Sequence record: MZ443783.1
Reading direction: 5' to 3' (one strand)
Length of the DNA stretch: 64,000 bases
Shown here one piece after another: positions 1 through 64,000 of this stretch. Made by a program: the position numbers and the translations under genes. The notes below the pieces were generated by a model. The model was not told where the DNA came from, did not search any database, and worked only from the letters and a program-made list of their open reading frames with translations. Position 1 is the stretch's first letter, and every line of letters begins with the position of its first letter.

Positions 1-1506
1 ATGGAAATGTTTTCGCTTGGCCTGGAAGTTCGGGCCATTCGAACTGTCACGAACCCAAAGATTAAGGAAGGTTACCGGACGGCCATGATGGGTCGTCTGG
101 GGCCCTCCCACTTTAGTTCGGAAGTAACTCGCAAAGCATTCCGCCGCGTTACAAAGCTGGTGGAAGTGAAAAGCGAAATAATTGATTGGGAAGACTTGCT
201 GGAAGATCCGAACCTGAGCGAGGAGTTCAGGGACAGTCTGCGTGAAGCGGATGAGAAGCCAGCAAAGACCATGAAAGGTTTTGACAAGATATTCGACAGT
301 CTGGAGAAGTACCGCCAGCGCCGTGATATCATGAACCTCGGTAAGCAGATTGCTAAAGACTTTAGCGATGCAGACCCTGAGGAGTTCGACGAACAAACGT
401 ACATGCAAGAGCTGGCTGATAAGCTGGGTCAAGCGCAGCGCGGCACTCGTAAGACCGAGAAGGTTTGGTCATTCGGCGGCAAGAAGTCGAACGCATTAAA
501 GTTGGCGAAACAGGTAATCACTAACCCGAAAGAGGTGATGTACAAGACTGGCTTTAAAACATACGACGACAAGAACGGCGGTTGGCCGACTACTGGCGTT
601 GTGTTGTTAGCTGGTTCAACGTCTGGTGGTAAGTCTGTTATCTCGATGAACGTTGCGGATGCAATGGCGAAAGTGAACGGCATTCACTGTCTCAAGGTCA
701 CACTCGAAATGACCGCCGAGCAGGAAATGAAGCGTATGCTTTCGATGATCAGCGGCATCGACTTCTGGAAGATCAAGCAAGGCAAGTTGACCAAGCGTGA
801 ACAAGCCAAGCTGATGGATGCAGCCAAGAAGTACGATAAGATGGTACGCAAAGCGAAGGGACGTAACTCGTTTACCTCACCTGAGCGTGGAATGTCGATT
901 GATGATGTTCTGTGTATGTCTATCCCGTATGGCGTTCACGTAACATTCATCGACTACGTTGGTCTGTTAGAGGGTATCGACAACGATAACCAGTGGCGCG
1001 AACTGTCTACGATTGTTCGTAAAGCGAAAGTACACGCGAACGCAACAGGCCAGCTTGTTGTTATCCTGTGTCAGCTTGATGATCAGACAGGTCGTATTCG
1101 TTACTCTGGTGGTATGCGTGAACACGCCGACGTGGTGTGGGCATGGAACTACTCTGACCCAGAGATTCGTGAAGGTAAGCGCATCCCTGTTCAGGTAATG
1201 AAAGCGCGTGATGGTGAGTTGTTCGAAATGGCGTTGGAAGACGCATTCGAAACGATGACTGTACGCGATGCTGGCTCTGACGTTCCTGCCACAAGATCGA
1301 ATGCTATTGCTGCGGACGATATGGAAGGTAAGGGAGATTCCAAGAAGAAATTCGGAAAAGGTAATTTCAAGAAGAAAGATAAAATTGAGATTAAGAAGTC
1401 TCGTCGTGGCGCTGCTGCATTCCTTAACTCGGGAGCTGATAGCGATGATGACGATGGCGACCTACCGAAGAAAAAGAAAAAGCGCAAGTCGTATGACGTA
1501 GCTTAG
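1..1506 (+). CDS. DnaB-like (SF4) replicative DNA helicase; may start upstream of the window
   Basis: Walker A LAGSTSGGKS, LEM motif, Walker B FIDYVGLL, LCQL, RYSGGMREHAD (cf. LRxSGxIEQDAD), MKARDG. Confidence 0.85.
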   Translation: MEMFSLGLEVRAIRTVTNPKIKEGYRTAMMGRLGPSHFSSEVTRKAFRRVTKLVEVKSEIIDWEDLLEDPNLSEEFRDSLREADEKPAKTMKGFDKIFDSLEKYRQRRDIMNLGKQIAKDFSDADPEEFDEQTYMQELADKLGQAQRGTRKTEKVWSFGGKKSNALKLAKQVITNPKEVMYKTGFKTYDDKNGGWPTTGVVLLAGSTSGGKSVISMNVADAMAKVNGIHCLKVTLEMTAEQEMKRMLSMISGIDFWKIKQGKLTKREQAKLMDAAKKYDKMVRKAKGRNSFTSPERGMSIDDVLCMSIPYGVHVTFIDYVGLLEGIDNDNQWRELSTIVRKAKVHANATGQLVVILCQLDDQTGRIRYSGGMREHADVVWAWNYSDPEIREGKRIPVQVMKARDGELFEMALEDAFETMTVRDAGSDVPATRSNAIAADDMEGKGDSKKKFGKGNFKKKDKIEIKKSRRGAAAFLNSGADSDDDDGDLPKKKKKRKSYDVA

Positions 1507-1514
1507 GAGTCTTC

Positions 1515-1757
1515 ATGGACAACATCGACTGGCTTGTGTTTGACGACGCAGCCAACCTAAACATAGACAAGGATTATGTCTATCATGTTCGCACCAAGGA
1601 GGGTGCAGAGTATTCTGGTATGTACCCTAACGGTGCAGGCTTTCATTGCCAGAATCCCGGGGAACCGCGCCGTGTATCAATGTCTGACGTAACGCACTAT
1701 GCAGTGCAGATGACGTTTGATGATCACGCCGATAAATACGTGTTCAAACGTGAGTAA
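1515..1757 (+). CDS. hypothetical protein
   Basis: 80-aa ORF, GGAG RBS, tightly packed. Confidence 0.6.
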   Translation: MDNIDWLVFDDAANLNIDKDYVYHVRTKEGAEYSGMYPNGAGFHCQNPGEPRRVSMSDVTHYAVQMTFDDHADKYVFKRE

Positions 1758-2553
1758 GTTCGAAGGTCCGTACGGACTCACTGAGACAGAACACATGGTC
1801 CCACGCTGGACGTACCCTGTTAAGCATGGACAGGTTCGTCGTGTTGAAGCGTGGGAACTCGATACGATGCCGAATGCCACGCAGCAAGTGCGCATGGTAA
1901 ACGATATTCATGCAATCCACAGCACACCTGTAGAGGACTACGATGACGAACTCGACCTCGATGAAGAAGCCGCAACGATCTCAAAAACTGAGTCCAGACT
2001 TCTTATCAAGCCTCGACTCAATGAAATCCGCTCCCGTCACAACAAAGACCACATTAGTCCAGAGAACGTCTTCACCGTCAGCGACGAAGTAATTGATGGT
2101 GCGCTGGACAGCATTGACAGCTACTCGGAAACATTCCGCGAGTACCTGATGCACCATGTGTTCAGCCCGATACTTGGGTTTGACATTGCGGCAGGTGAAG
2201 TGGAAGCAATCGCCAAAGACTGCCTCAAAACGGATCTTGAGATAGACAGCGAGCTTGTGCCGTATATCGAGCGCGTAGGGCTTGCTAACGTTCTTGGCGC
2301 TATGCTGACGAAGTCACAGTCAGTGCCGGAACAAGTACGCGCAGACGTTCTGAAAGACTGGTTAATCAAAGCGTTTGATGACGTTCGCGCAGAGCACAAA
2401 GCGAAGAACACCACCAATGGTCTTCGTGCGCAAATTCGTCGTCTAATGCACGGCAACACCGACCTTGTTGCTAAAGGCACGGGCACAGGTATCGGTACGA
2501 CAAGAGGATTTTCTGAGTACAGGAAACAGATGAACGAGAATGGCCAAGCCTAA
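1750..2553 (+). CDS. hypothetical protein; position suggests possible terminase small subunit
   Basis: GTG start at 1750 overlapping the previous stop; directly upstream of and overlapping terL; TerS role is from synteny only. Confidence 0.55.
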   Translation: MSKFEGPYGLTETEHMVPRWTYPVKHGQVRRVEAWELDTMPNATQQVRMVNDIHAIHSTPVEDYDDELDLDEEAATISKTESRLLIKPRLNEIRSRHNKDHISPENVFTVSDEVIDGALDSIDSYSETFREYLMHHVFSPILGFDIAAGEVEAIAKDCLKTDLEIDSELVPYIERVGLANVLGAMLTKSQSVPEQVRADVLKDWLIKAFDDVRAEHKAKNTTNGLRAQIRRLMHGNTDLVAKGTGTGIGTTRGFSEYRKQMNENGQA

Positions 2554-5368
2554 GAAGGGTCCAGCTTTCTCCCTACGTCCAAAACGCATTGCGGCCTTTG
2601 ATGCGCTGCTTGGTGATGACGTACAGGTAGAGGCTTCCGCTGACATGGACTTCTTGTCAGATAATAGTTCAAGTGCGATTAACTTCTTGGAGAAGGGTGA
2701 GGTTAATATCGTTGACTTGGTTGAGGGCGCACTGGAACAACGCACCCTCGTACCACGCGATTTGAAGTTCGACGACAGTTCAATGCCTAAGGCGAAACAC
2801 TTCCTTGAGTGGTGCACTAGTCCCGACTTCCTTAAAGCCGAACCGTATCTTGAACAGGCCTTGATTGGTCTTCGCTTATTCGGAGAGATTTGCGTTCGAT
2901 GCTCTCCTAATCTGCAATGGATGTACACTGAAAACCACGAGCCACAAGAAACAACTGCCGCAATCGAGGAACACTTGCACCTGCTTCATAATGGTGTGTG
3001 CCCTCATTGCGGCGCTCGTCGTTCTGAGATGATTCGCAAGAAAGAGATGAACTTCTACAACGAACTGGCTGTGAACGCCGGACAGCGTTGTGTGATTGCT
3101 TCAACTCCTGTTGTGACTTCTCGTGGTATCATGCCTATTGGGCATATGATGGTCGGCCATGACACTCCTGGTTTCCATAAGCCTCGTCGCAACTTCAATG
3201 CGCACAACGGGCGGGAGATCAAGAACGTCAGTCAGGTGTATGTCTCCGATGAAAGCCCAACGAAAGTCGTGACTCTTGCAAATGGCATGTGGATTGAAGC
3301 AACTCATGAGCACCCTGTGCGCACTGAGCAAGGCTTCAAGAAAGTGTCTAAGCTGAAAGTAGGCGACCGTATCGAAATCAAACTCGGTACGAACTCGTGG
3401 GGTAAGATCCAACGTCCTGTGTCTATCTATGATGCTGGACTCTCCGTGCGTGAGGAAGCTCTGCGATATATCGCTGACCGCTCGCTCGCAATCGGAGACA
3501 AGATGCAGTATGTGTCCGATGATGTTGACGCGCTACAGATGGTGTGGTCGATTCTTATCAATGCTGGCCATATGCCTCAAGTGTTGCATGACACGCGAAG
3601 CTGGAGCATTGTTTATGATCTCAATGAGCCGCCTGAGTGCCGCTCTCTCCATGTCGAAGTGCAGTCAGTAGATGAAGGTACACCTCAGGTAACGTATGAT
3701 CTACAGATGGAGGGCTTGCCTCAATTCGTAGCGTCAGGCCTGCTGCATCACAATAGCGGTAAGTCGGTTGTGGTAGCGATGATCTCTACCTATCTGACAC
3801 ACAGACTGCTTATGTCGCAATCGCCTACTGGTATCTTGAGCATCGACAGCACAACCGTATTGCACGGAACGTTCGTCGCGCTGACCCAGAAGCAAGCGGC
3901 AGATACACTCTGGACGCCGTACTTCAACTACATCATGGGTAGTCCTTGGTTCCAAGCCTATCATGATCTGATTCGCAAACACGAGCGCCGTTACGGCATC
4001 GAGGTGATGAAGATTCGTGATACGTTCGTTTTGTACGGACACAGGAACTTTGTTATCTACCCAGCAGGCCCAGATGGTCGTATTCTTCGTGGTCGAACCC
4101 GTGTACTGGCGGTGATCGATGAAGTGGCGTATTTCGACAACGACGCCCAATCCAAAAAGATCAAAGTCAGTGCTGGTGCAGTGTACGGAGCACTCGACCG
4201 TTCACTTGCAACCGTGCGAGCGAAAGAGAAACGACAAGTCGAGGCAGGCTACGACGAGGCATTCACGGGCTACTTCTGCAACATCAGTAGTCCGGTACAC
4301 GCTCGTGATAAAATCAATGAGCTGTTGCGTATGTCAGTAGGCTCGGAGAAGCTGTTAGGCATTCATGCTCCTACGTGGAAGATGAACCCTGATATGCCAC
4401 GTAACTCCGAGTTCCTTGTCGAAGCATTCCGTCGTGACCCTGTTGGTGCAGCGCGAGATTATGGCGCAGAAGCACCGTTGTCCGCTAACCCGTTCATCAC
4501 GCAGCCTACGTTTATCGCAGATGCTATCCGTGAGAAAGGTCGTTCGATGTGTACCTACACGCATCATATCATTCGACACAAAGACGGTGAACGCCAGCGC
4601 TACGGTAGTCTGGTAAAAGCGGCAACGACAACCAAGGCGTCCATCCTTGCGATAGATGCTGGCTTCTCGAATAACAGCTTCGCACTCGTAACAGGTTCGC
4701 GTGGTGACGATGGTATTATCAGTGTTGACTGTCTGGTGGAGATCGTTCCAAAGCCAGGCATACCTCTGAACTACACTCTCATCTTTGACGAACTGCTTAT
4801 ACCTCTGTGTAAAGCGCGTAACGTGCGCGTCATGCTTGCTGACCAGTGGCAGTCTCTCAAACTGCTGCAAGACGCCAAGCTGAAAGTTGATTCGATTGAG
4901 GAGTCCGATCAGTACAGCCTGAAATATCAGGACATGTGGACTGTGAAGACGATGTTTGAATCCACTCCATCGAAAATCAGTTTACCGCGTATGACTCACG
5001 CCAACACGATTATGGACACGCTGAAATACGATGGCGATGAATATCCTCAGTGCTTCGAGAACAAACCAACAGAGCACTTGATCATGCAGCTCCAGACAGT
5101 GCAGGACACTGGGCGTAGCGTAATCAAGAACACAGGTGCAACCGATGACTTGTGGCGAGCGATGGCACTCATGGTCTATGGCTTCGAGTGTGGTAACTAC
5201 GACGAGTATCTGACGAAAGCGCCAGAAGTAGCAATCAACCGTGACCCGAATCGCTTGGGTCGTGTGGCGCATAGGCTTAACTCTGGCTCTGCTTCTATTG
5301 GCCGTCCACAGCTTAGTGGTGGTCGTGTTCTTGGTTCTGCGCGTACTCGGATGATCGGCCGTAAGTAA
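2540..5368 (+). CDS. terL: terminase large subunit, intein-containing
   Basis: After intein removal Walker A reads AVNAGQR/SGKS; Walker B LAVIDEVAYF; RNase H-like nuclease ILAIDAGFSNN and C-terminal DDLWRA; precedes a portal-sized gene. Confidence 0.85.
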   Translation: MAKPKKGPAFSLRPKRIAAFDALLGDDVQVEASADMDFLSDNSSSAINFLEKGEVNIVDLVEGALEQRTLVPRDLKFDDSSMPKAKHFLEWCTSPDFLKAEPYLEQALIGLRLFGEICVRCSPNLQWMYTENHEPQETTAAIEEHLHLLHNGVCPHCGARRSEMIRKKEMNFYNELAVNAGQRCVIASTPVVTSRGIMPIGHMMVGHDTPGFHKPRRNFNAHNGREIKNVSQVYVSDESPTKVVTLANGMWIEATHEHPVRTEQGFKKVSKLKVGDRIEIKLGTNSWGKIQRPVSIYDAGLSVREEALRYIADRSLAIGDKMQYVSDDVDALQMVWSILINAGHMPQVLHDTRSWSIVYDLNEPPECRSLHVEVQSVDEGTPQVTYDLQMEGLPQFVASGLLHHNSGKSVVVAMISTYLTHRLLMSQSPTGILSIDSTTVLHGTFVALTQKQAADTLWTPYFNYIMGSPWFQAYHDLIRKHERRYGIEVMKIRDTFVLYGHRNFVIYPAGPDGRILRGRTRVLAVIDEVAYFDNDAQSKKIKVSAGAVYGALDRSLATVRAKEKRQVEAGYDEAFTGYFCNISSPVHARDKINELLRMSVGSEKLLGIHAPTWKMNPDMPRNSEFLVEAFRRDPVGAARDYGAEAPLSANPFITQPTFIADAIREKGRSMCTYTHHIIRHKDGERQRYGSLVKAATTTKASILAIDAGFSNNSFALVTGSRGDDGIISVDCLVEIVPKPGIPLNYTLIFDELLIPLCKARNVRVMLADQWQSLKLLQDAKLKVDSIEESDQYSLKYQDMWTVKTMFESTPSKISLPRMTHANTIMDTLKYDGDEYPQCFENKPTEHLIMQLQTVQDTGRSVIKNTGATDDLWRAMALMVYGFECGNYDEYLTKAPEVAINRDPNRLGRVAHRLNSGSASIGRPQLSGGRVLGSARTRMIGRK
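3089..3754 (+). mobile_element. intein (222 aa) in the TerL Walker A, endonuclease largely deleted
   Basis: Starts CVIASTPV, block B IEATHEHPV, block F TYDLQM, ends LLHHN with +1 Ser. Confidence 0.9.
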
Positions 5369-5370
5369 GC

Positions 5371-5386
5371 TAATTTAACCGAGTCA
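5371..5386 (+). promoter_or_regulatory. putative phage promoter motif TAATTTAACCGAGTCA
   Basis: TAATTT 30 nt upstream of ATG 5401; near-identical TAATTTAAGCGAGTCA on the - strand at 46377-46362. Confidence 0.5.
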
Positions 5387-5400
5387 GCAACTAGAGGAAT

Positions 5401-5622
5401 ATGATCATGAGTAAGCACTATAACCCATTGCTCAACAATAACTCTGTAAAGTCAGAGTCAAGCGGCAAGCAGGTGGAAAGCACCAGCGCCGCTTTCGTTG
5501 TTGAGAGCGCTAACGTGTGTCCCAAATGCAGCTCTGCGACTGTCCCTACACAACTTCTCTCAGGAGAGGGTGTGATGTTCTGTACAGGCTGCCGCGTGAG
5601 CCTCGCAATCCCATTGAAGTGA
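5401..5622 (+). CDS. small zinc-ribbon protein
   Basis: CPKC...CTGC, AGAGG RBS. Confidence 0.7.
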   Translation: MIMSKHYNPLLNNNSVKSESSGKQVESTSAAFVVESANVCPKCSSATVPTQLLSGEGVMFCTGCRVSLAIPLK

Positions 5623-5629
5623 GGTAATT

Positions 5630-7567
5630 ATGGGCGTCCAGGTTGGTCGTCGTCAATTAGGCGGCACACACCAAGAGCCTGCAAAGAAGAAAGAAAAATC
5701 TCTCGGCGCAGCCTCTTTACCGCGCGAGATAGGCAAAGCAATCCGCAGTGAGAGTTCACGTCGTCATTCAGACTTCGTATCTCAATCTGCGGGTGGCGCA
5801 GGAATGGCTGCCGGTAATATGCAGATTGGTACCGTGCCTCTTGATATCGACTTAGAGCCGATGATGGAAGGTATGGACTATGATGCTGATGACCGACAGC
5901 TATTCAATGTCTACCGCGATATGTACCACTTTGACCCAATCTGCGGCTCCTACGTGGACCTGTTCTCGACGCTGCCATTCTCCGATGTGAGTTTCAGTGG
6001 CGCTAAGGACAGTGTCCTTGAGCCGTACTACGAAGTGAACGAACGTCTGTCACTGACAACCAGTATGCCGAACATCACAACCGATATTCAGGTTACTGGC
6101 GCGTTCTGTGGCTCGATGATCTACAACAAAGACCGTAAAAAGTTTATCGACCTGATGACGCACCGTTACGACAACATCGACGTAACGCCACTGCCGTTTA
6201 TCAGTCAGGACCCGATGTTCGAACTGCGCATTCCTCAATACGTGAAGTCTGCTTTCGCTAAAGAAGGCAAACGCATTGACGCGCTGAAAAAAGAACTGGG
6301 CCCCGCGTTCGTTGATAAGCTCATGAACGACGTGACGATGGAACTCGACCCTATCGGCACAATCTACATCCCACGTAAAACGTTCAGCTTTGGCGAAGGT
6401 ATCTCGGTGTTACGCCGTGTCCTGCCGATTTGGCTGATTGAGAAGAATCTCTATCGTGGTACGCTGATTGAGTCAGGCCGTCGTCAACGTGGTATCTTAC
6501 ATGCCCAGCTGGGTGATGGTGATCAGTGGGAACCGTCGCAAGAAGAAATGGACTTTATGACCGACCTTCTTCTGTCTGCGGATAGTGACCCGATTGGATC
6601 TATCATTACAACCAGACTCGGTGTGAACATCAGTGAGTTCCGTCAAGGCGGTGACTTCTGGAAGATTACGGATATCTGGGACCAGACTGCTCAATTCAAA
6701 ATGCGAGCGATGGGTATCAGTGAAGCGTTCCTCTCTGGCGAAGCGAACTATGACTCGGGTGCTGCTGGCCTGACGATCTTCGTTGAGGCGATGCGAGCGT
6801 TCCGTGATCATCTGACGCGTAAAGTCTACTACGAGAAAGTCTTCCCTCTTATCAGTATGATGAATGGCTTGGCTGTTCAGCGTAACGGTAAGATTATCAA
6901 AAAGAACAACATGATGGAAGGTGGCCTGACCGAAGTAATGTACAAGATGAATGACGGCTCTAAGCTGTTTATTCCTAACGTGCATTGGTCTAAGCAACTG
7001 CGTCCTGATGTTGACCAGGCGATGATGGAAAACTTACGTGCGATGACTGAGCTGGGTGTTCCAGTTCCGTTACGTGCTATCGCTGCGGCTGGCGGGTACA
7101 ACTTCGACCAGATTCTTATGGATCAGGATGAAGACCTCGCAATGCGCCGTAAGCTGATGGCGTACCGCAAACGTCAGGCTGAAATCGATCAGGAGTTCGC
7201 TCCGCCTGAGCCAGGTGCTGGCGGTGGTGACGGTGATAGCTTTAGTTCTGTTAGCTCAATGTCTGCTGACTTGCAGCGCCGTCGCCGTCACGTAGCTGGT
7301 ATCGGTCTGTCTTCTGCTGTACTTGGTGGCGAGCAACGCAAGCTGCTTAACCGTGACTTCGGTGAACGTTCTGAAATCTTTGAACTGTCCAAGACAGGTA
7401 AGAAGAAGCACGTCTTCCGTCAGTCCGTTGCTAACAGCAAAGCAAATGACGCTATCTGGAAAGCGGCTAAGACGTATGAGGCAAACAAAACGATGCCACT
7501 GGATAACGGCAAGGTATCATTCCAGCCGACACCTGGTGAGCTTCGTGCAATGTCGAGACTCCGTTAA
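5630..7567 (+). CDS. probable portal protein
   Basis: 645 aa, follows terL, GAGG RBS; assignment rests mainly on size and synteny. Confidence 0.55.
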   Translation: MGVQVGRRQLGGTHQEPAKKKEKSLGAASLPREIGKAIRSESSRRHSDFVSQSAGGAGMAAGNMQIGTVPLDIDLEPMMEGMDYDADDRQLFNVYRDMYHFDPICGSYVDLFSTLPFSDVSFSGAKDSVLEPYYEVNERLSLTTSMPNITTDIQVTGAFCGSMIYNKDRKKFIDLMTHRYDNIDVTPLPFISQDPMFELRIPQYVKSAFAKEGKRIDALKKELGPAFVDKLMNDVTMELDPIGTIYIPRKTFSFGEGISVLRRVLPIWLIEKNLYRGTLIESGRRQRGILHAQLGDGDQWEPSQEEMDFMTDLLLSADSDPIGSIITTRLGVNISEFRQGGDFWKITDIWDQTAQFKMRAMGISEAFLSGEANYDSGAAGLTIFVEAMRAFRDHLTRKVYYEKVFPLISMMNGLAVQRNGKIIKKNNMMEGGLTEVMYKMNDGSKLFIPNVHWSKQLRPDVDQAMMENLRAMTELGVPVPLRAIAAAGGYNFDQILMDQDEDLAMRRKLMAYRKRQAEIDQEFAPPEPGAGGGDGDSFSSVSSMSADLQRRRRHVAGIGLSSAVLGGEQRKLLNRDFGERSEIFELSKTGKKKHVFRQSVANSKANDAIWKAAKTYEANKTMPLDNGKVSFQPTPGELRAMSRLR

Positions 7568-7902
7568 TGTACAACGTAGCAACGTGTCCAATTGACGGTA
7601 CTGAGAAGGTGGTTGTGTATCGCCACCCTATCTTTACTGACTACGGTTTGGGTTTGAAGATAGACCGCAATCCTGATATGCCTATTGTCGAATGCAATAT
7701 CGTGACAGGCACTATCGACGGCGAATCTAAACTCGAAACCATCAGCGACCATACGGCACCACTCGAAGTTCAGGTGTGGTGTTTTACTGGTATGCTGACT
7801 CTGCGCGAATCTGTAAATATGCAGAGCCTATCACTCGATGCTTTATTCCCTAATAACGGAGGCATCGTATACTACAGACAAAACCAGGAGAGTACATCGT
7901 GA
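7567..7902 (+). CDS. hypothetical protein
   Basis: TAATG coupling to the previous gene. Confidence 0.6.
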   Translation: MYNVATCPIDGTEKVVVYRHPIFTDYGLGLKIDRNPDMPIVECNIVTGTIDGESKLETISDHTAPLEVQVWCFTGMLTLRESVNMQSLSLDALFPNNGGIVYYRQNQESTS

Positions 7903-8282
7903 GTGGATTATTCCCGCATCGCGTTATCGATCAGAAAGCAGGTTTCGTATTCGTTGTGCAGCCTGCCGACGAAAACGATGAAGACGCGGTTGAAGCGGCT
8001 AAGGAAGTTGAAGCCGTTCTGACCGAAGCGTGGCCGACTGCGCCGTCTGAACTGTCTGTCGAAGACGTGCGTGACCCAGAAGAAGCCGAGCTGGTATTTG
8101 CTGATATCATGCAACTGCTGGAAGAAGCAGAGCGTGAAGAAGCAAATCAGATCGTGGTTAGTGGTATTCTGATTGTCGGCGATCTGGTCATCGTCAACTG
8201 TATGTTGACTGGTGAAGACCTGTCTGACGAAGAAGACGAAGACGATGATTCCGTTGAAGCCGACGAAGAAGACTTCGCTTAA
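7899..8282 (+). CDS. highly acidic hypothetical protein
   Basis: GTG start with AGGAG RBS; very D/E-rich. Confidence 0.65.
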   Translation: MSGLFPHRVIDQKAGFVFVVQPADENDEDAVEAAKEVEAVLTEAWPTAPSELSVEDVRDPEEAELVFADIMQLLEEAEREEANQIVVSGILIVGDLVIVNCMLTGEDLSDEEDEDDDSVEADEEDFA

Positions 8283-8310
8283 CGTCTGTCGTGAGGACCT
8301 TCGGGTCCTC

Positions 8311-8445
8311 ATGAATCTAACCGAGACTAATCCGGTATACGCAGCAAAGTTCCTTACGAACAAAAACGACGACGAAGCACGGTCGTTACTTGCTGCCCTT
8401 AAAAACGATGAGGTAACATCACTGTACGATCTAATGGTGACGTGA
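8311..8445 (+). CDS. small hypothetical protein
   Basis: ATG 8311 in the 8212..8445 frame, fills the gap, overlaps the next start. Confidence 0.4.
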   Translation: MNLTETNPVYAAKFLTNKNDDEARSLLAALKNDEVTSLYDLMVT

Positions 8446-8942
8446 TGGAAAATAGTACCGCGGACGAAAGTCCTAATAGCGCAAGGCATCGCATATTCTT
8501 CAAGCAGCCGAAACGAGTACCTCCCTTCGATACAGCTTTCGTTCGTTCATCTAATCGTGAAGGTCTGAAAGTCCTCCTATCGGCTGCCCCTGAACATTGT
8601 CAGATCATTTTGTTTTCGGACGGTCTCGGCATCGCTTATGCCATGAAACGCCTCTTTAAGCGCAACTTCAAACTCTGTTCGCAAGCTCTACAATTCGACC
8701 TTAGGACACTTACGTTCACAGGTCAAGTCGTCTATCAATTCACTCGCGGTGGCGGTGTGTACGACCCTCTGGCCAGATACTTCTGCGCTGGCGATAGTCA
8801 TCTGCATGAACTCGCACAGACGACGAAGATTGCCGAAACCGAAACGGACACCATTGATATGTTCTGTTGCGGCTTGGCGTTCCATCGCGTGTTGCTTGAG
8901 CGTGGTCGAGGGCGTTCTATCGTTTTCGCGGAGGAACAATGA
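8445..8942 (+). CDS. hypothetical protein
   Basis: Coupled ORF with ATGA overlap into the exonuclease. Confidence 0.6.
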   Translation: MENSTADESPNSARHRIFFKQPKRVPPFDTAFVRSSNREGLKVLLSAAPEHCQIILFSDGLGIAYAMKRLFKRNFKLCSQALQFDLRTLTFTGQVVYQFTRGGGVYDPLARYFCAGDSHLHELAQTTKIAETETDTIDMFCCGLAFHRVLLERGRGRSIVFAEEQ

Positions 8943-9967
8943 GTAGATCGTTCGCCTCTATCGGGAAGACTCCCGTTGCAGGTGCTACCCAGAAGATGAA
9001 GATCAAGTACGGCAAACAGCCGATGCTTCACATTGTTGATGCGTCAAACTGGATGTGCCGTGCTTACTTCGCTACAAATAAGAACCCTACCTATGCCAAA
9101 GACGGTACGCCTACTTACGGCTTACGCCAGTTCATGAACATGGTCAAGGACCTGATTGATATTGCTGCGAAAGACCCTAACGGTGCATATCTCGCATTCT
9201 GCTTCGACCCAGGCTCTAACGAGACTTGGCGTTATCGCGCTATCCAGCAATGGACAGCCGAGAACAAGAAGAAGTTTGTGCGTCAGGTCTTCAAAAAGAG
9301 TAGCGATTACAAAGGCAATCGTGATCGCTCTCTGACAAAAGAGCTGGGCGTCCAGATGAAGTTGGCCCGCGACATTCTGGAAATGGCTGGCTACTATGTT
9401 GGCCTGAAACGTCCGTATGAGTGTGATGATTTGGTCGGCACGTTAAGCGACCGCTTCAAGCACAAGTACCTGATCAAGCTCTATTCGCGTGACAAAGACT
9501 ACGTGCAACTTGTTGACCACAAGAACGTGGAGCTTATCATGCAAGCGCAGTCGAATGCAGCCGAGCGTCGCTTCACGCTTAAAACCGCTCAAGGATTCTT
9601 CGGTGTACCTCCAGACCGTGTTATTGATATGCTTGCCCTCTCTGGCGATAGCGTCGATAACGTACCTGGGATTCCTGGCATTGGCGAAAAGACTGCTGCC
9701 GAGTTTATCAACCGCTTTGGTGGTGCTCTCGAACTTCGAGAAGCGTTACTCAGTGGTGAACTCAAATCGAAGGCCGGTTGGGCGAAAGCTCTTATCGGGG
9801 AAATCCCTTCAATGGATATTGAATTGCAGATGGAGCTTGTAACTATCGACCGTAACGTACCGACGCTTCCACGTAAGCTCGATGCGTTCGTGCCTGGCCG
9901 ACCAGACATAAAAGCGTTGAAAGCAACTATGAAACGCCTGGGTCTGCCTCACTTATTACACGTCTAG
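8939..9967 (+). CDS. 5'-3' exonuclease / flap endonuclease (Pol I N-terminal / T4 RNase H-like)
   Basis: HIVDASNWMCRAYF, FCFD, YKGNR, YECDDLVGT, SRDKDYVQL, H3TH LSGDSVDNVPGIPGIGEKTA. Confidence 0.92.
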   Translation: MSRSFASIGKTPVAGATQKMKIKYGKQPMLHIVDASNWMCRAYFATNKNPTYAKDGTPTYGLRQFMNMVKDLIDIAAKDPNGAYLAFCFDPGSNETWRYRAIQQWTAENKKKFVRQVFKKSSDYKGNRDRSLTKELGVQMKLARDILEMAGYYVGLKRPYECDDLVGTLSDRFKHKYLIKLYSRDKDYVQLVDHKNVELIMQAQSNAAERRFTLKTAQGFFGVPPDRVIDMLALSGDSVDNVPGIPGIGEKTAAEFINRFGGALELREALLSGELKSKAGWAKALIGEIPSMDIELQMELVTIDRNVPTLPRKLDAFVPGRPDIKALKATMKRLGLPHLLHV

Positions 9968-9978
9968 TAGAGGATAGC

Positions 9979-10509
9979 ATGACGGAAAAGATTGAACAGT
10001 TGGCGAAGTGGTATGACGCGGCAAAGACCGCGTTTAAGATGGGCACTCTCAATCCTAACGGTAACATTGCGTTGCTGTTGAGTATTCTGGCCCGTCTGAA
10101 TAAGTCAGTAGACGAAGCCGCTCCTGGTCCTGTGCGTGATCAGGCAGAAAAGGAACGTGCTGAGTTTCTTGACGAGCTGGCTGGTGAGGTCGATATGTAC
10201 GAACTCATTCGCAAGCGCTTCAACAACGATCTGTACCCAGGCATTACTGTGAGTGAAGACGTGAAGGTGTATGTTGCCCTCATGTCTGATCGCCCAGGCA
10301 GTGCTGTAATGGCGATGACCTTCCTGCACCTTGCACGTTGCTACACGCTCAAAGACATGATCATTAACTTTCTCCCGAACGGCTTCCCAGCTGAGGACGC
10401 ACTTGGCCTCACTTGGAGCATACAGAAGACAGACACCGGAAACCTGGTGGATGATATTGATTCTGTAAATAGCCTGTACAATAAGATGTATAACTCTGGA
10501 GATAAGTAA
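9979..10509 (+). CDS. hypothetical protein
   Basis: 176-aa ORF, AGAGG RBS. Confidence 0.65.
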   Translation: MTEKIEQLAKWYDAAKTAFKMGTLNPNGNIALLLSILARLNKSVDEAAPGPVRDQAEKERAEFLDELAGEVDMYELIRKRFNNDLYPGITVSEDVKVYVALMSDRPGSAVMAMTFLHLARCYTLKDMIINFLPNGFPAEDALGLTWSIQKTDTGNLVDDIDSVNSLYNKMYNSGDK

Positions 10510-11102
10510 TGGATTTATCTGCATTAGGTTACGCACCGAAGCAGTTCCGAGTAATCCCCGTTGAGAAGGGCAACCTCGTGACTGACTTCATTCAAGGTAA
10601 GTTCCGCGTTATCGGCGTTGAGTGCAACGCTCGTGGTGCTTACGGAAGCCCGATTCAAAAGAGTATTGCCCGTCGTTTCCCTGAAGTCGTGAACCGCGTC
10701 AACGCCGTTGATTACGAACACGAATTAACAATCGGTAAGACGCATTTGGTTCGCGTTCGCACACAAGCCCGTCGTGATTTGTTTGTTGCTAACATGCACA
10801 TTGCGCGTGGCTTTGGTCTGGGTCTGAATGGTTCGTCTGAGGGTCATCATAAGCCCGTTAACCGTTTCAGTGAAAAGTTCCTGACGCGGGCGTTTGAACA
10901 TCTGCTGGAGCAGTGCGATAAAGAAAACATCGCACCAGACCGACAGATTGCTATTCAGCGTTTCTATGGCGGACTCGGCGGAGTTTCTTGGGAAGAGGTT
11001 TGTGTTGTGCTCGATGCTATCTGTGAGAAGCACCAGTTCAACATGTATGCCTACTTGCCAAAGAACTACAATACTAACTACGTGCGGGGTTCCGCGCAAT
11101 AA
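10509..11102 (+). CDS. macrodomain (ADP-ribose binding/hydrolase, Poa1p/DarG-like)
   Basis: KGNLVTD, VECNARGAYGSPIQKSIARRFP, VANMH, IAIQRFYGGLGGVSW (cf. IAxPxIGxGxGGxxW). Confidence 0.7.
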   Translation: MDLSALGYAPKQFRVIPVEKGNLVTDFIQGKFRVIGVECNARGAYGSPIQKSIARRFPEVVNRVNAVDYEHELTIGKTHLVRVRTQARRDLFVANMHIARGFGLGLNGSSEGHHKPVNRFSEKFLTRAFEHLLEQCDKENIAPDRQIAIQRFYGGLGGVSWEEVCVVLDAICEKHQFNMYAYLPKNYNTNYVRGSAQ

Positions 11103-11117
11103 CTCTGGGGTGTATTG

Positions 11118-11450
11118 ATGAACACAATACGCGGATTTGATTGGCTCTTTTACGGAGATGGAACCGATAGTGGCCAACACTCAATTGTAAGTCTTGTTGT
11201 CGATCAGACAGCAAAATCAATACAGGTAGAAGTAGAGCCAGGATGCGCCGTACCTGTAATTCAAGCGATTCAGGAAAATGATGTCCTGTACGCTCAGGCC
11301 GAGGCTGGCCTTTATCGTATTCGTTACAGTTGCTCATTCCGAACGTTGGATGCTAACGTCTTCCCGCCCACCAAGACTAACTTCCAGTTGAAGTTGATCG
11401 CGTGTGACTTCCTTGCGGGTGTTACTACTCACGATAAACTTCTGGACTAA
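11118..11450 (+). CDS. hypothetical protein
   Basis: Packed ORF. Confidence 0.6.
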   Translation: MNTIRGFDWLFYGDGTDSGQHSIVSLVVDQTAKSIQVEVEPGCAVPVIQAIQENDVLYAQAEAGLYRIRYSCSFRTLDANVFPPTKTNFQLKLIACDFLAGVTTHDKLLD

Positions 11451-11455
11451 GCACT

Positions 11456-12214
11456 ATGATTACAGTAAAGAATATTGAACTGCGTTTGAAAAGAATAGAC
11501 TATACTCGGCCATCACCGACCCGTGAACGGCTTGAGGAACTTGTGGCTGATGGACGTTCACGTATCTTGAAGTCGGCGCAGATTGATGGACTGTGTCCTG
11601 AATCTGATCGTTACTTTGAGTTCTGCCTGTCGCAAGTTGGTTCATTCTGCACTGCATCATACAACGCTGTGGAGATCGCTCTCTGCATCGGTCTGCAACC
11701 TATCCACGTTGCTGCCGCTATCAGCGTTCACGGTTTCGAATGGTCGCATCGTCTTCTTGGTTTGAAGCGATTCGCTACCCTCGATCGTGGTGGCTTTACC
11801 GTCTGGAAATCTGCTGACTCTTGGTTCTCGTTATGCGAAGCGCAGCGTCGAGCTACTGCCGTGCGTGGCGATCAGGTTATCTCTACTGGTCAGTCTAAGC
11901 TGCGTCAGGCTGTACGCAACGGCGACATGGCCAAGATACTTGAGATTGCTCAATCGCATCCCCATCGCATGATGAGCATTCTCGATGTACGCAAAGAGCT
12001 TTATAGTGACCCGCGTTTGGAGAAGTCTAAGCGCGAACGCGAAGCCAAGAAAAAAGAACTGGCTGCCGAAGGTAAGAAGTTAGCTGAACGCGGTTCGTAC
12101 AACGATCTTGGTACTGTATTCAACGGGCCAATTACCAAACCAGATCGCACTCGTGGTATTGATGATTCTTCTCAAACACGAAGTACGGTTAGTGGTCGTC
12201 GTTTTCGTGTCTGA
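11456..12214 (+). CDS. hypothetical protein, basic C-terminus
   Basis: 252-aa ORF. Confidence 0.65.
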   Translation: MITVKNIELRLKRIDYTRPSPTRERLEELVADGRSRILKSAQIDGLCPESDRYFEFCLSQVGSFCTASYNAVEIALCIGLQPIHVAAAISVHGFEWSHRLLGLKRFATLDRGGFTVWKSADSWFSLCEAQRRATAVRGDQVISTGQSKLRQAVRNGDMAKILEIAQSHPHRMMSILDVRKELYSDPRLEKSKREREAKKKELAAEGKKLAERGSYNDLGTVFNGPITKPDRTRGIDDSSQTRSTVSGRRFRV

Positions 12215-12266
12215 AAAACAGATAACGGTAATTTCGACAGGTCAAAACAAATAACGGAACACTATC

Positions 12267-13037
12267 ATGAGCAACGTTGATAAAACAATGCCACAAGGTC
12301 GCTGGGAATTTAACGAACCAGTTGCTGCTGTCTTCGATAACATGTTGCAAAACTCCATTCCTTCGTATGACCGTATGCGTGACCTAACCTATCGTCTTGG
12401 TCGCCAGTTCGTAACTCCAGGTACGGCCATTGTTGATTTGGGCGCATCGCTTGGTCGCGCTATCGAACCCTTCTGCGCTGAGTTTGGTGAGTACCATTAT
12501 ATTCATGCTGCTGACCGCCCTGAGCCAGACCGTGAAATCGGCAATCATTATTGCTGTTATGAAGTCGCACCTGCAATGCTTGAGCGTCTTCGTCAAAACG
12601 AAGTGCTGGTCAACGCCAAAGCGAAAATCAGTAGTGAGTCGCTGGTTGAAGTCGATACTTTCCGCTTCGACGAGCAGGTTGAGTGCTCCCTGATTTTGAG
12701 TGTGCTGACTCTCCAGTTCACTCCTATCGAACATCGCCAACACATTCTGGAGAAAGTGTACGACTCTCTGGAGAAAGGCGGTGCTTTCATTCTGGTTGAG
12801 AAAGTGTTGGGTGACGACAACTTCCTTGACCGTTTGCTGGTAGACACCTACTACGGCATGAAGGGCGACAACGGTTATTCGCAGGAATCTATTGCGACTA
12901 AGCGCAAAGCTCTCGAAGGCGTACTGGTGCCTGTGAAAGCTGCATGGAACGAAGAACTGCTGCGTAAAGCAGGCTTCAACCGTGTGGAGTGTTTCTACCG
13001 CGACCTGAACTTTGCTGGATGGATCGCAGTCAAATAA
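12267..13037 (+). CDS. cmoA: CmoA-like carboxy-S-adenosylmethionine synthase
   Basis: WEFNEPVAAVFDNMLQNSIPSY, VDLGASLG, TLQF, GGAFILVEK, KGDNGYS, KRKALEGV (Arg equivalent to E. coli CmoA R199), AGF, LNF; colinear with E. coli CmoA as recalled. Confidence 0.88.
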   Translation: MSNVDKTMPQGRWEFNEPVAAVFDNMLQNSIPSYDRMRDLTYRLGRQFVTPGTAIVDLGASLGRAIEPFCAEFGEYHYIHAADRPEPDREIGNHYCCYEVAPAMLERLRQNEVLVNAKAKISSESLVEVDTFRFDEQVECSLILSVLTLQFTPIEHRQHILEKVYDSLEKGGAFILVEKVLGDDNFLDRLLVDTYYGMKGDNGYSQESIATKRKALEGVLVPVKAAWNEELLRKAGFNRVECFYRDLNFAGWIAVK

Positions 13038-13048
13038 GGTAAAACGAA

Positions 13049-14095
13049 ATGAGCGTAAGTGGTGATATTTATAACATCCCTCAACCGTTCGCCATGTATT
13101 GTGGCAACTGTGAAACTCGTGCTCAGGCAAAAGTTGCCTCAGGCACAATCGAATGGGCGTCAGAGAAAGTCTGCTGCGTTGTTGCCGACGATAACGGCCT
13201 GTTCCCTGATGTGCCTCACGTCAACATCGCAAGCGTCCATGCCACAGATGCACGTACTCTGGTAATTGGCTGTGCACCGTTCGGCGGTAAGATTGACGAG
13301 CACATGGACCGCACTATTCGCAGTGCTATCTATCGTGGTCTGAACGTTGCTGCCGCGATGCACAATCGCCTGGCCGATAATCCTGAATACGTTGCGCTGG
13401 CCGAACAGTATAACGTCAAGCTGTATGACTTCCGTCATCGTCCTGACGCGTACCCTCTCGGTACTGGTGAGAAGCGCAAAGGCATTCGTCTGCTGACTGT
13501 AGGTACCGATAGCTCTTGCGGTAAGAAGTTCACGACGCTGACGCTGCACCGCATCCTGAAAGAGATTCACGAAGACACCGTGTTCTGCTCAACTGGCCAG
13601 ACTGGTTTCCTGATCAGCAACTGTGGTATCAACAACGATACGCTGGTGGCCGATTTCCTTGCTGGCGCTGCTGAGTCTTTATCGCCTGATGGTCCTGATG
13701 ATCGTATCTATCTGATTGAAGGCCAGGGTGCTATTACTCACCCAGCGTATACTGGTGGCAGCATGAGCCTGATTGCTGGCTCGCAGCCTGACTACTTCAT
13801 CATGTGTCATGCGTGGGGCCGTAAGAATCAGCTCGGTGTTAAACGCGCACCTGACCTTGCTTTTGAACTAAAGGCCAATCTGGACGCAGCGGCCATTCAC
13901 GGTCTTACTCCTAAGTATCTAGGCATCAGTATCAACTTCTCCGAGAGTGGCCTGACCCTCGAAGAACAAGACGCTGAGATGTGCGCCCTGGAGGACCTGT
14001 ACGATATTCCAGTGTTCGACCCATCGCGTGATCGTATCGTCATCAAAGAGATGGCACACCATCTCAAGACGACTGTAATATTCAGGGGCAAGTAA
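13049..14095 (+). CDS. DUF1611 family protein (DgcN-like N-acetyltransferase / P-loop)
   Basis: LVIGCAPFGG, GLNVAAAMH, RLLTVGTDSSCGKKFTT, STGQTGFLI, DFLAGAAE, LIEGQGAITHPAY. Confidence 0.85.
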   Translation: MSVSGDIYNIPQPFAMYCGNCETRAQAKVASGTIEWASEKVCCVVADDNGLFPDVPHVNIASVHATDARTLVIGCAPFGGKIDEHMDRTIRSAIYRGLNVAAAMHNRLADNPEYVALAEQYNVKLYDFRHRPDAYPLGTGEKRKGIRLLTVGTDSSCGKKFTTLTLHRILKEIHEDTVFCSTGQTGFLISNCGINNDTLVADFLAGAAESLSPDGPDDRIYLIEGQGAITHPAYTGGSMSLIAGSQPDYFIMCHAWGRKNQLGVKRAPDLAFELKANLDAAAIHGLTPKYLGISINFSESGLTLEEQDAEMCALEDLYDIPVFDPSRDRIVIKEMAHHLKTTVIFRGK

Positions 14096-14096
14096 C

Positions 14097-14966
14097 ATGG
14101 CTAAACATCCTCTTCGCAAGCTGTTTGAACAGCACGTAAAGAAAGAGGTCAAAGCCAAAGAAGTGGCCGTTCTGCTTTCGAGCGGCCTCGATGGTTTGGT
14201 TAGCGCACTCGCGGCGCACGATCTCGGCATGAAGGTACACGCCTTTACTTTTCAGATGGGCGATGACCAGAGCTTCGATAGCAAACACGCTGCAATCGTA
14301 GCCCAGAAAATGGGCTGGGAGTTCACGCTCGTTAAGGTGCCAGACTCTGATAGTGCAATCGCCAAAGGCTGGAAGACGTTGCACAAGAGTTTCCGCTGCA
14401 TCAAAAAACGTGATTACGAGTGTGCGTACCCTATGGTGTACTGCTACAAAGCGATCAAAGATGCAGGCTTGAAATACGTGCTTAGTGGTCTGGTGGCTGA
14501 CGGTTACTTCCTGTATAACCGAAACACGCACATTCAGAAAGTAAGCGGCCCGCACTCTATCGCTGAAAAGTATCACGCGTACCGCACCGAATACTTCCGA
14601 CCGTGGATCAAAAGCGGTAAGAAGTCGCTCGGCGTTGACGGCTATAACCCGAGCGGTATGCTGCAACACGAATTGCTGTGTGACCACTTCGGCCTTGTTC
14701 ACGTTAACCCGTGGATGCAGCCGAAAGTATTTGATTACTTCATCAAGTACACATGGCAAGAGTTAAATATGCCTAAGCAGAAAATGCCAATAACAACGGC
14801 TTGGGCAGATCACATCGCAGTTGTTGGACATCGTCCACATCGCGGCTATCAAACAGAAGCTGGAGTGCCTGCGCACTTCGAACGCTTACTGGATAATCCT
14901 GAGATCAACTTCAACGGCCGCAAGCGCATCATGGACGTGGCCCGCGATTGGTCAACGAGGACTTAA
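14097..14966 (+). CDS. asparagine-synthetase C-terminal-like ATP-dependent amide ligase with no glutaminase domain
   Basis: PP-loop VLLSSGLDG, HAFTF..D..HAAIVAQKMG, KYVLSGLVADGYF (cf. VLSGEGxDE), NPWMQPKV (cf. PFLDxxV). Confidence 0.78.
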   Translation: MAKHPLRKLFEQHVKKEVKAKEVAVLLSSGLDGLVSALAAHDLGMKVHAFTFQMGDDQSFDSKHAAIVAQKMGWEFTLVKVPDSDSAIAKGWKTLHKSFRCIKKRDYECAYPMVYCYKAIKDAGLKYVLSGLVADGYFLYNRNTHIQKVSGPHSIAEKYHAYRTEYFRPWIKSGKKSLGVDGYNPSGMLQHELLCDHFGLVHVNPWMQPKVFDYFIKYTWQELNMPKQKMPITTAWADHIAVVGHRPHRGYQTEAGVPAHFERLLDNPEINFNGRKRIMDVARDWSTRT

Positions 14967-14967
14967 T

Positions 14968-15582
14968 ATGTTTGTACACATCATTGACGGTGGTATTGGT
15001 GGGTCTTATGTTGCTCACCAGTTAATGGAAGCTGGGTTTAAATGTCGCGTTCACTCTCCGAATAACAATCGTGTTCGGGCAGTACACGCGCCCTACCCTT
15101 CGCTCTCTATGGGTCACACTGAACAGGAAATTGAAAAGCATATCGGTAACGTGCTTGGTACGTTTCGCGGTCTGTTCCTGATCAGTAGCTACGTTGGTTC
15201 GTTAATCGCAAATCAGATGATCGATCAATGTGGTCAGAGTGGAAACATCATCACCTGTGACGATCTCAAGTGTGGTTCAATACCTGTTGTTGCTTCATCC
15301 ATTTCTGTAAACGTCTATAAGAAGCAAAGACAACTGGCACGTATCTCGCATCGCCTGAAACACTTCGACATTGACCACGAGTTCATTGTCGCGGATAAGG
15401 CTGTGCGTTTTGCTGCTGGTTCGGAGTATGATGAGCACGATGCTCGAAAGGAGTTTAACAACAACGCCAAATTCCTTTCGAGTCCGTCAATGATTGTTGC
15501 TGCACACAAACTCGGTGTGAAGAACAGTATGTACCACAACTATGCGGGACTGGTGCGCGAGTTTCTTGAGAAGCGCCAGTAG
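14968..15582 (+). CDS. unknown; N-terminus resembles glutamate racemase (DSGxGG) or a Rossmann dinucleotide-binding motif
   Basis: MFVHIIDGGIGGSYVAHQLMEAGF; ATG 2 nt after the previous stop; racemase catalytic Cys motifs not seen. Confidence 0.6.
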   Translation: MFVHIIDGGIGGSYVAHQLMEAGFKCRVHSPNNNRVRAVHAPYPSLSMGHTEQEIEKHIGNVLGTFRGLFLISSYVGSLIANQMIDQCGQSGNIITCDDLKCGSIPVVASSISVNVYKKQRQLARISHRLKHFDIDHEFIVADKAVRFAAGSEYDEHDARKEFNNNAKFLSSPSMIVAAHKLGVKNSMYHNYAGLVREFLEKRQ

Positions 15583-15600
15583 CAGTAACGCGAGGGCACG

Positions 15601-15864
15601 ATGATTAATCGCTTTCAATTGAAGAAAGTTCCGACGCTCGAAGCGTGTCAATGGAACGGGGAGAACGTCGAGGAGATGCAGAAGTTCATCGACGGTCACG
15701 GTTATGTTGTTGGGCGTTATGTCCAGATTGGTGTGCTCGATGAATATCGCAAGCCGTCTATTGCTAACGTGTCTGTAGGCAACTACGCAGTTAAGCACGA
15801 AGACGGTCGGTTCGATGCGATGACAGCAAGCGAACTGATGGACAAATACGTTCTGGCGGATTGA
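15601..15864 (+). CDS. conserved small phage protein (EAxQWxGxN type)
   Basis: LEACQWNGENVEE motif, GAGGG RBS. Confidence 0.65.
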   Translation: MINRFQLKKVPTLEACQWNGENVEEMQKFIDGHGYVVGRYVQIGVLDEYRKPSIANVSVGNYAVKHEDGRFDAMTASELMDKYVLAD

Positions 15865-15871
15865 GGGCATA

Positions 15872-16327
15872 ATGAATCTGTTTTCTATTTTAAAGCAACA
15901 GGTAAAGAAAGCGCTGTCCACCGAAGCGAATCACGAACCAGAGATTCGTGCGTTGTTCGACTGGCGCTACTCTGTTGAGATCAAAGGCCAGATGTACATT
16001 GTCGGTAAGACTGGAGCAAACACTTGCTTCTATGTCGAGCCTGGTACTGACGAGCCGATTGCGTGTTACCCTGATGCGCTGCTGGAGAAGATTGACCAGT
16101 GGGGCGGAAGCAAGTACGTGTCATATTCGATCTTCTTTAAACGCTTCGATAGCCCAGTTGCCGAGAACATCAAAACTCTCGAAAAGGCAATGAGCGGTAA
16201 GCCCAAGTCATACAAGAAAGGCTACTTCATCTGTGGCGTGACGCCGAAAGGTAAGCGTGTGAAACTCTATCGCTTGCAACAAGGTCTGTCTGGTATGCAG
16301 TGGGTAGCTGTGGAGAAACAAGCATGA
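15872..16327 (+). CDS. hypothetical protein
   Basis: GAGGG RBS, packed. Confidence 0.65.
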   Translation: MNLFSILKQQVKKALSTEANHEPEIRALFDWRYSVEIKGQMYIVGKTGANTCFYVEPGTDEPIACYPDALLEKIDQWGGSKYVSYSIFFKRFDSPVAENIKTLEKAMSGKPKSYKKGYFICGVTPKGKRVKLYRLQQGLSGMQWVAVEKQA

Positions 16328-16533
16328 GTAAGCGCATTCAATTTCTTTTGTCCTGTAGCGCGTTTGTCTCAGGCTTGTTCTTGACTCTGGTGATCTTCGC
16401 TCTGATTGTGTTCAATGTGGTTATGGACATATCGAAGGAAGTAACCACGCCGCTGTTGATCGTTCTCGTTGTCTGTTTTATTAACAACATGTCAACGGTG
16501 TTCTTGATGCGGACCAACAACTCTAAATCGTAA
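16324..16533 (+). CDS. small two-TM membrane protein
   Basis: ATGA overlap; two hydrophobic segments. Confidence 0.6.
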   Translation: MSKRIQFLLSCSAFVSGLFLTLVIFALIVFNVVMDISKEVTTPLLIVLVVCFINNMSTVFLMRTNNSKS

Positions 16534-16562
16534 CGCGCGGTCTGTCCGTGTGAGGAGCAAGT

Positions 16563-16856
16563 ATGATTAGTGACATTACAGTCGGCCATATCTACAAGTC
16601 GCCTAGCGACAAGCCATTTATTGTTGACTGCATTGCTGCACACGGACAGGATTGCTCACTGCCTATGGTTGTCTATCGTAATCTCGAACCTACATCAGAC
16701 AGCCCTGCTAATAGCGTGTGGGTAATCCCAGAATCGTTGTTTGTGATGCAGTTCTCTGAGTACGAATCAGGAGAGCACCATGAACACAACGAGCTTGTAT
16801 CGTCATCTGGAATCAAGGGGATTTGCTCCTTCTTCCTATCACTGTTGGCTAAGTGA
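16563..16856 (+). CDS. DUF1653-like small beta-barrel protein
   Basis: GHIYKS..FIVDCIA..MVVYRNL..VWVIPESLF; GAGGAG RBS. Confidence 0.6.
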   Translation: MISDITVGHIYKSPSDKPFIVDCIAAHGQDCSLPMVVYRNLEPTSDSPANSVWVIPESLFVMQFSEYESGEHHEHNELVSSSGIKGICSFFLSLLAK

Positions 16857-17296
16857 AACGCAAATGACCGTGCCGCTGTTTGGCTTTGATAGAGCTATGC
16901 GCGGTCTACAGGTCTACACGCCAGATGCACCAAAGCACGATAAGAATCCAAAAGAGTGTCGCTACTTCACGCGAGCATTCGGTGGCAAGCAGTTGGTGTG
17001 GGGATCGGAAATTAAACCTGAACGGGTCGACCGTATTCTTAACTGAGTCTGTGTTCAAGGCGTGTGCGCTACATCGTCTTGGACTCAATGCTTGGTCCGT
17101 TCTCGGGTCTAATGTGAGTGAGCATCTGTACCATCAGCTTCGACTTCTTGGTCTACGTTTCGTCTGTCTTGGCGATAACGATAAAGCAGGACTGGAGTTT
17201 AGTCAGACGTTCGGACTAGGCGCGGTCAGTGCGGATCTTGATGAGATGACTGATGAGCAGTTGCTTGATTTAACTTTACCCTTCGTAAGGAAATAG
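16780..17296 (+). pseudogene. Toprim primase-like gene split by a +1 frameshift near 17011
   Basis: Frame A ends RYFT..LVWGSE; frame B continues LNLNGSTVFLTESVFKA..CLGDNDKAG (Toprim E and DxD). Confidence 0.65.
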
Positions 17297-17298
17297 AA

Positions 17299-17727
17299 AT
17301 GTCACGCGAAGTTATCGTCCGTATCTTAGGCCCTGTTGGTGCTGGCAAGTCTGCTGTGTATGCAACTCTGGTCAAAGCGCTGACTCAAATCGGTGTTGAC
17401 GTCAAACATGCCGATGAGAAAGCGTGGAAGTCTCTGGAGAACGCAGGCGAAGTTGCGCTGTCTACCGAAACGCTGAACGAACTCACACCTGTTGTGACGT
17501 TTGAAGAAGCTGGTATTCGCACTGATGCGTCCGCAAGCCAGAACTCTATCATGCAGTTCTTTGCTTATGCGCATCTTCCGCCGCACCTGCAAGCTGTGAG
17601 CAAACCGTTCGCGTTGCTGGCACAAGAGATGGATCAGAACCTTCCACAAGGTCCTGAGAAGTCTGCTGGTCTGCGCAAGCTGCTTGAGGCGAAAGACTGC
17701 ATGGTTCGCCAGCTCGTTTCCAAATGA
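17299..17727 (+). CDS. fusion of a short P-loop segment and a helical-hairpin domain
   Basis: GPVGAGKS at the N-terminus; C-terminal QFFAYAHLP..PEKSAGLRKLLEAKDC. Confidence 0.6.
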   Translation: MSREVIVRILGPVGAGKSAVYATLVKALTQIGVDVKHADEKAWKSLENAGEVALSTETLNELTPVVTFEEAGIRTDASASQNSIMQFFAYAHLPPHLQAVSKPFALLAQEMDQNLPQGPEKSAGLRKLLEAKDCMVRQLVSK

Positions 17728-18047
17728 GTCTCGATCTCTTAGTGCCGCCTATCGGTCTGGAGCGCATTGAGTATCGTAACTACAACTACGACAATGTTAG
17801 CCTCAACATTTTGAACATCATTAGCGTAGTGCCGAGCGCATTCAAGTCATATCCTGATAATGAAGGCACTCCGTCTATTGCATTCGAAATACGTGGGCGA
17901 GAGAAGCCTGTCCACTGGATTATCCCTAAAGGGAAGTACGGTGCGAACGCTACGGCGTTGCGGGACAGACTACTCCATCGTTTGCAGACAGGTGGCTATT
18001 CGCATTTGGTGGCTGCTGACGAACTGATCGCTGACTTACAGAAATAA
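17724..18047 (+). CDS. hypothetical protein
   Basis: ATGA overlap, followed by a terminator. Confidence 0.6.
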   Translation: MSLDLLVPPIGLERIEYRNYNYDNVSLNILNIISVVPSAFKSYPDNEGTPSIAFEIRGREKPVHWIIPKGKYGANATALRDRLLHRLQTGGYSHLVAADELIADLQK

Positions 18048-18051
18048 CCCA

Positions 18052-18076
18052 AGGGTGGCCATTAGGCTGCCCTTTT
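18052..18076 (+). terminator. intrinsic terminator
   Basis: AGGGTGGCC-ATTA-GGCTGCCCT followed by TTT. Confidence 0.8.
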
Positions 18077-18201
18077 CTGATCTTAGACAACTAAAACAAG
18101 CCCATAAGGACAGAGTAGAACCGTGCGTAAAGCGTATAAAACCATGTGTAGGCAGCGTAGAAACACCACCTTTTTCTTGAGCAGTGGGAAGCGCTTAAAA
18201 A

Positions 18202-18215
18202 CTGTAAATACTGAT
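18202..18215 (+). promoter_or_regulatory. putative promoter motif CTGTAAATACTGAT
   Basis: Recurs at 34135 and 43175, each upstream of a gene start. Confidence 0.45.
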
Positions 18216-18228
18216 AAAGGAGAGAAAA

Positions 18229-19071
18229 ATGACAGTAATCAGCCCAATCCGATATCAGGGCAATAAGCGAAGCCTTATCCCGATTATTCTTGAGCACACG
18301 CCTTCTGTGCAGGACTGCCCTCGCATGGTGGACGTGTTTGGTGGTAGTGCTACTGTTTGCGCGAACATGCCGCAGAAGTTTCGCGTCTACAATGAACTGA
18401 GTCCGCAGGTGTACGATATCGTTAAGATGTTAGTCGAACAGGACCCGAAGAAAACTCTTGGTCAGGTCAAGCGACTGGTCAAACATTGGTGTTTGACTAA
18501 CAGCAACGAAGCGAACTACGATGCGTTTCGTACCGTCGTTCAGAAGAAGCGTACGGCTATACTGCATTACGTTGCACATCGCCACGCACACTCGAACATG
18601 TTGCGCTTCAATCAACAAGGTGTGTACAACGTAGGCTTTGGTGATCGCGGTCTGATTGGTAAGTTCGATGAACTGGAACACGAACTCACTACATTCCACA
18701 AACATATGCAGGGCGTTCACCTGACGAACATGAAGTACGGTAAGTTGCTTGGACGTTTAGGCCACCAGCTTGACTGTAACACGTTCTGCTACTTCGACCC
18801 ACCTTATTTGGCAAGCGGTGCGATGCAGTATGGTAAGTGGACCGAGCAGAATGAACGCAACCTGCTTACGACTCTGGAGCAGTTGAATCGTCGCGGCGTT
18901 CCCTGGATGTTGAGCAACGTTATCGAGCACCGTGAGTTCTCCAACGACCTGTTAAAGCGCTGGTTAAAGAAACATGCGACAACCGTGCTCTATCCAAACA
19001 AAAGCTATGCGATGAACAATGGCCAGAGCGGCTCGCATGGCACGATTGAAATTCTGGCAATGAACTATTGA
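18229..19071 (+). CDS. dam: Dam-like DNA N6-adenine methyltransferase (D12 class)
   Basis: SPIRYQGNK, VDVFGGSATV, YFDPPY, WMLSN, EIL..NY; GATC specificity not established. Confidence 0.85.
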   Translation: MTVISPIRYQGNKRSLIPIILEHTPSVQDCPRMVDVFGGSATVCANMPQKFRVYNELSPQVYDIVKMLVEQDPKKTLGQVKRLVKHWCLTNSNEANYDAFRTVVQKKRTAILHYVAHRHAHSNMLRFNQQGVYNVGFGDRGLIGKFDELEHELTTFHKHMQGVHLTNMKYGKLLGRLGHQLDCNTFCYFDPPYLASGAMQYGKWTEQNERNLLTTLEQLNRRGVPWMLSNVIEHREFSNDLLKRWLKKHATTVLYPNKSYAMNNGQSGSHGTIEILAMNY

Positions 19072-19078
19072 GGCTGCT

Positions 19079-19384
19079 ATGACTCTGCGTACAAACCAAA
19101 AACTTATCTTCATCTTAAAGGCTCTAACGCGCAAGTTAGAGGAGGTCAACGCTCTCGCCTGGTCAATATCGAAAGATCCCAAAGACACTTGCGGAGCTAT
19201 TGATATGTCGGCCATATCTGACTACTCAGATGAAGGTCTGATCAAAGAAATTGAAATGCGCGCCAATCAAATCGAAGAACGTAAGCGATACATTGCGAGT
19301 CTTCATGGTGGCGCTGATGGCCACTGCCGTGCTGCGAATAATCAGGCTGATGCAATCTATCAACGTTATTGTGGGAAAAGATAA
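19079..19384 (+). CDS. hypothetical protein
   Basis: GAGG RBS. Confidence 0.6.
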   Translation: MTLRTNQKLIFILKALTRKLEEVNALAWSISKDPKDTCGAIDMSAISDYSDEGLIKEIEMRANQIEERKRYIASLHGGADGHCRAANNQADAIYQRYCGKR

Positions 19385-20088
19385 TGGAACAAGAAATGAA
19401 AGACAAGCCGCTGCATATCATCAACGGCTTCCAACTTAACGAGCACACGACGAAACTGTTTGCATACGCACTTGACCTTGTTCGTCTCGGTGCTAACATC
19501 GACGAATCGTTTTGGATAGATCGCATTGTGGCTGATGACTACAAAGCAGAAATAACCGACCTGCTGTCTATTACAGGTCCGCGCATTTCTCGTCGTCACT
19601 TTGACCTGTTCGAAACTCTGGAGACGTGTCGCCGTAACGCTCACATCATTCTTGAAGCACTGATTGATGGTATGAGCACAATCTGCACCGAACTCGAAGA
19701 AGCGTTCATGGCAGAAGATGGCGGTACGCCACTGATTCGTCGTGCCAAACAGAACATGTTCCGTAACGAAACGATTCAGTACCTGTTGCGTCCTGCGGAA
19801 GAAAAGGACATTCATAACTGTCCTACTTATCGTAAGATTGCTGCTGGTCTGTATGATGCAGAACCTGTGCTGTTAGCGATTCGCGGCAATTCGTCAGAAA
19901 CCAAATACGTGTGGAACGGTGAGTGGCGAGCATTGCTTGGCGTGTCCGAAGCCGACCGTCAGGTACACTATCGTCGTTGGTACTACAACCACGCGCTCAC
20001 TATTCATCGTCTGCGGGATATGATCACCTGCCACCTGTACACTGTGTACGCTGACCATTTCAGTCGAGGTAAAAATGCCGGGCATTAA
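19384..20088 (+). CDS. hypothetical protein
   Basis: TAATG coupling at 19384. Confidence 0.65.
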   Translation: MEQEMKDKPLHIINGFQLNEHTTKLFAYALDLVRLGANIDESFWIDRIVADDYKAEITDLLSITGPRISRRHFDLFETLETCRRNAHIILEALIDGMSTICTELEEAFMAEDGGTPLIRRAKQNMFRNETIQYLLRPAEEKDIHNCPTYRKIAAGLYDAEPVLLAIRGNSSETKYVWNGEWRALLGVSEADRQVHYRRWYYNHALTIHRLRDMITCHLYTVYADHFSRGKNAGH

Positions 20089-20551
20089 TGAACTGCGTAG
20101 TCGTCTTGCGGCTGCGCTCGATCTGGAAGTGAAGACAGCACCGACGGCTGATATCGAATACTACGTTGACTCAGACGGTCTGCCTATGGGCTTGGTGCAG
20201 GAGTGGCGTCCTGATGCTCCTGAGAAAATCATTCAGGTCATCGAACAGTATGGTCTGCGCGTTGAGCGTGTTGTCAAGCCTGGTCTACCTAAGCCTGTCG
20301 ATGCAGATAATATTCAGTGGGTGTTCAATGTCTGGTCGCGTCATCCTGTGTATCGTACTCTGTCCTCTGATGAATTTATACATCAGGGTGGTCCTCGCAT
20401 TGAAGGTGAGACTTTGACAATGGCGGTATTGACGTGGGCAGTTCTTCGAGCAGAGCGCATTAAACGGCTGAAAGCTGATCGCACTATGTCTAAGGCATAT
20501 AACTTCAATGTATTGCGGGAGCGTGTGTATGTATCTGCCGTTGGGGGATAA
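20075..20551 (+). CDS. hypothetical protein
   Basis: GAGG RBS. Confidence 0.6.
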   Translation: MPGINELRSRLAAALDLEVKTAPTADIEYYVDSDGLPMGLVQEWRPDAPEKIIQVIEQYGLRVERVVKPGLPKPVDADNIQWVFNVWSRHPVYRTLSSDEFIHQGGPRIEGETLTMAVLTWAVLRAERIKRLKADRTMSKAYNFNVLRERVYVSAVGG

Positions 20552-20939
20552 CGCCAGTGATGCAGAAGCGCGGGCGTATTATCAGAAACAACATGAACGC
20601 GCCGAAGCCACTATGCGAGAAATCTGGGCGCTGCGTGGCTGGACGATTCGCTGGGAGTGGCATAACGGTATCTGTGATGATTGTGAGTTCTTGTTCGATG
20701 AAACAGGCAAGCAGTTGTGTCCGTACCACGATGCCATTCCGCAAGAACGTGACGTATCGTACAATCTTGAGAAGCATCGCCTCAATGTGACGTACACCAA
20801 GAAATCTGTAAAATTGATTAACAAGCAAGATCCAAATCCAGTTGAAGGTAAAGCTGACACGTTACGCCAGGCTTATATCAATTGGCTGTTGGTCCTTGAG
20901 AAACAAAAAGCTGAGGAGAAAACGTGCGCTGCAATTTAA
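20529..20939 (+). CDS. hypothetical protein; start uncertain
   Basis: Packed ORF with CDDC..CPYH. Confidence 0.55.
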   Translation: MYLPLGDNASDAEARAYYQKQHERAEATMREIWALRGWTIRWEWHNGICDDCEFLFDETGKQLCPYHDAIPQERDVSYNLEKHRLNVTYTKKSVKLINKQDPNPVEGKADTLRQAYINWLLVLEKQKAEEKTCAAI

Positions 20940-21445
20940 CCGAACTACCAATGTCTGCGGAGCAGGCCGAACACATCATGGCGAGTGTGTTTACTCTGGC
21001 CGGTGCTTCTAAATCCAAGCGCCGTGCGACTGCTGCAATGCTCATTCATTTTCATGACGGCTTCCCTACTATTATCAGTAGCGGTGTCAACGGTACTATG
21101 CCCGGCGAAAGCAACGTCATGGAAACTCCTGACCTGACTCTCTCGCTCAACACTGTTATCCATGCAGAGGTGAACTGCCTCAATCGCATGGAAGAATACA
21201 GTCTGTGGGCAAACGAACAGGACATTCTGTTCTGCACTGATTCGCCGTGTCCTAACTGCTTGGCGGATCTCGAAGCCGAAGGTGTGAAGACCGTTGTGTA
21301 TGCGCGTGAGTATCGCCTGACTGATCATCTGGACGCATCTTCGATTAAGATGTTCTGTCTGGATATGAAGTCCGTTGAGCACCGTATGCTTCGCGGTATC
21401 GAGCGCATGAACGAAGTTATCGCAACAACACCAGCGTCTGAATAA
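20924..21445 (+). CDS. dCMP deaminase
   Basis: SSGVNG, VIHAEVN, TDSPCPNC, VVYAREY. Confidence 0.85.
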   Translation: MRCNLTELPMSAEQAEHIMASVFTLAGASKSKRRATAAMLIHFHDGFPTIISSGVNGTMPGESNVMETPDLTLSLNTVIHAEVNCLNRMEEYSLWANEQDILFCTDSPCPNCLADLEAEGVKTVVYAREYRLTDHLDASSIKMFCLDMKSVEHRMLRGIERMNEVIATTPASE

Positions 21446-21466
21446 GACCAATAAGAGGTACTAACC

Positions 21467-22162
21467 GTGCAAGAGAAAATCTATTATCATGGCCTGAACA
21501 ATACTCCTCTGACCAAAGCGCAGCAGGATGAAATGTTCCGTGAACTGAACAACATGCAGAATCAACGTATGCGTGAGTTTGCGCGTCTGCTGGAAAATGA
21601 TCCACGATTAGTAGCTCAAGCAACTGGCTTTCATTACGACGGCAGTATGTTCGATCTGAGTGCTCTGGAAGAACGTGTGCATCTACCACTGCATACGCTG
21701 TTCACCGAAAGAGGTCGTGACCCTATAGAGCAACTCTCGCCTACGTTCCGTCATGGTGGTACTGTTCGTGGTGTTGTGCATCGCTATCCACGAGCGTCAG
21801 ACAATCTGCCAAAGGGCGATATTCGTATTGATGCCTCGCAGATGAAACGCTGCCGCGAGAACGTGCGCCTCGATCTCAACAGCGATGACTTGTATCGTGC
21901 AATGGTGATGGGTCTGACTGGTGACCCTGTAGGTGGTAACCTTGTTACGATTGATAGCGTGGTATCTGATGATATCATCGCTGAGTTCAAAACAACGGGT
22001 GACCCGAGAGGTCCACAGGCTACTGGTCGAGCGCTGCGTGTTAAGCGTGACTCTGATTGGTCTGCTGAACGCCGTGATCGTGCTGCGACTTCTGCGCCTG
22101 TGCGTAAGAAGCTCCGTTCTAAAACACGCGCCCAGAAGAAAGCACGCCGTAAACAACGTTAA
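21467..22162 (+). CDS. hypothetical protein with a very basic C-terminus
   Basis: GTG start, AGAGG RBS. Confidence 0.6.
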   Translation: MQEKIYYHGLNNTPLTKAQQDEMFRELNNMQNQRMREFARLLENDPRLVAQATGFHYDGSMFDLSALEERVHLPLHTLFTERGRDPIEQLSPTFRHGGTVRGVVHRYPRASDNLPKGDIRIDASQMKRCRENVRLDLNSDDLYRAMVMGLTGDPVGGNLVTIDSVVSDDIIAEFKTTGDPRGPQATGRALRVKRDSDWSAERRDRAATSAPVRKKLRSKTRAQKKARRKQR

Positions 22163-22171
22163 GGAACTACT

Positions 22172-22654
22172 GTGGAACCTTTCCTGAAAGATATCAAAGA
22201 CCGTTTCGCTTCTGCATTGGGAATCGACCCTAAAGTTCTCGATGCGCCTGTGGACGAAGAATCCGCTGAACGTTTTGGTGCGTTCCTGCGTGAAGACCAG
22301 CGCAAAATCAAAGTAGGTCTTGCGCTCTGTCATCTCCAAATCCCAGATGATGTTCGTTATGACCTGCTGCATAATCATCTGGACACTACTGACCGTGTAC
22401 TGCGTGAAACGTTCGACGGTCTCGCTGCCCGACTTGTTGCTGTTAACAGCGCAGGTGGTGGCGATGAAAAACAAGCGGCGTCTGGTGCGTTTCGTCTGGC
22501 TATGCTGATGAACATTCTGGGCTTCGATGACCAAACACTGAAAGGTGTGTTAACCGACCCAAGCCTCTCTCGTCAGGCTGGTCTTATTGCAATGACTGGC
22601 CTGAACGATATGGGTCAGAAAATCCAATCGCTTTACGACGAGAAAACAAAATGA
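22172..22654 (+). CDS. hypothetical protein
   Basis: GTG start, AAGGA RBS. Confidence 0.6.
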   Translation: MEPFLKDIKDRFASALGIDPKVLDAPVDEESAERFGAFLREDQRKIKVGLALCHLQIPDDVRYDLLHNHLDTTDRVLRETFDGLAARLVAVNSAGGGDEKQAASGAFRLAMLMNILGFDDQTLKGVLTDPSLSRQAGLIAMTGLNDMGQKIQSLYDEKTK

Positions 22655-22815
22655 GCAACCCGACTAATCCATTAGCAGATTACTTCAACGCTGACGCAGT
22701 TATCCCAGGTGTAGACGATGCAGAAGATCGTGTCGAAGCTATGCGTGACGGTGGTGGCGAAGTTGTTGACGATAAAGATGCTGATGGCTGTGAAAGCGGC
22801 GCCTGCAAAATCTAA
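22651..22815 (+). CDS. 54-aa acidic peptide ending in a class Ia NrdA-type redox tail (not in the ORF track)
   Basis: Manual translation MSNPTNPLADYFNADAVIPGVDDAEDRVEAMRDGGGEVVDDKDADGCESGACKI*; ATGA overlap with the upstream stop. Confidence 0.8.
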   Translation: MSNPTNPLADYFNADAVIPGVDDAEDRVEAMRDGGGEVVDDKDADGCESGACKI

Positions 22816-22856
22816 CTCATGGGGCCTAGTGCCCCATTTCTGTTTTGGGGAATTTT

Positions 22857-23396
22857 ATGCAAACAGCATACCGTTGTAGGCATTGCAAGTATGTCCACAA
22901 TGACAAGGTAAGTAGCTGCGACTGTCAGGGCAGTAAAAAGTTTGAATACACGTTGGTGCAAATCATCGACGTGCCTGAGAACGAAGACGGTGTACCTCCG
23001 TTCAAAGATCTCAAACACTCTCGCGCTCAACGTTACGTCAACGTAAAGAACGGCACGTACGGTAACGGCATCTATGAGTTGCGTGAAGTGCGCACCAATG
23101 TAGACGGCGATGATCGCTACTGGTGGACCAACATCGGTAATATGCAGAGTGGTCTGGATCGTTCCGACCTCGGTATGAAGATGGTGGAAGCAAACATGCG
23201 AGCTAACTGTGTGCTGGCTGCTGCTGGTCCTGTTATGCTTGAGGCGCTCTACATGGCCTACCAGTATTTCCATCGTAAGCGCCTGGTGCAAGGCGATACG
23301 CCACAGACTGCTATGCGTATCTCAGTAATAGCCGATGCAATTCGTCAGGGCACAGACCTGTCTGTGTTCGACACACCTCAAGTACCTAAGGAGTGA
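22857..23396 (+). CDS. hypothetical protein with an N-terminal Zn ribbon
   Basis: CRHC..CDC; GGGA RBS. Confidence 0.6.
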   Translation: MQTAYRCRHCKYVHNDKVSSCDCQGSKKFEYTLVQIIDVPENEDGVPPFKDLKHSRAQRYVNVKNGTYGNGIYELREVRTNVDGDDRYWWTNIGNMQSGLDRSDLGMKMVEANMRANCVLAAAGPVMLEALYMAYQYFHRKRLVQGDTPQTAMRISVIADAIRQGTDLSVFDTPQVPKE

Positions 23397-23399
23397 TCG

Positions 23400-23999
23400 A
23401 TGTACCAACAACTAAAAGAGAAACTCGTTTCATACGGTCTGGCTATTCACAATCGCCGCCAGGAAAATCGTCGTCGCCTCGCCGCCATTCGTGCAATCAA
23501 AGAAGATGAAATTCGCGGCGGTCAGGTGTGGACGAGCATCGCAAATGGTGCTGACTATCAGGTCCTGTTTCTGACTAACCTGTACACTGACGGACACATT
23601 CAGGTCGTGTACTCACGCCACTGGGCATACATCTCGTCAATGCCTCTCGAAGACTTCTTCGAGCAGTTCACACATAATCGCAGCGTCGATAATACTCTGG
23701 CTAGTGCTCATGATGATCTCATGGCTATGGCACACAACATGCGAAACGACGGACGCATCCGTAAACCTGAAGAAGGTGAATACTGGACTCGTATCGATCG
23801 CATACCAGATGGCTTCGATGAAGAACGCCATCCTAAATTCCGTAGCAGCCCTGTCACTGTTGAAGTGCATGGCATAGTAGAACAAAGCCCGTCACAACCA
23901 TTCGTGTTGTTCAAGGAAGGCGGCGAGCGCAAAGTCCTGAACATGTATATGTTCTTAAACTTCTATAGCCCAGAAGGTGAAGCAAATGATGCTGTTTGA
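23400..23999 (+). CDS. DUF1653-like repeat protein
   Basis: GQVWTS..YQVLFLTN..VVYS..PLEDFFEQF plus a second similar unit. Confidence 0.6.
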   Translation: MYQQLKEKLVSYGLAIHNRRQENRRRLAAIRAIKEDEIRGGQVWTSIANGADYQVLFLTNLYTDGHIQVVYSRHWAYISSMPLEDFFEQFTHNRSVDNTLASAHDDLMAMAHNMRNDGRIRKPEEGEYWTRIDRIPDGFDEERHPKFRSSPVTVEVHGIVEQSPSQPFVLFKEGGERKVLNMYMFLNFYSPEGEANDAV

Positions 24000-24636
24000 T
24001 ATCCTGAAAGCAATACCTGCGGTAATCCTATGCTACATCATCTGGCGTTATGCCATGAACAGGGTCGAACGCGACCGTCATCTCCTTAAAGCGCAGGAGC
24101 ATTACAATCATGGGCGTCTTGATAGCGGTAACGTCTGGATTCATTTGAAGACAGGCCGTCCGTATACGGTGTTGTGTCTGACTAACACAGGCGTGAATAA
24201 ATCCAACTGGCGCAATGATTGGGAGATCAACGTTGTATATACCAACGACTTCGAACAAGTCTGGAACAGGCCTTTCAGTGAGTTCTGTCATAAGTTCACG
24301 CACGTCAGCCGTGGCCCGAATGAGGAGCACTTCACAACTACTCTGATGGGTATGCAGATGGAAGCCAACACTCGCATTCTTATTCCGCATGAAGGCGAGA
24401 TGTGGTTTGAAGGAACTATTCATGCAACACCGCCAGAGTTGGTTGCCCAAGGCCATGCGCCTCAAGTTGTGTCCCAGCGCCGCGCTCATATAGACATGGT
24501 GCTCGGTGTAGGACAAGCGCATCCTGTAGTTGTATATACTGTAAACGATAAGCAGACAGCAATGCTGCTTTCGCAGTTCATCTTCATCTACCGCAAAGAG
24601 GTTTCCTTTGATGGGACAGTCAGCTCTAGTGTTTAA
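23986..24636 (+). CDS. membrane-anchored DUF1653-like repeat protein
   Basis: N-terminal TM; WIHLKTGRPYTVLCLTN..VVY..VWNRPFSEF. Confidence 0.65.
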   Translation: MMLFDILKAIPAVILCYIIWRYAMNRVERDRHLLKAQEHYNHGRLDSGNVWIHLKTGRPYTVLCLTNTGVNKSNWRNDWEINVVYTNDFEQVWNRPFSEFCHKFTHVSRGPNEEHFTTTLMGMQMEANTRILIPHEGEMWFEGTIHATPPELVAQGHAPQVVSQRRAHIDMVLGVGQAHPVVVYTVNDKQTAMLLSQFIFIYRKEVSFDGTVSSSV

Positions 24637-24955
24637 GTACGTGATGTTCGTTCGCACTCGCACCAAAGAGCGCGACGACGGTGTTCACATGCCAGTCATC
24701 TTCCCGACTCATATCATGCACTCCGATATGGGTGAAGCTATGATCGGCTACGCTATTCAGAACGGCATGATCGAAAACAAATACTATCAGCGCATGACTG
24801 CGGTTAGTGCTGGCTTCATCGATCTGAATGACCTGCGTTGTTTCGGTGAGTCTGAATCTCTGGAACTCAAGTCTCGTGAGCAGGACAGCGAGATCATCCG
24901 TGAGTACATGAAGACTCAAGGCAAAGGCGCTCCTGTTCCTGAGGTGGAAGAATGA
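24629..24955 (+). CDS. hypothetical protein; start uncertain
   Basis: Packed ORF; IFP..IMHSDM..VSAGF. Confidence 0.6.
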   Translation: MFKYVMFVRTRTKERDDGVHMPVIFPTHIMHSDMGEAMIGYAIQNGMIENKYYQRMTAVSAGFIDLNDLRCFGESESLELKSREQDSEIIREYMKTQGKGAPVPEVEE

Positions 24956-25440
24956 GCATAGCAGGAAAAGTCGATAGCGTTAAAAACCAACGCGAGTCTG
25001 AACGTAAGGCTAAAGAAGAAACTTTCCGCGCTGCCTGTCAGGCTCTCATTCCTAAAGTCGCGTCTGATATGGACGGCTTGCTTCTGCACTTCGTTAGCGC
25101 GAACGTTAATAGTGACCGCATTGTACTCGGTACGCCAAAGTACACTATCTGCGACTACAGATTCAAGCTGACCATCACCGTTGACTTCCACGAAAACCGC
25201 GACACGCAGTTCACTGTCGAGCTGGCGCCTGATGGTCCGTTCACGCTGATCAAAGATCGTGTGCGTCAACGCCCGTGGTTCCTGCGCGACATTACGCTCA
25301 TGCCATACGAAGACGCTCTCTCCGAAATGATGTACCATGCTGTGGAGAAATCATTTGCAGGTAATGAGTGGCGCGACCGTTACGGTCCGAATCTCGGCTC
25401 AAGTGATGTAATATTCTCGCACCTGTATCTGAGGTCCTGA
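24952..25440 (+). CDS. hypothetical protein
   Basis: ATGA overlap. Confidence 0.6.
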   Translation: MSIAGKVDSVKNQRESERKAKEETFRAACQALIPKVASDMDGLLLHFVSANVNSDRIVLGTPKYTICDYRFKLTITVDFHENRDTQFTVELAPDGPFTLIKDRVRQRPWFLRDITLMPYEDALSEMMYHAVEKSFAGNEWRDRYGPNLGSSDVIFSHLYLRS

Positions 25441-25820
25441 TGAAAGAAGTCCTGTTAGCAATCTGGAACAGCCCGTTCTGGGACAAACCTGTCAGCGCAT
25501 TCGTTGTGCCTGCGTTTGTCATCACCTGGTTTATATGGACAGAGTATCGTGAGCGCCGTGAATTGCGTTTGTCTCGTGCGGTGTTTGCAACAGGCTGGGC
25601 ACCTGTGAAAGGGACAATGTACCGTCACCGCTATCTGCCTTGGCGTACCTGTCGTTTGTGCTATACTGTAAATAGTCCTAACGACAAGTTCATCCCTTCT
25701 GTCTTCATTGAAATCATAGGCGGCTCATACAAAGAATTGACCGCTCATAGTTTCTGTACATCTTACAAAGAGATTGAAAATGCCAACTCCAGTGATTCTT
25801 CTCAAGCAGCAAACTCGTGA
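25440..25820 (+). CDS. membrane-anchored hypothetical protein
   Basis: TGATG overlap; TM around residues 18-33. Confidence 0.6.
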   Translation: MKEVLLAIWNSPFWDKPVSAFVVPAFVITWFIWTEYRERRELRLSRAVFATGWAPVKGTMYRHRYLPWRTCRLCYTVNSPNDKFIPSVFIEIIGGSYKELTAHSFCTSYKEIENANSSDSSQAANS

Positions 25821-26124
25821 CCTGCTGGTAAAGATGTTCGGCCAGAACAAGCCATTCATCGTCGTGCGCCGTGACGCTATCGTGGAGAACGAAAAGCGTT
25901 TTGGTGATCGCGTTTACTTCTCTAATGGCGTTAACACCGTCACTGTGCCAAACATTCAAGGGCTTGACCTGGGTGATAAGCTCTACATTGCAGAAGACGG
26001 CGATGTGTATGAGTGGCATCCGCACTTCGAGCGCCCTTACGAAGCAGTATCGAACAACCAGACAGAAGCTCTGGCGTTTGGTCTGCATCCCATTGTCTTC
26101 CACACCGACACACGGAACAGCTAA
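25780..26124 (+). CDS. hypothetical protein
   Basis: Packed, coupled to thyA. Confidence 0.55.
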   Translation: MPTPVILLKQQTRDLLVKMFGQNKPFIVVRRDAIVENEKRFGDRVYFSNGVNTVTVPNIQGLDLGDKLYIAEDGDVYEWHPHFERPYEAVSNNQTEALAFGLHPIVFHTDTRNS

Positions 26125-27221
26125 TGTCACAACCACTTGATTTACGAAACCCGAACCACTACGAACTGTACTCTCTCCATAGCGTGGACGAGCAGTATAT
26201 CAACCTGTGCGATGCAATCATTGCTACTGGTACGCAAGAGTCCGATGCTGGTCGCACCGACGATACGTGGACGACTCTGATTGGCGTTGGCTTCCAGTTG
26301 CAGAACACGCACATTGCTTTCCCTGCGTTGCTATCCGCACGTAAGAACTGGAGCGCAGCCGTCGATGAGATGTGCTGGATGGCTCGCGGTGAAACGAACA
26401 TCAACACTCTCGGCTCTAAGATCTGGGACGAGTGGGCAGATGAAAGCGGTGAGTGCGGTCCAATCTATGGCGAGATGTGGCGCCGTTGGCCTGACATTAA
26501 AGCGTTCTTCGACTACACGCAGCCTATGGCGTCTTGCCCTACTGCCGATGTTATTCGTGTGCGTGACGAAATCCTGCGTATGCGTCAGGACGGCTATATC
26601 GAAACGCAACTGACTGACGGTCGCATCCTGTTTGAAGGTGAGATTGACCAGTTCGCTAACGCTCTGTATCACATTGAAAACCGTTCGCGTTCTCGCCGCA
26701 TTCGTGTGCAGGGTTTCAACCCAAGCTATGTGAACATGCAGGGTCTTCCTCCGTGTCACACTGAGTTTGAGTTCAACGTAACGAAGTCCACCAAGTACGA
26801 ACAGGCGCAGGCCGATGCCCGCGGTCAGACGGTAGCGCAGGACAGTCTGCATATCACTGTCACCATGCGCAGCAACGACTGCCTGCTTGGGCGTCCTTTC
26901 AACATCATCGGTTACAGTGCGATGCACCAACTGATTGCGAAGTGGGCTGGCCTGAACGTTGGCGGCTTTACGCTGAATACGACGAACACGCACCTGTACG
27001 ATCATCACCGTGAAGCATACGCCAAACAGCGTGAGCAGTGGATGACGTTGCGCGAGCGTATGCAAACAACTGGCGAGCCTGTGAAATATCCTGTGCTCGA
27101 AATCTCCGATGATGTTATCGGTCTGACAGCTAAAGAACTGCTGGACAACGTTAACATCGACTGGTTCGAGCTGGTGGACTACAGCCCGCTGCCAGCAGTA
27201 AAAGGACGTGTGACCAAATGA
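26124..27221 (+). CDS. thyA: thymidylate synthase
   Basis: EMCW, IWDEWAD, GPIYG, SRR, LPPCH, RSNDCLLGRPFNI, HLYDHH. Confidence 0.9.
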   Translation: MSQPLDLRNPNHYELYSLHSVDEQYINLCDAIIATGTQESDAGRTDDTWTTLIGVGFQLQNTHIAFPALLSARKNWSAAVDEMCWMARGETNINTLGSKIWDEWADESGECGPIYGEMWRRWPDIKAFFDYTQPMASCPTADVIRVRDEILRMRQDGYIETQLTDGRILFEGEIDQFANALYHIENRSRSRRIRVQGFNPSYVNMQGLPPCHTEFEFNVTKSTKYEQAQADARGQTVAQDSLHITVTMRSNDCLLGRPFNIIGYSAMHQLIAKWAGLNVGGFTLNTTNTHLYDHHREAYAKQREQWMTLRERMQTTGEPVKYPVLEISDDVIGLTAKELLDNVNIDWFELVDYSPLPAVKGRVTK

Positions 27222-27865
27222 AAAATTTCATGCTGATCCAACGTATCAGTTCCTACCTGTACTTAGGCTTCGCAGAGAACATCCCTGACATTCCTCGTCG
27301 CGGTGTTGAGCAGTTTGAAGTCATCATCCCAGACGGGCGTGATGGTGACAATGAGCCGATTCTTCGAATGAAGGCGCGTTGTATCTATCACCTGCCACAC
27401 AACTGTTTCCTTATCAGTGCTGTTCCAGGCACCGAGTGCGAAGAATATCCTGCCTTGATGAAGTCGCACTGTGCGCACAACATGGAATTGTTCCAGCGTT
27501 CGGAGCATGGCCGTGAGCAGATTGCAGTCAAGCAAATTCTGAATGAACTGCATGACGCCGAAGTGCAGCACCCTGACTGGCCAGAAGAATGTATTCACGC
27601 TGCATCAATCGTTACAGAAGAAGCTGGTGAGTTGCTGCGCGACTGTGCAACCTTCGAAGAAAACGGTGACGACCGCCTGATTCTTAACATGCTGGGTGAG
27701 GCCACTCAGGTCGGTGCAATGGCCGTTCGCTTCATGAAGAACCTGCCGTTCAGCCAAAAGCGTACTATCCCAAACAAAGCGTTGCGCTCAATCCTTGACT
27801 CTGACATGACACCAGAGCAACAACTGATTGAAGTGCGTCGTCTAATGAATGACGGAGTTCGTTAA
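27218..27865 (+). CDS. MazG-like NTP pyrophosphohydrolase domain protein
   Basis: C-terminal half ASIVTEEAGELL..GEATQVGAMAVRF. Confidence 0.6.
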   Translation: MKNFMLIQRISSYLYLGFAENIPDIPRRGVEQFEVIIPDGRDGDNEPILRMKARCIYHLPHNCFLISAVPGTECEEYPALMKSHCAHNMELFQRSEHGREQIAVKQILNELHDAEVQHPDWPEECIHAASIVTEEAGELLRDCATFEENGDDRLILNMLGEATQVGAMAVRFMKNLPFSQKRTIPNKALRSILDSDMTPEQQLIEVRRLMNDGVR

Positions 27866-28755
27866 TGCGTTTACTTAGTTATGGTGCCTGTGGCGGTGAA
27901 CCCTTTCGCCGTCTGATTGTAGAAGACAACGGCCTGCTTGAAATCGGTGTGCATCCAGAAATCAAAGCATTCGGTTGCGTCTTCACAAACGTTAACGTTG
28001 GTCGTCGCATTGATGGCACTGCTGAACTCGATCTGCCTGATGCGAAAGACTGGTCTATCGAAATGGCTGACTACTTCCTGTCGCCAGAGTACAAGCAGTG
28101 GGTAGGCGGTCATACACCACGTATCGAAACGATGCTGGATGCGCACGTCATCAAAGGCAAGCTGCCGACACTGGTGCAGGACTTCGATGCGTTCTATGCT
28201 GACCTGCAACAAAAGATCAACGCACTCAATCTGCCTGACATTGTGTTTGAACATAACAGGATTAAGCAGACGAACCTGAACCAACAGTTCGATGTGTGGA
28301 TGCTGTACAAGTACAACCTGATGCTTGACGGCAAGATCTCTGTTACTCGTTCGAATCTCGGCGAGCTGGTCTTCCAAGAAGACTTCATCTCGGCGAAAGG
28401 TACAACGTGGTGGCTGCGTGAGCACAACAAACAACTAATGGCACTGGCGGCAAAGCACGACATGCTGGCGGCATTCATTACGTTCGGTACGTCCCATCGC
28501 AATGAGCGTGAGTTCTTCTACTCGTTTATCACGCACGAAGGTGATACGTCACATCGACCTGTTGATCCGGCGGAGTTCATGCACCTGTCTGTTCATGGTC
28601 AGTTCCCAGAGCTGGTCATCACCGACGAAGGTGAAGGGTATCGTTTGTCTGTGAACTACGGGCAATACTTCCCCAAAGCGTATCTCGATCTCCAGGCGGC
28701 GACCAACATCACTATCGGCAGCAACTACGCGCTTAACCTCTTGCGCTTTATCTGA
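27865..28755 (+). CDS. hypothetical protein
   Basis: 296-aa ORF, TAATG coupling. Confidence 0.65.
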   Translation: MRLLSYGACGGEPFRRLIVEDNGLLEIGVHPEIKAFGCVFTNVNVGRRIDGTAELDLPDAKDWSIEMADYFLSPEYKQWVGGHTPRIETMLDAHVIKGKLPTLVQDFDAFYADLQQKINALNLPDIVFEHNRIKQTNLNQQFDVWMLYKYNLMLDGKISVTRSNLGELVFQEDFISAKGTTWWLREHNKQLMALAAKHDMLAAFITFGTSHRNEREFFYSFITHEGDTSHRPVDPAEFMHLSVHGQFPELVITDEGEGYRLSVNYGQYFPKAYLDLQAATNITIGSNYALNLLRFI

Positions 28756-28761
28756 CGGTGC

Positions 28762-28804
28762 CGAGTCTCCCTCAGTAATTTAACCTTCTACAAAGGGAGA
28801 CTCG
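28762..28804 (+). promoter_or_regulatory. RBS-sequestering hairpin with a TAATTT motif in the loop
   Basis: Perfect 11-bp inverted repeat CGAGTCTCCCT / AGGGAGACTCG, 21-nt loop; 3' arm contains the AGGGAG SD of the 28807 gene. Confidence 0.7.
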
Positions 28805-28806
28805 CC

Positions 28807-29142
28807 ATGCAATACGATAAGACGAAAGACTATCAGCCGTTCAAATACCTGGGTGCGCCTAAGCTGCCTAACGTGGGCTTCATCGCCAGCACTGTAACAC
28901 TCGTCGAAAATGACGTGAACATCGGTGAAGACGAATGCGAGTTTGTATTTACGGTAGAGCAGATGAACTCGCTAGACCGAGGAACGATGACCTTCCGCGC
29001 GAAAGATGCAGGTGGAGGCATCAGTATTAAGAAATGCTCAGTCTCTGGATTGAAAATGGTAATTAAGCTGGAACGACGCGTAGTGCAGTTCGGCAAAGTT
29101 CAAGTCGAGTGGGCTACGACCAGCCGTAAATATCTTTATTAA
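28807..29142 (+). CDS. hypothetical beta-rich protein, possibly late
   Basis: 111-aa ORF behind the hairpin. Confidence 0.65.
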   Translation: MQYDKTKDYQPFKYLGAPKLPNVGFIASTVTLVENDVNIGEDECEFVFTVEQMNSLDRGTMTFRAKDAGGGISIKKCSVSGLKMVIKLERRVVQFGKVQVEWATTSRKYLY

Positions 29143-29183
29143 TCTGTAAAGACAGAGAAAGAGCAACCACAAGAGAAACGATA

Positions 29184-29882
29184 ATGGCAAAAATTGCTAA
29201 AACAAAGGAAGGGAAAAAGAAAAGCGCGATGAAGTTTGACTTGAAAACGCTCAAGACTTCACAACTGAAAGGCGCTGACTACAACCCTCGTTTCATTACA
29301 GACAGCCGCCTGAAAGCACTCGAAAGTTCTTTGGGTAGCTTCGGCGATCTGTCTGGCATCGTCTTCAACAACAGTGTCAAAAGCGGCGTATTGATCTCTG
29401 GTCACCAGCGTCTGAAATCCATCGACGGATGGAAGACTCGCATTGAGATTCAGAAAGCCGCCGACCAACACGGTACTGTAGCTCTGGGTTATATCCACGC
29501 TACGCACCCGAAGAAAGCCGAGAAGGTCATCAGCATCCCGTTGCGTATCGTTAACTGGACTGATAAGAAAGCTGAGTACGCTGCGAACATCGCGGCGAAC
29601 GCCCACGGTGGTGAGTTCGATAACAAGAAACTCGCCAAGCTGGTGGAGAAGCTGGACTTGACCACCATCAAGCCTCAGTTGCTGGGTCTTGACCCACTTG
29701 AGATTCGCGGCCTTCAACAAAAGCTGAAAGGTCAGGCTGCGGTTGTAGCTCAAGAGCGTGTCGGTAAAACTACAGGCCAGATGAACGGTAGTAGCGGTGC
29801 GTTCAAAGAGTATGGTACGGACGAAGTAGGTGAGAGTCTGAACTGCACCTGCCCGCGCTGTGGATTTAAGTTCGAGGGATAA
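29184..29882 (+). CDS. ParB/Srx-N domain protein with a C-terminal Zn ribbon
   Basis: LKGADYNPR, GIVFN, LISGHQRL, ANIAAN..GEFD, CTCPRCGFKF. Confidence 0.8.
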   Translation: MAKIAKTKEGKKKSAMKFDLKTLKTSQLKGADYNPRFITDSRLKALESSLGSFGDLSGIVFNNSVKSGVLISGHQRLKSIDGWKTRIEIQKAADQHGTVALGYIHATHPKKAEKVISIPLRIVNWTDKKAEYAANIAANAHGGEFDNKKLAKLVEKLDLTTIKPQLLGLDPLEIRGLQQKLKGQAAVVAQERVGKTTGQMNGSSGAFKEYGTDEVGESLNCTCPRCGFKFEG

Positions 29883-29883
29883 T

Positions 29884-32013
29884 ATGATCATCAAGCCGCC
29901 TACTATGAAGGAAATCAACAAGCTGGATAAACCCTGGCGTGGTATGAGTTTCTTCGCAGGTTGCGGTGGATCTTCTACCGGTCACAAGATGGCCGGTATC
30001 AACATCCTGTTGAGTAACGAGTTCGTGGATAGTGCCCGCGAGTCTTACGAAGCAAACCATCCGACTACTAAAGTGCTGCCGCATGATATTCGTCGTCTGG
30101 ACCCAAGCAAGCTCATGCGTTATTGCGGCTTGGCGAAAGGCGAACTGGATTTACTTGACGGCAGTCCTCCGTGCTTCACCGAAGACACCATCATTCATAC
30201 AGCAGACGGCATGAAGTTCATCTCGGACATGAATGTCGGCGATCAAGCAATGACCTCTGTTGGTCGTTACTTCCCTGTGTACGATACTATGGTTCGTCCG
30301 TACGTCGGCACGATGCACAAAATCGAAACTCTGCTGGGCGCAAACAACGCTACACCAGAGCATCCGTTCTTTGTCAGACGCAGCATTCCTACTGGCGGTT
30401 ACACTGACCCGTTCTGGTGTGATGCGAAAGACGTTCAGGAAGGTGATCTGTTAGGTAGCCCACGCACTACGCCTGACATGGGACTCGACGTGTATCAGTC
30501 GCAACTCGATCAGCTGCCGAAGCAGATTGCAGAGTGGAGCACATTCCCTGAGTTCTGGTGGATGGTTGGACACTGGTGTGATCGCGGTTCGATTGAAACC
30601 GTGAGTGGTGTTGAAGTCGTTAGCTTTGAATCTCACTCAAGCCTCGAAAATGCAATGATTGAGCAGGCGTTTGACGCGCTGAAAATCAGCAGCCTGAACC
30701 GTATCGACACGATGACAGCACAACGCAAAACGTTCCGTATCGTTATGGACGCAGAGCTGGTGCAGTTCTTACGTCGATTCGTATCTCAGGGTAACAACAA
30801 GTTCTCTCGTCGTCTGCCTGCGATTGTCTTCCACCTGACAGTCGAGTTGAAGCAACAATTCATTCTCGGTTGTGCTGGTCATGACTATGTGACTGGTATG
30901 GGTACCGGCTTGGCGATCACCTCAGATAGCCGTCGCTTCCTGATTGAGTTGAACTACCTGTGCTGTTCTGCATTCAACAGACCGCTGTTCGATGGTCTGA
31001 CTTGGGGCGACGTTTACTTCGGCAGCCCGATGACTCCGCGTGATCGTAACAGTGCTAAGCCTCTCATTGGCTTCCTGTTCCTGCAGGACGAGCACAACTT
31101 CTTCCACGAGTTCGATGACGCTGACCCGCATTTGTGGGTAGAAGTGATTGAGAACCTCGCGTATCAGGCAACCTGTGACGTGTATAACTTCTCCGTTGAG
31201 ACGGACGAGACATACGTTGCAAACAGCATGGTCGTTCACAACTGCAAAGGCTTCTCTACTGCTGGTGTGAAGGAAGAAGGCTGGGGCAAGGAAGTTAAAT
31301 ACAGCGACAACAAGTATCAGCAGGTAGATGACCTGTTCGATCAGTATTGTCGTATGCTGGAAGGCATGAAGCCGAAGGTGTTCACTGCGGAAAACGTGAG
31401 CGGCCTTGTGAAAGGTGCATCGAAAGGTTACTTCCTTGAAATCATGAAGGAGTTCGATCGAATCGGTTATTACGTCCGTGCGCCTATGCTCAATGCTGCG
31501 TGGCTCGGTGTGCCGCAATCGCGTGAGCGTATAATCTTCATGGGTGTACGCAAAGATGTTGCACACGCACTTGGTTACAAGACCGCTGCGACCGCTGTGC
31601 CGAATGTTATTCCGTGTGACAGCATGGCGTTCCTTGCCGATGCTCTGCCGCACATCCTGCGCTACAAGTCCACGAAGAAAGATATCATCACCTATCTTCC
31701 TGCGATGAACGGACCGATGCCTACGATTACTGCTGCCGATGCGATTGCATATGAGACTGCACGTTTCTCGTCTGCGGGATTCGTCGAAGACAACAAAGGC
31801 CATCGCCGTAAGCTGACTATCGACGAACTCAAAGTGATATCGGGTTTGCCCTCAGACTACAAACTGAAAGGCAAATTCGAAGAACAGTGGGAACGTCTTG
31901 GTCGTATCTGTGTGCCAGCAATGACACACGCCGCCGCTAAAGCGCTCATCGAACACGTCCTGATTCCTTACGCGAAGAAACGTAAGAAGAAGCCAGGCGA
32001 TATCTTTAAGTAA
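29884..32013 (+). CDS. C5-cytosine DNA methyltransferase homologue, intein-containing; candidate carboxymethyltransferase
   Basis: Motif I FFAGCGG, motif IV GSPP/CKGFS after splicing, VI AENVSGL, VIII PQSRERIIF, IX LTIDELKVISGLP, X ERLGRICVP. Confidence 0.88.
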   Translation: MIIKPPTMKEINKLDKPWRGMSFFAGCGGSSTGHKMAGINILLSNEFVDSARESYEANHPTTKVLPHDIRRLDPSKLMRYCGLAKGELDLLDGSPPCFTEDTIIHTADGMKFISDMNVGDQAMTSVGRYFPVYDTMVRPYVGTMHKIETLLGANNATPEHPFFVRRSIPTGGYTDPFWCDAKDVQEGDLLGSPRTTPDMGLDVYQSQLDQLPKQIAEWSTFPEFWWMVGHWCDRGSIETVSGVEVVSFESHSSLENAMIEQAFDALKISSLNRIDTMTAQRKTFRIVMDAELVQFLRRFVSQGNNKFSRRLPAIVFHLTVELKQQFILGCAGHDYVTGMGTGLAITSDSRRFLIELNYLCCSAFNRPLFDGLTWGDVYFGSPMTPRDRNSAKPLIGFLFLQDEHNFFHEFDDADPHLWVEVIENLAYQATCDVYNFSVETDETYVANSMVVHNCKGFSTAGVKEEGWGKEVKYSDNKYQQVDDLFDQYCRMLEGMKPKVFTAENVSGLVKGASKGYFLEIMKEFDRIGYYVRAPMLNAAWLGVPQSRERIIFMGVRKDVAHALGYKTAATAVPNVIPCDSMAFLADALPHILRYKSTKKDIITYLPAMNGPMPTITAADAIAYETARFSSAGFVEDNKGHRRKLTIDELKVISGLPSDYKLKGKFEEQWERLGRICVPAMTHAAAKALIEHVLIPYAKKRKKKPGDIFK
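30172..31242 (+). mobile_element. intein (357 aa) with degenerate LAGLIDADG blocks
   Basis: Starts CFTEDT, ATPEHPFFV, VYNFSVE..TYVAN, ends VVHN, +1 Cys; HEN remnants WMVGHWCDRGS and FILGCAGHD. Confidence 0.92.
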
Positions 32014-32021
32014 GGGCATAT

Positions 32022-32120
32022 ATGTTCTGGCTTGGACTTGGCCTTGGTGTCGTATTGGGTCTGATTATCGCAGCCCTGATTCTGATTTACTACTTCAAAG
32101 ACTTCGCTGTCTTTCGTTAA
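32022..32120 (+). CDS. 32-aa single-TM peptide (not in the ORF track)
   Basis: MFWLGLGLGVVLGLIIAALILIYYFKDFAVFR*, AAGGG RBS. Confidence 0.55.
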   Translation: MFWLGLGLGVVLGLIIAALILIYYFKDFAVFR

Positions 32121-32152
32121 TCAATAGGACAAGGAAGTCCAGGAGGATTGAA

Positions 32153-32719
32153 ATGTCATACACTATCAAGCGTGACCTGATGATCGCGTTCGTACAAAAC
32201 GATCAACTGCAATGCGCTTCAATTAAAGTGAAAGCAAGCGGCAACGAAGACGTGTTTATCTATAACGCGTTAGGTGGATTGCAGGCATTGCTCAACACGA
32301 AGATCTTCACGCAGAAGCCTACGGACATTGACCTGCTGCCGACACTTGAGTATCGTCAAGCTGCGCACTGCCTGTACTCTGACACGGGCATTCTGAAACG
32401 TCTGGAGAACATCTTCTCCAAAGACGGCGTGACAATCAAACTGGTCGATAAGCAAAAAGACAGTGTGCTGTCCGTTGCCTCCCTGTTCTGGATTGATCGC
32501 AAAGACATGGTTGCCTGTCAGGTGCTTGAGACAGACCTGGAAAAGCATGACAAGAAAACGTTAATCGTCACCGAAGACCTCGATGTTGGTTACGTTAACT
32601 CGCCTGTTGTGATTCCGTACGATGCGGACGCCCAGTGTGTTCACGATACCTATCTGTGTGAGCGCGTGTATACTCTGCACGGCTGGAACGAAACCGTCAC
32701 CTGCGCTGTAGGTAAATAA
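32153..32719 (+). CDS. hypothetical protein
   Basis: GGAGG RBS. Confidence 0.7.
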   Translation: MSYTIKRDLMIAFVQNDQLQCASIKVKASGNEDVFIYNALGGLQALLNTKIFTQKPTDIDLLPTLEYRQAAHCLYSDTGILKRLENIFSKDGVTIKLVDKQKDSVLSVASLFWIDRKDMVACQVLETDLEKHDKKTLIVTEDLDVGYVNSPVVIPYDADAQCVHDTYLCERVYTLHGWNETVTCAVGK

Positions 32720-32720
32720 C

Positions 32721-32888
32721 ATGGCACGCTACCCGATAATCTTCTTCGCTACATGGATTCTGGTAGCGTACTCGTTATCGACAGTGGACGTTTCTGTGGA
32801 GTGGTGTGAAAAGATAGGCATGGTATGTGCTGCGTTCTTCACCCACTTTGAAATGAAATGGCAGCGCTTTATCAAGGAGCAACAATGA
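32721..32888 (+). CDS. 55-aa hydrophobic peptide (not in the ORF track)
   Basis: MARYPIIFFATWILVAYSL..; fills the gap and overlaps the next ATG. Confidence 0.45.
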   Translation: MARYPIIFFATWILVAYSLSTVDVSVEWCEKIGMVCAAFFTHFEMKWQRFIKEQQ

Positions 32889-33295
32889 GTAAGCGCCAAG
32901 AAGCAATTGCTATACTGAAAGAGTTCTTCTTTGACTTCCAACGAGGTTTCGTTCGCTTCGACTACAAAGAAGGTCTGTCTTCGTTTCAATTTCACGTTGA
33001 TGAAATCCGTGAAGTCCAGATTCACACAGGCGAAGGTATCAATAAAGCCAATGGCGATATCATCCTGGTGTCTCGCGTAAACATTGATCTCATTGGTGGT
33101 GGCTCTGCGCATTCGTGCCCATTGCACCCTGAGAGAGGCCTGGAAAATTTAAAGCGTCTTGCATCGGCCTTGCTTCTGCTGCGAGACTCTGCCTGTGGTC
33201 TCCCATACGCTAACTATGCGGTGAAGGCTGTAGAGACAAAGTTCTATCTCAATCCGCCTACAGTAAACTGGCCGGTTGAATCTCCCGCCGAGTAA
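32885..33295 (+). CDS. hypothetical protein
   Basis: AAGGAG RBS before ATG 32885. Confidence 0.6.
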   Translation: MSKRQEAIAILKEFFFDFQRGFVRFDYKEGLSSFQFHVDEIREVQIHTGEGINKANGDIILVSRVNIDLIGGGSAHSCPLHPERGLENLKRLASALLLLRDSACGLPYANYAVKAVETKFYLNPPTVNWPVESPAE

Positions 33296-33353
33296 TCGGC
33301 ATTCGGTGTGCAGCACAAACGTGATTGCACCCTCTACCTAAAAGGTATGTACT

Positions 33354-34091
33354 ATGACTAAGCAACACACTTCCTATAGCTCCGCATTTGCAATCGGTGA
33401 AATGGCTCTGCTGTCTCTCGATAACTTTGGCCGAAACAAAGTACCTTACGGTGTAGTCGAAGGCTGCATGGCTTACGGTGAACAGCGTCTGTATCGCGTA
33501 TCGTTGTTTGTGAACGATGGTCCCGAGTCGAACCCGTCTGCATTCCTTCATCAAGGTCGTCCTGTCGATGGCTTCATTGCATCGGATCTGAAAGCGGTCA
33601 AAGAGCAGTACGTTGATCATATTGGTCACGTTGGTCGCTTCGAACAGCCTCACCACAAACTCGGTGATTCGCTGTTTACGTCAGGCCAGCTAGTGGAAGT
33701 TGATATCGACCTCGAACTGCCTGGCGAGTACGACAAGTTCAACATTCCTGTGCAGATCACTGGCGTCACCTATGTTGAAGGTAAAGTGCTGTATGAGGTG
33801 AGCATTCAACGTGCCTACTACAATGACGGTCGTGTTAACGGTGGTCGTCTGGTGCGTGATACGTTGAGCAACATCGACAGCATCTACATCAAGCCCATTG
33901 CTGGGTGGCCTAAGACCTGCCTCGAACAAGAAGGTGATGCAACGTTAATCATCAAAGGTGACGGCACGGTGACTATTGATGGCGCGGCCGATGTGGTAAT
34001 CACTGCGAACAGCATCTCACTCGAACCTGTAGTATCAGGCAGAACGTCTGGTCTTGTAGAGAACCAGAGCAACGTCCCGCGTTCTAAGTAA
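33354..34091 (+). CDS. hypothetical protein with repeated small beta domains and a spike-like beta-repeat tail
   Basis: C-terminal TLIIKGDGTVTIDGAADVVITANSISL. Confidence 0.65.
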   Translation: MTKQHTSYSSAFAIGEMALLSLDNFGRNKVPYGVVEGCMAYGEQRLYRVSLFVNDGPESNPSAFLHQGRPVDGFIASDLKAVKEQYVDHIGHVGRFEQPHHKLGDSLFTSGQLVEVDIDLELPGEYDKFNIPVQITGVTYVEGKVLYEVSIQRAYYNDGRVNGGRLVRDTLSNIDSIYIKPIAGWPKTCLEQEGDATLIIKGDGTVTIDGAADVVITANSISLEPVVSGRTSGLVENQSNVPRSK

Positions 34092-34097
34092 GACCTT

Positions 34098-34123
34098 ATG
34101 GGTGGCTTCGGTCACCCATTTTT
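34098..34123 (+). terminator. intrinsic terminator
   Basis: ATGGGTGGC-TTCG-GTCACCCAT followed by TTTT. Confidence 0.85.
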
Positions 34124-34134
34124 GTATCTGGAAT

Positions 34135-34149
34135 CTGTAAATATCTGAT
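34135..34149 (+). promoter_or_regulatory. putative promoter motif CTGTAAATATCTGAT
   Basis: Lies between a terminator and a GGAGGTG RBS. Confidence 0.5.
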
Positions 34150-34160
34150 AGGAGGTGAAT

Positions 34161-34496
34161 ATGAACCAGCAAGTGGAAGAACTCAAGCAGTACATGATAA
34201 AGCGTGTCAATGAGAACGCGAGTCCAGACCTGAACGTAAGCGAAAACTCTATTCGGAGTCATGCCCGTGATGTGGTCGAAGGCATAATGAGGTCACTGGC
34301 CAAGCACGATTCTGGTATACGTGTTGTGTGCGACGAGTCAAACAACCCGCAGTACAACATCGACAACAACATACTGACTGTGGATATGGTTATCAGCAAA
34401 CCTAGTCTGATCAAAATAATCTTTGAAGGAAATGACAATGCTAAAACGTCTGTTGGCTTTATTCAGCAAGAAGCAATCGTCCCAAAAGACGTTTGA
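34161..34496 (+). CDS. stand-alone tail-sheath C-terminal-like domain
   Basis: IRVVCDESNNPQYNIDNNILTVDMVI vs T4 gp18-type FRVVCDxxNNTPxVIDRNEF. Confidence 0.55.
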   Translation: MNQQVEELKQYMIKRVNENASPDLNVSENSIRSHARDVVEGIMRSLAKHDSGIRVVCDESNNPQYNIDNNILTVDMVISKPSLIKIIFEGNDNAKTSVGFIQQEAIVPKDV

Positions 34497-34899
34497 AGAA
34501 AAGCTGGAAAAACTTAGTGAGCCAGTTCGTCCACGTGACCCAGGCTTCGCTAAAGATGAACCTCTGCGTATGCACCGTGCCCTCCATCCTGGTCACCAGC
34601 CGCGTGAGTTTCGCGGTAAAGTATTACCTCCGGCGAAGCGTCATTCTCGTCAACAGTTTGAAGGTCGTGGTATGTCGCGTTCTACCGCAGTAGAAAATCG
34701 TATGCGTAACGAGGATGCGTTTATGCAAAGTCTTATGGCGCAGTCTATGATTAACAACTCAACGCCATCTCGTCTGCATGATGTTGATACGTGCCACACT
34801 CCGCATCATACTCCATATCATACGCCGAGCGGTGGGTACGACACAACTCCGTCTGATGGCGGCGGCTCCTACGACGGTGGCGGAGGTTCCTGTGATTAA
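34432..34899 (+). CDS. hypothetical protein with a Gly/Ser/His-rich C-terminus
   Basis: HTPHHTPYHTPSGGYDTTPSDGGGSYDGGGG. Confidence 0.6.
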   Translation: MTMLKRLLALFSKKQSSQKTFEEKLEKLSEPVRPRDPGFAKDEPLRMHRALHPGHQPREFRGKVLPPAKRHSRQQFEGRGMSRSTAVENRMRNEDAFMQSLMAQSMINNSTPSRLHDVDTCHTPHHTPYHTPSGGYDTTPSDGGGSYDGGGGSCD

Positions 34900-34924
34900 A
34901 CGTTTAATGAACTGGATAGGCCTG

Positions 34925-35230
34925 ATGCTTATCTCAGACAAGAACAAGCGCAAGCTCCGCCAGCATGAAGCGATGTTGCGCGCCTGTACCGACGTGTATG
35001 ATTGGTGTGGTGCAGACTTCCCGCAAGCAGCCGAAGCTGTCGAGTATGTGCGTACTCGCGCACTTGGCTATGAAGGCCGCTTGAACTACAACAACAATAT
35101 CATGAGTCCCTACGATTGCCATTCAGGGATTAGTGATTGGCGAGAAGCGATGCGCCGTAAGTACAAGAACCTGCCTGAGCTTGACTTCGACGGCAAGGAC
35201 TTCAAAGTTAAGAGCGTCATTGTTGATTAA
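34925..35230 (+). CDS. hypothetical protein
   Basis: ATAGG RBS. Confidence 0.55.
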   Translation: MLISDKNKRKLRQHEAMLRACTDVYDWCGADFPQAAEAVEYVRTRALGYEGRLNYNNNIMSPYDCHSGISDWREAMRRKYKNLPELDFDGKDFKVKSVIVD

Positions 35231-35239
35231 GGAAACAGT

Positions 35240-35425
35240 ATGAGCAAAGAGGGTGATCGCGAGAAACTCCAGGAGTTCCGCGACGAGTTAGAACAGGATT
35301 GCGATCAGCAAGAGGAAGAAGACTTCGACTTCTCTGATAACGATCCCCTGCTGGACGCTTGCTGCACGGCACCGCATTGGGATGAAGACGGAGTGTGTAC
35401 GCACTGCGGTTCCGACCCACGTTAA
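35240..35425 (+). CDS. small acidic Cys-containing protein
   Basis: ACC..CTHC; AAGGA RBS. Confidence 0.55.
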   Translation: MSKEGDREKLQEFRDELEQDCDQQEEEDFDFSDNDPLLDACCTAPHWDEDGVCTHCGSDPR

Positions 35426-35452
35426 TCCACAAACCATATACCGAGAATAAGC

Positions 35453-35920
35453 ATGGAAAAGAATACCGACGAGAAGATTGTTGTGCTAGACAAGGATGTG
35501 TTTGGCCGTCTGTTAAGTTACGCAGAGGCTGGGGAACGTGATTGCGGTGAGAACTTCTTCGGCCAGTCTATCAAGGATATTAAAAAGCATGTAGCTCGCT
35601 TCAATATCCACCAGCGCACGGCTATGGCATCTGACCTGCGTGACGCGAAGCTCTACAAAGCAGAGCGTCGTCGATTCGTGAAGAAGGCCGCGCGTTTAAG
35701 TTCGCAGCGTGATACTGTGCGCTACATGGTTGACCATCAGCACAAGGTCATCTTCCCCGTGAAGATCATCGGCAAGTCAGCCATAGGACCACATCGTTTG
35801 AAGTACGAAAGCCTGTGTGATGGTTGGACGAGCGATGCAGTGGTAGACTACATCTTCGAGACACGCGAAGAACTGCCTGCGGATTACCGTGTTGTTGAAG
35901 TAGGAGAACGCATCGAATGA
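35453..35920 (+). CDS. hypothetical protein
   Basis: 155-aa ORF. Confidence 0.6.
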   Translation: MEKNTDEKIVVLDKDVFGRLLSYAEAGERDCGENFFGQSIKDIKKHVARFNIHQRTAMASDLRDAKLYKAERRRFVKKAARLSSQRDTVRYMVDHQHKVIFPVKIIGKSAIGPHRLKYESLCDGWTSDAVVDYIFETREELPADYRVVEVGERIE

Positions 35921-36114
35921 AACCGCACGAGATTATATTCGTCACCAGCACATTCGCCTGCATTCTGACGTGGTGTTTGTACCAGAACGATCTGTGGTGT
36001 GAGCGCAACATCATGTCCCACCAGCGTTCTAACAAAATACGTTGGTCATTCATTATCAGCGCCTCTGTCTTCTTTGTCAGTCTTTGCTATAACGCCTATC
36101 TGGAGTGGTATTGA
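35917..36114 (+). CDS. small two-TM membrane protein
   Basis: ATGA overlap; hydrophobic segments. Confidence 0.55.
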   Translation: MKPHEIIFVTSTFACILTWCLYQNDLWCERNIMSHQRSNKIRWSFIISASVFFVSLCYNAYLEWY

Positions 36115-36518
36115 TGAAAGCACTCTCTATCCGCCAACCGTGGGCGTGGCTGATTGTTCAAGGCCACAAGAAGATTGAGAACCGCACGTGGGACACGAAG
36201 AAGCGCGGACGTTTTCTCGTTCACGCCTCATCTAAGCGTCCGTCTGATCACGACATGCAGGTTGCCAAAGAAATCTGCGACGGTCTGAATATCACGCTGC
36301 CTGAAAAGCATGAGTTCGTTCTCGGCTCCATCGTTGGCTATGCGACTGTCTACGGTACGGTCACTCAGTCTGACGATCCATTCTTCTTCGGTCCTGTAGG
36401 CATTCAGTTGAAAGACTGCCGAGCCGTAGAGCCAATTCGCTTCAAAGGTGCTCTCAGTTTCTTCAACACACCGTTCTGTGTCGTAGGCGGTAAGGTAGTT
36501 CAGTCACCACGATGCTAA
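36114..36518 (+). CDS. ASCH domain protein
   Basis: MKALSIRQPWAWLIVQGHKKIENRTW, LVHAS, GSIVGYA, KGALSFF. Confidence 0.88.
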   Translation: MKALSIRQPWAWLIVQGHKKIENRTWDTKKRGRFLVHASSKRPSDHDMQVAKEICDGLNITLPEKHEFVLGSIVGYATVYGTVTQSDDPFFFGPVGIQLKDCRAVEPIRFKGALSFFNTPFCVVGGKVVQSPRC

Positions 36519-36727
36519 GACCCATACTCGTACCTCAGCAAGGCAAGCTCGTTCTAGCGCATCTCATCAATGAAGATCGCAACGAAGTTTATTTCGTGCG
36601 TCACCTTAAGGTGAGAGGTGTGACTGTGTGCCAAGTCGGCATTGTGCCTGTGGCAGTCGTAACATTCCTTTATGGCTTCTCGCCTACTGTGGATGATTAC
36701 GATGTGATTAAGCAGATGTGCAGATAA
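36512..36727 (+). CDS. hypothetical protein
   Basis: Packed ORF before a terminator. Confidence 0.45.
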   Translation: MLRPILVPQQGKLVLAHLINEDRNEVYFVRHLKVRGVTVCQVGIVPVAVVTFLYGFSPTVDDYDVIKQMCR

Positions 36728-36730
36728 AAT

Positions 36731-36755
36731 AGGGTGGCCTTAGGGCTGCCCTTTT
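36731..36755 (+). terminator. intrinsic terminator
   Basis: AGGGTGGCC-TTAG-GGCTGCCCT followed by TTT. Confidence 0.8.
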
Positions 36756-36791
36756 GCGTAATTTCTCCACATTAGCAAGAGGAGAAATACC

Positions 36792-37772
36792 ATGTTATTT
36801 GCAATAGGGTCCGCTCGGAAACGATTCGATGACCACCAGAACAGCGCCCTTTGTTTTGGTGCCGTGTTCGACAGCAATGTAACGAAAGACCAAGCGCTTT
36901 CAGATTGGCCCGGTAACGTTGCTCGTGCTGTAGCTGTATGCAACACCAAAGCAGGAAACAATCTGACGACAGGACAAGTGCAGGGCCTAAAAGGCAATCG
37001 CCTGTACGCCGCCACACTGTTTAGTCCAAACGTCAAACGTAGCTATGGTGATGCTAACTATGCTTTGTTTCTGACTGACTTGCGTTTGGTATTAGCAGGA
37101 CCTGTCGCGATCAATACGACAGCGCCTGTTGCTATGGGTGAGAATGGTTTCATACTAGCCGAACGTAGTGTCATGTATATGTTCAGGTCAGGAGGAACAC
37201 CTCAACTGTACAGCACATACAACACTGCGCAAAGCTATAGCGCTCGCGCAGGCAGCGATGTAATCTACACCGTCACTACGGTCAACTCCCTGCACTACAC
37301 ACGTACAGCACGTATGCCTACGACACTGACCGGAGGTGTGACAACATCTGGCTCCGACATAACAGTGACGTCAGCGATAGGCTACGCTACTGTAGGAACA
37401 GCGCAGGCATCCGGCCAGTTCTTCGGAACGATTGATGGTGGATATCGCTATCAACTAAGCGGGCGTAATGCGCAAGGTCAGTTCTACACCAACGACCCTG
37501 TTTTCTATAACGGTAATGGGCTATACGGTAACGTTGTACAAAATACAGATCGTAACTTGCGTATCTCCATCGCTGTTAGTGGCGCTAACGAAACGCCTGT
37601 GCCTAAATGGATGGGTAACGTGATTCAGATTGGCCGAGACTACTTCATGATGCGGTATGATATCGGAAGTGGTCTTGATCTGGAGAGCACCGCAACGCTT
37701 GTGCCTGGTGATAATGCTACGTTTACGCTTAACGCAACCAACTTAACATATCCTGACAGAGTATTAATGTAA
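36792..37772 (+). CDS. orphan paralogue of the - strand virion fibre-like family
   Basis: MLFAIG..GAVFDS..QGLKGNRLY N-terminus matches 58783 and 57719; T/S/G/N-rich; TAATTT at 36759, GAGGAG RBS. Confidence 0.6.
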   Translation: MLFAIGSARKRFDDHQNSALCFGAVFDSNVTKDQALSDWPGNVARAVAVCNTKAGNNLTTGQVQGLKGNRLYAATLFSPNVKRSYGDANYALFLTDLRLVLAGPVAINTTAPVAMGENGFILAERSVMYMFRSGGTPQLYSTYNTAQSYSARAGSDVIYTVTTVNSLHYTRTARMPTTLTGGVTTSGSDITVTSAIGYATVGTAQASGQFFGTIDGGYRYQLSGRNAQGQFYTNDPVFYNGNGLYGNVVQNTDRNLRISIAVSGANETPVPKWMGNVIQIGRDYFMMRYDIGSGLDLESTATLVPGDNATFTLNATNLTYPDRVLM

Positions 37773-37780
37773 GGACGACT

Positions 37781-38200
37781 ATGCTTCCTCTAGCACCAGC
37801 AACCAGAGTAGTCAGTATGCGCAACGGCAATAAGGACTATGATGTTCGTATTGACCGTGAAACCAAATGGGGCAACAAGTTCTATATGACCCACGAGACT
37901 GTCGCAGAACGCAATAGAGTGTGTGACGAACACGAAGTTGATTTGTGGGAGAAGATAGAGAACGGTGAGATATTGTTGCGTCACCTTCTCGAACTCTACG
38001 GAAAGAGGCTGGGTTGTTGGTGCAGTCCAAAGCGTTGTCACGGCGATGCGTTGGCGAGAGCCGCAGAATGGGCATATCAGCTAAACTGTAAATACGAGCG
38101 TATAAAACGTACTTACAGGAAAAGGCGAAATGCGAAGCGTAAACAAGCAGCGCAAAGTAAAAGCGCAAACACTCGTAACAAGAAGAAAATTCCTCGGTAG
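37781..38200 (+). CDS. DUF4326 family protein
   Basis: VRIDRETKWGNKF..LYGKRLGCWCSPKRCHGDAL. Confidence 0.8.
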   Translation: MLPLAPATRVVSMRNGNKDYDVRIDRETKWGNKFYMTHETVAERNRVCDEHEVDLWEKIENGEILLRHLLELYGKRLGCWCSPKRCHGDALARAAEWAYQLNCKYERIKRTYRKRRNAKRKQAAQSKSANTRNKKKIPR

Positions 38201-38210
38201 TAGTCCTTCA

Positions 38211-38708
38211 ATGAAAGCCCTGAGCTGGGAAGTGTTCCAGAGCACATTCAAAGATGTTGCTTACGGACAGTTTCGCCTAGCTTGGGGCGCCTCTCTGGTA
38301 ACAATCCATACGCTCGATCAGACACGCCATAATTGTGATTACGAGTACCTTGAAAAACTCGATAAGCTGATTGACGCCCTCAAGACGTTTACACCAATCG
38401 TAGGCACGACTAACCAAGCAGCATTCCGTGAGTGGCTTAATCCTCTGGACACGTCTGCTACAGGAAGCGTTGCATATCACTACGATGTTGAGTCAACCGA
38501 ATCCATCATCTACTTTGAACTGGCCAGTTGCGACGATAAGATTCGAATCTACCCTCATCACTTCCCTGCACCTCAGTTGAAAAACATGGTCCGTTGTTTG
38601 GATAACATCCGTGTGGAACTCGTCAACCATAGGGCGACTTACGTGCGTTTGATGAAGCAAATAGAATCTGTAAAGATCAGCTATACAGAACAAAAACAGG
38701 TGGCTTAA
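38211..38708 (+). CDS. hypothetical protein
   Basis: First ATG after the previous stop. Confidence 0.55.
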   Translation: MKALSWEVFQSTFKDVAYGQFRLAWGASLVTIHTLDQTRHNCDYEYLEKLDKLIDALKTFTPIVGTTNQAAFREWLNPLDTSATGSVAYHYDVESTESIIYFELASCDDKIRIYPHHFPAPQLKNMVRCLDNIRVELVNHRATYVRLMKQIESVKISYTEQKQVA

Positions 38709-38711
38709 AAC

Positions 38712-39047
38712 ATGGCTCTAAATCATTTGCAGTATGCCCTTGGTCTGTTGGCCAAGGCAAGCGCACAGGTATCTCAGGCAGCACTTAACTGCCAGCAGCA
38801 TGGCTTCGACCACGTAGACCCTAAGAGTCTCGTGGCACTGACAGCGCGTGAGCATTTGATCAGCGGTCTGGACGATGTTGCTGCGGCTGTGCTGCTCGTC
38901 GAGCGTGAAGCTGGACCACATTTCGAGTTCGTGCCTGATACTCGTCGTGCGCTTAACAAGATGGACCAACTGCGTTCCCAGCTAGGCTTCGCTATTGAAT
39001 CAGGCCACGCAGAAGGTTATGAAGACGAAGAGGACGAAGATGAATAA
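38712..39047 (+). CDS. hypothetical protein
   Basis: Packed ORF. Confidence 0.6.
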   Translation: MALNHLQYALGLLAKASAQVSQAALNCQQHGFDHVDPKSLVALTAREHLISGLDDVAAAVLLVEREAGPHFEFVPDTRRALNKMDQLRSQLGFAIESGHAEGYEDEEDEDE

Positions 39048-39159
39048 TGAAATCGCAGGTCCTTGGTGGCACGTTGCTCTCGGCTTCGTAGCGGGTGTGA
39101 CTGTCACTGTCGCGTGTTTCGCTTCTCTGAAATACTTCGGTTTCATCTTAATCGTTTGA
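39040..39159 (+). CDS. 39-aa TM peptide (not in the ORF track)
   Basis: MNNEIAGPWWHVALGFVAGVTVTVACFASLKYFGFILIV*; GAGGA RBS. Confidence 0.5.
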   Translation: MNNEIAGPWWHVALGFVAGVTVTVACFASLKYFGFILIV

Positions 39160-39166
39160 GGTCAGC

Positions 39167-39682
39167 ATGAGCTATTCTTTTGTTGTTGAGTGGAATATCC
39201 GCTTAAAGCCTGATACACCCAAAGAAGTTATCAGCATGTTGAAGCAGTGGCACAACAATCCACACGGGTTTGATGACTTCCTGCATCTCGGTATTGATGT
39301 TGGTGCTGCGTTGGGTTGCCGTGATAGTGAAGGCTTTGCTAGTGTTGTGCCTGAACGTAACTTCATCCATGGCTCGGGCGTCGTGTCGTATATCCGCACC
39401 AGTGCCAACTTCTCTCGTCGCGCTCAAGGCACAGACCGTCTCGTAGGATTTATCAACTGGCTCGAACCATACATCGATCATCGGGATGAAGTAATTGGTG
39501 TTATGCGAGGCGAAGACGACCTGTACAATATTCACGATGATCGTGTGAACATTTGGGCAGACGAGCCAGCCACTCCTACGCACACGTACTTCGAAATTCG
39601 CGTCGTTAACAACCACGCCCAAATCAAATACACGCGTGGTGATCTCTATAACCTTTATCCGTGGGTACAACATGCTTACTAA
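39167..39682 (+). CDS. hypothetical protein
   Basis: GAGG RBS. Confidence 0.65.
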   Translation: MSYSFVVEWNIRLKPDTPKEVISMLKQWHNNPHGFDDFLHLGIDVGAALGCRDSEGFASVVPERNFIHGSGVVSYIRTSANFSRRAQGTDRLVGFINWLEPYIDHRDEVIGVMRGEDDLYNIHDDRVNIWADEPATPTHTYFEIRVVNNHAQIKYTRGDLYNLYPWVQHAY

Positions 39683-40346
39683 CATTGCTCGACTTGTCGC
39701 TACACAAGCACACGCTGGTCAGGTACGCAAGTACACTAACGAGCCTTATGTCAATCACCCTGAACGTGTATCTGCCTGGCTTTCCCAGTTTCACGTAGGC
39801 GAAGTGATTGAGGCTGCTGCCCTCTGCCATGATGTGCTGGAAGACTGCGACGTTAGTTACTCTGCGCTCGAAATGACTGTCGGTACTCAGGTTGCTGACT
39901 TGGTGCGGGAAGTCACTAACGGCGTTTATCCTGAAGGTACGCCGCGCATCGAGAAGTATTGGGGAAACATCCTCAAGTTACTGCAAGCCAGTCATCAGGC
40001 GCAAACTCTCAAGTGCGGTGATATCTACGACAACTGCAAAGACGTGTACGATCTGGACCCGTCTTATGCTGCGCGTTACATCGCAGAGAAGTTCTTCCTC
40101 GTGCGTTCGTTCACTCGCGCTCAGGGTGACGTGCGGGATGCAACGTTGAACCTGCTGTCGTCTATCTATAACGGTATGTCGGACGGCCATAAGATTTACT
40201 GTCTGGAGTACATTCAGCAGATTGGCCGCGAGTGCCCAGACGACATGGTTGTTCGTTTCCACAACATTATGGTTGAAGCCAATACCTACAATGGCTGCAC
40301 CCTTCGTATCGGGGATAACTATGGAACTGCGCCTGCCTCCGTTTAA
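39672..40346 (+). CDS. RelA/SpoT-type HD hydrolase (small alarmone hydrolase-like)
   Basis: AHAGQVRK..EPYVNHP..V, AALCHDVLED, LVREVT, LKCGDIYDN. Confidence 0.82.
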   Translation: MLTNIARLVATQAHAGQVRKYTNEPYVNHPERVSAWLSQFHVGEVIEAAALCHDVLEDCDVSYSALEMTVGTQVADLVREVTNGVYPEGTPRIEKYWGNILKLLQASHQAQTLKCGDIYDNCKDVYDLDPSYAARYIAEKFFLVRSFTRAQGDVRDATLNLLSSIYNGMSDGHKIYCLEYIQQIGRECPDDMVVRFHNIMVEANTYNGCTLRIGDNYGTAPASV

Positions 40347-40695
40347 AACTCGGTCTGTGCTGGTTGAGCACATGGACGTTAAGCAAAAGCAAGCTGTAGC
40401 TATTCTGACAGTCAATGAGACTAGCTGGTGGGGATATAAGAAACGCCATCTGCGTGTAGCTATGCAATGCCGTAAGACCACACGCAAAGAACCAGAGTGG
40501 TCTGCATTAGTTCGCTGGGATGACGGCTACATGGTCACGCCAATCTGCAAGGACAGTGACGTCCTGACAGTAGCAACCAATACACTACGCGATATGCGCA
40601 ACATGAACATGACACATTATGATCAGTTGCTTGCGCACCGCCTATCCATTCATATGAGAAAGCATCATGGCAAAACTCTCGCTGCATCTGTTTGA
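40321..40695 (+). CDS. hypothetical protein
   Basis: GGGGA RBS. Confidence 0.55.
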   Translation: MELRLPPFKTRSVLVEHMDVKQKQAVAILTVNETSWWGYKKRHLRVAMQCRKTTRKEPEWSALVRWDDGYMVTPICKDSDVLTVATNTLRDMRNMNMTHYDQLLAHRLSIHMRKHHGKTLAASV

Positions 40696-41050
40696 AAACG
40701 TGGTGAACGAACAGGAGTTCGCTGAACGTCGCTTCCACAAAAGCATTATGTTCATGCACGGCGTATCGTCCAATAGTCCTTATGCCAAAGACAGTCTGCC
40801 TGTAACGTTCGCTGTATACGAAGTCGGTGATACCCGCACGTATGCCGCAACTGTTGGACAGAAGTTGTCTGAACAGCTACAGGAAGCGATGAATCTCGAA
40901 CCTGTGCGTGTTTGGCAGTTGGTTCGTCGTGGTAATAACGTGTACTTCGTTGGCGATTGCTCAGAAGCGATTATCGCTGATAACGTAGTACCTATGGAAA
41001 TTCGTGTTGAAGGAGGGCAAGATGCAGAACGATGCTGGGCTACATCTTGA
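40667..41050 (+). CDS. hypothetical protein
   Basis: Packed ORF. Confidence 0.55.
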   Translation: MAKLSLHLFENVVNEQEFAERRFHKSIMFMHGVSSNSPYAKDSLPVTFAVYEVGDTRTYAATVGQKLSEQLQEAMNLEPVRVWQLVRRGNNVYFVGDCSEAIIADNVVPMEIRVEGGQDAERCWATS

Positions 41051-41660
41051 GTTGACGACGAAGGATGTTGAGGCATACTGGAAAGGACGCGTCTTTATCG
41101 AAGCGGCACGTATTGCCCATGATGCACACGATGATAAGTCGGCGCACACCATGACTTATCAGGCGATTGCTCCGTACATGGAACAAGGTCGTGCTATCAT
41201 TGACCCTATCCGCGAACAGCACGAAGGTGATTTACCTGACGCCGTGTTTGAAGAAGGGCAGACGCTTGAAGCGCGTTTCGTTGTGATGTTGGCGCTGATG
41301 ATCGAAAGCGACAATCAGCAAGTAGGCGGGAAGACGATCAAAACGTTAGCTGACCTGTCAGGCTATGCGCGGGATAAGAAGATTGTGCTGGTGCTTAATC
41401 GACATGACACGGCTCTCTCGCGGCATCTCGCTCTGGAGTCTGGCTATGAAGTGCGGGACTCCGGACTCATCGAAGTGGCGAAAGCAATGCAGGAGAAGCT
41501 GACAGGCTTCGTCGAGCTGGACGCGCCACGTATCGTTAAAGATCCTGACCACAACCTCCGCGCCGTTCGTCAGAAGCACAATCGTGTTGGGCGCCACTCA
41601 GGCCACCATCGTTTCAACGCGAAGCCTCCGCGTCAGAACTTCAAAGGCCGTGGCCGATGA
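41022..41660 (+). CDS. hypothetical protein with a basic C-terminus
   Basis: GGAGGG RBS. Confidence 0.65.
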   Translation: MQNDAGLHLELTTKDVEAYWKGRVFIEAARIAHDAHDDKSAHTMTYQAIAPYMEQGRAIIDPIREQHEGDLPDAVFEEGQTLEARFVVMLALMIESDNQQVGGKTIKTLADLSGYARDKKIVLVLNRHDTALSRHLALESGYEVRDSGLIEVAKAMQEKLTGFVELDAPRIVKDPDHNLRAVRQKHNRVGRHSGHHRFNAKPPRQNFKGRGR

Positions 41661-42025
41661 TTCACGAAATGTATGCGATTGAATACGCGAACAATATTCC
41701 CACGCGTATTCACGTATTTCGTCCAGAAGCAGACCCGCAGCAATCCGATTACCGTGCGCTAGTCAGCATGGGAGCTTTCGATAAGCGTATGGGTTTGATC
41801 TGTGCGCGTAATATTACAGCTAAACGCTTCTGGCTGAAACGCAAGTTCGAATGGGATCAACTGGTGGAGAGTGACAGACGTATGATGCGCCTGCGCCATT
41901 CTCCTATTTGGATTAATCTTCCAAAGCAGATACACGATGACCTGTGGTCGTTCTATCGTGCAGTCGGCTGGGACTACAAGAGCAAGCGATTCGTTGACCA
42001 AAAATCCACTATCTCTGCCGTGTGA
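41657..42025 (+). CDS. hypothetical protein
   Basis: ATGA overlap. Confidence 0.6.
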   Translation: MIHEMYAIEYANNIPTRIHVFRPEADPQQSDYRALVSMGAFDKRMGLICARNITAKRFWLKRKFEWDQLVESDRRMMRLRHSPIWINLPKQIHDDLWSFYRAVGWDYKSKRFVDQKSTISAV

Positions 42026-42156
42026 AGTAACTAGCTTACTCGCGGTATCAACGCGCAGCGGGAAATTTCTCGAAGTGCTGAATAGCAACATCATTATACC
42101 AGCTGGGCAAAGTATCAGTCATGTTGTCGATGCCGCCCTTGTTGAGGGGAACATTC

Positions 42157-42504
42157 ATGAGCCTGAAAGACTGGTTGATAACGACGGAAACAATTATCCA
42201 CAAGATGGTTGTTGACGCACAAGAAGGTACGGCAGCAGGTCTGGTCGAGACTGTCTACTACGGTCCTAAGCGTACTGGTGGCCAGCGTCTACATAGTACA
42301 ACTCTGTCCTGCGTCTGCCATGATATCTATCGTCGCCATTTGACGTGGACTGATACTAATGGCATGGCTGATTTGCTGCCCAAGTATAACACCGCGAAGT
42401 CATTGAGCCGTAGACTGCGCACCGAAATAAACAAACTCGTAGCTGAGGGTAAAATCAATGGCGAGTCCATTATCAGAGATGCAGATCGGCAGCCCACTGC
42501 CTGA
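42157..42504 (+). CDS. hypothetical protein
   Basis: GAGGGG RBS before ATG 42157. Confidence 0.55.
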   Translation: MSLKDWLITTETIIHKMVVDAQEGTAAGLVETVYYGPKRTGGQRLHSTTLSCVCHDIYRRHLTWTDTNGMADLLPKYNTAKSLSRRLRTEINKLVAEGKINGESIIRDADRQPTA

Positions 42505-43180
42505 TTCAAAAGAACTTATCGCCAAGCAGTTGCGCGATGGTACGATTGAGTTTTTGTCAGGCGTGGAGGAGCTGGACGCGTTAAGCACAGTCACGTTACG
42601 CTCTGCTTCTGAAATAGGTCTGGATGTGTTGAATGGTACTTGGTGCTTCTCACCTAAGTATATGTATGAAACACGGCATCCTGTTTCGTACACGTTCGGT
42701 CATACTCAAGCGAAAGAGATCGGTGGGTACTCTGACCTGCTGCACACGATGGTGCAGAAAGCCGCGCAAGAGTTCTACTACGGACCTCTTGGACTTATTC
42801 GCAAGTTCCTGATTCAGCATGAAGCGAAAACAGGTAAGACTGACCTCCTGCTGCCAGAACAGTGGTCTGTAGTAATTGACGACAATCTGAAAATGCAGGA
42901 CTTCATGGGCGTCATCGAAGGTTACGTTCTGGGCAACGCACGACAAGCTGTTGCTGCGGCCGTGTACGAACAGTTCTATTCCACCGCGCAGAGACCATTT
43001 ATGCCGGTTCGCCTGGTGTACAAGCCATTCAACGTCACTATCTACCCTGTGGAAGATACAAAGATTCGTGGTCGTGAGCGGTTTGATATGACGCCTATTA
43101 TTCGCTTCATCTCTAATCCGAGAGGCCACGGTCTCAATCAGGAGATTTTCAAAGCGTACCGTGCGCTCGTAAATCTGTAA
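42458..43180 (+). CDS. hypothetical protein; start 42458 or 42479
   Basis: 240-aa ORF. Confidence 0.6.
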   Translation: MASPLSEMQIGSPLPDSKELIAKQLRDGTIEFLSGVEELDALSTVTLRSASEIGLDVLNGTWCFSPKYMYETRHPVSYTFGHTQAKEIGGYSDLLHTMVQKAAQEFYYGPLGLIRKFLIQHEAKTGKTDLLLPEQWSVVIDDNLKMQDFMGVIEGYVLGNARQAVAAAVYEQFYSTAQRPFMPVRLVYKPFNVTIYPVEDTKIRGRERFDMTPIIRFISNPRGHGLNQEIFKAYRALVNL

Positions 43181-43240
43181 ATACTGATTGCTAAAGTTAT
43201 CTGTTTAATCTGACTATCAAATCTCTATAAGGAAAGAATC

Positions 43241-43942
43241 ATGCCTTCTGTTAATGAAGCTCGCTCTCGTTCTGGTGTAGTTGACAACAGCGCCAAGTCT
43301 GTCAAGGGTGCAAACAAAGCAGGCCCTATTAAAGGTGGCGAACGTCCTATGGCTGCTGCCGGTGCTGCTCCTGCGTATCATCAGGTCCAACCGAACGTTC
43401 AGCCGGGTAGTGTTGCCGCTTCTCTGTCAGGCCGCGCTTCAAATATCAGCGTTGCCACTGCTGATCTTGCTGCTGTACTGGCCCGTCTGGGAATGTATGA
43501 TGCAGAGCCTCGTCTGGACCAAACCTCCTGCTCTACCGAAAACGTACTGGCCGTTCTGGACAATCACGTTGACCTCGAAGTGCGTTCTCTCGAAACCTTC
43601 TTGACTGCTGCTATCTACGGCGCCACCGACAAAGAAGTGTGCGACGAGTGCGATCAGGAAGAAGTTAAAGGCGGCGTTGCCGAAACTAACTACGGCAGCA
43701 AGTTCTTCTATCACGCCGATGTTATTCACAGCCGTCTGCGCGACATTGATCGTAAGCTGGAGCGTATTCGTGTTTCTCTGCTGGGCGAGCGTCCTGCTGT
43801 GGCCGAAGCGAAAACTGCAAACAACGATAGCACCGCCAGCCTGCACCAGTGCGTGTCAGTTCTGATCTCCCGTATTGATAATACGGTTGAGCGTGTGACC
43901 GAGCTGACCTCCGATATCCGTAACGGCCTGCTGGGCGAGTAA
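43241..43942 (+). CDS. hypothetical protein, coiled-coil-like C-terminus
   Basis: Long AT-rich leader with CTGTAAATA (43175) and TAATCT (43206); biased codon usage. Confidence 0.7.
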   Translation: MPSVNEARSRSGVVDNSAKSVKGANKAGPIKGGERPMAAAGAAPAYHQVQPNVQPGSVAASLSGRASNISVATADLAAVLARLGMYDAEPRLDQTSCSTENVLAVLDNHVDLEVRSLETFLTAAIYGATDKEVCDECDQEEVKGGVAETNYGSKFFYHADVIHSRLRDIDRKLERIRVSLLGERPAVAEAKTANNDSTASLHQCVSVLISRIDNTVERVTELTSDIRNGLLGE

Positions 43943-43947
43943 TCGTC

Positions 43948-44916
43948 GTGCCTCGTCTTACACCTTCTTTTGGAGAAATAATCGTGATCGATTTTGACAA
44001 TACTGTTATTCGTTTCGACGAAGAACGTCGCCCGTACTACACCGCTCGCGGCGCTAAAGGTAAGTTCGAACGTGTCTACCTGAGCGATGCAGAACAGCAA
44101 TCCTACAAAGAGCACGAAGTAGAAAAACGTGATCGTCTGAACAGTCAGGCTGTAGCGCCTGCTCGTGGTTTCTCTACTGACTGCCCTGCAGGCGATCACG
44201 GCGAGCGTGGTCCTGGGCCATGTCCTACCGGCGAAATCGCAGAACAAGAGCCAGATGAAGTTGATATGCCTATGCCGTTAGAGCTGACCGAAGTTCCTCA
44301 GTCTCCTGCACGTACTCTGGCCTGTCGCTCTGTTACGCTGATCAACTCCATGGCTGACTTGTCTGGGGCACTGTACGCATTCGGTGTTATCGACACCAAT
44401 CACGTCGGCAATCTGACGCACTTCATCCACCAGCAGATGAATAACGAAGAATGCGGTGAAGACTCTGACGGCGGCCTGGTCTCGGCGTATGCTTTCACCA
44501 ATCGCATCGCAGCAAACCTGTACCACACGTATAACGACGAGCGCTCCTACAGTCCTATGTTCGTTGTAGCGGAGCACGTAACGCCTGTTGTTACGCTGCT
44601 GCAATATTTGATGGGCATCGCGTTCCCTAACGGTGACATGGCAGTTCGCGCACAGCAACAGGGTCTGATGTATCGTAAGAACGATGACCTGCGTAGCTTG
44701 ATCGAAGATCTGCAAACCGTGTACAACAACATTCAGGCTGATCTCGGCTATGCCGGCGAAACGTTTGTCGGTGAAGTCCCTGCTGAAATCGGCGGTGACC
44801 TGGTTCTGACCGAAGGCCTGTCTAAAATCGGTCTGGTCCGTGCTGCCGACGAAATGGTGCAGTACCTGATCAACCGTGTAGACACTCTGGTAAGTATGCT
44901 GAACGCAGAAATGTAA
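43948..44916 (+). CDS. hypothetical protein
   Basis: 322-aa ORF, GTG start. Confidence 0.7.
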   Translation: MPRLTPSFGEIIVIDFDNTVIRFDEERRPYYTARGAKGKFERVYLSDAEQQSYKEHEVEKRDRLNSQAVAPARGFSTDCPAGDHGERGPGPCPTGEIAEQEPDEVDMPMPLELTEVPQSPARTLACRSVTLINSMADLSGALYAFGVIDTNHVGNLTHFIHQQMNNEECGEDSDGGLVSAYAFTNRIAANLYHTYNDERSYSPMFVVAEHVTPVVTLLQYLMGIAFPNGDMAVRAQQQGLMYRKNDDLRSLIEDLQTVYNNIQADLGYAGETFVGEVPAEIGGDLVLTEGLSKIGLVRAADEMVQYLINRVDTLVSMLNAEM

Positions 44917-44936
44917 TTCGGCGCTGTGAAAATAGA

Positions 44937-44971
44937 AAAGGGCGGCCCTCGTGATGAGAGTCGCCCTTTTT
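44937..44971. terminator. bidirectional terminator between the convergent gene blocks
   Basis: AAAAGGGCGGC..GTCGCCCTTTTT with A-tract and T-tract on either side. Confidence 0.8.
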
Positions 44972-44973
44972 CG

Positions 44974-45438
44974 TTATAATGCCAAACCAATACCAATGGC
45001 TGCTGCGATACGTGTCATCCACAGCTGGAAGTTCGCTGCCTTTTGGTCTTCAATGCGAGCCTTACGCTCCGCCACCAAATCCTCAGACAAACCGTTAGCC
45101 CTCACTTCTTCTGCTTGGGCTAAACGCAGTAACTTGTTGCGCTCATCAATCGTAAGGTTGAGAACGTCAATCAACTTGTTGCGCTCTTCGGTACGATCTT
45201 GTCCCGCCTTGTACAGGTTGATCAAATCAACCATGCCCTTATTATCCAGAACTGCTACCTTCCGCTCATCAATCACTTTGATTTTAACAGCAGGCTTGGC
45301 AGGAACCTTCTCTGGTGTCCACTCAACATGATTAATCTGCTGAATGTCCTGCATGGTCGTTTTCTTTTGCTCGCTAATCCCAGACAGTGAACTGCATCCA
45401 GAAACGAGCAACAACAGGAGTAACGTGATTATTCTCAT
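44974..45438 (-). CDS. spanin lipoprotein (o-spanin or u-spanin-like)
   Basis: Signal MRIITLLLLLLVSG-C lipobox, coiled region, hydrophobic C-terminus LWMTRIAAAIGIGLAL. Confidence 0.7.
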   Translation of the reverse strand: MRIITLLLLLLVSGCSSLSGISEQKKTTMQDIQQINHVEWTPEKVPAKPAVKIKVIDERKVAVLDNKGMVDLINLYKAGQDRTEERNKLIDVLNLTIDERNKLLRLAQAEEVRANGLSEDLVAERKARIEDQKAANFQLWMTRIAAAIGIGLAL

Positions 45439-45740
45439 AGCTTATTGTACCTGTCTACCAGCTCATCCATGCTGTCATCTTCTGACGGAGGCTTAACATC
45501 AGTCTCAGGCTTCCGCTCGTTCAGATCCTTCACCGCATCGTTGACAGTCTGGCTGTCTTGGACTTGGTTCTTGATTGCCTGCTCGCGCGTATTCTCATCG
45601 GCTTTCTGCTCACCTGTCGTAGTTGAAGCGCTTGTCGCAGGACGGCGAAGTAACAACGCCGACACGATAAGCACCGCAACAGATGCGAAAACCTTCCAGT
45701 ATTTTCTCAACAACTCAATAGCCTTAGACATAATCAGCAC
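45435..45740 (-). CDS. i-spanin-like protein
   Basis: Basic N-terminus, single TM VFASVAVLIVSALLL, hydrophilic tail; ATGA overlap with the lipoprotein. Confidence 0.6.
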   Translation of the reverse strand: MLIMSKAIELLRKYWKVFASVAVLIVSALLLRRPATSASTTTGEQKADENTREQAIKNQVQDSQTVNDAVKDLNERKPETDVKPPSEDDSMDELVDRYNKL

Positions 45741-45747
45741 TCCTGCA

Positions 45748-46056
45748 TTATTCTGCGTCTTCTTTCTTTGCTGCCTTAGAAGTCTGCGTGTTAATCAGGT
45801 TCTCAACGGTGAATGCCAAGCTAAAGTAAGTCAGATGGTCAGTCTGTCCTGCTGTCAGCATACCGATGAACATGCCCGTAGACACAAACACTGCGGCGAT
45901 AGACGAGATTGGATTTGAAGTCCAATACTCTTTCCAGTTGAGGCCTTCCCGCTTGGTCTTGACCACATAGTTCATCAAGACTCCGCCGACGTATGAAAGC
46001 AAGAAGGCTACGATTTGAATCGGCGCGAGATTCGTTACTACATCACCCATTTTCAA
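45748..46056 (-). CDS. putative holin
   Basis: 102 aa, 2-3 TM segments, charged C-terminus, upstream of the spanins. Confidence 0.5.
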   Translation of the reverse strand: MKMGDVVTNLAPIQIVAFLLSYVGGVLMNYVVKTKREGLNWKEYWTSNPISSIAAVFVSTGMFIGMLTAGQTDHLTYFSLAFTVENLINTQTSKAAKKEDAE

Positions 46057-46073
46057 TACTCCGTATCGACAAA

Positions 46074-46110
46074 AGAAAGGGAGAGCCGAAGCCCTCCCTA
46101 TGGTTAAAGC
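46074..46110 (-). terminator. intrinsic terminator (- strand)
   Basis: Reverse complement AGGGAGGGC-TTCG-GCTCTCCCT followed by TTCTTTT. Confidence 0.8.
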
Positions 46111-46343
46111 TGATCAGCGGTAATCTGACCGGCCTTATACAGTTCGCGCTTACGCTCTTTCCATGTGGACGTAAGTTCGGAGAAGAACTCTTTCATGCGG
46201 TCATCATCCAGCTCGAAAGGTTGATTCACTTCGTACTTACTGCACAGGTCGTTGAACGTAGTCGCATATTCCTGCTGTAGGAATGATTTTTCTGCGCTAA
46301 CACTGATATATTGCTGCGCCGAGAGTGCTACAGATACTTGCAT
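46104..46343 (-). CDS. small hypothetical protein, possibly a fibre chaperone
   Basis: AGAGG RBS; TAATTTAAGCGAGTCA upstream. Confidence 0.6.
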   Translation of the reverse strand: MQVSVALSAQQYISVSAEKSFLQQEYATTFNDLCSKYEVNQPFELDDDRMKEFFSELTSTWKERKRELYKAGQITADQL

Positions 46344-46377
46344 GATACCATCCTCTTTGTTTGACTCGCTTAAATTA

Positions 46378-46977
46378 TCAAGCGAATTTCAAAACAAGGT
46401 CATTGACGATAACAGCTTTCGACTGGTCTGTAGGCGTTGTGTTGTTGGCGTACACTTTGCCTCCAACCAATCTCAAGTCTGCGTTGGAGTTTTCGTTACC
46501 TACAGAGCACACAGCAACGAACGACGCAGGTACCGAGGTAACACCAGTCTGTACGTTGATCGTCGCACTCGCACCACCGATGACGATACACCAAGTAGGC
46601 GTAGCATCTTTCGTGAAGTAAGAGGCGCGATAGTCAGAGTAGCTGGCACTGATACGCATGTTAAACGCCGAGGCCAACAGCACTGGAACGTTGTTAGCGT
46701 TCGTGGTCATTGCTGCTTTATTGCCAACCACACCGCCGACATAATCAGCAAGTCGTGAAGCGGTCAACAGGCCAGGGTTCATGTACGCTGCGTTCGTACC
46801 GGTAAGCTGAGTACCGTCACCAATCAAGCTGTTAAGTTCTGCTTTGGTTGGCATGGCCCCTGTATAAAACAGAATGGCGTTCGCAACGGCAGTGAAGTTC
46901 GAAGGCGCAGCAGAGTTCACCAGAGAACTGTACGCGTTACGCTGCATTGCGTTTGCAGTTGCAGGAAGCATTTTCAT
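46378..46977 (-). CDS. virion fibre-like paralogue, short form
   Basis: ILFYTGAMP..TPTW..SVGNENSNADLRLVGG..DLVLKF. Confidence 0.65.
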   Translation of the reverse strand: MKMLPATANAMQRNAYSSLVNSAAPSNFTAVANAILFYTGAMPTKAELNSLIGDGTQLTGTNAAYMNPGLLTASRLADYVGGVVGNKAAMTTNANNVPVLLASAFNMRISASYSDYRASYFTKDATPTWCIVIGGASATINVQTGVTSVPASFVAVCSVGNENSNADLRLVGGKVYANNTTPTDQSKAVIVNDLVLKFA

Positions 46978-47888
46978 TACACGCCCTCCAGGAAGTTATC
47001 TGCAATACGAATCGTCAGATCTGGGATAGCCATCTGACCGTACTGACCGATAGAAGGCGTGCCTACCGTAACGTCAGTGCCAATATCCAGCACAAGACCG
47101 TAATAGTCATCCTGTACTTGAGCGAGATAAGCCTGAGTTGTGGACGGGTTCGGTAGAGTCAGCGGCACCAGTACAACATGCGTCAAGGCAGCAACAACGA
47201 AGTCACTGCCTTTCTCTGCATACGGAGTGAAGTACATATCGTTGGTGGTTGCTGTTCCATTCAGGGTGATACGCAGTTTACGCGCAACAATGTCCAGACC
47301 ATCATTGATGCCAGCAACAACGGTGATGCGAGTCCACACAAGCGTCGTAGGATCTTGATACTCCAGACGAACGTTGCCTGCGTTAATGCCAGATACAGAC
47401 GGCACGAAGAACGAACGGAAACGGAGAGTACGCCCGTAGTCATACTCAACAGCATCGTTCGCACTCCAGCCGCTGCCAATATCGCTTGTGATATCAAAAG
47501 CTGCACCCACCATAGACATAATCTGCTGTGGTGTTTTGTTTATGCCAGAAGTAAGCGTGAAGCGGCTGTACTCTGGATAAACTGCGTAGGTCTGAATGCT
47601 CTGGCCCGATGCAGGGTCGAAGACTTTGCGCCCCTGACCATAGCCACCGATTGGTTGCAAACTACGGCCGCGAGAGTACACACGACATAAAGTGTTGTTT
47701 GCATCAGTGGTTTGTTGCTGATAGCGATACTCTACCGCACAGCGACTCGTCGCAACGAGATCGAGAAATGCTTTAGGCACGCTATTGCTGTTACCGTTGC
47801 GGAAGAAGGCCATGAAGCCATTCGTGTTCGCGCCAGTACCCGCAGTCTGAGTGAGCTGATATAGCGCCACTTTTTCAGAGACTAACAT
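46977..47888 (-). CDS. virion fibre-like paralogue with a discoidin-like insert
   Basis: VEYDYGRTL..RLEY..WTRI..RKLRIT; C-terminal IPDLTIRI. Confidence 0.6.
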   Translation of the reverse strand: MLVSEKVALYQLTQTAGTGANTNGFMAFFRNGNSNSVPKAFLDLVATSRCAVEYRYQQQTTDANNTLCRVYSRGRSLQPIGGYGQGRKVFDPASGQSIQTYAVYPEYSRFTLTSGINKTPQQIMSMVGAAFDITSDIGSGWSANDAVEYDYGRTLRFRSFFVPSVSGINAGNVRLEYQDPTTLVWTRITVVAGINDGLDIVARKLRITLNGTATTNDMYFTPYAEKGSDFVVAALTHVVLVPLTLPNPSTTQAYLAQVQDDYYGLVLDIGTDVTVGTPSIGQYGQMAIPDLTIRIADNFLEGV

Positions 47889-47897
47889 AATGCCTCC

Positions 47898-48431
47898 TTA
47901 GTATTTGATACGCAAGTCAGCGATGCGCAGAGGCTGGTTCATGGCAACAGTACCACCAACAATTTTCAGGTCAGCGTTAGAGTTCTCGTCGCCCACAGTA
48001 CCAGTGATGATGACGTAGGCGTTCGAACCAGTAGTGAAGCCTGCAAACGTATCAGCCGCAGAGGCAGTCTGAGCAAGACGCATCATGAACCACGTAGGAG
48101 TACCAGCAGCCGCAATCGTTGCCAAGTTAGCCTGAGCACTGAGCGGAATTTGCATGATATTGTTGTCCATGTCCATAACGATAGGCACAACGCCACACAT
48201 CACATCGCCAAGGAAATTCGCAGCAGTGGCAAACGCACTGATTGCCGATGCAGACCATGGCGCCGTAGTGGAAGCGGTGGTGATCATCGCACTCAACTGA
48301 GCGTCGGTCGGAGGTGTACCAGAAAACAGACCAACGTGAATCGTGTTGACGGCAGTGTTGCTGTTTGGAGGCATACGTTGGTTTAATGCAGCCATAGCCA
48401 TGAATGAGTTGTATGCTTTAGATATGCGCAT
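47898..48431 (-). CDS. virion fibre-like paralogue, short form
   Basis: Start MRISKAY at 48431; GLFSGTPP..GTPTWF..GTVGDENSNADLKIVGG..IADLRIKY. Confidence 0.65.
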   Translation of the reverse strand: MRISKAYNSFMAMAALNQRMPPNSNTAVNTIHVGLFSGTPPTDAQLSAMITTASTTAPWSASAISAFATAANFLGDVMCGVVPIVMDMDNNIMQIPLSAQANLATIAAAGTPTWFMMRLAQTASAADTFAGFTTGSNAYVIITGTVGDENSNADLKIVGGTVAMNQPLRIADLRIKY

Positions 48432-48432
48432 A

Positions 48433-49491
48433 TTAGTATGTCTCCAGTGAAATAGGCGTATAGGACACAGTGAACGAACCGACAGTTTGTTCCTGCCCTG
48501 GGTACGCTGTAGCATCCGCGATCAACAGGTCATAGCTTGAAGCCTGTTTCACATCATCCGTAATTGTCAGACCATAGTGAGGGAACCAACGACCATAGCT
48601 GTTCACGTTCATCGCCTGTGACATGGCTGGTATGCCATATGCAGTACCGAAACCGTGTGGGAACATGACAACGTGCTGCACTTTGCCTAAGGTGCGAGGC
48701 GCGGAGCCTGCTGCATAGTCACCGTAGAAGTGCAGAGCAAACGTACCAACACCGATGAAGAATGGGTTTGTTGCAGCCTTAGACACAATGCGGAAGCGAC
48801 GACCCTGAACGGTTGCAGGAAGCTGATAATACTTCTCAAAGTTACCAGAAGTCTGGAACAGGTTGGTGACTAGATTGGTCACATCCACCCATGAACTACC
48901 TTGCTGCACCTGCAAGAATAGCAAGTTAGCTGATGTATTGGCGAACAGGTTATTGTTCGCTGTAGTCTGTGTGATACTGGTCAGAGCGTTAATGACCACA
49001 TCGGCACCGAAGTCGTACTCGGCTAAAGTCCATGAACCTTCAGCGTTCTTGTTCTTAACGGTAGGAACGGAGGCACCTGAATTCGGGGCTGTACATGGCA
49101 TCTGAATTGCGGAGGTTGTTGATGCACAACGATGCCACAAAATAGTAGCGAACAGCATGTCCAGTTGATACTGCGCACTTGCGATCCCGGTATCAACAAG
49201 GTCTTGATACACAGTGCTGTAGCTGGCGAACGTTACTTTAGGCAAAACACGTTTTCCGCGATAGCCCTGAACCGTTGTCCAAGCAGGAGCGGGAGAAGAT
49301 TGCAGGCTAGTGGTGTTAGGAACCAGCGAGTGCTGCCCACCGCCAATCTGAGTCTGAATAAACGCACGACCACTGAGCATGTTGTTCAGAACGGTCTGCA
49401 TGTCGTAGTTCAAAGGGTTAGGAAGATTCCCTTCCATGAAAGCACCGTACATTACGGTAGGTGTATTTTGATAAATCGGTAGAATTTTCAT
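48433..49491 (-). CDS. virion fibre-like paralogue with a discoidin (F5/8-C)-like insert
   Basis: AEYDFGADV..LQVQQGSSWVDV..YQLPATVQGRRFRIV. Confidence 0.65.
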   Translation of the reverse strand: MKILPIYQNTPTVMYGAFMEGNLPNPLNYDMQTVLNNMLSGRAFIQTQIGGGQHSLVPNTTSLQSSPAPAWTTVQGYRGKRVLPKVTFASYSTVYQDLVDTGIASAQYQLDMLFATILWHRCASTTSAIQMPCTAPNSGASVPTVKNKNAEGSWTLAEYDFGADVVINALTSITQTTANNNLFANTSANLLFLQVQQGSSWVDVTNLVTNLFQTSGNFEKYYQLPATVQGRRFRIVSKAATNPFFIGVGTFALHFYGDYAAGSAPRTLGKVQHVVMFPHGFGTAYGIPAMSQAMNVNSYGRWFPHYGLTITDDVKQASSYDLLIADATAYPGQEQTVGSFTVSYTPISLETY

Positions 49492-49560
49492 ATCATGCCC
49501 TTGGTTTAAAGACAGTTCAAATTAATGAAGTGACGCCCACACTAGGACGTCACCCAAGAA

Positions 49561-50076
49561 CTACAGTTGGAGCGTCAGGTCGAGGAAGCGGTATGCTTGC
49601 CCGCTCTTAATCTGTCCACCAATAAACTGGAGTTCTGCATCAGAGCCTTGAGCACCAACAGTGCCTAGCCACACAGGTCCTGTAATACCAGAGCTGTAGT
49701 TGAAGCCTGCCCACGTGGCTGTAGCATTTGCTGGACAGATACGTGCGATGTAGTATGTAGGCGTACCGTCAGCAGCACCAGTAAGTGTACTTGCCATACC
49801 ACCTAGAGGCAGTGTGAGAGTGCGAGCCAATGCGTTAGGTTGAGGCGTCATTGCAGAACAAGCAACAGAACCTAAGAAGTCCGCCTGAACGGCACCCAGC
49901 GTAGTCAGAATGGTCTGGAAGTTCAGACTCGCTGTGCCTGCAATAAGGTCAAGCGCTTTACTCAACTGAGGGCGAGTGCCTTTGAACAGACCGATATGCA
50001 GCGTGTTCACTGCAATAGCCGATGCAGGAAATGCAGCACCTAATGCAACAAGTGATGCAGCTTTATTGTTAATCAT
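49561..50076 (-). CDS. virion fibre-like paralogue, short form
   Basis: GLFKGTRP..DGTPTYY..GTVGAQGSDAELQFIGG..FLDLTLQL. Confidence 0.65.
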   Translation of the reverse strand: MINNKAASLVALGAAFPASAIAVNTLHIGLFKGTRPQLSKALDLIAGTASLNFQTILTTLGAVQADFLGSVACSAMTPQPNALARTLTLPLGGMASTLTGAADGTPTYYIARICPANATATWAGFNYSSGITGPVWLGTVGAQGSDAELQFIGGQIKSGQAYRFLDLTLQL

Positions 50077-51152
50077 ACGCCTCTCCCTACTGCTGGCGAT
50101 AGCTTGGTGCGGAATGACGGTACATTGATAACGCCGAATGCCGTGTTGTAGCTCGCATCCTGCATGACGATATCATAGTTCGCAGCCTGCTTAATATCAT
50201 CAGTCACAGTAACGTGCAACATAGAACAGTAACGACTTTGGACAAGCGTAGGAACAACTGGTGCATTGAATGCCCAGGTTGTGCTCTGCGAGTAAGCAGC
50301 ACCTGCCTGCAATTGCAGCACCGTCATGTGTTTGAACTTGCCGAGTGTGCGTGGCTTCTGCCCTGTATACGTGGCGTAGAACTGCAAGCCAAACGGATAG
50401 TGCCCGAGAGTAGACCACGGCCATGACGTTGCTTTGTTCACGATACGGAACTTCTGCGCTTTAACCTTAGTAGGAAGTTCATACGTCACTACTTGGTTGT
50501 TCGTCACAGTACGCAGGTTGTCGTAGGTATGAATCACGTCAACCCATGCGCCGTTCACTTCTGCCTGCAAGTAAGTCTGGTTGGTACCCAGCAGCATCAG
50601 ACTTGAAACAGTAGAACCCATAGAATAACCTGCGAGAGCACCGAGTTCGATTTCGGCACCGAAGTCATACTCCGCACACAGATACCAGTTCTCTGCCGTC
50701 AGGCTATAGGCAGGACTCAGGTTGTTCGCAATACCAGACAGGAAGATATCTGACGTATTGTAGATGCGGTGTGCAAGCAAACAGGCAGCAACCGCTTCGA
50801 GATACGTGTTAACCGTGCTGGCGAAGCGCGGGTCAACTGACGGCAACTTGATCTTAGGAACGATGCGCGTCTTTGTGGAGAACGCAGGGCCGTAACCGTA
50901 AGTAGCGCCCGTGTATTCAATCCATGCAGGAAGAAAGTGCGAAGTATCGAGAGTCGAGATCGCATATGGCGTATACTGCCAACGACCAGGCGCTGTACCT
51001 TGCAGTGTGCGCACAAACAAACGCATAGCAATAGCGTCGTTGATAGCAGAGTGCAAAGTCTTCTCACCGTTTGCAGGAGCGTCCGTGTCATGCAGGAGCC
51101 CCAAACAGATTGCGGAAGACTGGCTCAACACTTGATAAGGAAAGAGTTCCAT
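50073..51152 (-). CDS. virion fibre-like paralogue with a discoidin-like insert
   Basis: Start MELFPYQ; AEYDFGAEI..LQAEVNGAWVDV..YELPTKVKAQKFRIV. Confidence 0.65.
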   Translation of the reverse strand: MELFPYQVLSQSSAICLGLLHDTDAPANGEKTLHSAINDAIAMRLFVRTLQGTAPGRWQYTPYAISTLDTSHFLPAWIEYTGATYGYGPAFSTKTRIVPKIKLPSVDPRFASTVNTYLEAVAACLLAHRIYNTSDIFLSGIANNLSPAYSLTAENWYLCAEYDFGAEIELGALAGYSMGSTVSSLMLLGTNQTYLQAEVNGAWVDVIHTYDNLRTVTNNQVVTYELPTKVKAQKFRIVNKATSWPWSTLGHYPFGLQFYATYTGQKPRTLGKFKHMTVLQLQAGAAYSQSTTWAFNAPVVPTLVQSRYCSMLHVTVTDDIKQAANYDIVMQDASYNTAFGVINVPSFRTKLSPAVGRGV

Positions 51153-51153
51153 G

Positions 51154-51732
51154 TTAGCTCCATGTGATATTGTTGAGACTGATAGTGCCGTTAAGGTTAA
51201 ACGTGCCATCACCGTTATCAGTCAAAGGAGCGCCCATAGCAATCAGGTCCTGAGGCGTTAGCTCAATCACCGACGCAATGGAAACAGTACCAGCAGCAAT
51301 GGCTGTCGCTGTAGTGCCGAGCAGAATATACATGCGGTTGAATGCTTTTGCATAGCTGAAACGACCGAGCAGATTCAACGTATCAAACATACGCTTGCCG
51401 TTACCCAGATTGACGATACGGATATTACCTGTAGAGATTGGAGCAGTGTCCATCACACAACCAGGCAGGTTCGCAGTCAAATATGTGCGTAGCGTGTTCA
51501 GGCTGAAAACAGCCAATAGCTGGTTGTTCCAGATCGTGTCCGTGATGATATCGCCGGTGGAGAACACGATAGCAGCCGGGCGTTCGGTACTGATAGTTGT
51601 GCCAGCCCCTTGAAGATTGCCAGCATTAGCGGAAGCCATTGTGCTGGCCATCCACGGTAGCTCAACGCCTGGGTTAGTCGTAGAGCCGAGCGATTCACCA
51701 CGCATGTTGAGCATAGCTTTTGAGATATACAT
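51154..51732 (-). CDS. virion fibre-like paralogue, short and divergent
   Basis: MYISKAM start like 47898; AIVFSTG; coupled. Confidence 0.55.
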   Translation of the reverse strand: MYISKAMLNMRGESLGSTTNPGVELPWMASTMASANAGNLQGAGTTISTERPAAIVFSTGDIITDTIWNNQLLAVFSLNTLRTYLTANLPGCVMDTAPISTGNIRIVNLGNGKRMFDTLNLLGRFSYAKAFNRMYILLGTTATAIAAGTVSIASVIELTPQDLIAMGAPLTDNGDGTFNLNGTISLNNITWS

Positions 51733-52637
51733 CAGTTGCTCCTCTGAGTGAAACGCAACTTAGGACAGTACATGATCGTCTTCTGTAGCGGGATGATATC
51801 GCCTACGATCTTGAATGGTCCCTGAGAACCCACAGCGTCCGCACAGTACATGATCTCATCCGAGTAATCAGTATCACCGTGAGTCAGCGTGTTGCAGTGA
51901 GCAAGCGCGGCCCATGTAGGAACAGTTGTTGGGCTGGACGAAGGCACATCGACAGAGGACAGCAAGATACGCATCATGCTACCGACAGTCGTGCTGGTGG
52001 ACTTGAAACGATACTTCTTGGACGCTCTCGGCGAGGACAGAGCCAACACAGTTGCATCACCAGTAATAGCGGTTGCAGTGCCTAACGTAGTTTCAGTCAG
52101 ACCGTCATCGGATAACGCGACTAACTGGAATCCATCAGACACGGTGCCATTGAACTTCAAGTGCGTCACAGTCATAGGGCTGTCGAACTCAACGTCAACG
52201 CTCTGGCCGCCAAATCGCGCAGCAGGAACCAGCGTACTACCAGAACCTACAACTAACCCGATGCTACGATCAGTGAAGCCTGAACGAGTAATACGATGAG
52301 GCAGAAGCTGATAAACCACAGTATTAGCGCTGCCAACGGTCCCATAGTATGATGCCCCTTTAGGAATATACTGAGACTGTAAGGCAAGAGTGAGAACGTT
52401 CCCAGACTCCACACCGCTAATCGGATTACGAATCATACCAATAGAGGTATTATACATGTCAGCGAGTGACTTGTTATTGAAGGCGGCATCAAAGCCTTCT
52501 TTCGACGTAGGCAGTTTGCCACTGAATGCGAAGATGTTCCACCCAGCACCGATATTCGGGTCGTTTACCAGTGCTGCGGTATTCGCGTTAGTGCCCATCA
52601 TTGCCTGCGCCATGATGCGGTTATTAATAATCTTCAT
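51732..52637 (-). CDS. virion fibre-like paralogue with a discoidin-like insert
   Basis: IFAFSGKLP; VDVEFDSPMTVTHL..SKKYRFK; VPTWAAL; AVGSQG. Confidence 0.6.
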   Translation of the reverse strand: MKIINNRIMAQAMMGTNANTAALVNDPNIGAGWNIFAFSGKLPTSKEGFDAAFNNKSLADMYNTSIGMIRNPISGVESGNVLTLALQSQYIPKGASYYGTVGSANTVVYQLLPHRITRSGFTDRSIGLVVGSGSTLVPAARFGGQSVDVEFDSPMTVTHLKFNGTVSDGFQLVALSDDGLTETTLGTATAITGDATVLALSSPRASKKYRFKSTSTTVGSMMRILLSSVDVPSSSPTTVPTWAALAHCNTLTHGDTDYSDEIMYCADAVGSQGPFKIVGDIIPLQKTIMYCPKLRFTQRSN

Positions 52638-53092
52638 TAGCTCACCACCGGCACAGCAGATTTGTTGTTCGCTTTAGTGTCAGACAGGTCAAGCGCACCA
52701 ACAGTTACACGGAAGACGATGTTATCAAACAGCGGATCAATCGACTGCGTTGTAGCGAACTGGCCGCTAACGAGAGGCACGTCGATACGAGGTGCAGCCA
52801 GGTTAGACGTGAAGCTACGCGCCATAAACTTACTGACTACCTGACCAACAACGAGGCCCACCAGCGCGATTTGATCGATGCTTGAAATTTGAGTGCGTTG
52901 AATCCAGGACAAGCGACCTTGCGTATATGCAACTTGTGCAACGTCCGCAATCTGCTTGGCGTTGATAGCCGAGACAGATTCGTTTGTCACACGCTTCTGG
53001 GGCTGCGAGTCAGAACTAACTTCAATCTGAGACATAACGAACACGAAGTCCGCAAACATGTCCGGGTCATACGTTACGACTGGTACGAACAT
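52637..53092 (-). CDS. probable virion protein, short form
   Basis: C-terminal VTVGALD; coupled within the array. Confidence 0.5.
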   Translation of the reverse strand: MFVPVVTYDPDMFADFVFVMSQIEVSSDSQPQKRVTNESVSAINAKQIADVAQVAYTQGRLSWIQRTQISSIDQIALVGLVVGQVVSKFMARSFTSNLAAPRIDVPLVSGQFATTQSIDPLFDNIVFRVTVGALDLSDTKANNKSAVPVVS

Positions 53093-53094
53093 GA

Positions 53095-54186
53095 TTAGGC
53101 TCCTTGTCTCACGCGGTAGTTGTTGATGATTGGCGTGTACGCCACATTGGCCTGTGCTCCGTAACCGCCCTGAATGGAAATGCTTGTGGCAACAGGCTTA
53201 ACGATAGTGTAGGTGAATTGATCCACCTGCTGATCGTCAATGTACACTGTATGTGTTGACGTTGCTGCATCGTACACATACTTGATATGCACAACACTAC
53301 CACTCCATAAGGCTGCGAACGGTGAAATAGGTCGCGTGACTTTTGGAGGAGTACCGCCTCCAGCGGAGTTGTTCCAGATAAGCAGGCCTTTCTCATTCGA
53401 ACGGTCAAAGGCGATTGTCAAACGGTTGGCAGTCGATGCCCAGAGACTGAACAGAGACCATTCAGCATAGTCAGAATTGCCTGACTGATGGTAATCACAT
53501 TCGATTGTGAATGACTTGCTGCAATCGAATCCCGTGGCGGTGGCGGTGGTGACAACCCCGGTCGTTCCAAGATCGAGGCCTGAACCGTCTGCTGCAAGTT
53601 TCGTGTTACCCGTCACGGTAAACGCGTTGCCTACGAGGTCAGTGAATGCGCCTGTGTTAGCAGTGCTTGACGTGATCGCAATAGACTCTGAACCTGTCAG
53701 CCAAGTAATGCCTTCGCTCTCTGTCCACATCCGAGTCAGACCGATAGTGAATGCGTTGATCGTTACCTGAGTCTTATAACCATTCGGGTCATAGCGGACA
53801 ACAAGGTCAGGGTAGAGCAGAGTAACGTCTGGCCCAACCTGTAAGCACACTGGCAAGATGCCACCGAGAATAAGGTGAGTAGGAACGCCTTCGGCAGTAG
53901 CGGTCAACTGGCAATCAGAAATAGACAGCTTAGTGCGATCGATAGTACGAACGCAGTTAGTGCCTTTCGCCAGCACGGTGCAGATGCCGCTAGACGCAGC
54001 AAGCGCAGCATCGAACATGTAACCCGCACCAGTCTGAGGCTGATAATTAAGGCATTTGTTCAGGTCAGCCTCAACGAATCCGCTATTCAGTTTCACCAGA
54101 TAGCAGGACTTATCGTCTGCCGTTGCCTGAGCGAATAGACGCGTCAACTGAGGCACGACAGAGTTTGCAAATAACTTGTAGTTCAT
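53095..54186 (-). CDS. fibre-like protein with a C-terminal LamG/concanavalin-A-like domain
   Basis: Start MNYKLF; ATAEGVPTH scaffold; FTIECDY..VHIKYVYD..TVYIDDQQV..INNYRV. Confidence 0.65.
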   Translation of the reverse strand: MNYKLFANSVVPQLTRLFAQATADDKSCYLVKLNSGFVEADLNKCLNYQPQTGAGYMFDAALAASSGICTVLAKGTNCVRTIDRTKLSISDCQLTATAEGVPTHLILGGILPVCLQVGPDVTLLYPDLVVRYDPNGYKTQVTINAFTIGLTRMWTESEGITWLTGSESIAITSSTANTGAFTDLVGNAFTVTGNTKLAADGSGLDLGTTGVVTTATATGFDCSKSFTIECDYHQSGNSDYAEWSLFSLWASTANRLTIAFDRSNEKGLLIWNNSAGGGTPPKVTRPISPFAALWSGSVVHIKYVYDAATSTHTVYIDDQQVDQFTYTIVKPVATSISIQGGYGAQANVAYTPIINNYRVRQGA

Positions 54187-54187
54187 G

Positions 54188-55144
54188 TTATACCTCGGTG
54201 GACAGACGAAGCTGGGCGACAGAAGCGAACTCACCAGGACCGAGAGCCGTAGCTAACAGTTCGATTGGCTTGCCGCTACCGATAGCCCCTACTTCACAGG
54301 CGAAGTAAGTTGGCACATAGTTACCATTTGCCAGAGCACCGTAGTTGGTGTCCTGAATGACAACGATTGCACTGCGCATTGTTTTGTATGCTGCGTTTCT
54401 GCCTACGTCGGATGCAGTTACAGGAAGCACTCGGCGCGTACCAGAAGTTTGAATGAAACGGAAGCGCTTAGACGACTCGGTAGGAGTGGCCAGCACGTTA
54501 CCTTCTTGGTTAGCAGCAAGAGTCCATGCGCGAGCAGTACCGACGACACCAGCACCATCAATAGGGGCAACAGTACCTGCCGCAGCAGAAGTCATATCAC
54601 CAACGTCAGACAGCACAGCGTCGATAGTGACTTCATTATCGAAGGTCAGGTCAGTAGTTGACAGATGAATACCTGGCATGAGTGCATCATGAGGAATCCC
54701 TGCATAGTCCCACGGTCTGTACCCAGCAGCACCGATACCCCACAGCGCTTTGTTGCCTGCGTCATTACTGGTGTTATACGCTGTCTGAATCTGAACCGAA
54801 GCCGCACCGTTATAACCGACAGGAGTTGCTTTAGATGGATAGTGAACAGTCGCTCCGTTCTTAATCTCATATACATGACCAGAACGTGCTTTCCACCCTT
54901 CTTGACGATCCATAAGAGGCAGCAGACCTTCGGTGGTTGGCCACAGAGTCAAACGAGTAACCGCAACAGCATTGTCGAACAGTTTTCGCATGTCCAGCAG
55001 ATGCTGAGAGAAATCGCCTTGATCAGCAATCGCTGTGTCAAAGAAGAACACGTTAACAGTCTGACCGTTTGCTACGTTCGATGCCCAACCAGAGCCTTGG
55101 CTGAGTACACTGAACGGCAGTAAGTTGTGTCCTAAGATACGCAT
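54188..55144 (-). CDS. virion fibre-like paralogue with a discoidin-like insert
   Basis: VFFFD; LTFDNEVTID..SKRFRF; EVGAIGSG. Confidence 0.6.
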   Translation of the reverse strand: MRILGHNLLPFSVLSQGSGWASNVANGQTVNVFFFDTAIADQGDFSQHLLDMRKLFDNAVAVTRLTLWPTTEGLLPLMDRQEGWKARSGHVYEIKNGATVHYPSKATPVGYNGAASVQIQTAYNTSNDAGNKALWGIGAAGYRPWDYAGIPHDALMPGIHLSTTDLTFDNEVTIDAVLSDVGDMTSAAAGTVAPIDGAGVVGTARAWTLAANQEGNVLATPTESSKRFRFIQTSGTRRVLPVTASDVGRNAAYKTMRSAIVVIQDTNYGALANGNYVPTYFACEVGAIGSGKPIELLATALGPGEFASVAQLRLSTEV

Positions 55145-55641
55145 TAGAACTCCTTAGAATCTTTGACAACGGTAGCGAGGAACTTACCGTTACGCAGGTT
55201 AGCTGAGGTCAGAATCAAGTCTGCACCAGAGCCAGCAGCGCCGATAGTTAGAATCAGGAAGCCGCCGTACGGAGTGCTTGCGATATCTTTGTTGAAGACA
55301 ATCACGTTGTACGTGCTCAACAGAGTTGTTATATCACCCGCAAAAGTACCTTGCAGCGTAGCAGCCAGGCGGAACTTGTACTTGTTATCTTGACCATGAA
55401 TCCAACGCACAGGGTTTGTGCTAACTGAGGTCAAGTCGAGGACAGCAGTTGCACCAATAGCAGTCTGAACCGTGGTACCGTCAGCAACGACGATGTTTGC
55501 GGGGTCAGGTACTTTGGCTAAACAGATTGTCTTCTGCATGTTAGACAGGCCGTACTTCAATGGCGGATCAGAAGCAGGACGTTTTCCCGCATCTGGAATC
55601 GTAATGCCATTGGCAACCAACGGGAAAGAAACTATTTCCAT
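55144..55641 (-). CDS. virion fibre-like paralogue, short form
   Basis: LTIGAAGSGADLILTSANL; TAATTT 34 nt upstream. Confidence 0.6.
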   Translation of the reverse strand: MEIVSFPLVANGITIPDAGKRPASDPPLKYGLSNMQKTICLAKVPDPANIVVADGTTVQTAIGATAVLDLTSVSTNPVRWIHGQDNKYKFRLAATLQGTFAGDITTLLSTYNVIVFNKDIASTPYGGFLILTIGAAGSGADLILTSANLRNGKFLATVVKDSKEF

Positions 55642-55700
55642 TATGATATCTCCAGGTTGTTTCGAGAATAAATTACTGACAACAAAGGTTCACGTAGGAC

Positions 55701-56750
55701 TCAACAGCGAACGGTGCGACCTATTGTCAGAGGTGTGTAGTCTCGCAGCGTAGCTACAGGCTTCTCATTGGGTAAAATGGCTGAGGCCACATCGAAGTCG
55801 ATACCAGCTCTTGCAGTCAGCACATAGATAGGTGCACCGTAAGCAAACGCTATTGGCATTGCGCCCCACGTGATCGAGTACGCAGGCGTATCGGCATGAG
55901 AGCCTTGACCGTAGTAGAAAAGACTTGAAGCAGCGACACTAGCCTGCGCACCCGCATAGTATGAAGTGCTATAAGTCCAGCCACCACCAGAGAAGTAGGT
56001 CGTGCCGTTGACGACAGACCTGAACGGCTGGAACAATCGTGGACCACGAGCGAAGCTATAGGCAGTGTGATCATACGGCTGATTGGCTGTTATGTACGGC
56101 ATACTTTGCGCAGACGAAACTAAAAGCGCAGTGTCTGCCTCTCTGTTCACGTTATTGAAACCGATGTGCTGCAAATACGAAGTGGTGCTACGCGACCAGT
56201 AGCCTATGCCGCTACCGCCTCCTCCGTATATGGTGCCAGACTCGGATAGCGATGGGTTTGCACTTGATGCAGGCGTTGAGTAGAGTGAAACACTGTATGA
56301 GGTACTGTCGAACGACGGCAGCACCATGTCAGAGTAAGCTGGGACGGTTGGCGTGCCATTACCGTAAGTGTCGAGCAAGCTACCAGAACCATTAAGTGCG
56401 CCACCGCCTGTGTCATCTTTGCCTATAGCGTAGTATCGACAAAAGGCGTTGAATGCAGTCATGTTGCGCTGCTGGTTGTTGTAGTTGAAATCAGACTCCT
56501 TACGAACACCAGGCACATAGTTATAGAACAACTTGTTGCCAGACCAACCAGCGCCACGCACACACTGCATGTTGTTGTCTACATCGACGGCCGCACAAAA
56601 AGAAAGTGACGTGTTTATCTTATCCCACATATCAATGAAGGATGATTTGTCAGTGGGTCGAGGAGTATCGTCAGAAAATAAAAACATACGCTTACGTGCA
56701 AATTCTATCTTCTTCTCCAGCAGTTGTGCTCCGTTCGAAACGAATAGCAT
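55701..56750 (-). CDS. virion fibre-like paralogue, MLF.. subfamily
   Basis: MLFVS..MFLFSD..GNKLFY; S/G/Y-rich. Confidence 0.6.
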   Translation of the reverse strand: MLFVSNGAQLLEKKIEFARKRMFLFSDDTPRPTDKSSFIDMWDKINTSLSFCAAVDVDNNMQCVRGAGWSGNKLFYNYVPGVRKESDFNYNNQQRNMTAFNAFCRYYAIGKDDTGGGALNGSGSLLDTYGNGTPTVPAYSDMVLPSFDSTSYSVSLYSTPASSANPSLSESGTIYGGGGSGIGYWSRSTTSYLQHIGFNNVNREADTALLVSSAQSMPYITANQPYDHTAYSFARGPRLFQPFRSVVNGTTYFSGGGWTYSTSYYAGAQASVAASSLFYYGQGSHADTPAYSITWGAMPIAFAYGAPIYVLTARAGIDFDVASAILPNEKPVATLRDYTPLTIGRTVRC

Positions 56751-56758
56751 AATCGCCT

Positions 56759-57709
56759 CTATAGCTTGATACTGTCTGTCTTATACAGAACGGGTAATTC
56801 AGGTAACGTAACAGAGAACGTATTCCCTACGTTTGTGTTACGCGAGGTGAAGTCTTCTGGACCGTACTTAACAACGCGGACGCGAGTTCCTTCGTTGATG
56901 AATACGGCGAATTTGTCTAACGTGATTGTACCTTCTGCAAGCGTACTCGAACCATATGCCTGGGAACAAGGGGTGTATCGTCCGCTGTCATAGACATTAC
57001 GACGAGCAGGAACCGTAGCACGCCAGTAACCGCCATCAGACACTTGAGCAGTGTATGTTCCCATAGAGAAAGCCATGGCGCCAGTCACGCTGGAATTCCA
57101 GTTGGAGTAGTTAGTGCCCGTGAATGTATACGTCCAACTATGCGGATATATGCGAATCTCTTGCATACCCGCGGCAGTGTATACTCGACGACGATGACTG
57201 TATGAGTCACCTGTCTGCCTGCCTGCTGTCGATACAGTTACTTGCGTGTCAGGGAACGATACCTGATTGGCGGTTGGACCTGCCTGCTGTCCTATCTTAG
57301 TAGGAATCAAACAGAAAGGCGTAGCCCACCACGTATCAGTATTTCCCGGAAAAGGCGTATTGCTTGAGAAGTTATCGTTCATTGCCATTTGACTGCTCTT
57401 GCGGCCAGACCCATCTTTCAGTCCGGTCACAAGTAACGTTCGGAAGATGCCGTCATCGGATGTAAAGTCCGGCGCCTCCGATATCATGGTCAATTTGGAG
57501 TAATAGACTCTTGCCTGAGTGCCATAAGCAGCGATGCCCATAACAGGATGGGCGCCAAAGCTGTTACCGTTCTGAGAAGCAATTGAGCATCGACTATTTC
57601 GTATCAGATCTCGTAGCTCACTCACTGAACTGAAATCTAGGGTCTGTCCGGAGTCGAAAAAGAATCCGTACTTGCGCACATCATCCTGTTTAGGAAGTAC
57701 GAGTTGCAT
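56759..57709 (-). CDS. virion fibre-like paralogue
   Basis: GFFFDS N-terminus; C-terminal VTLPEL. Confidence 0.55.
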   Translation of the reverse strand: MQLVLPKQDDVRKYGFFFDSGQTLDFSSVSELRDLIRNSRCSIASQNGNSFGAHPVMGIAAYGTQARVYYSKLTMISEAPDFTSDDGIFRTLLVTGLKDGSGRKSSQMAMNDNFSSNTPFPGNTDTWWATPFCLIPTKIGQQAGPTANQVSFPDTQVTVSTAGRQTGDSYSHRRRVYTAAGMQEIRIYPHSWTYTFTGTNYSNWNSSVTGAMAFSMGTYTAQVSDGGYWRATVPARRNVYDSGRYTPCSQAYGSSTLAEGTITLDKFAVFINEGTRVRVVKYGPEDFTSRNTNVGNTFSVTLPELPVLYKTDSIKL

Positions 57710-57718
57710 AACCTTTCC

Positions 57719-58771
57719 TTACATCTGGGTGAGAGATTTGTCGGGGAAGAATTGCGTGCTAGCCAAAGACAAAGTGGCTGTTGCAGCTACAGGTATTGCA
57801 GCACTTTGCGACATATCTTTGTCTTGACCGATAGCACAACGCACTAGGTATTTCAGGCCGTTGACTTGAAACGCCATCATACAGGCAGTCAGGATAGCAT
57901 CTGCCGTGTTCGCTTTGCCTGAGATAGGAACTCTCGGAGGGAACGCATCAGGACTTGTGCGAGTATAGCCTGATACACCGTTACCATTCTGCGGTGTACT
58001 GGTGCTACTGAACTGATTTAAGCCGTTGGCAGAATATGTCATGCCCACAGTACGCACAAATGCAATGTGGTCTATTGCTGCATACGAGTTATGTAGCGGC
58101 GCAGTCTGCATAGGCGTGGTTGTCTGGCTTATGTATGAATATCCGTAAGGACCTGATTCATTCCACGAGACAAGACTTAACGTGGCGGTGTTGAAGCCTG
58201 CATCGTACCCGCTATACGTTCCCCAGAAAGGGTCAGTGTTACGCGCATACTGGTTACCTACTTTAGAGCTGTAAGTTTGCAGATGCGTGTTAACGTTACG
58301 CATACCCTCAGGGAAGATGAGCATACAGTTAGACGGCCAGTAATATGATTCAGAACTATCAGCAGACCTACCAAAACGCCCATCGAACACAGGCATGCCC
58401 GCAGACCATTGATATCCAGGAGTGTCTGCATCGTACACAGTAAAGTAACGAGCAAGAATAGCATCGGGAGTTTGTGCAGCACTGTAGGCAGCATACCCTC
58501 CAGACACAGCACTATTGTTTACTAGGCGAGCACTTCGCGCAGGATAGAAGAAGTTATCTTTGATCCCACTCATAGGGCTTAACGTGACTTCGCTTCCTAC
58601 GCCAGACGCCGAGTTGCCCCAAGCGCGAGCGCCTTTAATCTTCGACAGATAACTGGACACGCTGACATGGGCATCAGAGATATCTGTCTGACTATCAAAG
58701 TAAAGCGCACGGTGTGCAGCCAACAGCGCAACCTTGTTGGCCTTTATTGGATGAGATGTTGCAAATAACAT
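57719..58771 (-). CDS. virion fibre-like paralogue, MLF.. subfamily
   Basis: MLFAT..LYFDS..SGIKDNFFY. Confidence 0.6.
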   Translation of the reverse strand: MLFATSHPIKANKVALLAAHRALYFDSQTDISDAHVSVSSYLSKIKGARAWGNSASGVGSEVTLSPMSGIKDNFFYPARSARLVNNSAVSGGYAAYSAAQTPDAILARYFTVYDADTPGYQWSAGMPVFDGRFGRSADSSESYYWPSNCMLIFPEGMRNVNTHLQTYSSKVGNQYARNTDPFWGTYSGYDAGFNTATLSLVSWNESGPYGYSYISQTTTPMQTAPLHNSYAAIDHIAFVRTVGMTYSANGLNQFSSTSTPQNGNGVSGYTRTSPDAFPPRVPISGKANTADAILTACMMAFQVNGLKYLVRCAIGQDKDMSQSAAIPVAATATLSLASTQFFPDKSLTQM

Positions 58772-58782
58772 AGGGCCTCTCC

Positions 58783-59877
58783 CTATAATAAATATGTGGC
58801 CGCAGCATTTGCGTAGGCAACAACGTCAGCAGAGAAATTCAAGGAGGCCATCTCTGCTATGTTGGTTCCTGTCTGTCTTGCATCCTCTGCTTCACCGTCC
58901 CCGATAGAAAGAACAATCAGCCCTTTGTCTAAAGGGTACTCATACGCAATCGCAGCAAACGACAATACGCACGGAGGACTGTCCTCAGAGGCGACCTTCA
59001 TAGGTACATACAGAGGTTCAGCTATACCACAGTTGGGAAAATCAGACAACGTAGGAGAGTACGAGAAGCGAACGGTACCTCCGCCTATAGGCCACATCTG
59101 AGTTTCTTCCTGAACAGCAATGAACATGATGCAAGGCGCATTGGTCATATACATAGACGGACTCACTACAGGCAGCGTGTTACCTTGACCGTATTGCTTG
59201 GTCGTGTCCGTAGTAGTCAGGTCAGTTTGCGTCTGCAACGTGTTAGTTTGCGTAAGATAAGCCGCGCTCGACCAATACAGGGTGTACTGATAGTTCCATC
59301 CTAGCCATGAGTTTGACTCATACTTGGAGATGTTTATCGTCTGCCCATTGAACGTCAAGTTGGCACGAATACCACCAGTGGCCGCAACGCGCATAGAAGC
59401 AAGGATAGACTCAGGAACAAAGTACATCCTGTTGGTTACTATGCCTGACGTAGGAGAATATGTCTTACCTGCACCAGCACCCAAGAAGTTAGTCTTCAGG
59501 TCACTCATGCTGCCTTTGGCCGTAGTGGGGGTCACAGTTACATAGCGATAGGCCTGTGTGTCAACAGTCTGACCATCATTCGTTGATGGATAGTAGTACC
59601 AATCCTTGCTATTACTATTCTGATTGAACCCAAGCATGTCTGATGTATGTGCAACGTAGTGCTTGTTGTTCTTAATACCCGACAGTGCGGTTGTCTTCCC
59701 ATTAGAGCCTGAGAATCCCCATGAGGTGCCGCGACAGTATGGAACACTCTTTAGCAGGCCAGTTCTGGATTGCTTTACGGTCGCTTTGTCCACTGACGAA
59801 TCAAAGAGAAACAGTGCAGACAGCGCGTCCTTGCGTATCTTATTAACCTTAACAGCTCCGACAGAATGAAACTGCAT
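58783..59877 (-). CDS. virion fibre-like paralogue, MLF.. subfamily
   Basis: LFLFDS..SGIKNNKHY; C-terminal LSIGDGE. Confidence 0.6.
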   Translation of the reverse strand: MQFHSVGAVKVNKIRKDALSALFLFDSSVDKATVKQSRTGLLKSVPYCRGTSWGFSGSNGKTTALSGIKNNKHYVAHTSDMLGFNQNSNSKDWYYYPSTNDGQTVDTQAYRYVTVTPTTAKGSMSDLKTNFLGAGAGKTYSPTSGIVTNRMYFVPESILASMRVAATGGIRANLTFNGQTINISKYESNSWLGWNYQYTLYWSSAAYLTQTNTLQTQTDLTTTDTTKQYGQGNTLPVVSPSMYMTNAPCIMFIAVQEETQMWPIGGGTVRFSYSPTLSDFPNCGIAEPLYVPMKVASEDSPPCVLSFAAIAYEYPLDKGLIVLSIGDGEAEDARQTGTNIAEMASLNFSADVVAYANAAATYLL

Positions 59878-59912
59878 ACACGCACCTTTATGTCAAAATT
59901 TTCTGTATAAGG

Positions 59913-59945
59913 TAAAAAGGGCCCGTACCATTACGATACAGGCCA
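59913..59945 (-). terminator. intrinsic terminator (- strand)
   Basis: Reverse complement GGCCTGTATC-GTAAT-GGTACGGGCC followed by CTTTTT. Confidence 0.65.
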
Positions 59946-59951
59946 TTTCTG

Positions 59952-60533
59952 TTACACCAGCAGACGACCTGCGATGGTAATAGCAACGCCGTTGAGCGTA
60001 GTGTCCGCAGTGTCTGGTGCAATGACACGCAACTGGTCACCAGATACAAGAATGATCTCTTGATCTTGGTACGCAACCAGAGGAGCAAACACGCCTGTCT
60101 TCGAACCCGCAGCGAACGACACGGTACCAAGCTGAATAACAGTCTGGGTAGCCGAATCATACGCACTGATTTTGAAAACAGATGCAGCAGTGGCAGCAAT
60201 GTCCGCAGCAGCCATAGAACCAGCAAAGTTTTTAACGATTGCAGTTGTGCGAACAGACAGGTAACGCGCAATCTCCTGACCACCAGCATAACGCTTTAGG
60301 ACAGACAGACCTACGTCATATGGATTTACAGACTGGAGCTGATTAACCCACTTATTACGAACCTGACTGAACACGTAAAGTCCAGGCTGGTTTGCACCAA
60401 CAACTGCGGTCAGGTTCCATACACGCCCGTTAGTAGGGCTAGAAGGAAAGGTAGGGCCGGAGGAGTTTGGATCGCCTGGTGCACGAACGATTTGAGCCTG
60501 CTCACCCGCGAGCTGTAGACCATAAGTTAACAT
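59952..60533 (-). CDS. probable virion protein
   Basis: GGAGAG RBS; beta-rich; inside the structural block. Confidence 0.6.
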   Translation of the reverse strand: MLTYGLQLAGEQAQIVRAPGDPNSSGPTFPSSPTNGRVWNLTAVVGANQPGLYVFSQVRNKWVNQLQSVNPYDVGLSVLKRYAGGQEIARYLSVRTTAIVKNFAGSMAAADIAATAASVFKISAYDSATQTVIQLGTVSFAAGSKTGVFAPLVAYQDQEIILVSGDQLRVIAPDTADTTLNGVAITIAGRLLV

Positions 60534-60544
60534 TGTTTCTCTCC

Positions 60545-60763
60545 TTAGGCGATTCGCACTTCACCCGTAACTGGGTACGGGAAAGTCACTTTGACTGTAT
60601 TGTTATCCACAATGATAACGTCGAGCGGCAGTACCTGATGGAGTTTACCGTCAGGTTGCATCGTACACGTAGTCACTGCGACCATACGACCGAAGTTGTG
60701 CGTAATCGTCCATTCAGCAGCAGGCGTTTCTTGTTTGAAAGAGCGCCCCATCGAATAGTTCAT
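60545..60763 (-). CDS. single-module WxxxHNLG-type protein
   Basis: GAGGA RBS before ATG 60763; WTITHNFG..DNNTVKVTFPYPVTG. Confidence 0.6.
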   Translation of the reverse strand: MNYSMGRSFKQETPAAEWTITHNFGRMVAVTTCTMQPDGKLHQVLPLDVIIVDNNTVKVTFPYPVTGEVRIA

Positions 60764-60770
60764 AAGTTCC

Positions 60771-61673
60771 TCACAATTCATATGTGTATTGTGGTGTAGG
60801 CACGTTGATTTGTACCGTACCGTTTCCATTCATCACAGGAACAGCTTGCACAATTTCTGACTCGGCAAGCAGGGCAATATGCAGCGTCTTCTTCTCGTCA
60901 ACGATTGCAGCCATTCCCCATGTAGGAACAGAGACACCCGGTGTTCCACCTGTTATAGCGTGATAAAGATTTGGCACACCCCAGTACAAGGAAAAGTAGT
61001 TCCCTCCAGAGTTGTTGTAATTCACAACCCTTGCGACCGCAGAATAAGACATTGCGGCAGCAGAGATCGCGTTACCGACAACAACTTGATATCCGTTACT
61101 GTTCCATGAAAAGCCATTACCGGCAATCGTAGGAACTGCATCCAGAGTAGGAGGGTACGTGTACAGCATCATACTTGTGCCGTACATCGTATTACCCTGT
61201 TGTGCGTTCAGCAGATCAGTTGACATGATAGGCAAGGTCTTATTTATACCATGCGCGGCCAAAGCCATAGGCCCGGACGACGGACTACCACTCAACATCA
61301 TACCCAAATCATCAATCAGATTGAGAGCGAACTGACGCTCCATATATCGGTAGCTTGGGGTGGTGGGTGCATTCACAGGTGCAAGTGATCCTGTGACAAC
61401 ACCTCGGTTGCTCGTCCATGTATGATAGATATACCGCGTGTGCAGCCACTGTTTCGTACCATCGGCGCTAATACCAGCCGCAGGGTTTAGAGATATCGTA
61501 CCGTTAACGGCGAAATCCTTTGCGCTCGTAACGGACTTCTCGGCACACAATTTCACGAAGTCTGTCCAAGTAAGAATGCTCAGGTCCGGTTTTGGCGTAG
61601 ACGCATCAAACAGGAACAGACCGCGCTCTATCATATGCTTTTTAACACTACGGTAGTTTTGTGCGAAAAGCAT
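60771..61673 (-). CDS. virion fibre-like paralogue, MLF.. subfamily
   Basis: MLFAQ..LFLFDAS..VPTWG. Confidence 0.6.
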   Translation of the reverse strand: MLFAQNYRSVKKHMIERGLFLFDASTPKPDLSILTWTDFVKLCAEKSVTSAKDFAVNGTISLNPAAGISADGTKQWLHTRYIYHTWTSNRGVVTGSLAPVNAPTTPSYRYMERQFALNLIDDLGMMLSGSPSSGPMALAAHGINKTLPIMSTDLLNAQQGNTMYGTSMMLYTYPPTLDAVPTIAGNGFSWNSNGYQVVVGNAISAAAMSYSAVARVVNYNNSGGNYFSLYWGVPNLYHAITGGTPGVSVPTWGMAAIVDEKKTLHIALLAESEIVQAVPVMNGNGTVQINVPTPQYTYEL

Positions 61674-61684
61674 ATGATTACCCC

Positions 61685-62281
61685 TTAGTACAGAACGACT
61701 GTACCAGTTTCAGGGTTTTCGAAAGTGATCGTAAGCTGACTGGTGCTGTCATGCACGATAGACTTCGGCTGGACTTCTTTAGCGCCCTGATAGATACGCA
61801 CCGCTGGGTTGTAGCCCAGGTTGTGAGTAACTACCCACACGGTCTCGTTGGTGAACGATGCAGTGAACGCTACGGTAGGAGCAGGCAGACCGCTCTCAAT
61901 ACCAGACAGCAGCACAGCCGTACCAGCGACAGGTTCAGGGAACATAACGATAGTCGTGTTTGCATCCTGAGTGTGAATGGAGGAAGGCATAACAACGTCA
62001 CCGTTTGAATCGTAGCACTGAACAATAGGCGTACCCGTGTTCATGTTGTGCGCGATCTCCCAGCGGCTTGAAGCAGACGCCTGAGAGTAACGGTACATCG
62101 TCATCTGTTGAGTTAACGGTACCCAGATAGGCAGGTCAGCGATCTCAACACAGAACATCAGTCGCTTGTCCATGAAGATTGCCATGCCAGGCTGAGGGTT
62201 GTCTGGCCAGTCTTGCACTTCTTCGAATTTGAAGTTCTTGATCGAGCCAAACTCTAAGTCTAAAGTCCCAACGACTTTCAT
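61685..62281 (-). CDS. virion protein with two WxxxHNLG modules
   Basis: WEIAHNMN..DANTTIVMFPEPVAG and WVVTHNLG..QLTITFENPETG. Confidence 0.65.
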   Translation of the reverse strand: MKVVGTLDLEFGSIKNFKFEEVQDWPDNPQPGMAIFMDKRLMFCVEIADLPIWVPLTQQMTMYRYSQASASSRWEIAHNMNTGTPIVQCYDSNGDVVMPSSIHTQDANTTIVMFPEPVAGTAVLLSGIESGLPAPTVAFTASFTNETVWVVTHNLGYNPAVRIYQGAKEVQPKSIVHDSTSQLTITFENPETGTVVLY

Positions 62282-62298
62282 AAATCATCTCCTGAAAG

Positions 62299-62326
62299 GT
62301 AAAAAGGGCAGGCAGATGCCCACCCC
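62299..62326 (-). terminator. intrinsic terminator (- strand)
   Basis: Reverse complement GGGTGGGC-ATCT-GCCTGCCC followed by TTTT. Confidence 0.65.
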
Positions 62327-62354
62327 TTTATTATGTTACGGCTGTCGTTGTCGC

Positions 62355-63980
62355 TTAGGCTTCTGGTTCAACGTAGGTGTTGGTGCCAGTTACGAATGCG
62401 ATTGCAACTTTCTTCGCGGTGGTCAGCTCTACACGCAGGCTGTTCGCGTCGATGAACACAACTTCGTCAGGGATGATCTGGTAGCCAGTATCATCAACAA
62501 CGGTGACGGTACCGAACTTGTGGCCAGCGTTGTGGGTGAAGGTGTGTGCAGTAGCAGCAACGTCACCGCTCGCAGTTTTGTCGTACTGGTAAACTTTAGC
62601 AGCAGAACCGCTAGAGCCAGCAGCGATTGCATCGGTAACGAACTTCTTGCTCACCGCAGAGTTGTCGGTGTAGTCAGCGCTGTCGCCAGTCAGAGTAATC
62701 TGAGCAACGTCACCACCAGTAGCGTCGATGAAGCCACCAGCAGTTTTAACAGCAGCAACATCAACGATGATTTTGCTGTTATCAACGTCCTGTTTCAGGC
62801 CGGTACCCAGTGCAGCAGCAGCGATCTGGCCATAGCCCACACCGCCGTCAGCGATTGCGATACCGTCAACAGAGCGAGACAGAGTAGCGCCGTCCAGCTT
62901 AACGCGAGTGCTGCCTGCGTTATCCTCCAGACCGCCGTTAGCGTCCAGTTTAGCAGTCACGGCATTGCTGGTGATCTGAATACCAGCGCCGACTTTAACG
63001 TTAACAACGTTACCAGCTTTTTCCAGACCGTCGCCAGCGTTGAACTCAGAAGCACCGCCGAAGGTAGTCCACTCAGTACCATCGAAACGACGATACTCTT
63101 TGATATCTTTAACCCAGGTAACCGCACCACCAGCTTCGCTGTCAGTTGGGTCGAACACGATAACGAACGCAGTGCCGTTATAGCGAACGATCATGTTGTC
63201 AACCAGACCAGTGATAGAACCGAAGTTCGGGTTGATGGTATCAGCAGACAGGATGATGTACTGCTTACCATTTTCCAGAACAGGGTCCAGAGTGCCGTCT
63301 GCCTGAATACCATCAGAGTCTTTCAGCCAGTCGATGCCCGCGATAGCGTTGTCAATATCGATCTTACGAGCAGCGTCGTTCGGGTTAGCAGGAGCGGCCA
63401 GGTTAGCAACGGTATTACCGTTAGCGTCGAGGTCGCCAGTCAGTTGACCGTTAGCCGCATTCAGCTTACCACCCAGCGCAGTTTCGTTTGCGTTAGCTTT
63501 ATTGCTGACCGCAGTGATCTGAGACTGGAGGTTAGAGCTTGCGCCAGACAGATAGCCCAGCTCAGAAGCAGTGATGGTAGAGCTTTGCAGTTCAGAGTCA
63601 GCACCAGCGATAACAACCGCGTTCTCTGTCAGGCCGCTGATTTTGTCTTGCTTGGTAGCAACAACGGTTTCAACGTGTTTCTTGGAAACAGCCGCGTTGT
63701 CAGCAGAAGCAGACTGGTCAGGACCAGACAGTTCTAGGTCAGCAGTCATTGCAACAGAACCGTCAGCCAGGATAGCGCCTTCTACAGAACCGCCACCAGC
63801 GCCCAGTTCCTGAATTGCAGTACCGTCGAAGTATTTGTACTTCTTATCGGTGCTGTTGTACCACATGCGGGCTTCTTGTGCCGCGACCAGATCACCAACT
63901 ACAGGGTCGGCTGCAAGAACTTCTGGGCGGAAGTTCTTAATAGAGGCGCCGAGCATTAAATCAAGATTACCAGTACGCAT
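62355..63980 (-). CDS. long tail/whisker fibre-like structural protein
   Basis: 541 aa, A/G/D-rich, fibre-type motifs (LAAPANPNDAARK, AGDGLEKAGN), C-terminal HNAG module; GGAGA RBS. Confidence 0.7.
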   Translation of the reverse strand: MRTGNLDLMLGASIKNFRPEVLAADPVVGDLVAAQEARMWYNSTDKKYKYFDGTAIQELGAGGGSVEGAILADGSVAMTADLELSGPDQSASADNAAVSKKHVETVVATKQDKISGLTENAVVIAGADSELQSSTITASELGYLSGASSNLQSQITAVSNKANANETALGGKLNAANGQLTGDLDANGNTVANLAAPANPNDAARKIDIDNAIAGIDWLKDSDGIQADGTLDPVLENGKQYIILSADTINPNFGSITGLVDNMIVRYNGTAFVIVFDPTDSEAGGAVTWVKDIKEYRRFDGTEWTTFGGASEFNAGDGLEKAGNVVNVKVGAGIQITSNAVTAKLDANGGLEDNAGSTRVKLDGATLSRSVDGIAIADGGVGYGQIAAAALGTGLKQDVDNSKIIVDVAAVKTAGGFIDATGGDVAQITLTGDSADYTDNSAVSKKFVTDAIAAGSSGSAAKVYQYDKTASGDVAATAHTFTHNAGHKFGTVTVVDDTGYQIIPDEVVFIDANSLRVELTTAKKVAIAFVTGTNTYVEPEA

Positions 63981-64000
63981 TGTAAATCTCCTGTTGCGTG

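Follow-up and report, generated by a model that had tools for sequence, protein, structure and literature searches.

Genes at the two loci

The analysed DNA (64 kb, hereafter the window) was 100% identical to MZ443783.1, the record of Erwinia phage pEa_SNUABM_28. This phage is a jumbo phage of Alexandravirus with a genome of 267 kb, of which the window covers the first 64 kb. Its cmo genes sit at two loci 13.6 kb apart ( Table 1 ). For every gene in Table 1 except that of the 151-aa protein, the coordinates of an earlier sequence-only reading agree with the CDS bounds in GenBank, where all six products are named 'hypothetical protein'. The genes are tightly packed, with a spacer of 1 nt between the DUF1611 and ligase genes, the ligase and 14968 genes, and the ParB-like and MTase genes. 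All are under purifying selection (dN/dS 0.04-0.15).

Table 1. Features of the two cmo loci in the window of pEa_SNUABM_28.
Feature	Coordinates	Strand	Length	Basis
cmoA homologue, predicted carboxy-SAM synthase	12267..13037	+	256 aa	PDB, TIGR00740 and PHROG matches
DUF1611/DgcN-like protein (Rossmann-like N domain and dethiobiotin-synthetase-like P-loop domain)	13049..14095	+	348 aa	Pfam, NCBIfam, PDB
cmoY-like ATP-dependent amide ligase, type 'A'	14097..14966	+	289 aa	Asparagine-synthase synthetase domain only
204-aa protein, syntenic neighbour, membership doubtful	14968..15582	+	204 aa	Synteny
151-aa protein, phrog_23597	15872..16327	+	151 aa	Strict co-occurrence; missed in the sequence-only reading
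Divergent ParB N-terminal-domain-like protein, 1 nt upstream of cmoX	29184..29882	+	232 aa	PHROG, family profile
cmoX precursor, C5-cytosine carboxymethyltransferase homologue with intein	29884..32013	+	709 aa	PDB 8YF3, motifs
CmoX N-extein, ending ...GSPP	29884..30171	+	aa 1-96	53% identity to SpCmoX residues 22-98
Class-1-type intein at motif IV catalytic cysteine	30172..31242	+	aa 97-453 (357 aa)	Pfam Hint_2, Intein_splicing, TIGR01443
CmoX C-extein, with Arg in place of motif-X Asn	31243..32013	+	aa 454-709	Alignment to SpCmoX

The sequence-only reading had named a CmoA homologue, a DUF1611 protein, a glutaminase-less AsnB-like ligase and a ParB-like gene coupled to a C5-MTase homologue, and profile and structure searches bore out each of these names. 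Over its full length, the protein at 12267 matched the E. coli and Haemophilus CmoA structures (PDB 4GEK, 4IWN and 1IM8) with E-values of 1e-30 to 1e-26 (1.4e-30 for E. coli CmoA, 4GEK). It also matched phrog_4752 (2.7e-82). Its TIGR00740 score (146.7 bits, 9e-43) is under the cut-off of 193, but the biochemically proven SpCmoA of Synechococcus phage S-B43, to which it is 30% identical, scores lower still (115.6). The dN/dS of the gene was 0.065. As had been stated before, no CmoB was found among the scanned window genes, nor among the genes annotated in the syntenic AD1 region. In the ligase at 14097, Pfam and NCBIfam profiles matched the synthetase (PP-loop) half alone (Asn_synthase positions 2-132; TIGR01536 positions 235-388 of 517), with no glutaminase domain. 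In the phage collection, its nearest relative outside its own clade is SpCmoY (33% identity, 4e-50).

The protein at 29184 itself showed no direct Pfam match. It matched phrog_620 'ParB-like partition protein' (1e-32) and phrog_498, the N-terminus of ParB-fused MTases (9e-21). The Pfam ParB_N domain was matched in 4 of its 44 relatives, and the family profile matched H. pylori ParB (PDB 4UMK, 0.0084) with the NPR and GG(H/E)xR motifs aligned.

The best PDB match of the C5-MTase homologue, which proved to be interrupted by an intein, was the crystal structure of SpCmoX (8YF3, 7.6e-54), compared with 1e-17 for M.HaeIII and 5e-8 for M.HhaI. The motifs SPPC, ENV and QxRxR and the motif X 'GR' were found, and the arginine of the last aligns to Arg350 of SpCmoX. 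The first three motifs and the aligned arginine are also present in Y3, PaBG, L019, L021, L031 and L032. The intein has a cysteine at its start and His-Asn at its end, followed by a cysteine; its splicing residues are intact. Its C-terminal region scored 22.3 bits with TIGR01443 (cut-off 15.6). Both Cys97 and Cys454 align to Cys98 of SpCmoX. The predicted splicing would join ...SPP to Cys454 and would therefore create the SPPC catalytic motif, with Cys454, the first residue of the C-extein, as the predicted catalytic nucleophile. The intein was found in 51 of 51 clade records, at identities from 100% down to 34%, and under purifying selection (dN/dS 0.10-0.13). The intein of L021 has the same insertion site.

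Distribution among phages

Co-occurrence across related phages, a check suggested by the sequence-only reading, gave a consistent picture. In the Dickeya JA11-type relatives, CmoA, DUF1611, the ligase, the 151-aa protein, the ParB-like protein and CmoX are all absent together. In PaBG the cmo genes are adjacent in one block, and five unrelated uncultured phage contigs (L019, L021, L031, L032 and L042) carry compact ParB-like–CmoX–DUF1611–ligase–CmoA clusters. In PaBG and all five contigs, the ParB-like gene is immediately 5' of CmoX. Because of the joint absence and this contiguity, a functional linkage of the 12267 and 29884 loci is supported. In sister phages, the ligase cassette is swapped, with added racemase-like, glycosyltransferase-like or 2OG-oxygenase genes; the alanine-racemase-like gene is added beside DUF1611. 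In L015, a gene for an AroFGH-type DAHP synthase, an enzyme on the shikimate route to prephenate, follows the ligase gene.

The protein at 13049 matched both Pfam domains of the family (DUF1611_N, 2e-18; the C-terminal DUF1611_C, 6e-46). It scored 280 bits with NCBIfam DgcN, which is under the equivalog cut-off of 480. It matched PDB 7XRJ, 'N-acetyltransferase DgcN', both in sequence (7e-52) and in fold (9.7e-31; model pLDDT 93.9). DUF1611 was found in 34 of 50,697 phage records, in every case between cmoA and the ligase. Without exception it lies directly 5' of the ligase gene or of a racemase-like gene and the ligase gene. At least eight independent phage lineages have it next to the ligase (36-66% identity), and phage homologues of as low as 36% identity stay upstream of the ligase. 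Bacterial homologues (36-39% identity), in contrast, pair with an enolase-type racemase, as DgcN/DgcA. The ligase of Y3, which occurs without DUF1611, is 47% identical to the DUF1611-associated ligase of L032. The ligation itself therefore does not require DUF1611.

Both DUF1611 and the 14968 protein had been put forward as components of the system. The first part of this proposal stands: the constant position upstream of the ligase supports the DUF1611 protein as an accessory component. The second part is not supported. The 14968 protein is conserved in Y3 (61%) and SNUABM_5 (25%), but neither the SNUABM_13 group nor PaBG nor any compact cluster has its gene, which lies just beyond the edge of the swapped cassette. 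We therefore rejected it as a core member. It has no Pfam, NCBIfam or PHROG match, and the pLDDT of its AF2 model (43.5) was too low for use. The 151-aa protein, on the other hand, is a member of the system by strict co-occurrence with CmoX. It was found in 53 phage records, the same set as clade CmoX, and its homologues lie within or next to the cmo cluster in PaBG, L015, L019, L021, L031, L032, L042, Y3, SNUABM_13 and SNUABM_5. It has a dN/dS of 0.036 and no Pfam or PDB match.

Proposed pathway and alternatives

The CmoA-CmoX-CmoY system of S-B43 was described by Yang et al. (Nat Commun 2025; PMC12783734), and this is the cyanophage report to which the sequence-only reading had correctly pointed. 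SpCmoA produces Cx-SAM, SpCmoX produces 5cxmC and requires Arg350, and SpCmoY attaches glycine. HhaI is blocked by 5cxmC. This work appeared in December 2025, so the core chemistry is already known. The DUF1611 link, the 151-aa partner, the intein at the catalytic cysteine and the ligase cassette swapping are not described in PMC12783734. We found no chemical analysis of DNA from pEa_SNUABM_28 or any relative.

The pathway from CmoA through the C5-MTase homologue to the ligase, as first proposed for this DNA, is supported by homologues of the whole S-B43 trio and by the arginine replacing the motif-X asparagine. Judging from the sequences, we consider it probable that pEa_SNUABM_28 hypermodifies cytosine after replication by a CmoA/CmoX/CmoY-type system, the genes of which lie at two loci, with a DUF1611 acyl-transfer step and the 151-aa partner. 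By homology to the S-B43 enzyme, CmoA would convert SAM and host prephenate to carboxy-SAM. The CmoX precursor would first excise its 357-aa intein. The mature enzyme would then flip cytosine out, the cysteine would attack C6, and the carboxymethyl group of carboxy-SAM, the carboxylate of which would be held by the motif-X arginine, would be transferred to C5. The product would be 5-carboxymethylcytosine at a short motif; the ParB-like partner probably assists DNA engagement. The ligase would adenylate the new carboxylate and couple an amine to it; this amine would most likely be that of an alpha-amino acid. Gene neighbourhood suggests that DUF1611 acts as a unit with the ligase, most likely in N-acyl transfer to the alpha-amino group of a (D-)amino acid in, or destined for, the side chain, and that the 151-aa protein is an obligatory partner. 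With such an acyl transfer, the end product would be unlike the S-B43 glycine amide. The hypermodified DNA would withstand host restriction enzymes. It is worth noting that, of the DUF1611 enzymes, DgcN alone has been characterised, and that it acetylates D-glutamate in free form; activity on substrates linked to DNA would be an extrapolation.

There are other possible interpretations of the DUF1611 protein. With the core as described, it might be a second ATP-dependent carboxylate-amine ligase acting via an acyl phosphate, in the manner of dethiobiotin synthetase or cobyrinic acid a,c-diamide synthase. The free carboxylate of the amino acid added by the CmoY-like ligase would then be extended with a further amine to a dipeptide-like side chain. 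These two enzymes and CTP synthase are the closest non-DUF1611 folds of the high-confidence model, and the GTDxxxGK P-loop is invariant across the phage clade. The sole characterised family member (7XRJ), however, was deposited as an N-acetyltransferase, and the phage protein has its conserved motifs over the full length. We therefore regard this second-ligase activity as rather unlikely. Alternatively, the two enzymes might share amide formation: the ligase would only activate the 5-carboxymethyl group, as an adenylate or CoA thioester, and the DgcN-like enzyme would transfer this substituted acetyl group to the amino group of a D-amino acid, supplied in some phages by the alanine-racemase-like gene. 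Formally, joining 5cxmC to a D-amino acid as an amide yields an N-(substituted acetyl)-D-amino acid, and DgcN makes products of this class. The constant place of DUF1611 just 5' of the ligase gene, often with the racemase-like gene between the two, would also fit. SpCmoY, however, completes ligation alone, and the near relatives of DUF1611-associated ligases that occur without DUF1611 also argue against such sharing, which is improbable.

A simpler product, either the plain glycine amide of 5cxmC as in S-B43 or some other simple amide, would agree with the identity of the ligase to SpCmoY. In that case DUF1611 and the 151-aa and 204-aa proteins would be neighbours with roles of a different kind, for example in host metabolism. 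The recurrence of DUF1611 beside the ligase across lineages, the exact match of the 151-aa pattern to that of CmoX and the strong purifying selection on both proteins make this equally improbable. Finally, cellular CmoA functions in tRNA modification and SAM depletion is raised as a possibility in the discussion of PMC12783734, but an ordinary 5-methylcytosine methyltransferase beside a CmoA serving tRNA cmo5U or an anti-defence SAM sink is very improbable, given the Asn-to-Arg change in motif X as in SpCmoX, which accepts only Cx-SAM, and the joint gain, loss and clustering of CmoA, CmoX and the ligase.

Comparison with known systems

The proposed system resembles that of S-B43 in its CmoA, CmoX and CmoY homologues (30%, 31-53% and 33% identity), the SPPC motif, the arginine at the Arg350 position and the glutaminase-less ligase. 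A ParB-like neighbour of CmoX, as in pEa_SNUABM_28, was reported for many contigs (PMC12783734). The proposed system differs in its split over two loci, the intein at the catalytic cysteine, the DgcN-like DUF1611 between cmoA and the ligase, and the conserved 151-aa partner; neither of these last two is in the S-B43 locus or mentioned in PMC12783734. pEa_SNUABM_28 infects an enterobacterial plant pathogen, S-B43 a cyanobacterium. Pseudomonas phage PaBG (PaBG_00176-00180) likewise has the ParB-like protein, CmoX, CmoA, a 150-aa protein and the ligase, but contiguously in one block, with a type 'B' ligase and without the intein or DUF1611.

The bacterial CmoA/CmoB pathway to tRNA cmo5U34 shares the CmoA fold and the predicted carboxy-SAM synthesis; in pEa_SNUABM_28, however, the predicted acceptor is C5 of DNA cytosine, through a C5-MTase homologue, and no CmoB was seen among the scanned window genes or in the AD1 annotation. 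The engineered M.MpeI N374K, as far as it is cited in PMC12783734, also has a basic residue for the motif-X asparagine and accepts carboxy-SAM, whereas CmoX of the window is natural, has arginine instead of lysine and belongs to another lineage.

With the DgcN/DgcA D-glutamate pathway (7XRJ; NCBIfam NF041892), phage DUF1611 shares full-length homology, fold and motifs. It falls under the equivalog cut-off, however, and its partner in phages is a CmoY-like ligase, in some of them together with a PLP alanine-racemase-like gene, instead of the enolase-type racemase of bacteria. In the 5-hydroxymethyl-pyrimidine hypermodification clusters of phages, a reactive handle is placed on the base and is followed by cassette-exchanged, variable tailoring enzymes, and the cmo system is alike in this respect. 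Their handle, however, is a hydroxymethyl group introduced at the nucleotide level, whereas that of the cmo system would be a carboxylate that carboxy-SAM provides once the DNA has been replicated.

Source phage and predicted carboxymethylcytosine genes

The window matched the initial 64 kb of the genome of pEa_SNUABM_28 (MZ443783.1) with 100% identity; this phage is a jumbo myovirus (267 kb; genus Alexandravirus) infecting Erwinia amylovora. All genes of this record are labelled 'hypothetical protein', and the gene coordinates of the earlier sequence-only reading coincide with its CDS bounds. That reading had described a CmoA homologue, a C5-cytosine methyltransferase homologue and a glutaminase-less ligase and had proposed that they hypermodify cytosine; the genes described were confirmed by database searches (see the table). 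It had also suspected that the core chemistry was already known. This suspicion was correct, since the chemistry was published for Synechococcus phage S-B43 in December 2025 (PMC12783734). In S-B43, CmoA makes carboxy-SAM, whose carboxymethyl group is placed on C5 of cytosine by the C5-methyltransferase homologue CmoX, and the asparagine-synthase-like ligase CmoY adds glycine after carboxymethylation (PMC12783734). CmoX of S-B43 (SpCmoX; structure 8YF3) contains the motif SPPC, and its motif-X Asn is replaced by Arg350; 5,615 candidate CmoX proteins were counted in phage data, often with CmoA, a ligase and a ParB-domain gene as neighbours (PMC12783734). There is no mention of Erwinia, jumbo phages, inteins or DUF1611 in that paper. 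In the literature that we searched, neither modified DNA in these phages nor inteins in CmoX nor a part of DUF1611 in DNA modification had been reported, and no chemical analysis of DNA from pEa_SNUABM_28 or its relatives was found.

Genes of the window and ligase cassettes of related phages (ligase A, the kind in the window; ligase B, the kind in PaBG, Y3 and pEa_SNUABM_2; L numbers denote the loci compared)
Feature	Coordinates	Strand	Matches and remarks
CmoA homologue, full-length	12267-13037	+	PDB 4GEK (E. coli CmoA) 1.4e-30; TIGR00740 9e-43
DUF1611 protein	13049-14095	+	both DUF1611 domains
CmoY-like ligase	14097-14966	+	synthetase half of asparagine synthase only; glutaminase domain absent
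204-aa protein	14968-15582	+	no family match
151-aa protein (phrog_23597)	15872-16327	+	co-occurs strictly with CmoX, CmoA and ligase; not listed in the sequence-only reading
D12-class Dam methyltransferase	18229-19071	+	between the two loci
dCMP/cytidine deaminase-domain protein	20951-21445	+	between the two loci
Thymidylate synthase, 365 aa	26124-27221	+	between the two loci; resembles canonical ThyA, not hydroxymethylase
ParB-like protein	29184-29882	+	PHROG phrog_620 1e-32
C5-cytosine methyltransferase homologue with intein	29884-32013	+	Pfam DNA_methylase 1.7e-38; TIGR00675 118.8 bits
Cassette of pEa_SNUABM_1	L003 2774-6008		glycosyltransferase-like, DUF1611 and alanine-racemase-like genes before ligase A
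Cassette of pEa_SNUABM_13	L004		glycosyltransferase-like and DUF1611 genes only, before ligase A
Cassette of Y3	L007 3438-5233		ligase B, then 2OG-Fe(II) oxygenase
Cassette of pEa_SNUABM_2	L040		ligase B; no DUF1611

The CmoA homologue scored 146.7 bits against TIGR00740, below the NCBIfam equivalog cut-off of 193.3 bits. Since the biochemically proven CmoA of S-B43 (SpCmoA), with 115.6 bits, is also excluded by this cut-off, the cut-off does not discriminate among phage proteins. The two CmoA proteins are 30% identical. In the ligase, only the PP-loop synthetase domain was matched. Its identity to CmoY of S-B43 (SpCmoY) is 33% (4e-50), and among 50,697 phage records no protein from outside the clade was closer to it than SpCmoY. 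Assignment of the ligase as a QueC-type 7-deazaguanine enzyme was rejected, because the QueC matches were marginal (1e-3) compared with the 4e-50 match to SpCmoY.

Genes directly following the ligase were observed in two uncultured phage contigs. In one (L015), the gene at 10943-11806, immediately after that of the CmoY-like ligase, encodes a DAHP synthase of the AroFGH type (180 bits against TIGR00034, exceeding the equivalog cut-off). DAHP synthase catalyzes the opening step of the shikimate pathway, the route to the prephenate that CmoA uses as co-substrate; the L015 enzyme may raise the prephenate supply for carboxy-SAM synthesis. In the other (L020, 10899-11375), a GmrSD_N-like gene, corresponding to the N-terminal domain of a type IV restriction enzyme, is located directly 3' of the ligase.

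The TIGR00675 score of the methyltransferase homologue is above the cut-off of 100.65 bits. A PDB search gave 8YF3 as the best match (7.6e-54), followed by M.HaeIII (1.4e-17). The C5-methyltransferase motifs ENV and QxRxR were located, and SPPC is complete only across the junction of an intein. The Arg of the motif-X 'GR' aligns with Arg350 of SpCmoX, and an equivalent Arg was found in CmoX of six relatives (phages Y3 and PaBG and the uncultured contigs L019, L021, L031 and L032). As judged by these comparisons, the window protein is closer to SpCmoX than to the methyl-transferring C5-methyltransferases, and it is predicted to be a C5-carboxymethyltransferase of the CmoX type. The homology to the S-B43 enzymes and the Arg at the Arg350 position bear out the proposed core of CmoA, C5-methyltransferase homologue and amide ligase. 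On the basis of its sequence, we consider the locus to be a genuine CmoA/CmoX/CmoY-type system with several undescribed, testable features.

The ParB-like protein itself gave no Pfam match, even at E 5, and nothing in a single-sequence PDB search. Its family profile matched the N-terminal domain of H. pylori ParB (4UMK) weakly (E 0.0084), and Pfam ParB_N (PF02195) was matched by 4 of its 44 relatives.

The intein of CmoX

The N-terminal alignment of the window CmoX with SpCmoX stops at Pro-Pro-Cys97, and the C-terminal alignment resumes at Cys454. Since Cys97 and Cys454 each align with the catalytic Cys98 of SpCmoX, the intein is inserted exactly at the catalytic cysteine. Its bounds were set by comparison with intein-free orthologues. 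The 357-residue intein has the hallmarks of class 1: it starts with Cys, contains a Thr-x-x-His block and ends with His-Asn, which is followed by Cys454. It scored 22.3 bits against TIGR01443 (cut-off 15.6), and its matches to Hint_2 and Intein_splicing were below the Pfam gathering scores. The alignment indicates that the +1 residue of the C-extein, Cys454, is the nucleophile of the mature enzyme, so that the unspliced precursor would have no intact SPPC motif.

Within the Erwinia/Dickeya/Yersinia clade, each of the 51 records has an intein at the catalytic-Cys site, and so has CmoX of the distant contig L021. It was absent from CmoX of PaBG, L019, L031, L032, the uncultured contig L042 and S-B43. 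Across the clade, the identity of the intein ranges from 100% down to 34%, and that of the C-extein is at least 72%. The dN/dS of the intein (0.10-0.13) indicates purifying selection. No homing-endonuclease family (LAGLIDADG, HNH or other nuclease) was matched in the central ~200 aa of the intein at E values up to 5. The CmoX locus presents an intein that is old and fixed, and its +1 cysteine is predicted to serve also as the catalytic nucleophile in a DNA-modifying enzyme.

Two further intein-related observations are recorded here. A cytosine methyltransferase gene of the 355-kb jumbo Escherichia phage A4 (ON286972.1, 292878-293915) contains a distantly related intein, 22% identical. In the window, the terminase large subunit homologue (942 aa; 2540-5368, + strand) matched Intein_splicing over residues 226-405 (E 5e-5, short of the Pfam cut-off), which would represent a second intein in the window; inteins in terminases are also remarked on in the PaBG paper, consistent with this match.

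Two loci and an exchangeable cassette

The two loci, which the sequence-only reading had linked, belong to one system. In JA11-type Dickeya phages (portal 70% identical), the genes for CmoA, DUF1611, the ligase, the ParB-like protein and CmoX are all absent together; the same pattern of presence and absence was tabulated by the authors of the AD1 study (PMC6143709, Table 5). The cmo genes are contiguous in Pseudomonas phage PaBG, and five uncultured phage contigs have compact blocks of ParB-like, CmoX, DUF1611, ligase and CmoA genes, followed in L042 by the 151-aa gene. The split layout of the window is therefore derived, with an unchanged set of genes. Ordinary early genes occupy the 13.6 kb that separate the loci. 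Around both loci, scans for sigma-70 promoters and terminators found sites no more often than in shuffled sequence.

Replacement of cytosine at the nucleotide level, which would block C5 transfer, was rejected: the thymidylate synthase is canonical, and no dCMP hydroxymethylase was found among the 60 PDB matches listed. The window thymidylate synthase is ~100 residues longer than the matched 264-residue E. coli enzymes. Outside the window, a radical SAM protein (AD1_267/Y3_272) is, like the cmo genes, present in AD1 and Y3 and absent from JA11 (PMC6143709, Table 5). The window also encodes a protein (39672-40346, + strand) with an HD_4 domain (3e-11) whose AD1 orthologue is annotated as GTP pyrophosphokinase; it may be a (p)ppGpp-related enzyme.

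CmoA of pEa_SNUABM_2 is 98% identical to that of the window, whereas its ligase is only 23% identical and DUF1611 is absent. Between the two phages, DNA similarity breaks off right at the cmoA stop codon and begins again where the 204-aa gene starts. The breakpoints of the cassette are gene boundaries, and its slot lies between these two genes. The variation in cassette content suggests that related phages put different decorations on the same carboxymethyl handle. Natural sister genomes that differ almost only in the ligase cassette provide a ready-made comparative series, in which gene content could be related to DNA chemistry.

The 204-aa gene at 14968 had been proposed as a further component that, with DUF1611, supplies or tailors the amine. 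Its membership was not supported. Because the gene is located outside the swapped segment, and neither the SNUABM_13 group nor PaBG nor any compact cluster carries it, we did not count it as a core member. An AlphaFold2 model of its product built with 15 relatives had a pLDDT of 43.5. Homologues of the 151-aa gene, on the other hand, were found inside or beside every non-cyanophage cluster examined, namely those of the Erwinia, Dickeya, Yersinia and PaBG phages and of six uncultured contigs. The 53 phage records with this protein are the same set as those with the clade CmoX, and no other gene of the set is as constrained (dN/dS 0.036). Searches of the PDB and Pfam with this family, by profile and member by member, gave nothing credible.

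DUF1611 and the possible end product

The DUF1611 protein is a full-length homologue of DgcN, scoring 280 bits against NF041892 (equivalog cut-off 480 bits). PDB 7XRJ, deposited as 'N-acetyltransferase DgcN', was matched at 7e-52 by sequence and at 9.7e-31 by fold, the latter with a predicted model of pLDDT 93.9. After DUF1611 structures, the nearest folds to this model were dethiobiotin synthetase, cobyrinic acid a,c-diamide synthase and CTP synthase. The phage protein is a DgcN homologue that shares the fold in the predicted model, not an equivalog. The function of DgcN is taken here from PDB and NCBIfam names and from two citing papers.

Among cultured phages, DUF1611 was found in 34 records, all of this clade, always between cmoA and the ligase; the type-A ligase records also number 34. 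Metagenomic homologues, down to 36% identity, are located directly upstream of a CmoY-like ligase, in some cases with an alanine-racemase-like gene in between. An IMG/VR scan with a single DUF1611 protein as query returned isolates only, and an alignment-based query added L031 and L032; matches at 29% identity (L033-L039) were set aside because cmo genes were absent. Since the neighbourhood with the ligase recurs in phages and the bacterial homologues pair with a racemase, DUF1611 is a recurrent accessory of one subclass of cmo systems. It is dispensable for ligation as such, since ligases 47% identical to the DUF1611-associated ones occur without it.

The recurrence beside the ligase agrees with the part of the earlier proposal that concerned DUF1611. 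By analogy with DgcN, we favor a tailoring role, in which DUF1611 would N-acylate a (D-)amino acid of the side chain at its amino group. As alternatives, it might catalyze a second ATP-dependent ligation, or share a split activation-and-transfer mechanism with the ligase.

A broader reading can be put forward tentatively, as a serious possibility. The DgcN-like DUF1611 and the 151-aa protein would define a distinct, widespread carboxymethylcytosine subclass with a new end product, for example an N-acylated or D-amino-acid-containing amide, and the slot after cmoA would hold a swappable 'chemistry cassette' (a ligase with DUF1611, racemase-like, glycosyltransferase-like or 2OG oxygenase genes). 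If this is true, near-identical sister phages would show different DNA decorations, and carboxymethylation would depend on protein splicing, owing to the position of the intein at the catalytic cysteine.

Only in December 2025, and from one cyanophage, did carboxymethylcytosine become known as a natural DNA base (PMC12783734). The present locus would extend the system to well-sampled, culturable jumbo phages of Erwinia, Dickeya and Yersinia and brings out two partners that are conserved but undescribed, namely the DgcN-like DUF1611 and the 151-aa protein. These phages are under consideration for the biocontrol of fire blight. To judge from the gene content, hypermodification of their DNA is probable, and this would bear on the reading of their sequencing, restriction mapping and host-defence evasion. 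In comparison with the DgcN/DgcA system, in which bacterial DUF1611 homologues (36-39% identity) adjoin an enolase-superfamily racemase (MR_MLE), the window DUF1611 adjoins a CmoY-like ligase; DUF1611 gains a second biological context besides D-glutamate catabolism.

Follow-up and report, generated by a model that had tools for sequence, protein, structure and literature searches.

To date, the only demonstration of the CmoA/CmoX/CmoY pathway comes from a marine cyanophage. In Synechococcus phage S-B43, SpCmoY catalyzes the ATP-dependent ligation of glycine onto 5-carboxymethylcytosine (5cxmC), and its substrate is 5cxmC already in DNA (Yang et al., Nat Commun 2025, PMC12783734). SpCmoX binds the carboxylate of Cx-SAM through an Arg and is inactive as the R350N mutant, and ParBc proteins adjoin many CmoX genes (PMC12783734). 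In the SSN of the ligases, the clusters of which were drawn at 1e-56, the largest cluster and several smaller ones retain the residues that bind the alpha-amino-acid carboxylate (PMC12783734).

The window analyzed here, 64,000 nucleotides of record MZ443783.1, is DNA of the jumbo phage Erwinia phage pEa_SNUABM_28 and carries a homologue of SpCmoY together with other genes of the pathway (Table 1). Our literature search found neither biochemical nor mass-spectrometric data on this phage or on any Alexandravirus. What we observe directly is the fold, the motifs, the homology, the gene context and the selection, and we infer by analogy that SpCmoY chemistry extends to the window ligase, which is most likely a CmoY-family ATP-dependent amide ligase catalyzing the final step known so far in a pathway that hypermodifies phage DNA. 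As with SpCmoY, the target base would be cytosine C5 in DNA (5cxmC); this kind of enzyme is already published and no longer new. The unpublished part is the sub-clade to which the ligase belongs, its pairing with a DUF1611 gene and the residues that are its own.

Table 1 Features of the CmoY-type ligase locus and of the associated genes in the window
Feature	Position	Strand	Basis and remarks
cmoA, Cx-SAM synthase homologue, 256 aa	12267..13037	+	TIGR00740, PRK15451, PHROG 4752
DUF1611/DgcN-like P-loop protein, 348 aa	13049..14095	+	Pfam DUF1611_N and DUF1611; partner of the CmoY sub-clade
cmoY-type ATP-dependent amide ligase (putative), 289 aa	14097..14966	+	Stand-alone AsnB-type synthetase domain; SpCmoY homology
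Sub-clade-specific 13-aa insertion W170-G182, WIKSGKKSLGVDG	14604..14642	+	Within the ligase; alignment
204-aa ORF, translationally coupled to cmoY	14968..15582	+	System membership uncertain
ParB-like protein accompanying CmoX	29184..29882	+	RefSeq relatives named 'ParB-like partition protein'
cmoX precursor, DNA cytosine C5-carboxymethyltransferase homologue, intein-containing	29860..32013	+	Pfam DNA_methylase, E 1.7e-38
Intein, 357 aa (CFTEDT...VVHN, then +1 Cys)	30172..31242	+	Exactly at the catalytic Cys of SPPC

The ligase and its closest relatives

From end to end, the ligase aligns collinearly with SpCmoY (UniProt A0A514ABJ0), at 33% identity across 276 columns (E 4e-50). Both proteins consist of an AsnB-type synthetase domain standing alone (about 270-290 aa), with no glutaminase domain, and in both genomes cmoA is accompanied by a CmoX that carries SPPC and Arg. 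The PP-loops differ, SSGLDG in the ligase and SGGVDS in SpCmoY; compared with the canonical SGGxDS, the ligase has Ser for Gly at position 2 and Gly for Ser at position 6, and this variant is conserved under purifying selection. That identity to SpCmoY is no higher and that the PP-loop is non-canonical both count against the CmoY assignment. At about 1e-50, the ligase probably falls outside the SSN cluster of SpCmoY itself.

The reading frame starts with an ATG, separated by 1 base from the TAA stop of the DUF1611 gene, and AGGGG lies 10 nt 5′ of this ATG. The gene is under purifying selection, with a dN/dS of 0.07-0.10 against its counterparts in AD1 and pEa_SNUABM_1. The genes for CmoA, the DUF1611 protein and the ligase share one strand with intergenic gaps of 1-11 nt, and a promoter and terminator scan of positions 11000-16600 gave site numbers not above those of shuffled sequence, so that the operon limits are drawn from gene spacing only. 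A preliminary description had made the ligase a neighbor of cmoA; cmoA does lie one gene upstream, but it does not adjoin the ligase, as the DUF1611 gene (13049-14095) stands between the two.

That description had also listed the AsnB synthetase motifs, and each is found in the protein: the PP-loop SSGLDG at residues 28-33, VLSGLVADGYF (VLSGxxADxxF) at 128-138 and NPW at 204-206. Its statement that a glutaminase domain is missing agrees with the alignments, which hit the synthetase half only: Pfam Asn_synthase matches residues 6-138 (E 2.8e-13), the match to TIGR01536 is confined to profile positions 235-388 of 517, and a profile alignment with E. coli AsnB (hhalign) covers AsnB 209-453 with a probability of 97.4%. 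Furthermore, the gene 5′ of the ligase abuts the ATG, ending at 14095 in a different frame, and so leaves no space for such a domain. Every residue that is invariant across the family is kept in the ligase, namely S28, G30, D32, D61, C101, K104, E108 and C109 in the first half, and G131, D135, R163, Q228, K229, H248, R275 and R277 in the second.

A PDB sequence search with the ligase returned noise only (HORMA proteins, E about 0.7), so a fold search was needed. The AlphaFold2 model (pLDDT 94.5) matches AsnB-type synthetase domains: at E about 1e-9 and a TM by query of 0.65-0.73, its hits are to the C-terminal domain in human ASNS, E. coli AsnB, beta-lactam synthetase and carbapenam synthetase. 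With the C-terminal domain of AsnB and human ASNS (PDB 1ct9, 6gq3, 8sue; TM by query 0.65-0.69) the ligase shares the fold as well as the PP-loop and SGxxxD motifs, and it would share the chemistry, in which carboxylate adenylation is followed by attack of a nitrogen nucleophile. In contrast to these enzymes, the ligase lacks the Ntn glutaminase domain, and its acceptor, if it follows SpCmoY, would be a DNA base and not free aspartate. Beta-lactam synthetase (1jgt/1mc1) and carbapenam synthetase (1q15/1q19) resemble the ligase in being AsnB-derived adenylating enzymes that use a non-ammonia amine without glutamine hydrolysis, as the lasso-peptide cyclases do likewise. All three retain some 200 aa of a vestigial N-terminal domain, and the amides they form are intramolecular, on small molecules or peptides; the ligase has no such domain at all and pairs with a separate DUF1611 protein.

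Homologues of the ligase in AD1, Y3 and PaBG carry the label 'putative asparagine synthase', which, like the Pfam Asn_synthase match, would suit an auxiliary metabolic, ammonia-dependent asparagine synthetase converting Asp to Asn. We give this function scarcely any credence, as the ligase scores 55.5 bits against TIGR01536, the cut-off of which is 267.1 (for PRK09431, 28.8 against 499), shares no more than 17-18% identity with AsnB in the structural alignment (17-19% when human ASNS is included), and sits in a gene context wholly of DNA modification. The active-site roles of the Glu of AsnB SGEGSDE and of the Lys in its WRQKEQF loop are known. In the profile alignment, L132 of the ligase takes the place of this Glu, and GHRPHRGY aligns with the WRQKEQF loop so that the Lys stands opposite His248, the local alignment being less certain near the C-terminal end. 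QueC, NAD synthetase and LarE-type PP-loop enzymes were rejected as identities for the ligase; with E-values of 1e-3 to 1e-5 their matches are marginal, and they do not extend beyond the PP-loop.

Companion genes and the proposed pathway

The CmoA homologue matches TIGR00740 (E 9e-43; 146.7 against an equivalog cut-off of 193.3) and PRK15451 (E 4e-32), in both cases below the equivalog cut-off. It aligns over its full length with E. coli CmoA (33% identity, E 1e-37) and with SpCmoA, the activity of which has been shown by experiment (30% identity, E 3e-29).

The cmoX precursor starts at GTG 29860 or, more likely, at ATG 29884. Its intein has an N-terminal Cys, a TPEH block and a C-terminal HN followed by Cys, matches Pfam Intein_splicing and Hint_2, both under the cut-offs, and is found in all 43 of 43 related phage records. 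Removal of the intein in silico leaves a CmoX of 360 aa that aligns with SpCmoX from end to end at 36% identity (E 2e-69), with GSPPC opposite C98 of SpCmoX and ERLGRICVP opposite ERVGRMVPP (R350); ENV and QSRER motifs are also found. Unlike the S-B43 system, pEa_SNUABM_28 has its cmoX, intein-bearing, 15 kb away from the ligase, and a distant partner that is active only after protein splicing is another point against the CmoY assignment.

The ParB-like gene has homologues directly 5′ of CmoX in PaBG, L009, L098, L099 and L110. In its product, residues 19-80 match the N-terminal part of a type II methyltransferase model from PADLOC (E 4e-10), and Pfam ParBc was not detected. Compact ParB-CmoX-DUF1611-CmoY-CmoA cassettes are found in unrelated viral contigs, and natural CmoX-CmoY fusion proteins exist in both orders; each of these ties the ligase to CmoX independently.

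In the proposed pathway, CmoA would turn SAM and prephenate into carboxy-SAM, and CmoX, with its intein spliced out, would place a carboxymethyl group on cytosine C5 of phage DNA to give 5cxmC. The ligase would then adenylate the 5cxmC carboxylate by means of its PP-loop (SSGLDG) and SGxxAD motifs, and attack of an external amine on the acyl-adenylate would yield an amide-linked hypermodified cytosine that may shield the phage DNA from host nucleases. A ligase that adenylates a carboxylate, draws its amine from outside and has a carboxymethylated base as its substrate, as had been suggested for the window protein, is what experiment has shown for its homologue SpCmoY (PMC12783734). The analogy gains further support from the homology to SpCmoY, the CmoX with SPPC and Arg, the lack of CmoB and the CmoX-CmoY fusions.

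In RefSeq and PHROG the CmoA homologue goes under the name 'tRNA methyltransferase', and tRNA modification is the classical role of CmoA. As such, the genes might form a tRNA module in which CmoA feeds host CmoB and boosts cmo5U34 while the ligase amidates a carboxymethylated tRNA uridine. The chance of this is very slim: neither pEa_SNUABM_28 nor any other phage genome in the collection yielded a CmoB homologue, the C5 DNA methylase homologue bears the Cx-SAM Arg, fusions join members of the ligase family to DNA C5-methylase domains, and the direct experimental precedent is on DNA (PMC12783734). The single CmoB match in the collection comes from a Salmonella record that is unannotated, 3.4 kb long and 93.5% identical.

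The DUF1611-paired sub-clade and its amine

Compared with SpCmoY, the ligase belongs to a separate, well-supported sub-clade (SH-aLRT 100) that is nested among the SpCmoY-like ligases in the tree. In every one of the 18 clade contexts examined (18/18) a DUF1611 gene lies directly upstream of the ligase, whereas none does in S-B43 or in the 54 SpCmoY-like loci with enough upstream DNA (0/54). The paired genes overlap or abut and span at least eight divergent lineages, including four- and five-gene cassettes. When 185,579 species genomes were scanned with patterns specific to the clade, which are narrow, no relative was found, which fits a phage-only clade; public sequencing runs held partial relatives only, from environmental metagenomes.

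The sub-clade differs from SpCmoY in a 13-aa insertion and in distinct residues beside the invariant His248 and at position 132. Its specific residues are F60, R105, L132, R142, S186, N204, G244-H245-R246, R249 and Y251. The insertion is missing from SpCmoY and from 66 of 66 SpCmoY-like sequences, members of the sub-clade conserve its G174 and L178, and it is modelled at the end of helix 156-177 with a pLDDT above 90. The preliminary description had noted a basic, aromatic insert here (YRTEYFRPWIKSGKK, residues 162-176); the 13 residues of W170-G182 are indeed specific to the sub-clade, but R163 and YF are conserved family-wide. Together, the substitutions at 60, 105, 132, 142, 186, 204, 244-246, 249 and 251 and the insertion argue for a pocket that would differ from that of the glycine-specific CmoY.

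The genomic slot itself varies. In sister phages, genes resembling racemases and glycosyltransferases also occur in it, or a CmoY of another type, and the cassette is swapped for other ligase types. Among phages with a common CmoX, pEa_SNUABM_1 has glycosyltransferase-like, DUF1611, racemase-like and CmoY genes in the cassette, pEa_SNUABM_7 has glycosyltransferase-like, DUF1611 and CmoY genes, pEa_SNUABM_2 has a type II CmoY alone, and Y3 differs as well. The strict DUF1611 pairing, the catalytic-loop residues of the sub-clade and this variable slot lead to the view that the amine is probably not glycine. We lean modestly toward a ligase that attaches another amine, the sub-clade being always paired with a DUF1611/DgcN-like enzyme that would tailor the attached group by acyl transfer or would deliver or select the amine, possibly a D-amino acid.

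Were the ligase instead an ordinary glycine-specific CmoY orthologue, it would make 5-glycylcarboxymethylcytosine as in S-B43 and the DUF1611 gene would be an unrelated passenger. SpCmoY is the closest characterized relative of the ligase, the clade is nested in the group containing SpCmoY, and the residues for the alpha-amino-acid carboxylate are kept across the largest and several smaller ligase clusters (PMC12783734), all in line with such an orthologue. We nonetheless regard it as rather unlikely, since a passenger is hard to reconcile with a pairing of 18/18 against 0/54 over so many divergent lineages or with DUF1611 genes being restricted, in IMG/VR phages, to cmo clusters. The residues that set the clade apart fall at positions aligned with active-site elements of AsnB, and the exchange of the cassette for other ligase types in sister phages also speaks against a glycine orthologue.

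The DUF1611 protein and the wider setting

The DUF1611 partner matches both of its Pfam domains over their cut-offs (DUF1611 E 6e-46) and PDB 7xrj at E 7e-52; against NCBIfam DgcN (NF041892) it scores 280.2 bits, below the equivalog cut-off of 480. Like DgcN (D-glutamate N-acetyltransferase, EC 2.3.1.312; nearest solved relative PDB 7xrj), it has the two-domain DUF1611 architecture and conserves the GTDxxxGK, TGQTG and IEGQG motifs, and its Walker-A-like GTDSSCGKK and other DUF1611 motifs are invariant among the phage copies. Unlike DgcN, the phage protein sits in cmoX/cmoY/cmoA clusters and not with a DgcA-type racemase. Neither it nor the ligase matches a defence system in PADLOC. DgcN, the characterized DUF1611 relative, uses a free amino acid, which allows for a step off DNA and in this respect counts against the CmoY assignment.

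Because DgcN-type DUF1611 enzymes use free D-glutamate, the racemase-like genes of sister cassettes imply free amino-acid chemistry, and AsnB relatives such as beta-lactam synthetase use small molecules, the ligase and the DUF1611 protein might act together on a small molecule, either amidating Cx-SAM before transfer or building an amino-acid conjugate, with CmoX installing the pre-formed group. This order of events appears improbable. The window CmoX retains the Arg for the Cx-SAM carboxylate, without which SpCmoX is inactive (R350N), SpCmoY works on 5cxmC already within DNA (PMC12783734), and the CmoX-CmoY fusions favor successive action on one DNA substrate.

The balance is about even on whether the DUF1611-CmoY pair makes an undescribed cytosine hypermodification, in which the amide on 5cxmC would carry a group that is not glycine and may be a D-amino acid, with the DUF1611 proteins forming a new class of DNA-hypermodification enzyme. 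The DUF1611 protein would then be an acyl-transfer tailoring enzyme or a separate 'nucleophile-delivering' subunit, and in the latter role it would stand in for the absent AsnB glutaminase, its gene lying upstream just where that domain would be encoded. Between cmoA and the next backbone gene there would be a hypervariable cassette that contains DUF1611 alone, DUF1611 with glycosyltransferase-like or racemase-like genes, or other CmoY types.

These observations extend the CmoA/CmoX/CmoY pathway to jumbo phages of plant-pathogenic Enterobacterales (Erwinia, Dickeya) and, with PaBG, to those of Pseudomonas. Phages of Erwinia and Dickeya are biocontrol candidates, and DNA hypermodification affects phage host range against restriction and other nucleic-acid-targeting defences as well as the ease of sequencing and cloning phage DNA. 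The strict DUF1611-CmoY coupling offers a concrete candidate for a new pathway component. Sister phages with the same CmoX and differing ligase cassettes constitute a natural experiment from which the amine specificity of the family can be worked out; if the reading is true, near-identical Erwinia jumbo phages could bear different DNA chemistries on one 5cxmC handle, and new enzymes for site-selective DNA derivatization may result.

The 204-aa ORF behind the ligase is absent from the cmo clusters of the other lineages examined, and searches of Pfam, NCBIfam, PHROG, PADLOC and PDB gave no match. In the Erwinia jumbo phages, it comes after CmoY of three different types, and it has a weak alpha/beta-hydrolase lead (score 0.88-0.90).

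Identity of the ligase and its pathway

The 289-aa ORF singled out in the preliminary description is real, and all of the asparagine-synthetase motifs listed for it are found in its product. Profile and structure comparison, suggested in the same description, place the protein with the C-terminal domain of ASNS and AsnB. Pfam Asn_synthase matches residues 6–138 (E 2.8e-13), the synthetase half alone of TIGR01536 is matched (55 bits vs a cut-off of 267), and the ligase-family profile alignment covers residues 209–453 of E. coli AsnB with a probability of 97.4%. The best fold matches of the AlphaFold2 model (pLDDT 94.5, pTM 0.91) are the C-terminal domains of human ASNS, E. coli AsnB, beta-lactam synthetase and carbapenam synthetase (E about 1e-9, TM by query 0.65–0.73), with far weaker matches to the other PP-loop enzymes QueC, LarE, NadE and TtuA. 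Only one base separates the stop of the preceding gene, at 14095, from the ATG, so an N-terminal glutaminase domain could not fit; its absence had been noted in the preliminary description. The dN/dS of the ligase is 0.07–0.10.

The enzyme class is already known, having been published in December 2025. In Synechococcus phage S-B43, CmoA makes carboxy-SAM, the C5-methylase homologue CmoX, with an SPPC catalytic motif and Arg350 binding the carboxylate, writes 5-carboxymethylcytosine (5cxmC) into DNA, and CmoY, a glutaminase-less asparagine-synthetase homologue, uses ATP to ligate glycine to 5cxmC, as demonstrated in vivo, in vitro and in virion DNA (Yang et al., Nat Commun 2025, PMC12783734). 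The coordinates of the S-B43 locus used for comparison agree with the source data of that study. The window ligase aligns over its whole length with S-B43 CmoY (SpCmoY; 33% identity, E 4e-50), and the window CmoA is 30% identical to SpCmoA and 33% to E. coli CmoA. A CmoX counterpart, matched in two pieces by tblastn with SpCmoX, is a C5 DNA methylase split by an intein; with the intein removed in silico it has 360 aa and 36% identity to SpCmoX (E 2e-69), and retains SPPC, ENV, QSRER and the Arg (ERLGR vs ERVGR in SpCmoX). The full set of pathway genes is present. The ParB-like protein encoded beside cmoX is the same companion found in PaBG and in metagenomic cassettes, and such companions of CmoX have also been noted previously (PMC12783734).

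Natural fusions of ligase and C5 DNA methylase, in both orders, occur in five of the 150 best family representatives (profile-search relatives P0103, P0105, P0112, P0157 and P0143). Searching the collection with E. coli CmoB gave no homologue in the window phage or any other phage genome; the single match, 93.5% identical, is an unannotated 3.4-kb Salmonella record. With no CmoB homologue among these phage genomes, the phage CmoA does not serve a phage tRNA pathway, and tRNA modification is an unlikely role for the system. Taken together, the homology to SpCmoY, SpCmoA and SpCmoX, the ParB-like neighbour, the absence of CmoB and the fusions place the window ligase, as judged from sequence, in the CmoY family. 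The earlier proposal of a ligase that would adenylate a carboxylate and accept an external amine, acting on a carboxymethylated base, is supported by the SpCmoY homology, the presence of CmoX and CmoA in the genome and the fusions, and is essentially right; a metabolic asparagine synthetase is unlikely, and so is chemistry on a small molecule.

The CmoX intein begins with Cys, carries a TPEH block and ends in VVHN, with Cys as the next residue; its central portion resembles a degenerate LAGLIDADG endonuclease. The intein occurs in 43 of 43 related phage records, among which no intein-free cmoX allele was seen, and is one of the new elements here.

Features of the ligase, its pathway and neighbouring genes (window positions unless ligase residues or a contig are named)
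Feature	Position	Remark
197-aa protein	10509-11102	PHROG 335 match
Hypervariable slot	13038-14967	between cmoA and the 204-aa backbone ORF
CmoY-type ligase	14097-14966 (+)	ORF, 289 aa
PP-loop motif SSGLDG	ligase residues 28-33	
VLSGLVADGYF	ligase residues 128-138	
NPW	ligase residues 204-206	
YRTEYFRPWIKSGKK	ligase residues 162-176	segment named in the preliminary description
204-aa backbone ORF	14968-15582	translationally coupled to cmoY
'Putative DNA primase' in AD1 annotation	16780-17046	
Weak Toprim_2 match	16880-17296	E 0.0017
D12-class N6-adenine DNA methyltransferase	18229-19071	
dCMP-deaminase-like protein	20924-21445	
Thymidylate-synthase homologue	26013-27221	402 aa
'ParB-like' protein gene	29184-29882	directly upstream of cmoX
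cmoX, intein included	29860-32013	
CmoX intein (CFTEDT...VVHN then Cys)	30172-31242	357 aa; exactly at the catalytic Cys of GSPPC
ParB-like/CmoX/DUF1611/CmoY/CmoA cassette	L110:4369-8612	216-kb viral contig; ligase type-II-like
ParB-like/CmoX/DUF1611/CmoY/CmoA cassette	L098:2112-6644	
ParB-like/CmoX/DUF1611/CmoY/CmoA cassette	L099:150-4510	

DUF1611 coupling and a variable cassette

Bases 12000–16000 of the window match Erwinia phage pEa_SNUABM_28 (MZ443783.1) with 100% identity and at identical coordinates. This is a jumbo phage of 267 kb whose nearest relatives belong to the genus Alexandravirus, including Dickeya phage AD1 and Erwinia phage Alexandra. A profile search of 1.84 billion representatives yielded 1,457 ligase relatives, 144 of them with E 1e-30 or better. 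A maximum-likelihood tree built from 101 members of the family puts the window ligase in a 31-row clade (SH-aLRT 100) nested among SpCmoY-like ligases, while those of PaBG, Y3, pEa_SNUABM_2 and pEa_SNUABM_5 form a distant group, here termed type II. No relatives of the clade were found with narrow search patterns in 185,579 bacterial and archaeal species genomes.

Genomic context was compared in 18 distinct contigs of the clade: the window, nine related jumbo phages and eight metagenomic lineages that reach down to 35% identity and include the deepest branches. In all 18 the ligase is directly preceded by a DUF1611 gene, which frequently overlaps it, vs 0 of 54 SpCmoY-like viral loci whose upstream DNA extends for 1.2 kb or more; a plain glycine-ligating CmoY orthologue with DUF1611 as a passenger is unlikely. 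Conversely, when IMG/VR was searched with a DUF1611 alignment, ten loci only were returned, every one inside a cmo cluster. In one of the ten, contig L110, DUF1611 stands next to a type-II-like ligase and is therefore not bound to one ligase clade. The compact cassette recurs in three unrelated contigs. The DUF1611 protein is a relative of DgcN (D-glutamate N-acetyltransferase, EC 2.3.1.312) without reaching the equivalog cut-off, and its nearest PDB relative is 7xrj (E 7e-52); the Walker-A-like motif and other motifs do not vary between phage copies. This DUF1611-coupled CmoY sub-family is a new element.

So is the variable cassette among near-identical Erwinia phages. Sister phages have flanks ~85–95% identical and the same intein-bearing CmoX, yet differ between cmoA and the next backbone gene, a slot that is hypervariable within this set of closely related jumbo phages of Erwinia and Dickeya (window and L003, L004, L014, L015 and L021). 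It holds DUF1611 and CmoY in the window, AD1 and Alexandra; these two with a GT4-like glycosyltransferase in pEa_SNUABM_7; a GT4-like glycosyltransferase-like gene, DUF1611, an alanine/serine-racemase-like gene and CmoY in pEa_SNUABM_1, 3 and 17; type II CmoY alone in pEa_SNUABM_2 and 5; and a third CmoY type with an 'oxygenase' in Y3. DUF1611 evolves quickest within the module (dN/dS 0.15–0.23), and identity between the window and pEa_SNUABM_1 is 61% for DUF1611, 82% for CmoY and 95% for CmoA. In Erwinia jumbo phages the 204-aa ORF is kept behind CmoY of three types; it has no recognisable family, just a weak alpha/beta-hydrolase lead.

Specificity clues and proposed chemistry

The clade retains every family-wide invariant, including S28, G30, D32, D61, C101, K104, E108, C109, G131, D135, R163, Q228, K229, H248, R275 and R277. 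It is set consistently apart from SpCmoY-like sequences (residues in brackets) by F60 (Y), R105 (T), L132 (W or I), R142 (K), S186 (A), N204 (T or H), R249 (I) and Y251 (L), and by G-H-R at 244–246, which is not conserved in this way in SpCmoY-like ligases. The segment previously called a basic, aromatic insert is one only in part: R163 and YF are family-conserved, whereas the 13-aa insertion W170–G182 is clade-specific. When aligned with AsnB, position 132 lies opposite the Glu of SGEGSDE, and the GHRxHRGY block lies opposite the WRQKEQF loop, with the family-invariant His248 opposite the Lys of that loop; this Glu and the loop residues we take to be important in AsnB. It is plausible that these positions contact the acyl-adenylate and the nucleophile, and we lean slightly towards an attached amine other than glycine.

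ATP-dependent amide formation on 5cxmC in DNA has been demonstrated for the 33%-identical SpCmoY (PMC12783734), and we infer the same reaction for the window ligase. CmoA would supply Cx-SAM, spliced CmoX would generate 5cxmC, and CmoY would activate this as 5cxmC-AMP before linking it to an external amine through an amide bond. Three roles for DUF1611 fit the data: it could transfer an acyl group to a free amine or hydroxyl on the appended group, supply or select the nucleophile as a separate subunit replacing the lost glutaminase domain, or act on a free metabolite. The relationship to DgcN and the presence of racemase-like genes make a D-amino acid a possible nucleophile.

Other genes in the window

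The D12-class methyltransferase and the dCMP-deaminase-like protein are encoded between the two halves of the cmo system, and pEa_SNUABM_28 probably has more than one DNA modification. The thymidylate-synthase homologue scores above the TIGR03284 cut-off; it exceeds the usual length by ~140 aa and has both an extended N-terminus and internal insertions. The two ORFs at 16780–17046 and 16880–17296 overlap in different frames and may represent one primase-like gene broken by a frameshift that is either genuine or a sequencing error. The 197-aa protein has no Pfam match at the thresholds used; the homologues in AD1 and Y3 carry the annotation O-acetyl-ADP-ribose deacetylase (macro domain), and the protein may be a counter-defence enzyme.

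Follow-up and report, generated by a model that had tools for sequence, protein, structure and literature searches.

A conserved small gene of jumbo phages encodes a peptide resembling the C-terminal redox tail of ribonucleotide reductase NrdA

In the Erwinia jumbo phage pEa_SNUABM_28 (MZ443783.1; Alexandravirus; 267 kb; host Erwinia amylovora), we identified a small gene whose 54-aa product ends in a close likeness of the flexible, cysteine-containing C-terminal tail of NrdA, the alpha subunit of class Ia ribonucleotide reductase (RNR). Judged from its sequence, the peptide probably acts on the host's supply of DNA building blocks. The reading we prefer, to which we assign a probability of about 0.4, is that it is a trans-acting mimic of the redox tail of the host NrdA, engaging thioredoxin (Trx) or glutaredoxin (Grx), the NrdA active site, or both. 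The stretch of DNA analyzed, referred to below as the window, comprises 64,000 nucleotides, and its coordinates are those of the MZ443783.1 record.

The small ORF occupies positions 22651-22815 of the plus strand (54 codons plus stop; ORF list and GenBank), and its product has the C-terminus ...MRDGGGEVVDDKDADGCESGACKI. As read from the sequence, its start codon overlaps the stop codon of the preceding ORF in an ATGA junction (22651-22654, plus strand), an arrangement typical of translational coupling, and both the junction and the start context are also kept in the Alexandravirus relatives. The position, the coupling and the NrdA-like C-terminus had been described in a first-pass annotation, and all three were borne out by the sequence, the ORF list and a PDB sequence search. 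The same annotation listed the ORF as unannotated, which holds for its own ORF track only: GenBank carries the gene as CDS pEaSNUABM28_00035 (QZE58592.1, hypothetical protein), and the homologues are annotated in every relative examined. The coupled upstream ORF (22172-22654, plus strand) encodes 160 aa that are predicted, with low confidence, to be all-helical (AlphaFold pLDDT 54.6, a model too poor for a fold search), and it matched no Pfam family, no PHROG family and no solved structure. It is the partner of the small ORF solely in the Alexandravirus and Y3 lineages, with 50% identity to Y3 gp037; no counterpart was found in Yoloswag, and in PCH45 and Miami another gene lies upstream of the homologue. 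Directly 3' of the small ORF, the transcription unit is ended by an intrinsic terminator (22819-22847, plus strand; terminator scan) consisting of a 7-bp GC-rich hairpin (22819-22837) and a T run. The same hairpin is kept 3' of the homologues in loci L013-L022, and other terminators are found 3' of those in Miami, phiR1-37, FBKp24 and JA11. The placement of the ORF among nucleotide-metabolism genes, also proposed in the first-pass annotation, agreed with Pfam matches to a dCMP deaminase encoded two genes upstream (20951-21445, plus strand; PF00383, E = 2.4e-10) and a thymidylate synthase (ThyA) encoded 3.3 kb downstream (26124-27221, plus strand; PF00303, E = 2.2e-56). The dCMP deaminase gene order is the same in Y3 and Yoloswag, where the homologue is likewise found amid the genes for dCMP deaminase and ThyA.

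Several other features were observed in the window. The ThyA protein has 365 aa, and the 266-position Pfam model covers its residues 23-363, which implies that ~75-100 residues are inserted relative to a typical ThyA. Just past the downstream neighbour of the small ORF, two plus-strand genes (23400-23999 and 23986-24636) encode mutual paralogues (24% identity, E = 4e-12), the first of which shows a weak match to phrog_4767, a family with no function assigned. The gene at 29884-32013 (plus strand) encodes a 709-aa C-5 cytosine DNA methyltransferase (PF00145, E = 1.6e-38) with Hint and intein-splicing domain matches within residues 96-453, and appears to contain an intein. On the minus strand, a two-gene cassette is present in duplicate (47898-49491 and 49561-51212), with 36% identity between 47898-48515 and 49561-50076 and 27% identity over 355 aa between 48433-49491 and 50073-51212. 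No tRNA or tmRNA genes were detected in the 64-kb window (ARAGORN, 1-64000).

In the PDB sequence search, the final 10 residues of the peptide were identical (10/10) to residues 752-761 of E. coli R1 (NrdA), both stretches being anchored at the C-terminus; the E-value of this match (1.5-2) is weak because the matched stretch is short. The NrdA proteins of several Erwinia species end ...QDDGCESGACKI and have the same final 10 residues as the small ORF. When searched by tblastn, residues 735-761 of E. coli NrdA matched the small ORF, which was the sole NrdA match in the window, and the earlier statement that no nrdA body lies upstream in frame thus extends to the window as a whole. The reported likeness is real and longer than first noted, running for 23 residues from RDG to the terminal Ile (residues 32-54; 22744-22812, plus strand). 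This segment is the counterpart of the class Ia NrdA flexible tail in its entirety; in peptides of the Alexandravirus type the likeness starts at RDG, past the last structured element of NrdA. A genuine 760-aa NrdA, encoded in an Advenella genome, also has a tail of 23 residues, 61% identical to that of the small ORF; it was found in a pattern scan of genome contigs in which, among the at least 600 matches listed, this genuine NrdA alone was confirmed. At the DNA level, the nrdA 3' end shares 87-90% identity with the last 31 nt of the small ORF in 5425 of 5426 complete E. coli genomes. CESGACKI or CEGGACKI forms the C-terminus in 117 of the 120 tails listed as closest to that of E. coli NrdA, nearly all of these 120 being from Enterobacterales.

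The part common to the whole phage family, and matching NrdA at the profile level, is the last 12 residues (DADGCESGACKI; 22777-22812, plus strand), which include the first and second tail cysteines of the small ORF, Cys47 (22789-22791, plus strand) and Cys52 (22804-22806, plus strand). Alignment of the phage-family profile with NrdA tails gave P = 4.8e-7 and a probability of 92.5% over the last 12 columns (hhalign), and the phage-family HMM scored NrdA at 16 bits versus 7.8 bits for the best unrelated six-frame segment among 8133 (hmmsearch). The NrdA-type features present in the small ORF are the flexible C-terminal tail and the cysteine pair at the extreme C-terminus; Pfam detected neither the ten-stranded catalytic barrel (PF02867, PF00317) nor the ATP-cone (PF03477). 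A Trx/Grx fold was likewise not detected by Pfam, and the peptide is predicted to be disordered, with its cysteines at the extreme C-terminus and not at a helix N-cap. In the AlphaFold model (mean pLDDT 54), short helices are predicted at residues 7-11 and 24-32, followed by coil from residue 33; both the low confidence and the coil are as expected for a flexible tail. The tails of class I and class II RNRs are unstructured and re-reduce the active site via disulfide exchange (PMC9531940).

Comparison of the small ORF with six close relatives revealed 3-11 synonymous and 0-3 non-synonymous differences (dN/dS 0-0.12), and dN/dS was 0.2-0.3 against three distant relatives. The small ORF is a real gene under purifying selection. 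It is 94-96% conserved in relatives in which neighbouring genes are down to 45-65%; in Dickeya phage AD1, for example, the peptide is 96% identical and the two upstream genes 45-51%. A word-indexed protein search with the 54-aa ORF returned 2 near-identical matches only, and the family was therefore collected by tblastn against phage records. This search, which the first-pass annotation had suggested as a check on conservation, recovered the homologous module in about 85 phage records; with the low dN/dS values and a conserved family, the ORF is conserved and very probably not a decayed fragment, contrary to two of the outcomes that the annotation had named as counter-evidence. The carriers include Alexandravirus, several pEa_SNUABM groups, Dickeya phages JA11, JA13, JA29 and JA33, and AD1. 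Further carriers are Y3, Yoloswag, the nucleus-forming Serratia phage PCH45, the Klebsiella Miami group, FBKp24 and KpLz-2_45, Salmonella phages SA002 and SPLA10, Yersinia phages phiR1-37 and fHe-Yen9-02, and Proteus phage 10. The recorded hosts of the listed carriers are almost all Enterobacterales (Erwinia, Dickeya, Serratia, Klebsiella, Salmonella, Yersinia and Proteus). Stenotrophomonas phage BUCTxx100 (OR529409.1, locus L004) has the gene order of Klebsiella phage Miami over 8 kb and a 98% identical module; its host assignment or range looks odd, since Stenotrophomonas does not belong to the order of Klebsiella. Two IMG/VR scans returned mostly the GenBank phages again, together with one new 273-kb contig, and when 1.84 billion representative proteins were searched exhaustively with HMMER, just six clusters were obtained at E <= 0.001, from metagenomic contigs of up to 268 kb. 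With so few clusters among so many proteins, the family is rare and restricted, to the extent observed, to phages.

Seventeen members, from 17 phages or contigs, aligned as a single acidic, disordered module of ~45 residues and scored 66-86 bits with the family HMM. The module opens with an acidic D-x-[FL]-D, followed by an amphipathic acidic helix, then usually by GGGE[VIA], then by an acidic linker, and it closes with C-x(2-4)-C-x-I. The C-terminal C-x(n)-C-x-I is invariant in the 17-member alignment, and the small ORF fits the module definition. Between the two cysteines, most members have a spacing of 4, SNUABM_37 and SPLA10 one of 3, and Y3 and Yoloswag one of 2. This spacing varies although the NrdA tails of the hosts have Cx4C, so that selection does not keep exact mimicry. 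The family-level match to NrdA is confined to the last 12 columns; GGGE[VI] and the N-terminal acidic helix are without NrdA counterpart. In most members the module is free-standing (44-61 aa), and in others it forms the C-terminal end of a longer protein: SA002 and metagenomic L028 (164 aa), SPLA10 (282 aa), metagenomic P0128 (259 aa), Yoloswag gp034 (146 aa) and JA11 (84 aa). Three kinds of fused N-domain, that of SA002 and L028, that of SPLA10 and P0128, and that of Yoloswag gp034, are mutually unrelated. In SA002 (L038:3138-3629) and L028, N-domain and module are joined in one 164-aa protein, and in pEa_SNUABM_37 (L045:2087-2635) the SA002-type N-domain and the module are encoded by two adjacent genes of 108 and 61 aa. 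For the fused N-domains we found no Pfam family, no match to a solved structure and no recognizable redox or metal fold. Pfam, PHROGs and PDB sequence searches were otherwise uninformative for the small ORF, its neighbours and these N-domains.

No NrdA was found in either of the two whole module-bearing genomes scanned, those of pEa_SNUABM_16 and PCH45. The first (whole, 266.8 kb; 99.6% identical over a 2.1-kb query region) served as the twin genome of the window phage. With E. coli and Colwellia-phage NrdA and NrdB as tblastn queries, neither NrdA nor NrdB was detected in the twin genome or the window besides the tail of the small ORF. The sparse RefSeq annotation of the twin lists no RNR, and 10 large hypothetical non-structural ORFs had no RNR domain by Pfam; the exclusion of class II and III RNRs, drawn from these 10 ORFs and the sparse annotation, is less rigorous. 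A paper on the related PaBG family names DHFR, ThyA, Tmk and dCTP deaminase, with no RNR among them. One role offered in the first-pass annotation, that the peptide completes a tail-less phage RNR, is thus refuted for this lineage, and the phage nrdA without a tail that it had proposed to look for elsewhere has no match in the twin genome, where tblastn found no phage nrdA at all. With no NrdA of phage origin, the sole NrdA in the infected cell would be that of the host. A crude motif scan of the twin genome gave no convincing thioredoxin- or glutaredoxin-like ORF, so that any reductant would also be the host's. Outside the window, pEa_SNUABM_16 encodes a 506-aa radical SAM protein (L009:21207-22727, record 221207-222727; PF04055 and PF13353; annotated as hypothetical) with no link to the small ORF.

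The whole genome of PCH45 contains, in addition to the module, a host-like orphan class Ia NrdB (L048:24783-25889, record 124783-125889) that is 80% identical to E. coli NrdB and has an NrdA-binding-type C-terminus; no NrdA was detected in it. An NrdB and a module in a genome where NrdA was not found suggest two accessories for the host alpha subunit. Host-like NrdB (78-80% identity) is also encoded by the jumbo phages OBP, Ea35-70, N1M2, Kc263, AH04 and pEt-SU, none of which is among the phages with host-like NrdA. The 52-kb phiEcoM-GJ1 group has a host-like NrdB as well. According to a recent review, few genes are conserved in more than half of jumbo phages, and that for the RNR beta subunit is one of them. 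Host trxB, encoding thioredoxin reductase, contributes to PCH45 infection as seen by host Tn-seq (PMC11797060). The PCH45 homologue is the 101st CDS; a phage transposon study, whose numbering matches the GenBank order, does not mention the 101st CDS in its text. In phiR1-37, RNA-seq reads for g117, a divergent homologue without the GGG run, were 3.9, 1.5 and 1.2 versus 10^3-10^4 for its neighbours (PMC4848604 Table S2).

From these data we infer that the peptide may enter the host thiol relay that recycles RNR. Host thioredoxin or glutaredoxin-1 would reduce its two cysteines like those of the native tail, and the reduced peptide would then pass electrons in trans to the oxidized NrdA active site, serving as a spare tail and allowing more dNTP to be made; alternatively, it would compete with the native tail for the same partners. 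We lean towards the supporting role over the blocking one, because the phages need the host RNR and because PCH45 also supplies NrdB. In its most specific form, the proposal would be that jumbo phages of Enterobacterales have shed their own RNR alpha subunit and encode a diffusible dithiol arm for the host NrdA. Once charged by Trx or Grx, the arm would re-reduce NrdA in trans, the re-reduction bottleneck would be gone and more dNTP would be formed, in some phages in joint work with the phage-supplied NrdB. In this full form we hold the proposal to be doubtful. Arguments against tail mimicry itself are the restriction of the family-level NrdA match to the last 12 columns, with the conserved GGGE[VI] and acidic helix as extra elements, and the barely transcribed divergent homologue in phiR1-37. 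The native tail is tethered to NrdA and has a high local concentration, so that the kinetic gain from a free copy is not obvious. In addition, the fusions to unrelated N-domains in SA002, SPLA10, Yoloswag and the 259-aa metagenomic protein suggest that the module may serve those proteins.

This last point leads to the main rival reading, in which the module is a generic swinging dithiol arm that carries electrons or metal for the upstream or fused phage protein and not for the host RNR. If so, the module and the NrdA tail would be alike not through a common target but through a common solution, namely a flexible acidic arm that Trx or Grx reduces. At least three unrelated N-domains carry the module (SA002/L028, SPLA10/P0128 and Yoloswag gp034), SNUABM_37 encodes the SA002 N-domain by a gene of its own upstream in a Rosetta-stone pattern, and the small ORF is itself ATGA-coupled to the 160-aa ORF. 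The variable cysteine spacing, and a conserved GGGE and acidic helix that are foreign to NrdA, point the same way. However, the upstream partner differs between lineages (PCH45, Miami, JA11 and phiR1-37), no N-domain has a recognizable redox or metal fold, and in Alexandravirus identity is 96% for the small ORF but down to 51% for the upstream gene. Neither ten residues exactly as in the host tail nor a match at the DNA level would be required of such an arm, and we consider a generic arm somewhat unlikely. The same tail evidence that underlies our preferred reading would serve equally for a decoy or inhibitor, which would sequester Trx or Grx, or fill the active-site cleft of NrdA in a Sml1-like competition for the tail docking sites, and would thereby dampen the thiol relay or the dNTP synthesis of the host. 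In yeast, Sml1 is a competitor of the C-terminal CX2C tail of R1, and the extra N-terminal acidic helix of the phage peptide could raise its affinity. A phage without RNR nevertheless relies on the host NrdA to replicate a 267-kb genome, the host-like NrdB added by PCH45 points to boosting of RNR, and host trxB aids rather than hinders PCH45 infection; a decoy therefore appears improbable to us.

Two further origins for the ORF were tried and given up. That it is a decaying, functionless 3' remnant of a former phage nrdA would agree with its last 31 nt, which resemble the nrdA 3' end, and with the near absence of transcription of the distant phiR1-37 homologue. This candidate was rejected on the purifying selection (dN/dS 0.05-0.3) and is very improbable, the more so as the family is kept across jumbo-phage lineages with little else in common, the ORF has its own start codon, coupling and terminator, its conserved N-terminal half is unrelated to NrdA, and tblastn of the window and the twin genome found no second fragment of nrdA. 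No more credible is that the ORF provides the tail that a tail-less phage NrdA would need, or that it is the precursor of a double-glycine-leader peptide that is cleaved and exported. The former was rejected because tblastn detected no phage NrdA in the twin genome, which is without NrdA or NrdB. For the latter, a GGG run does precede the Cys-containing end, and the radical SAM protein of 506 aa and an ABC-type ATPase are encoded elsewhere in the twin genome, but these genes lie 40-200 kb off and show no linkage to the module in other phages. In the neighbourhoods examined, the module gene has no annotated peptidase-type exporter beside it. As counted by hand, the hydrophobic leader positions of the small ORF do not fit what we take to be the double-glycine leader consensus. 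The precursor candidate was rejected since the GGG motif is not conserved: phiR1-37, FBKp24 and Proteus phage 10 are without the GGG run and have kept the tail.

Ribonucleotide reductase alone supplies DNA precursors de novo, and complete RNR genes or orphan beta subunits are known from phages. To our knowledge, no gene for the electron-shuttling tail of the alpha subunit alone has been described. A full-text literature search with the tail string returned no paper, and in the literature searched we found no description of, or published function for, a free-standing NrdA tail; the jumbo-phage papers are silent on it. If the peptide does join the host relay from Trx or Grx to NrdA, it would represent a minimal form of viral metabolic takeover and would offer a natural probe of how the tail docks with redoxins and with the active site, the step of class Ia RNR turnover that is least understood. 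It would also help to explain the dNTP supply of RNR-less jumbo phages with genomes of ~260 kb. Should it act as a spare tail, this would be the first virus supplying just a mobile redox arm of a host enzyme; should the module instead be a generic arm, a new portable redox module would be defined.

Among known proteins, members of the family matched three small phage protein clusters with no function assigned (phrog_10239, phrog_24014 and phrog_14561), weakly and over the module (E 2e-4 to 0.05); the best PHROG match of the small ORF was phrog_24014 (E = 0.038). The similarity to yeast Sml1 is one of concept only, both being small, partly disordered proteins with a possible action where the R1 dithiol tail docks; there is no sequence relationship, and Sml1 is an inhibitor without the tail cysteines. 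The closest likeness is to the class Ia NrdA tail (Cys754 and Cys759 in E. coli), with which the peptide shares identical last 10 residues, a last 23 residues alignable from RDG, cysteines four residues apart, a K-I end, an acidic flexible linker and predicted disorder. In contrast to that tail, the phage peptide is a separate 54-aa molecule without barrel, ATP cone or other NrdA sequence, it has an acidic N-terminal helix and GGGE of its own, and the cysteine spacing in its family ranges from 2 to 4. The orphan phage nrdB genes (phiEcoM-GJ1 group, PCH45, OBP, Ea35-70 and N1M2) likewise provide one piece of the host class Ia RNR and no alpha subunit, and both they and the module presumably work with the host NrdA; PCH45 has both. 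NrdB is a complete subunit of known role, whereas the module is a 12-23-residue fragment of alpha set in a novel peptide, and the window phage has the module and no NrdB. On present sequence comparisons, the module is best placed beside orphan nrdB, as a putative auxiliary piece that phages contribute to the class Ia RNR system.
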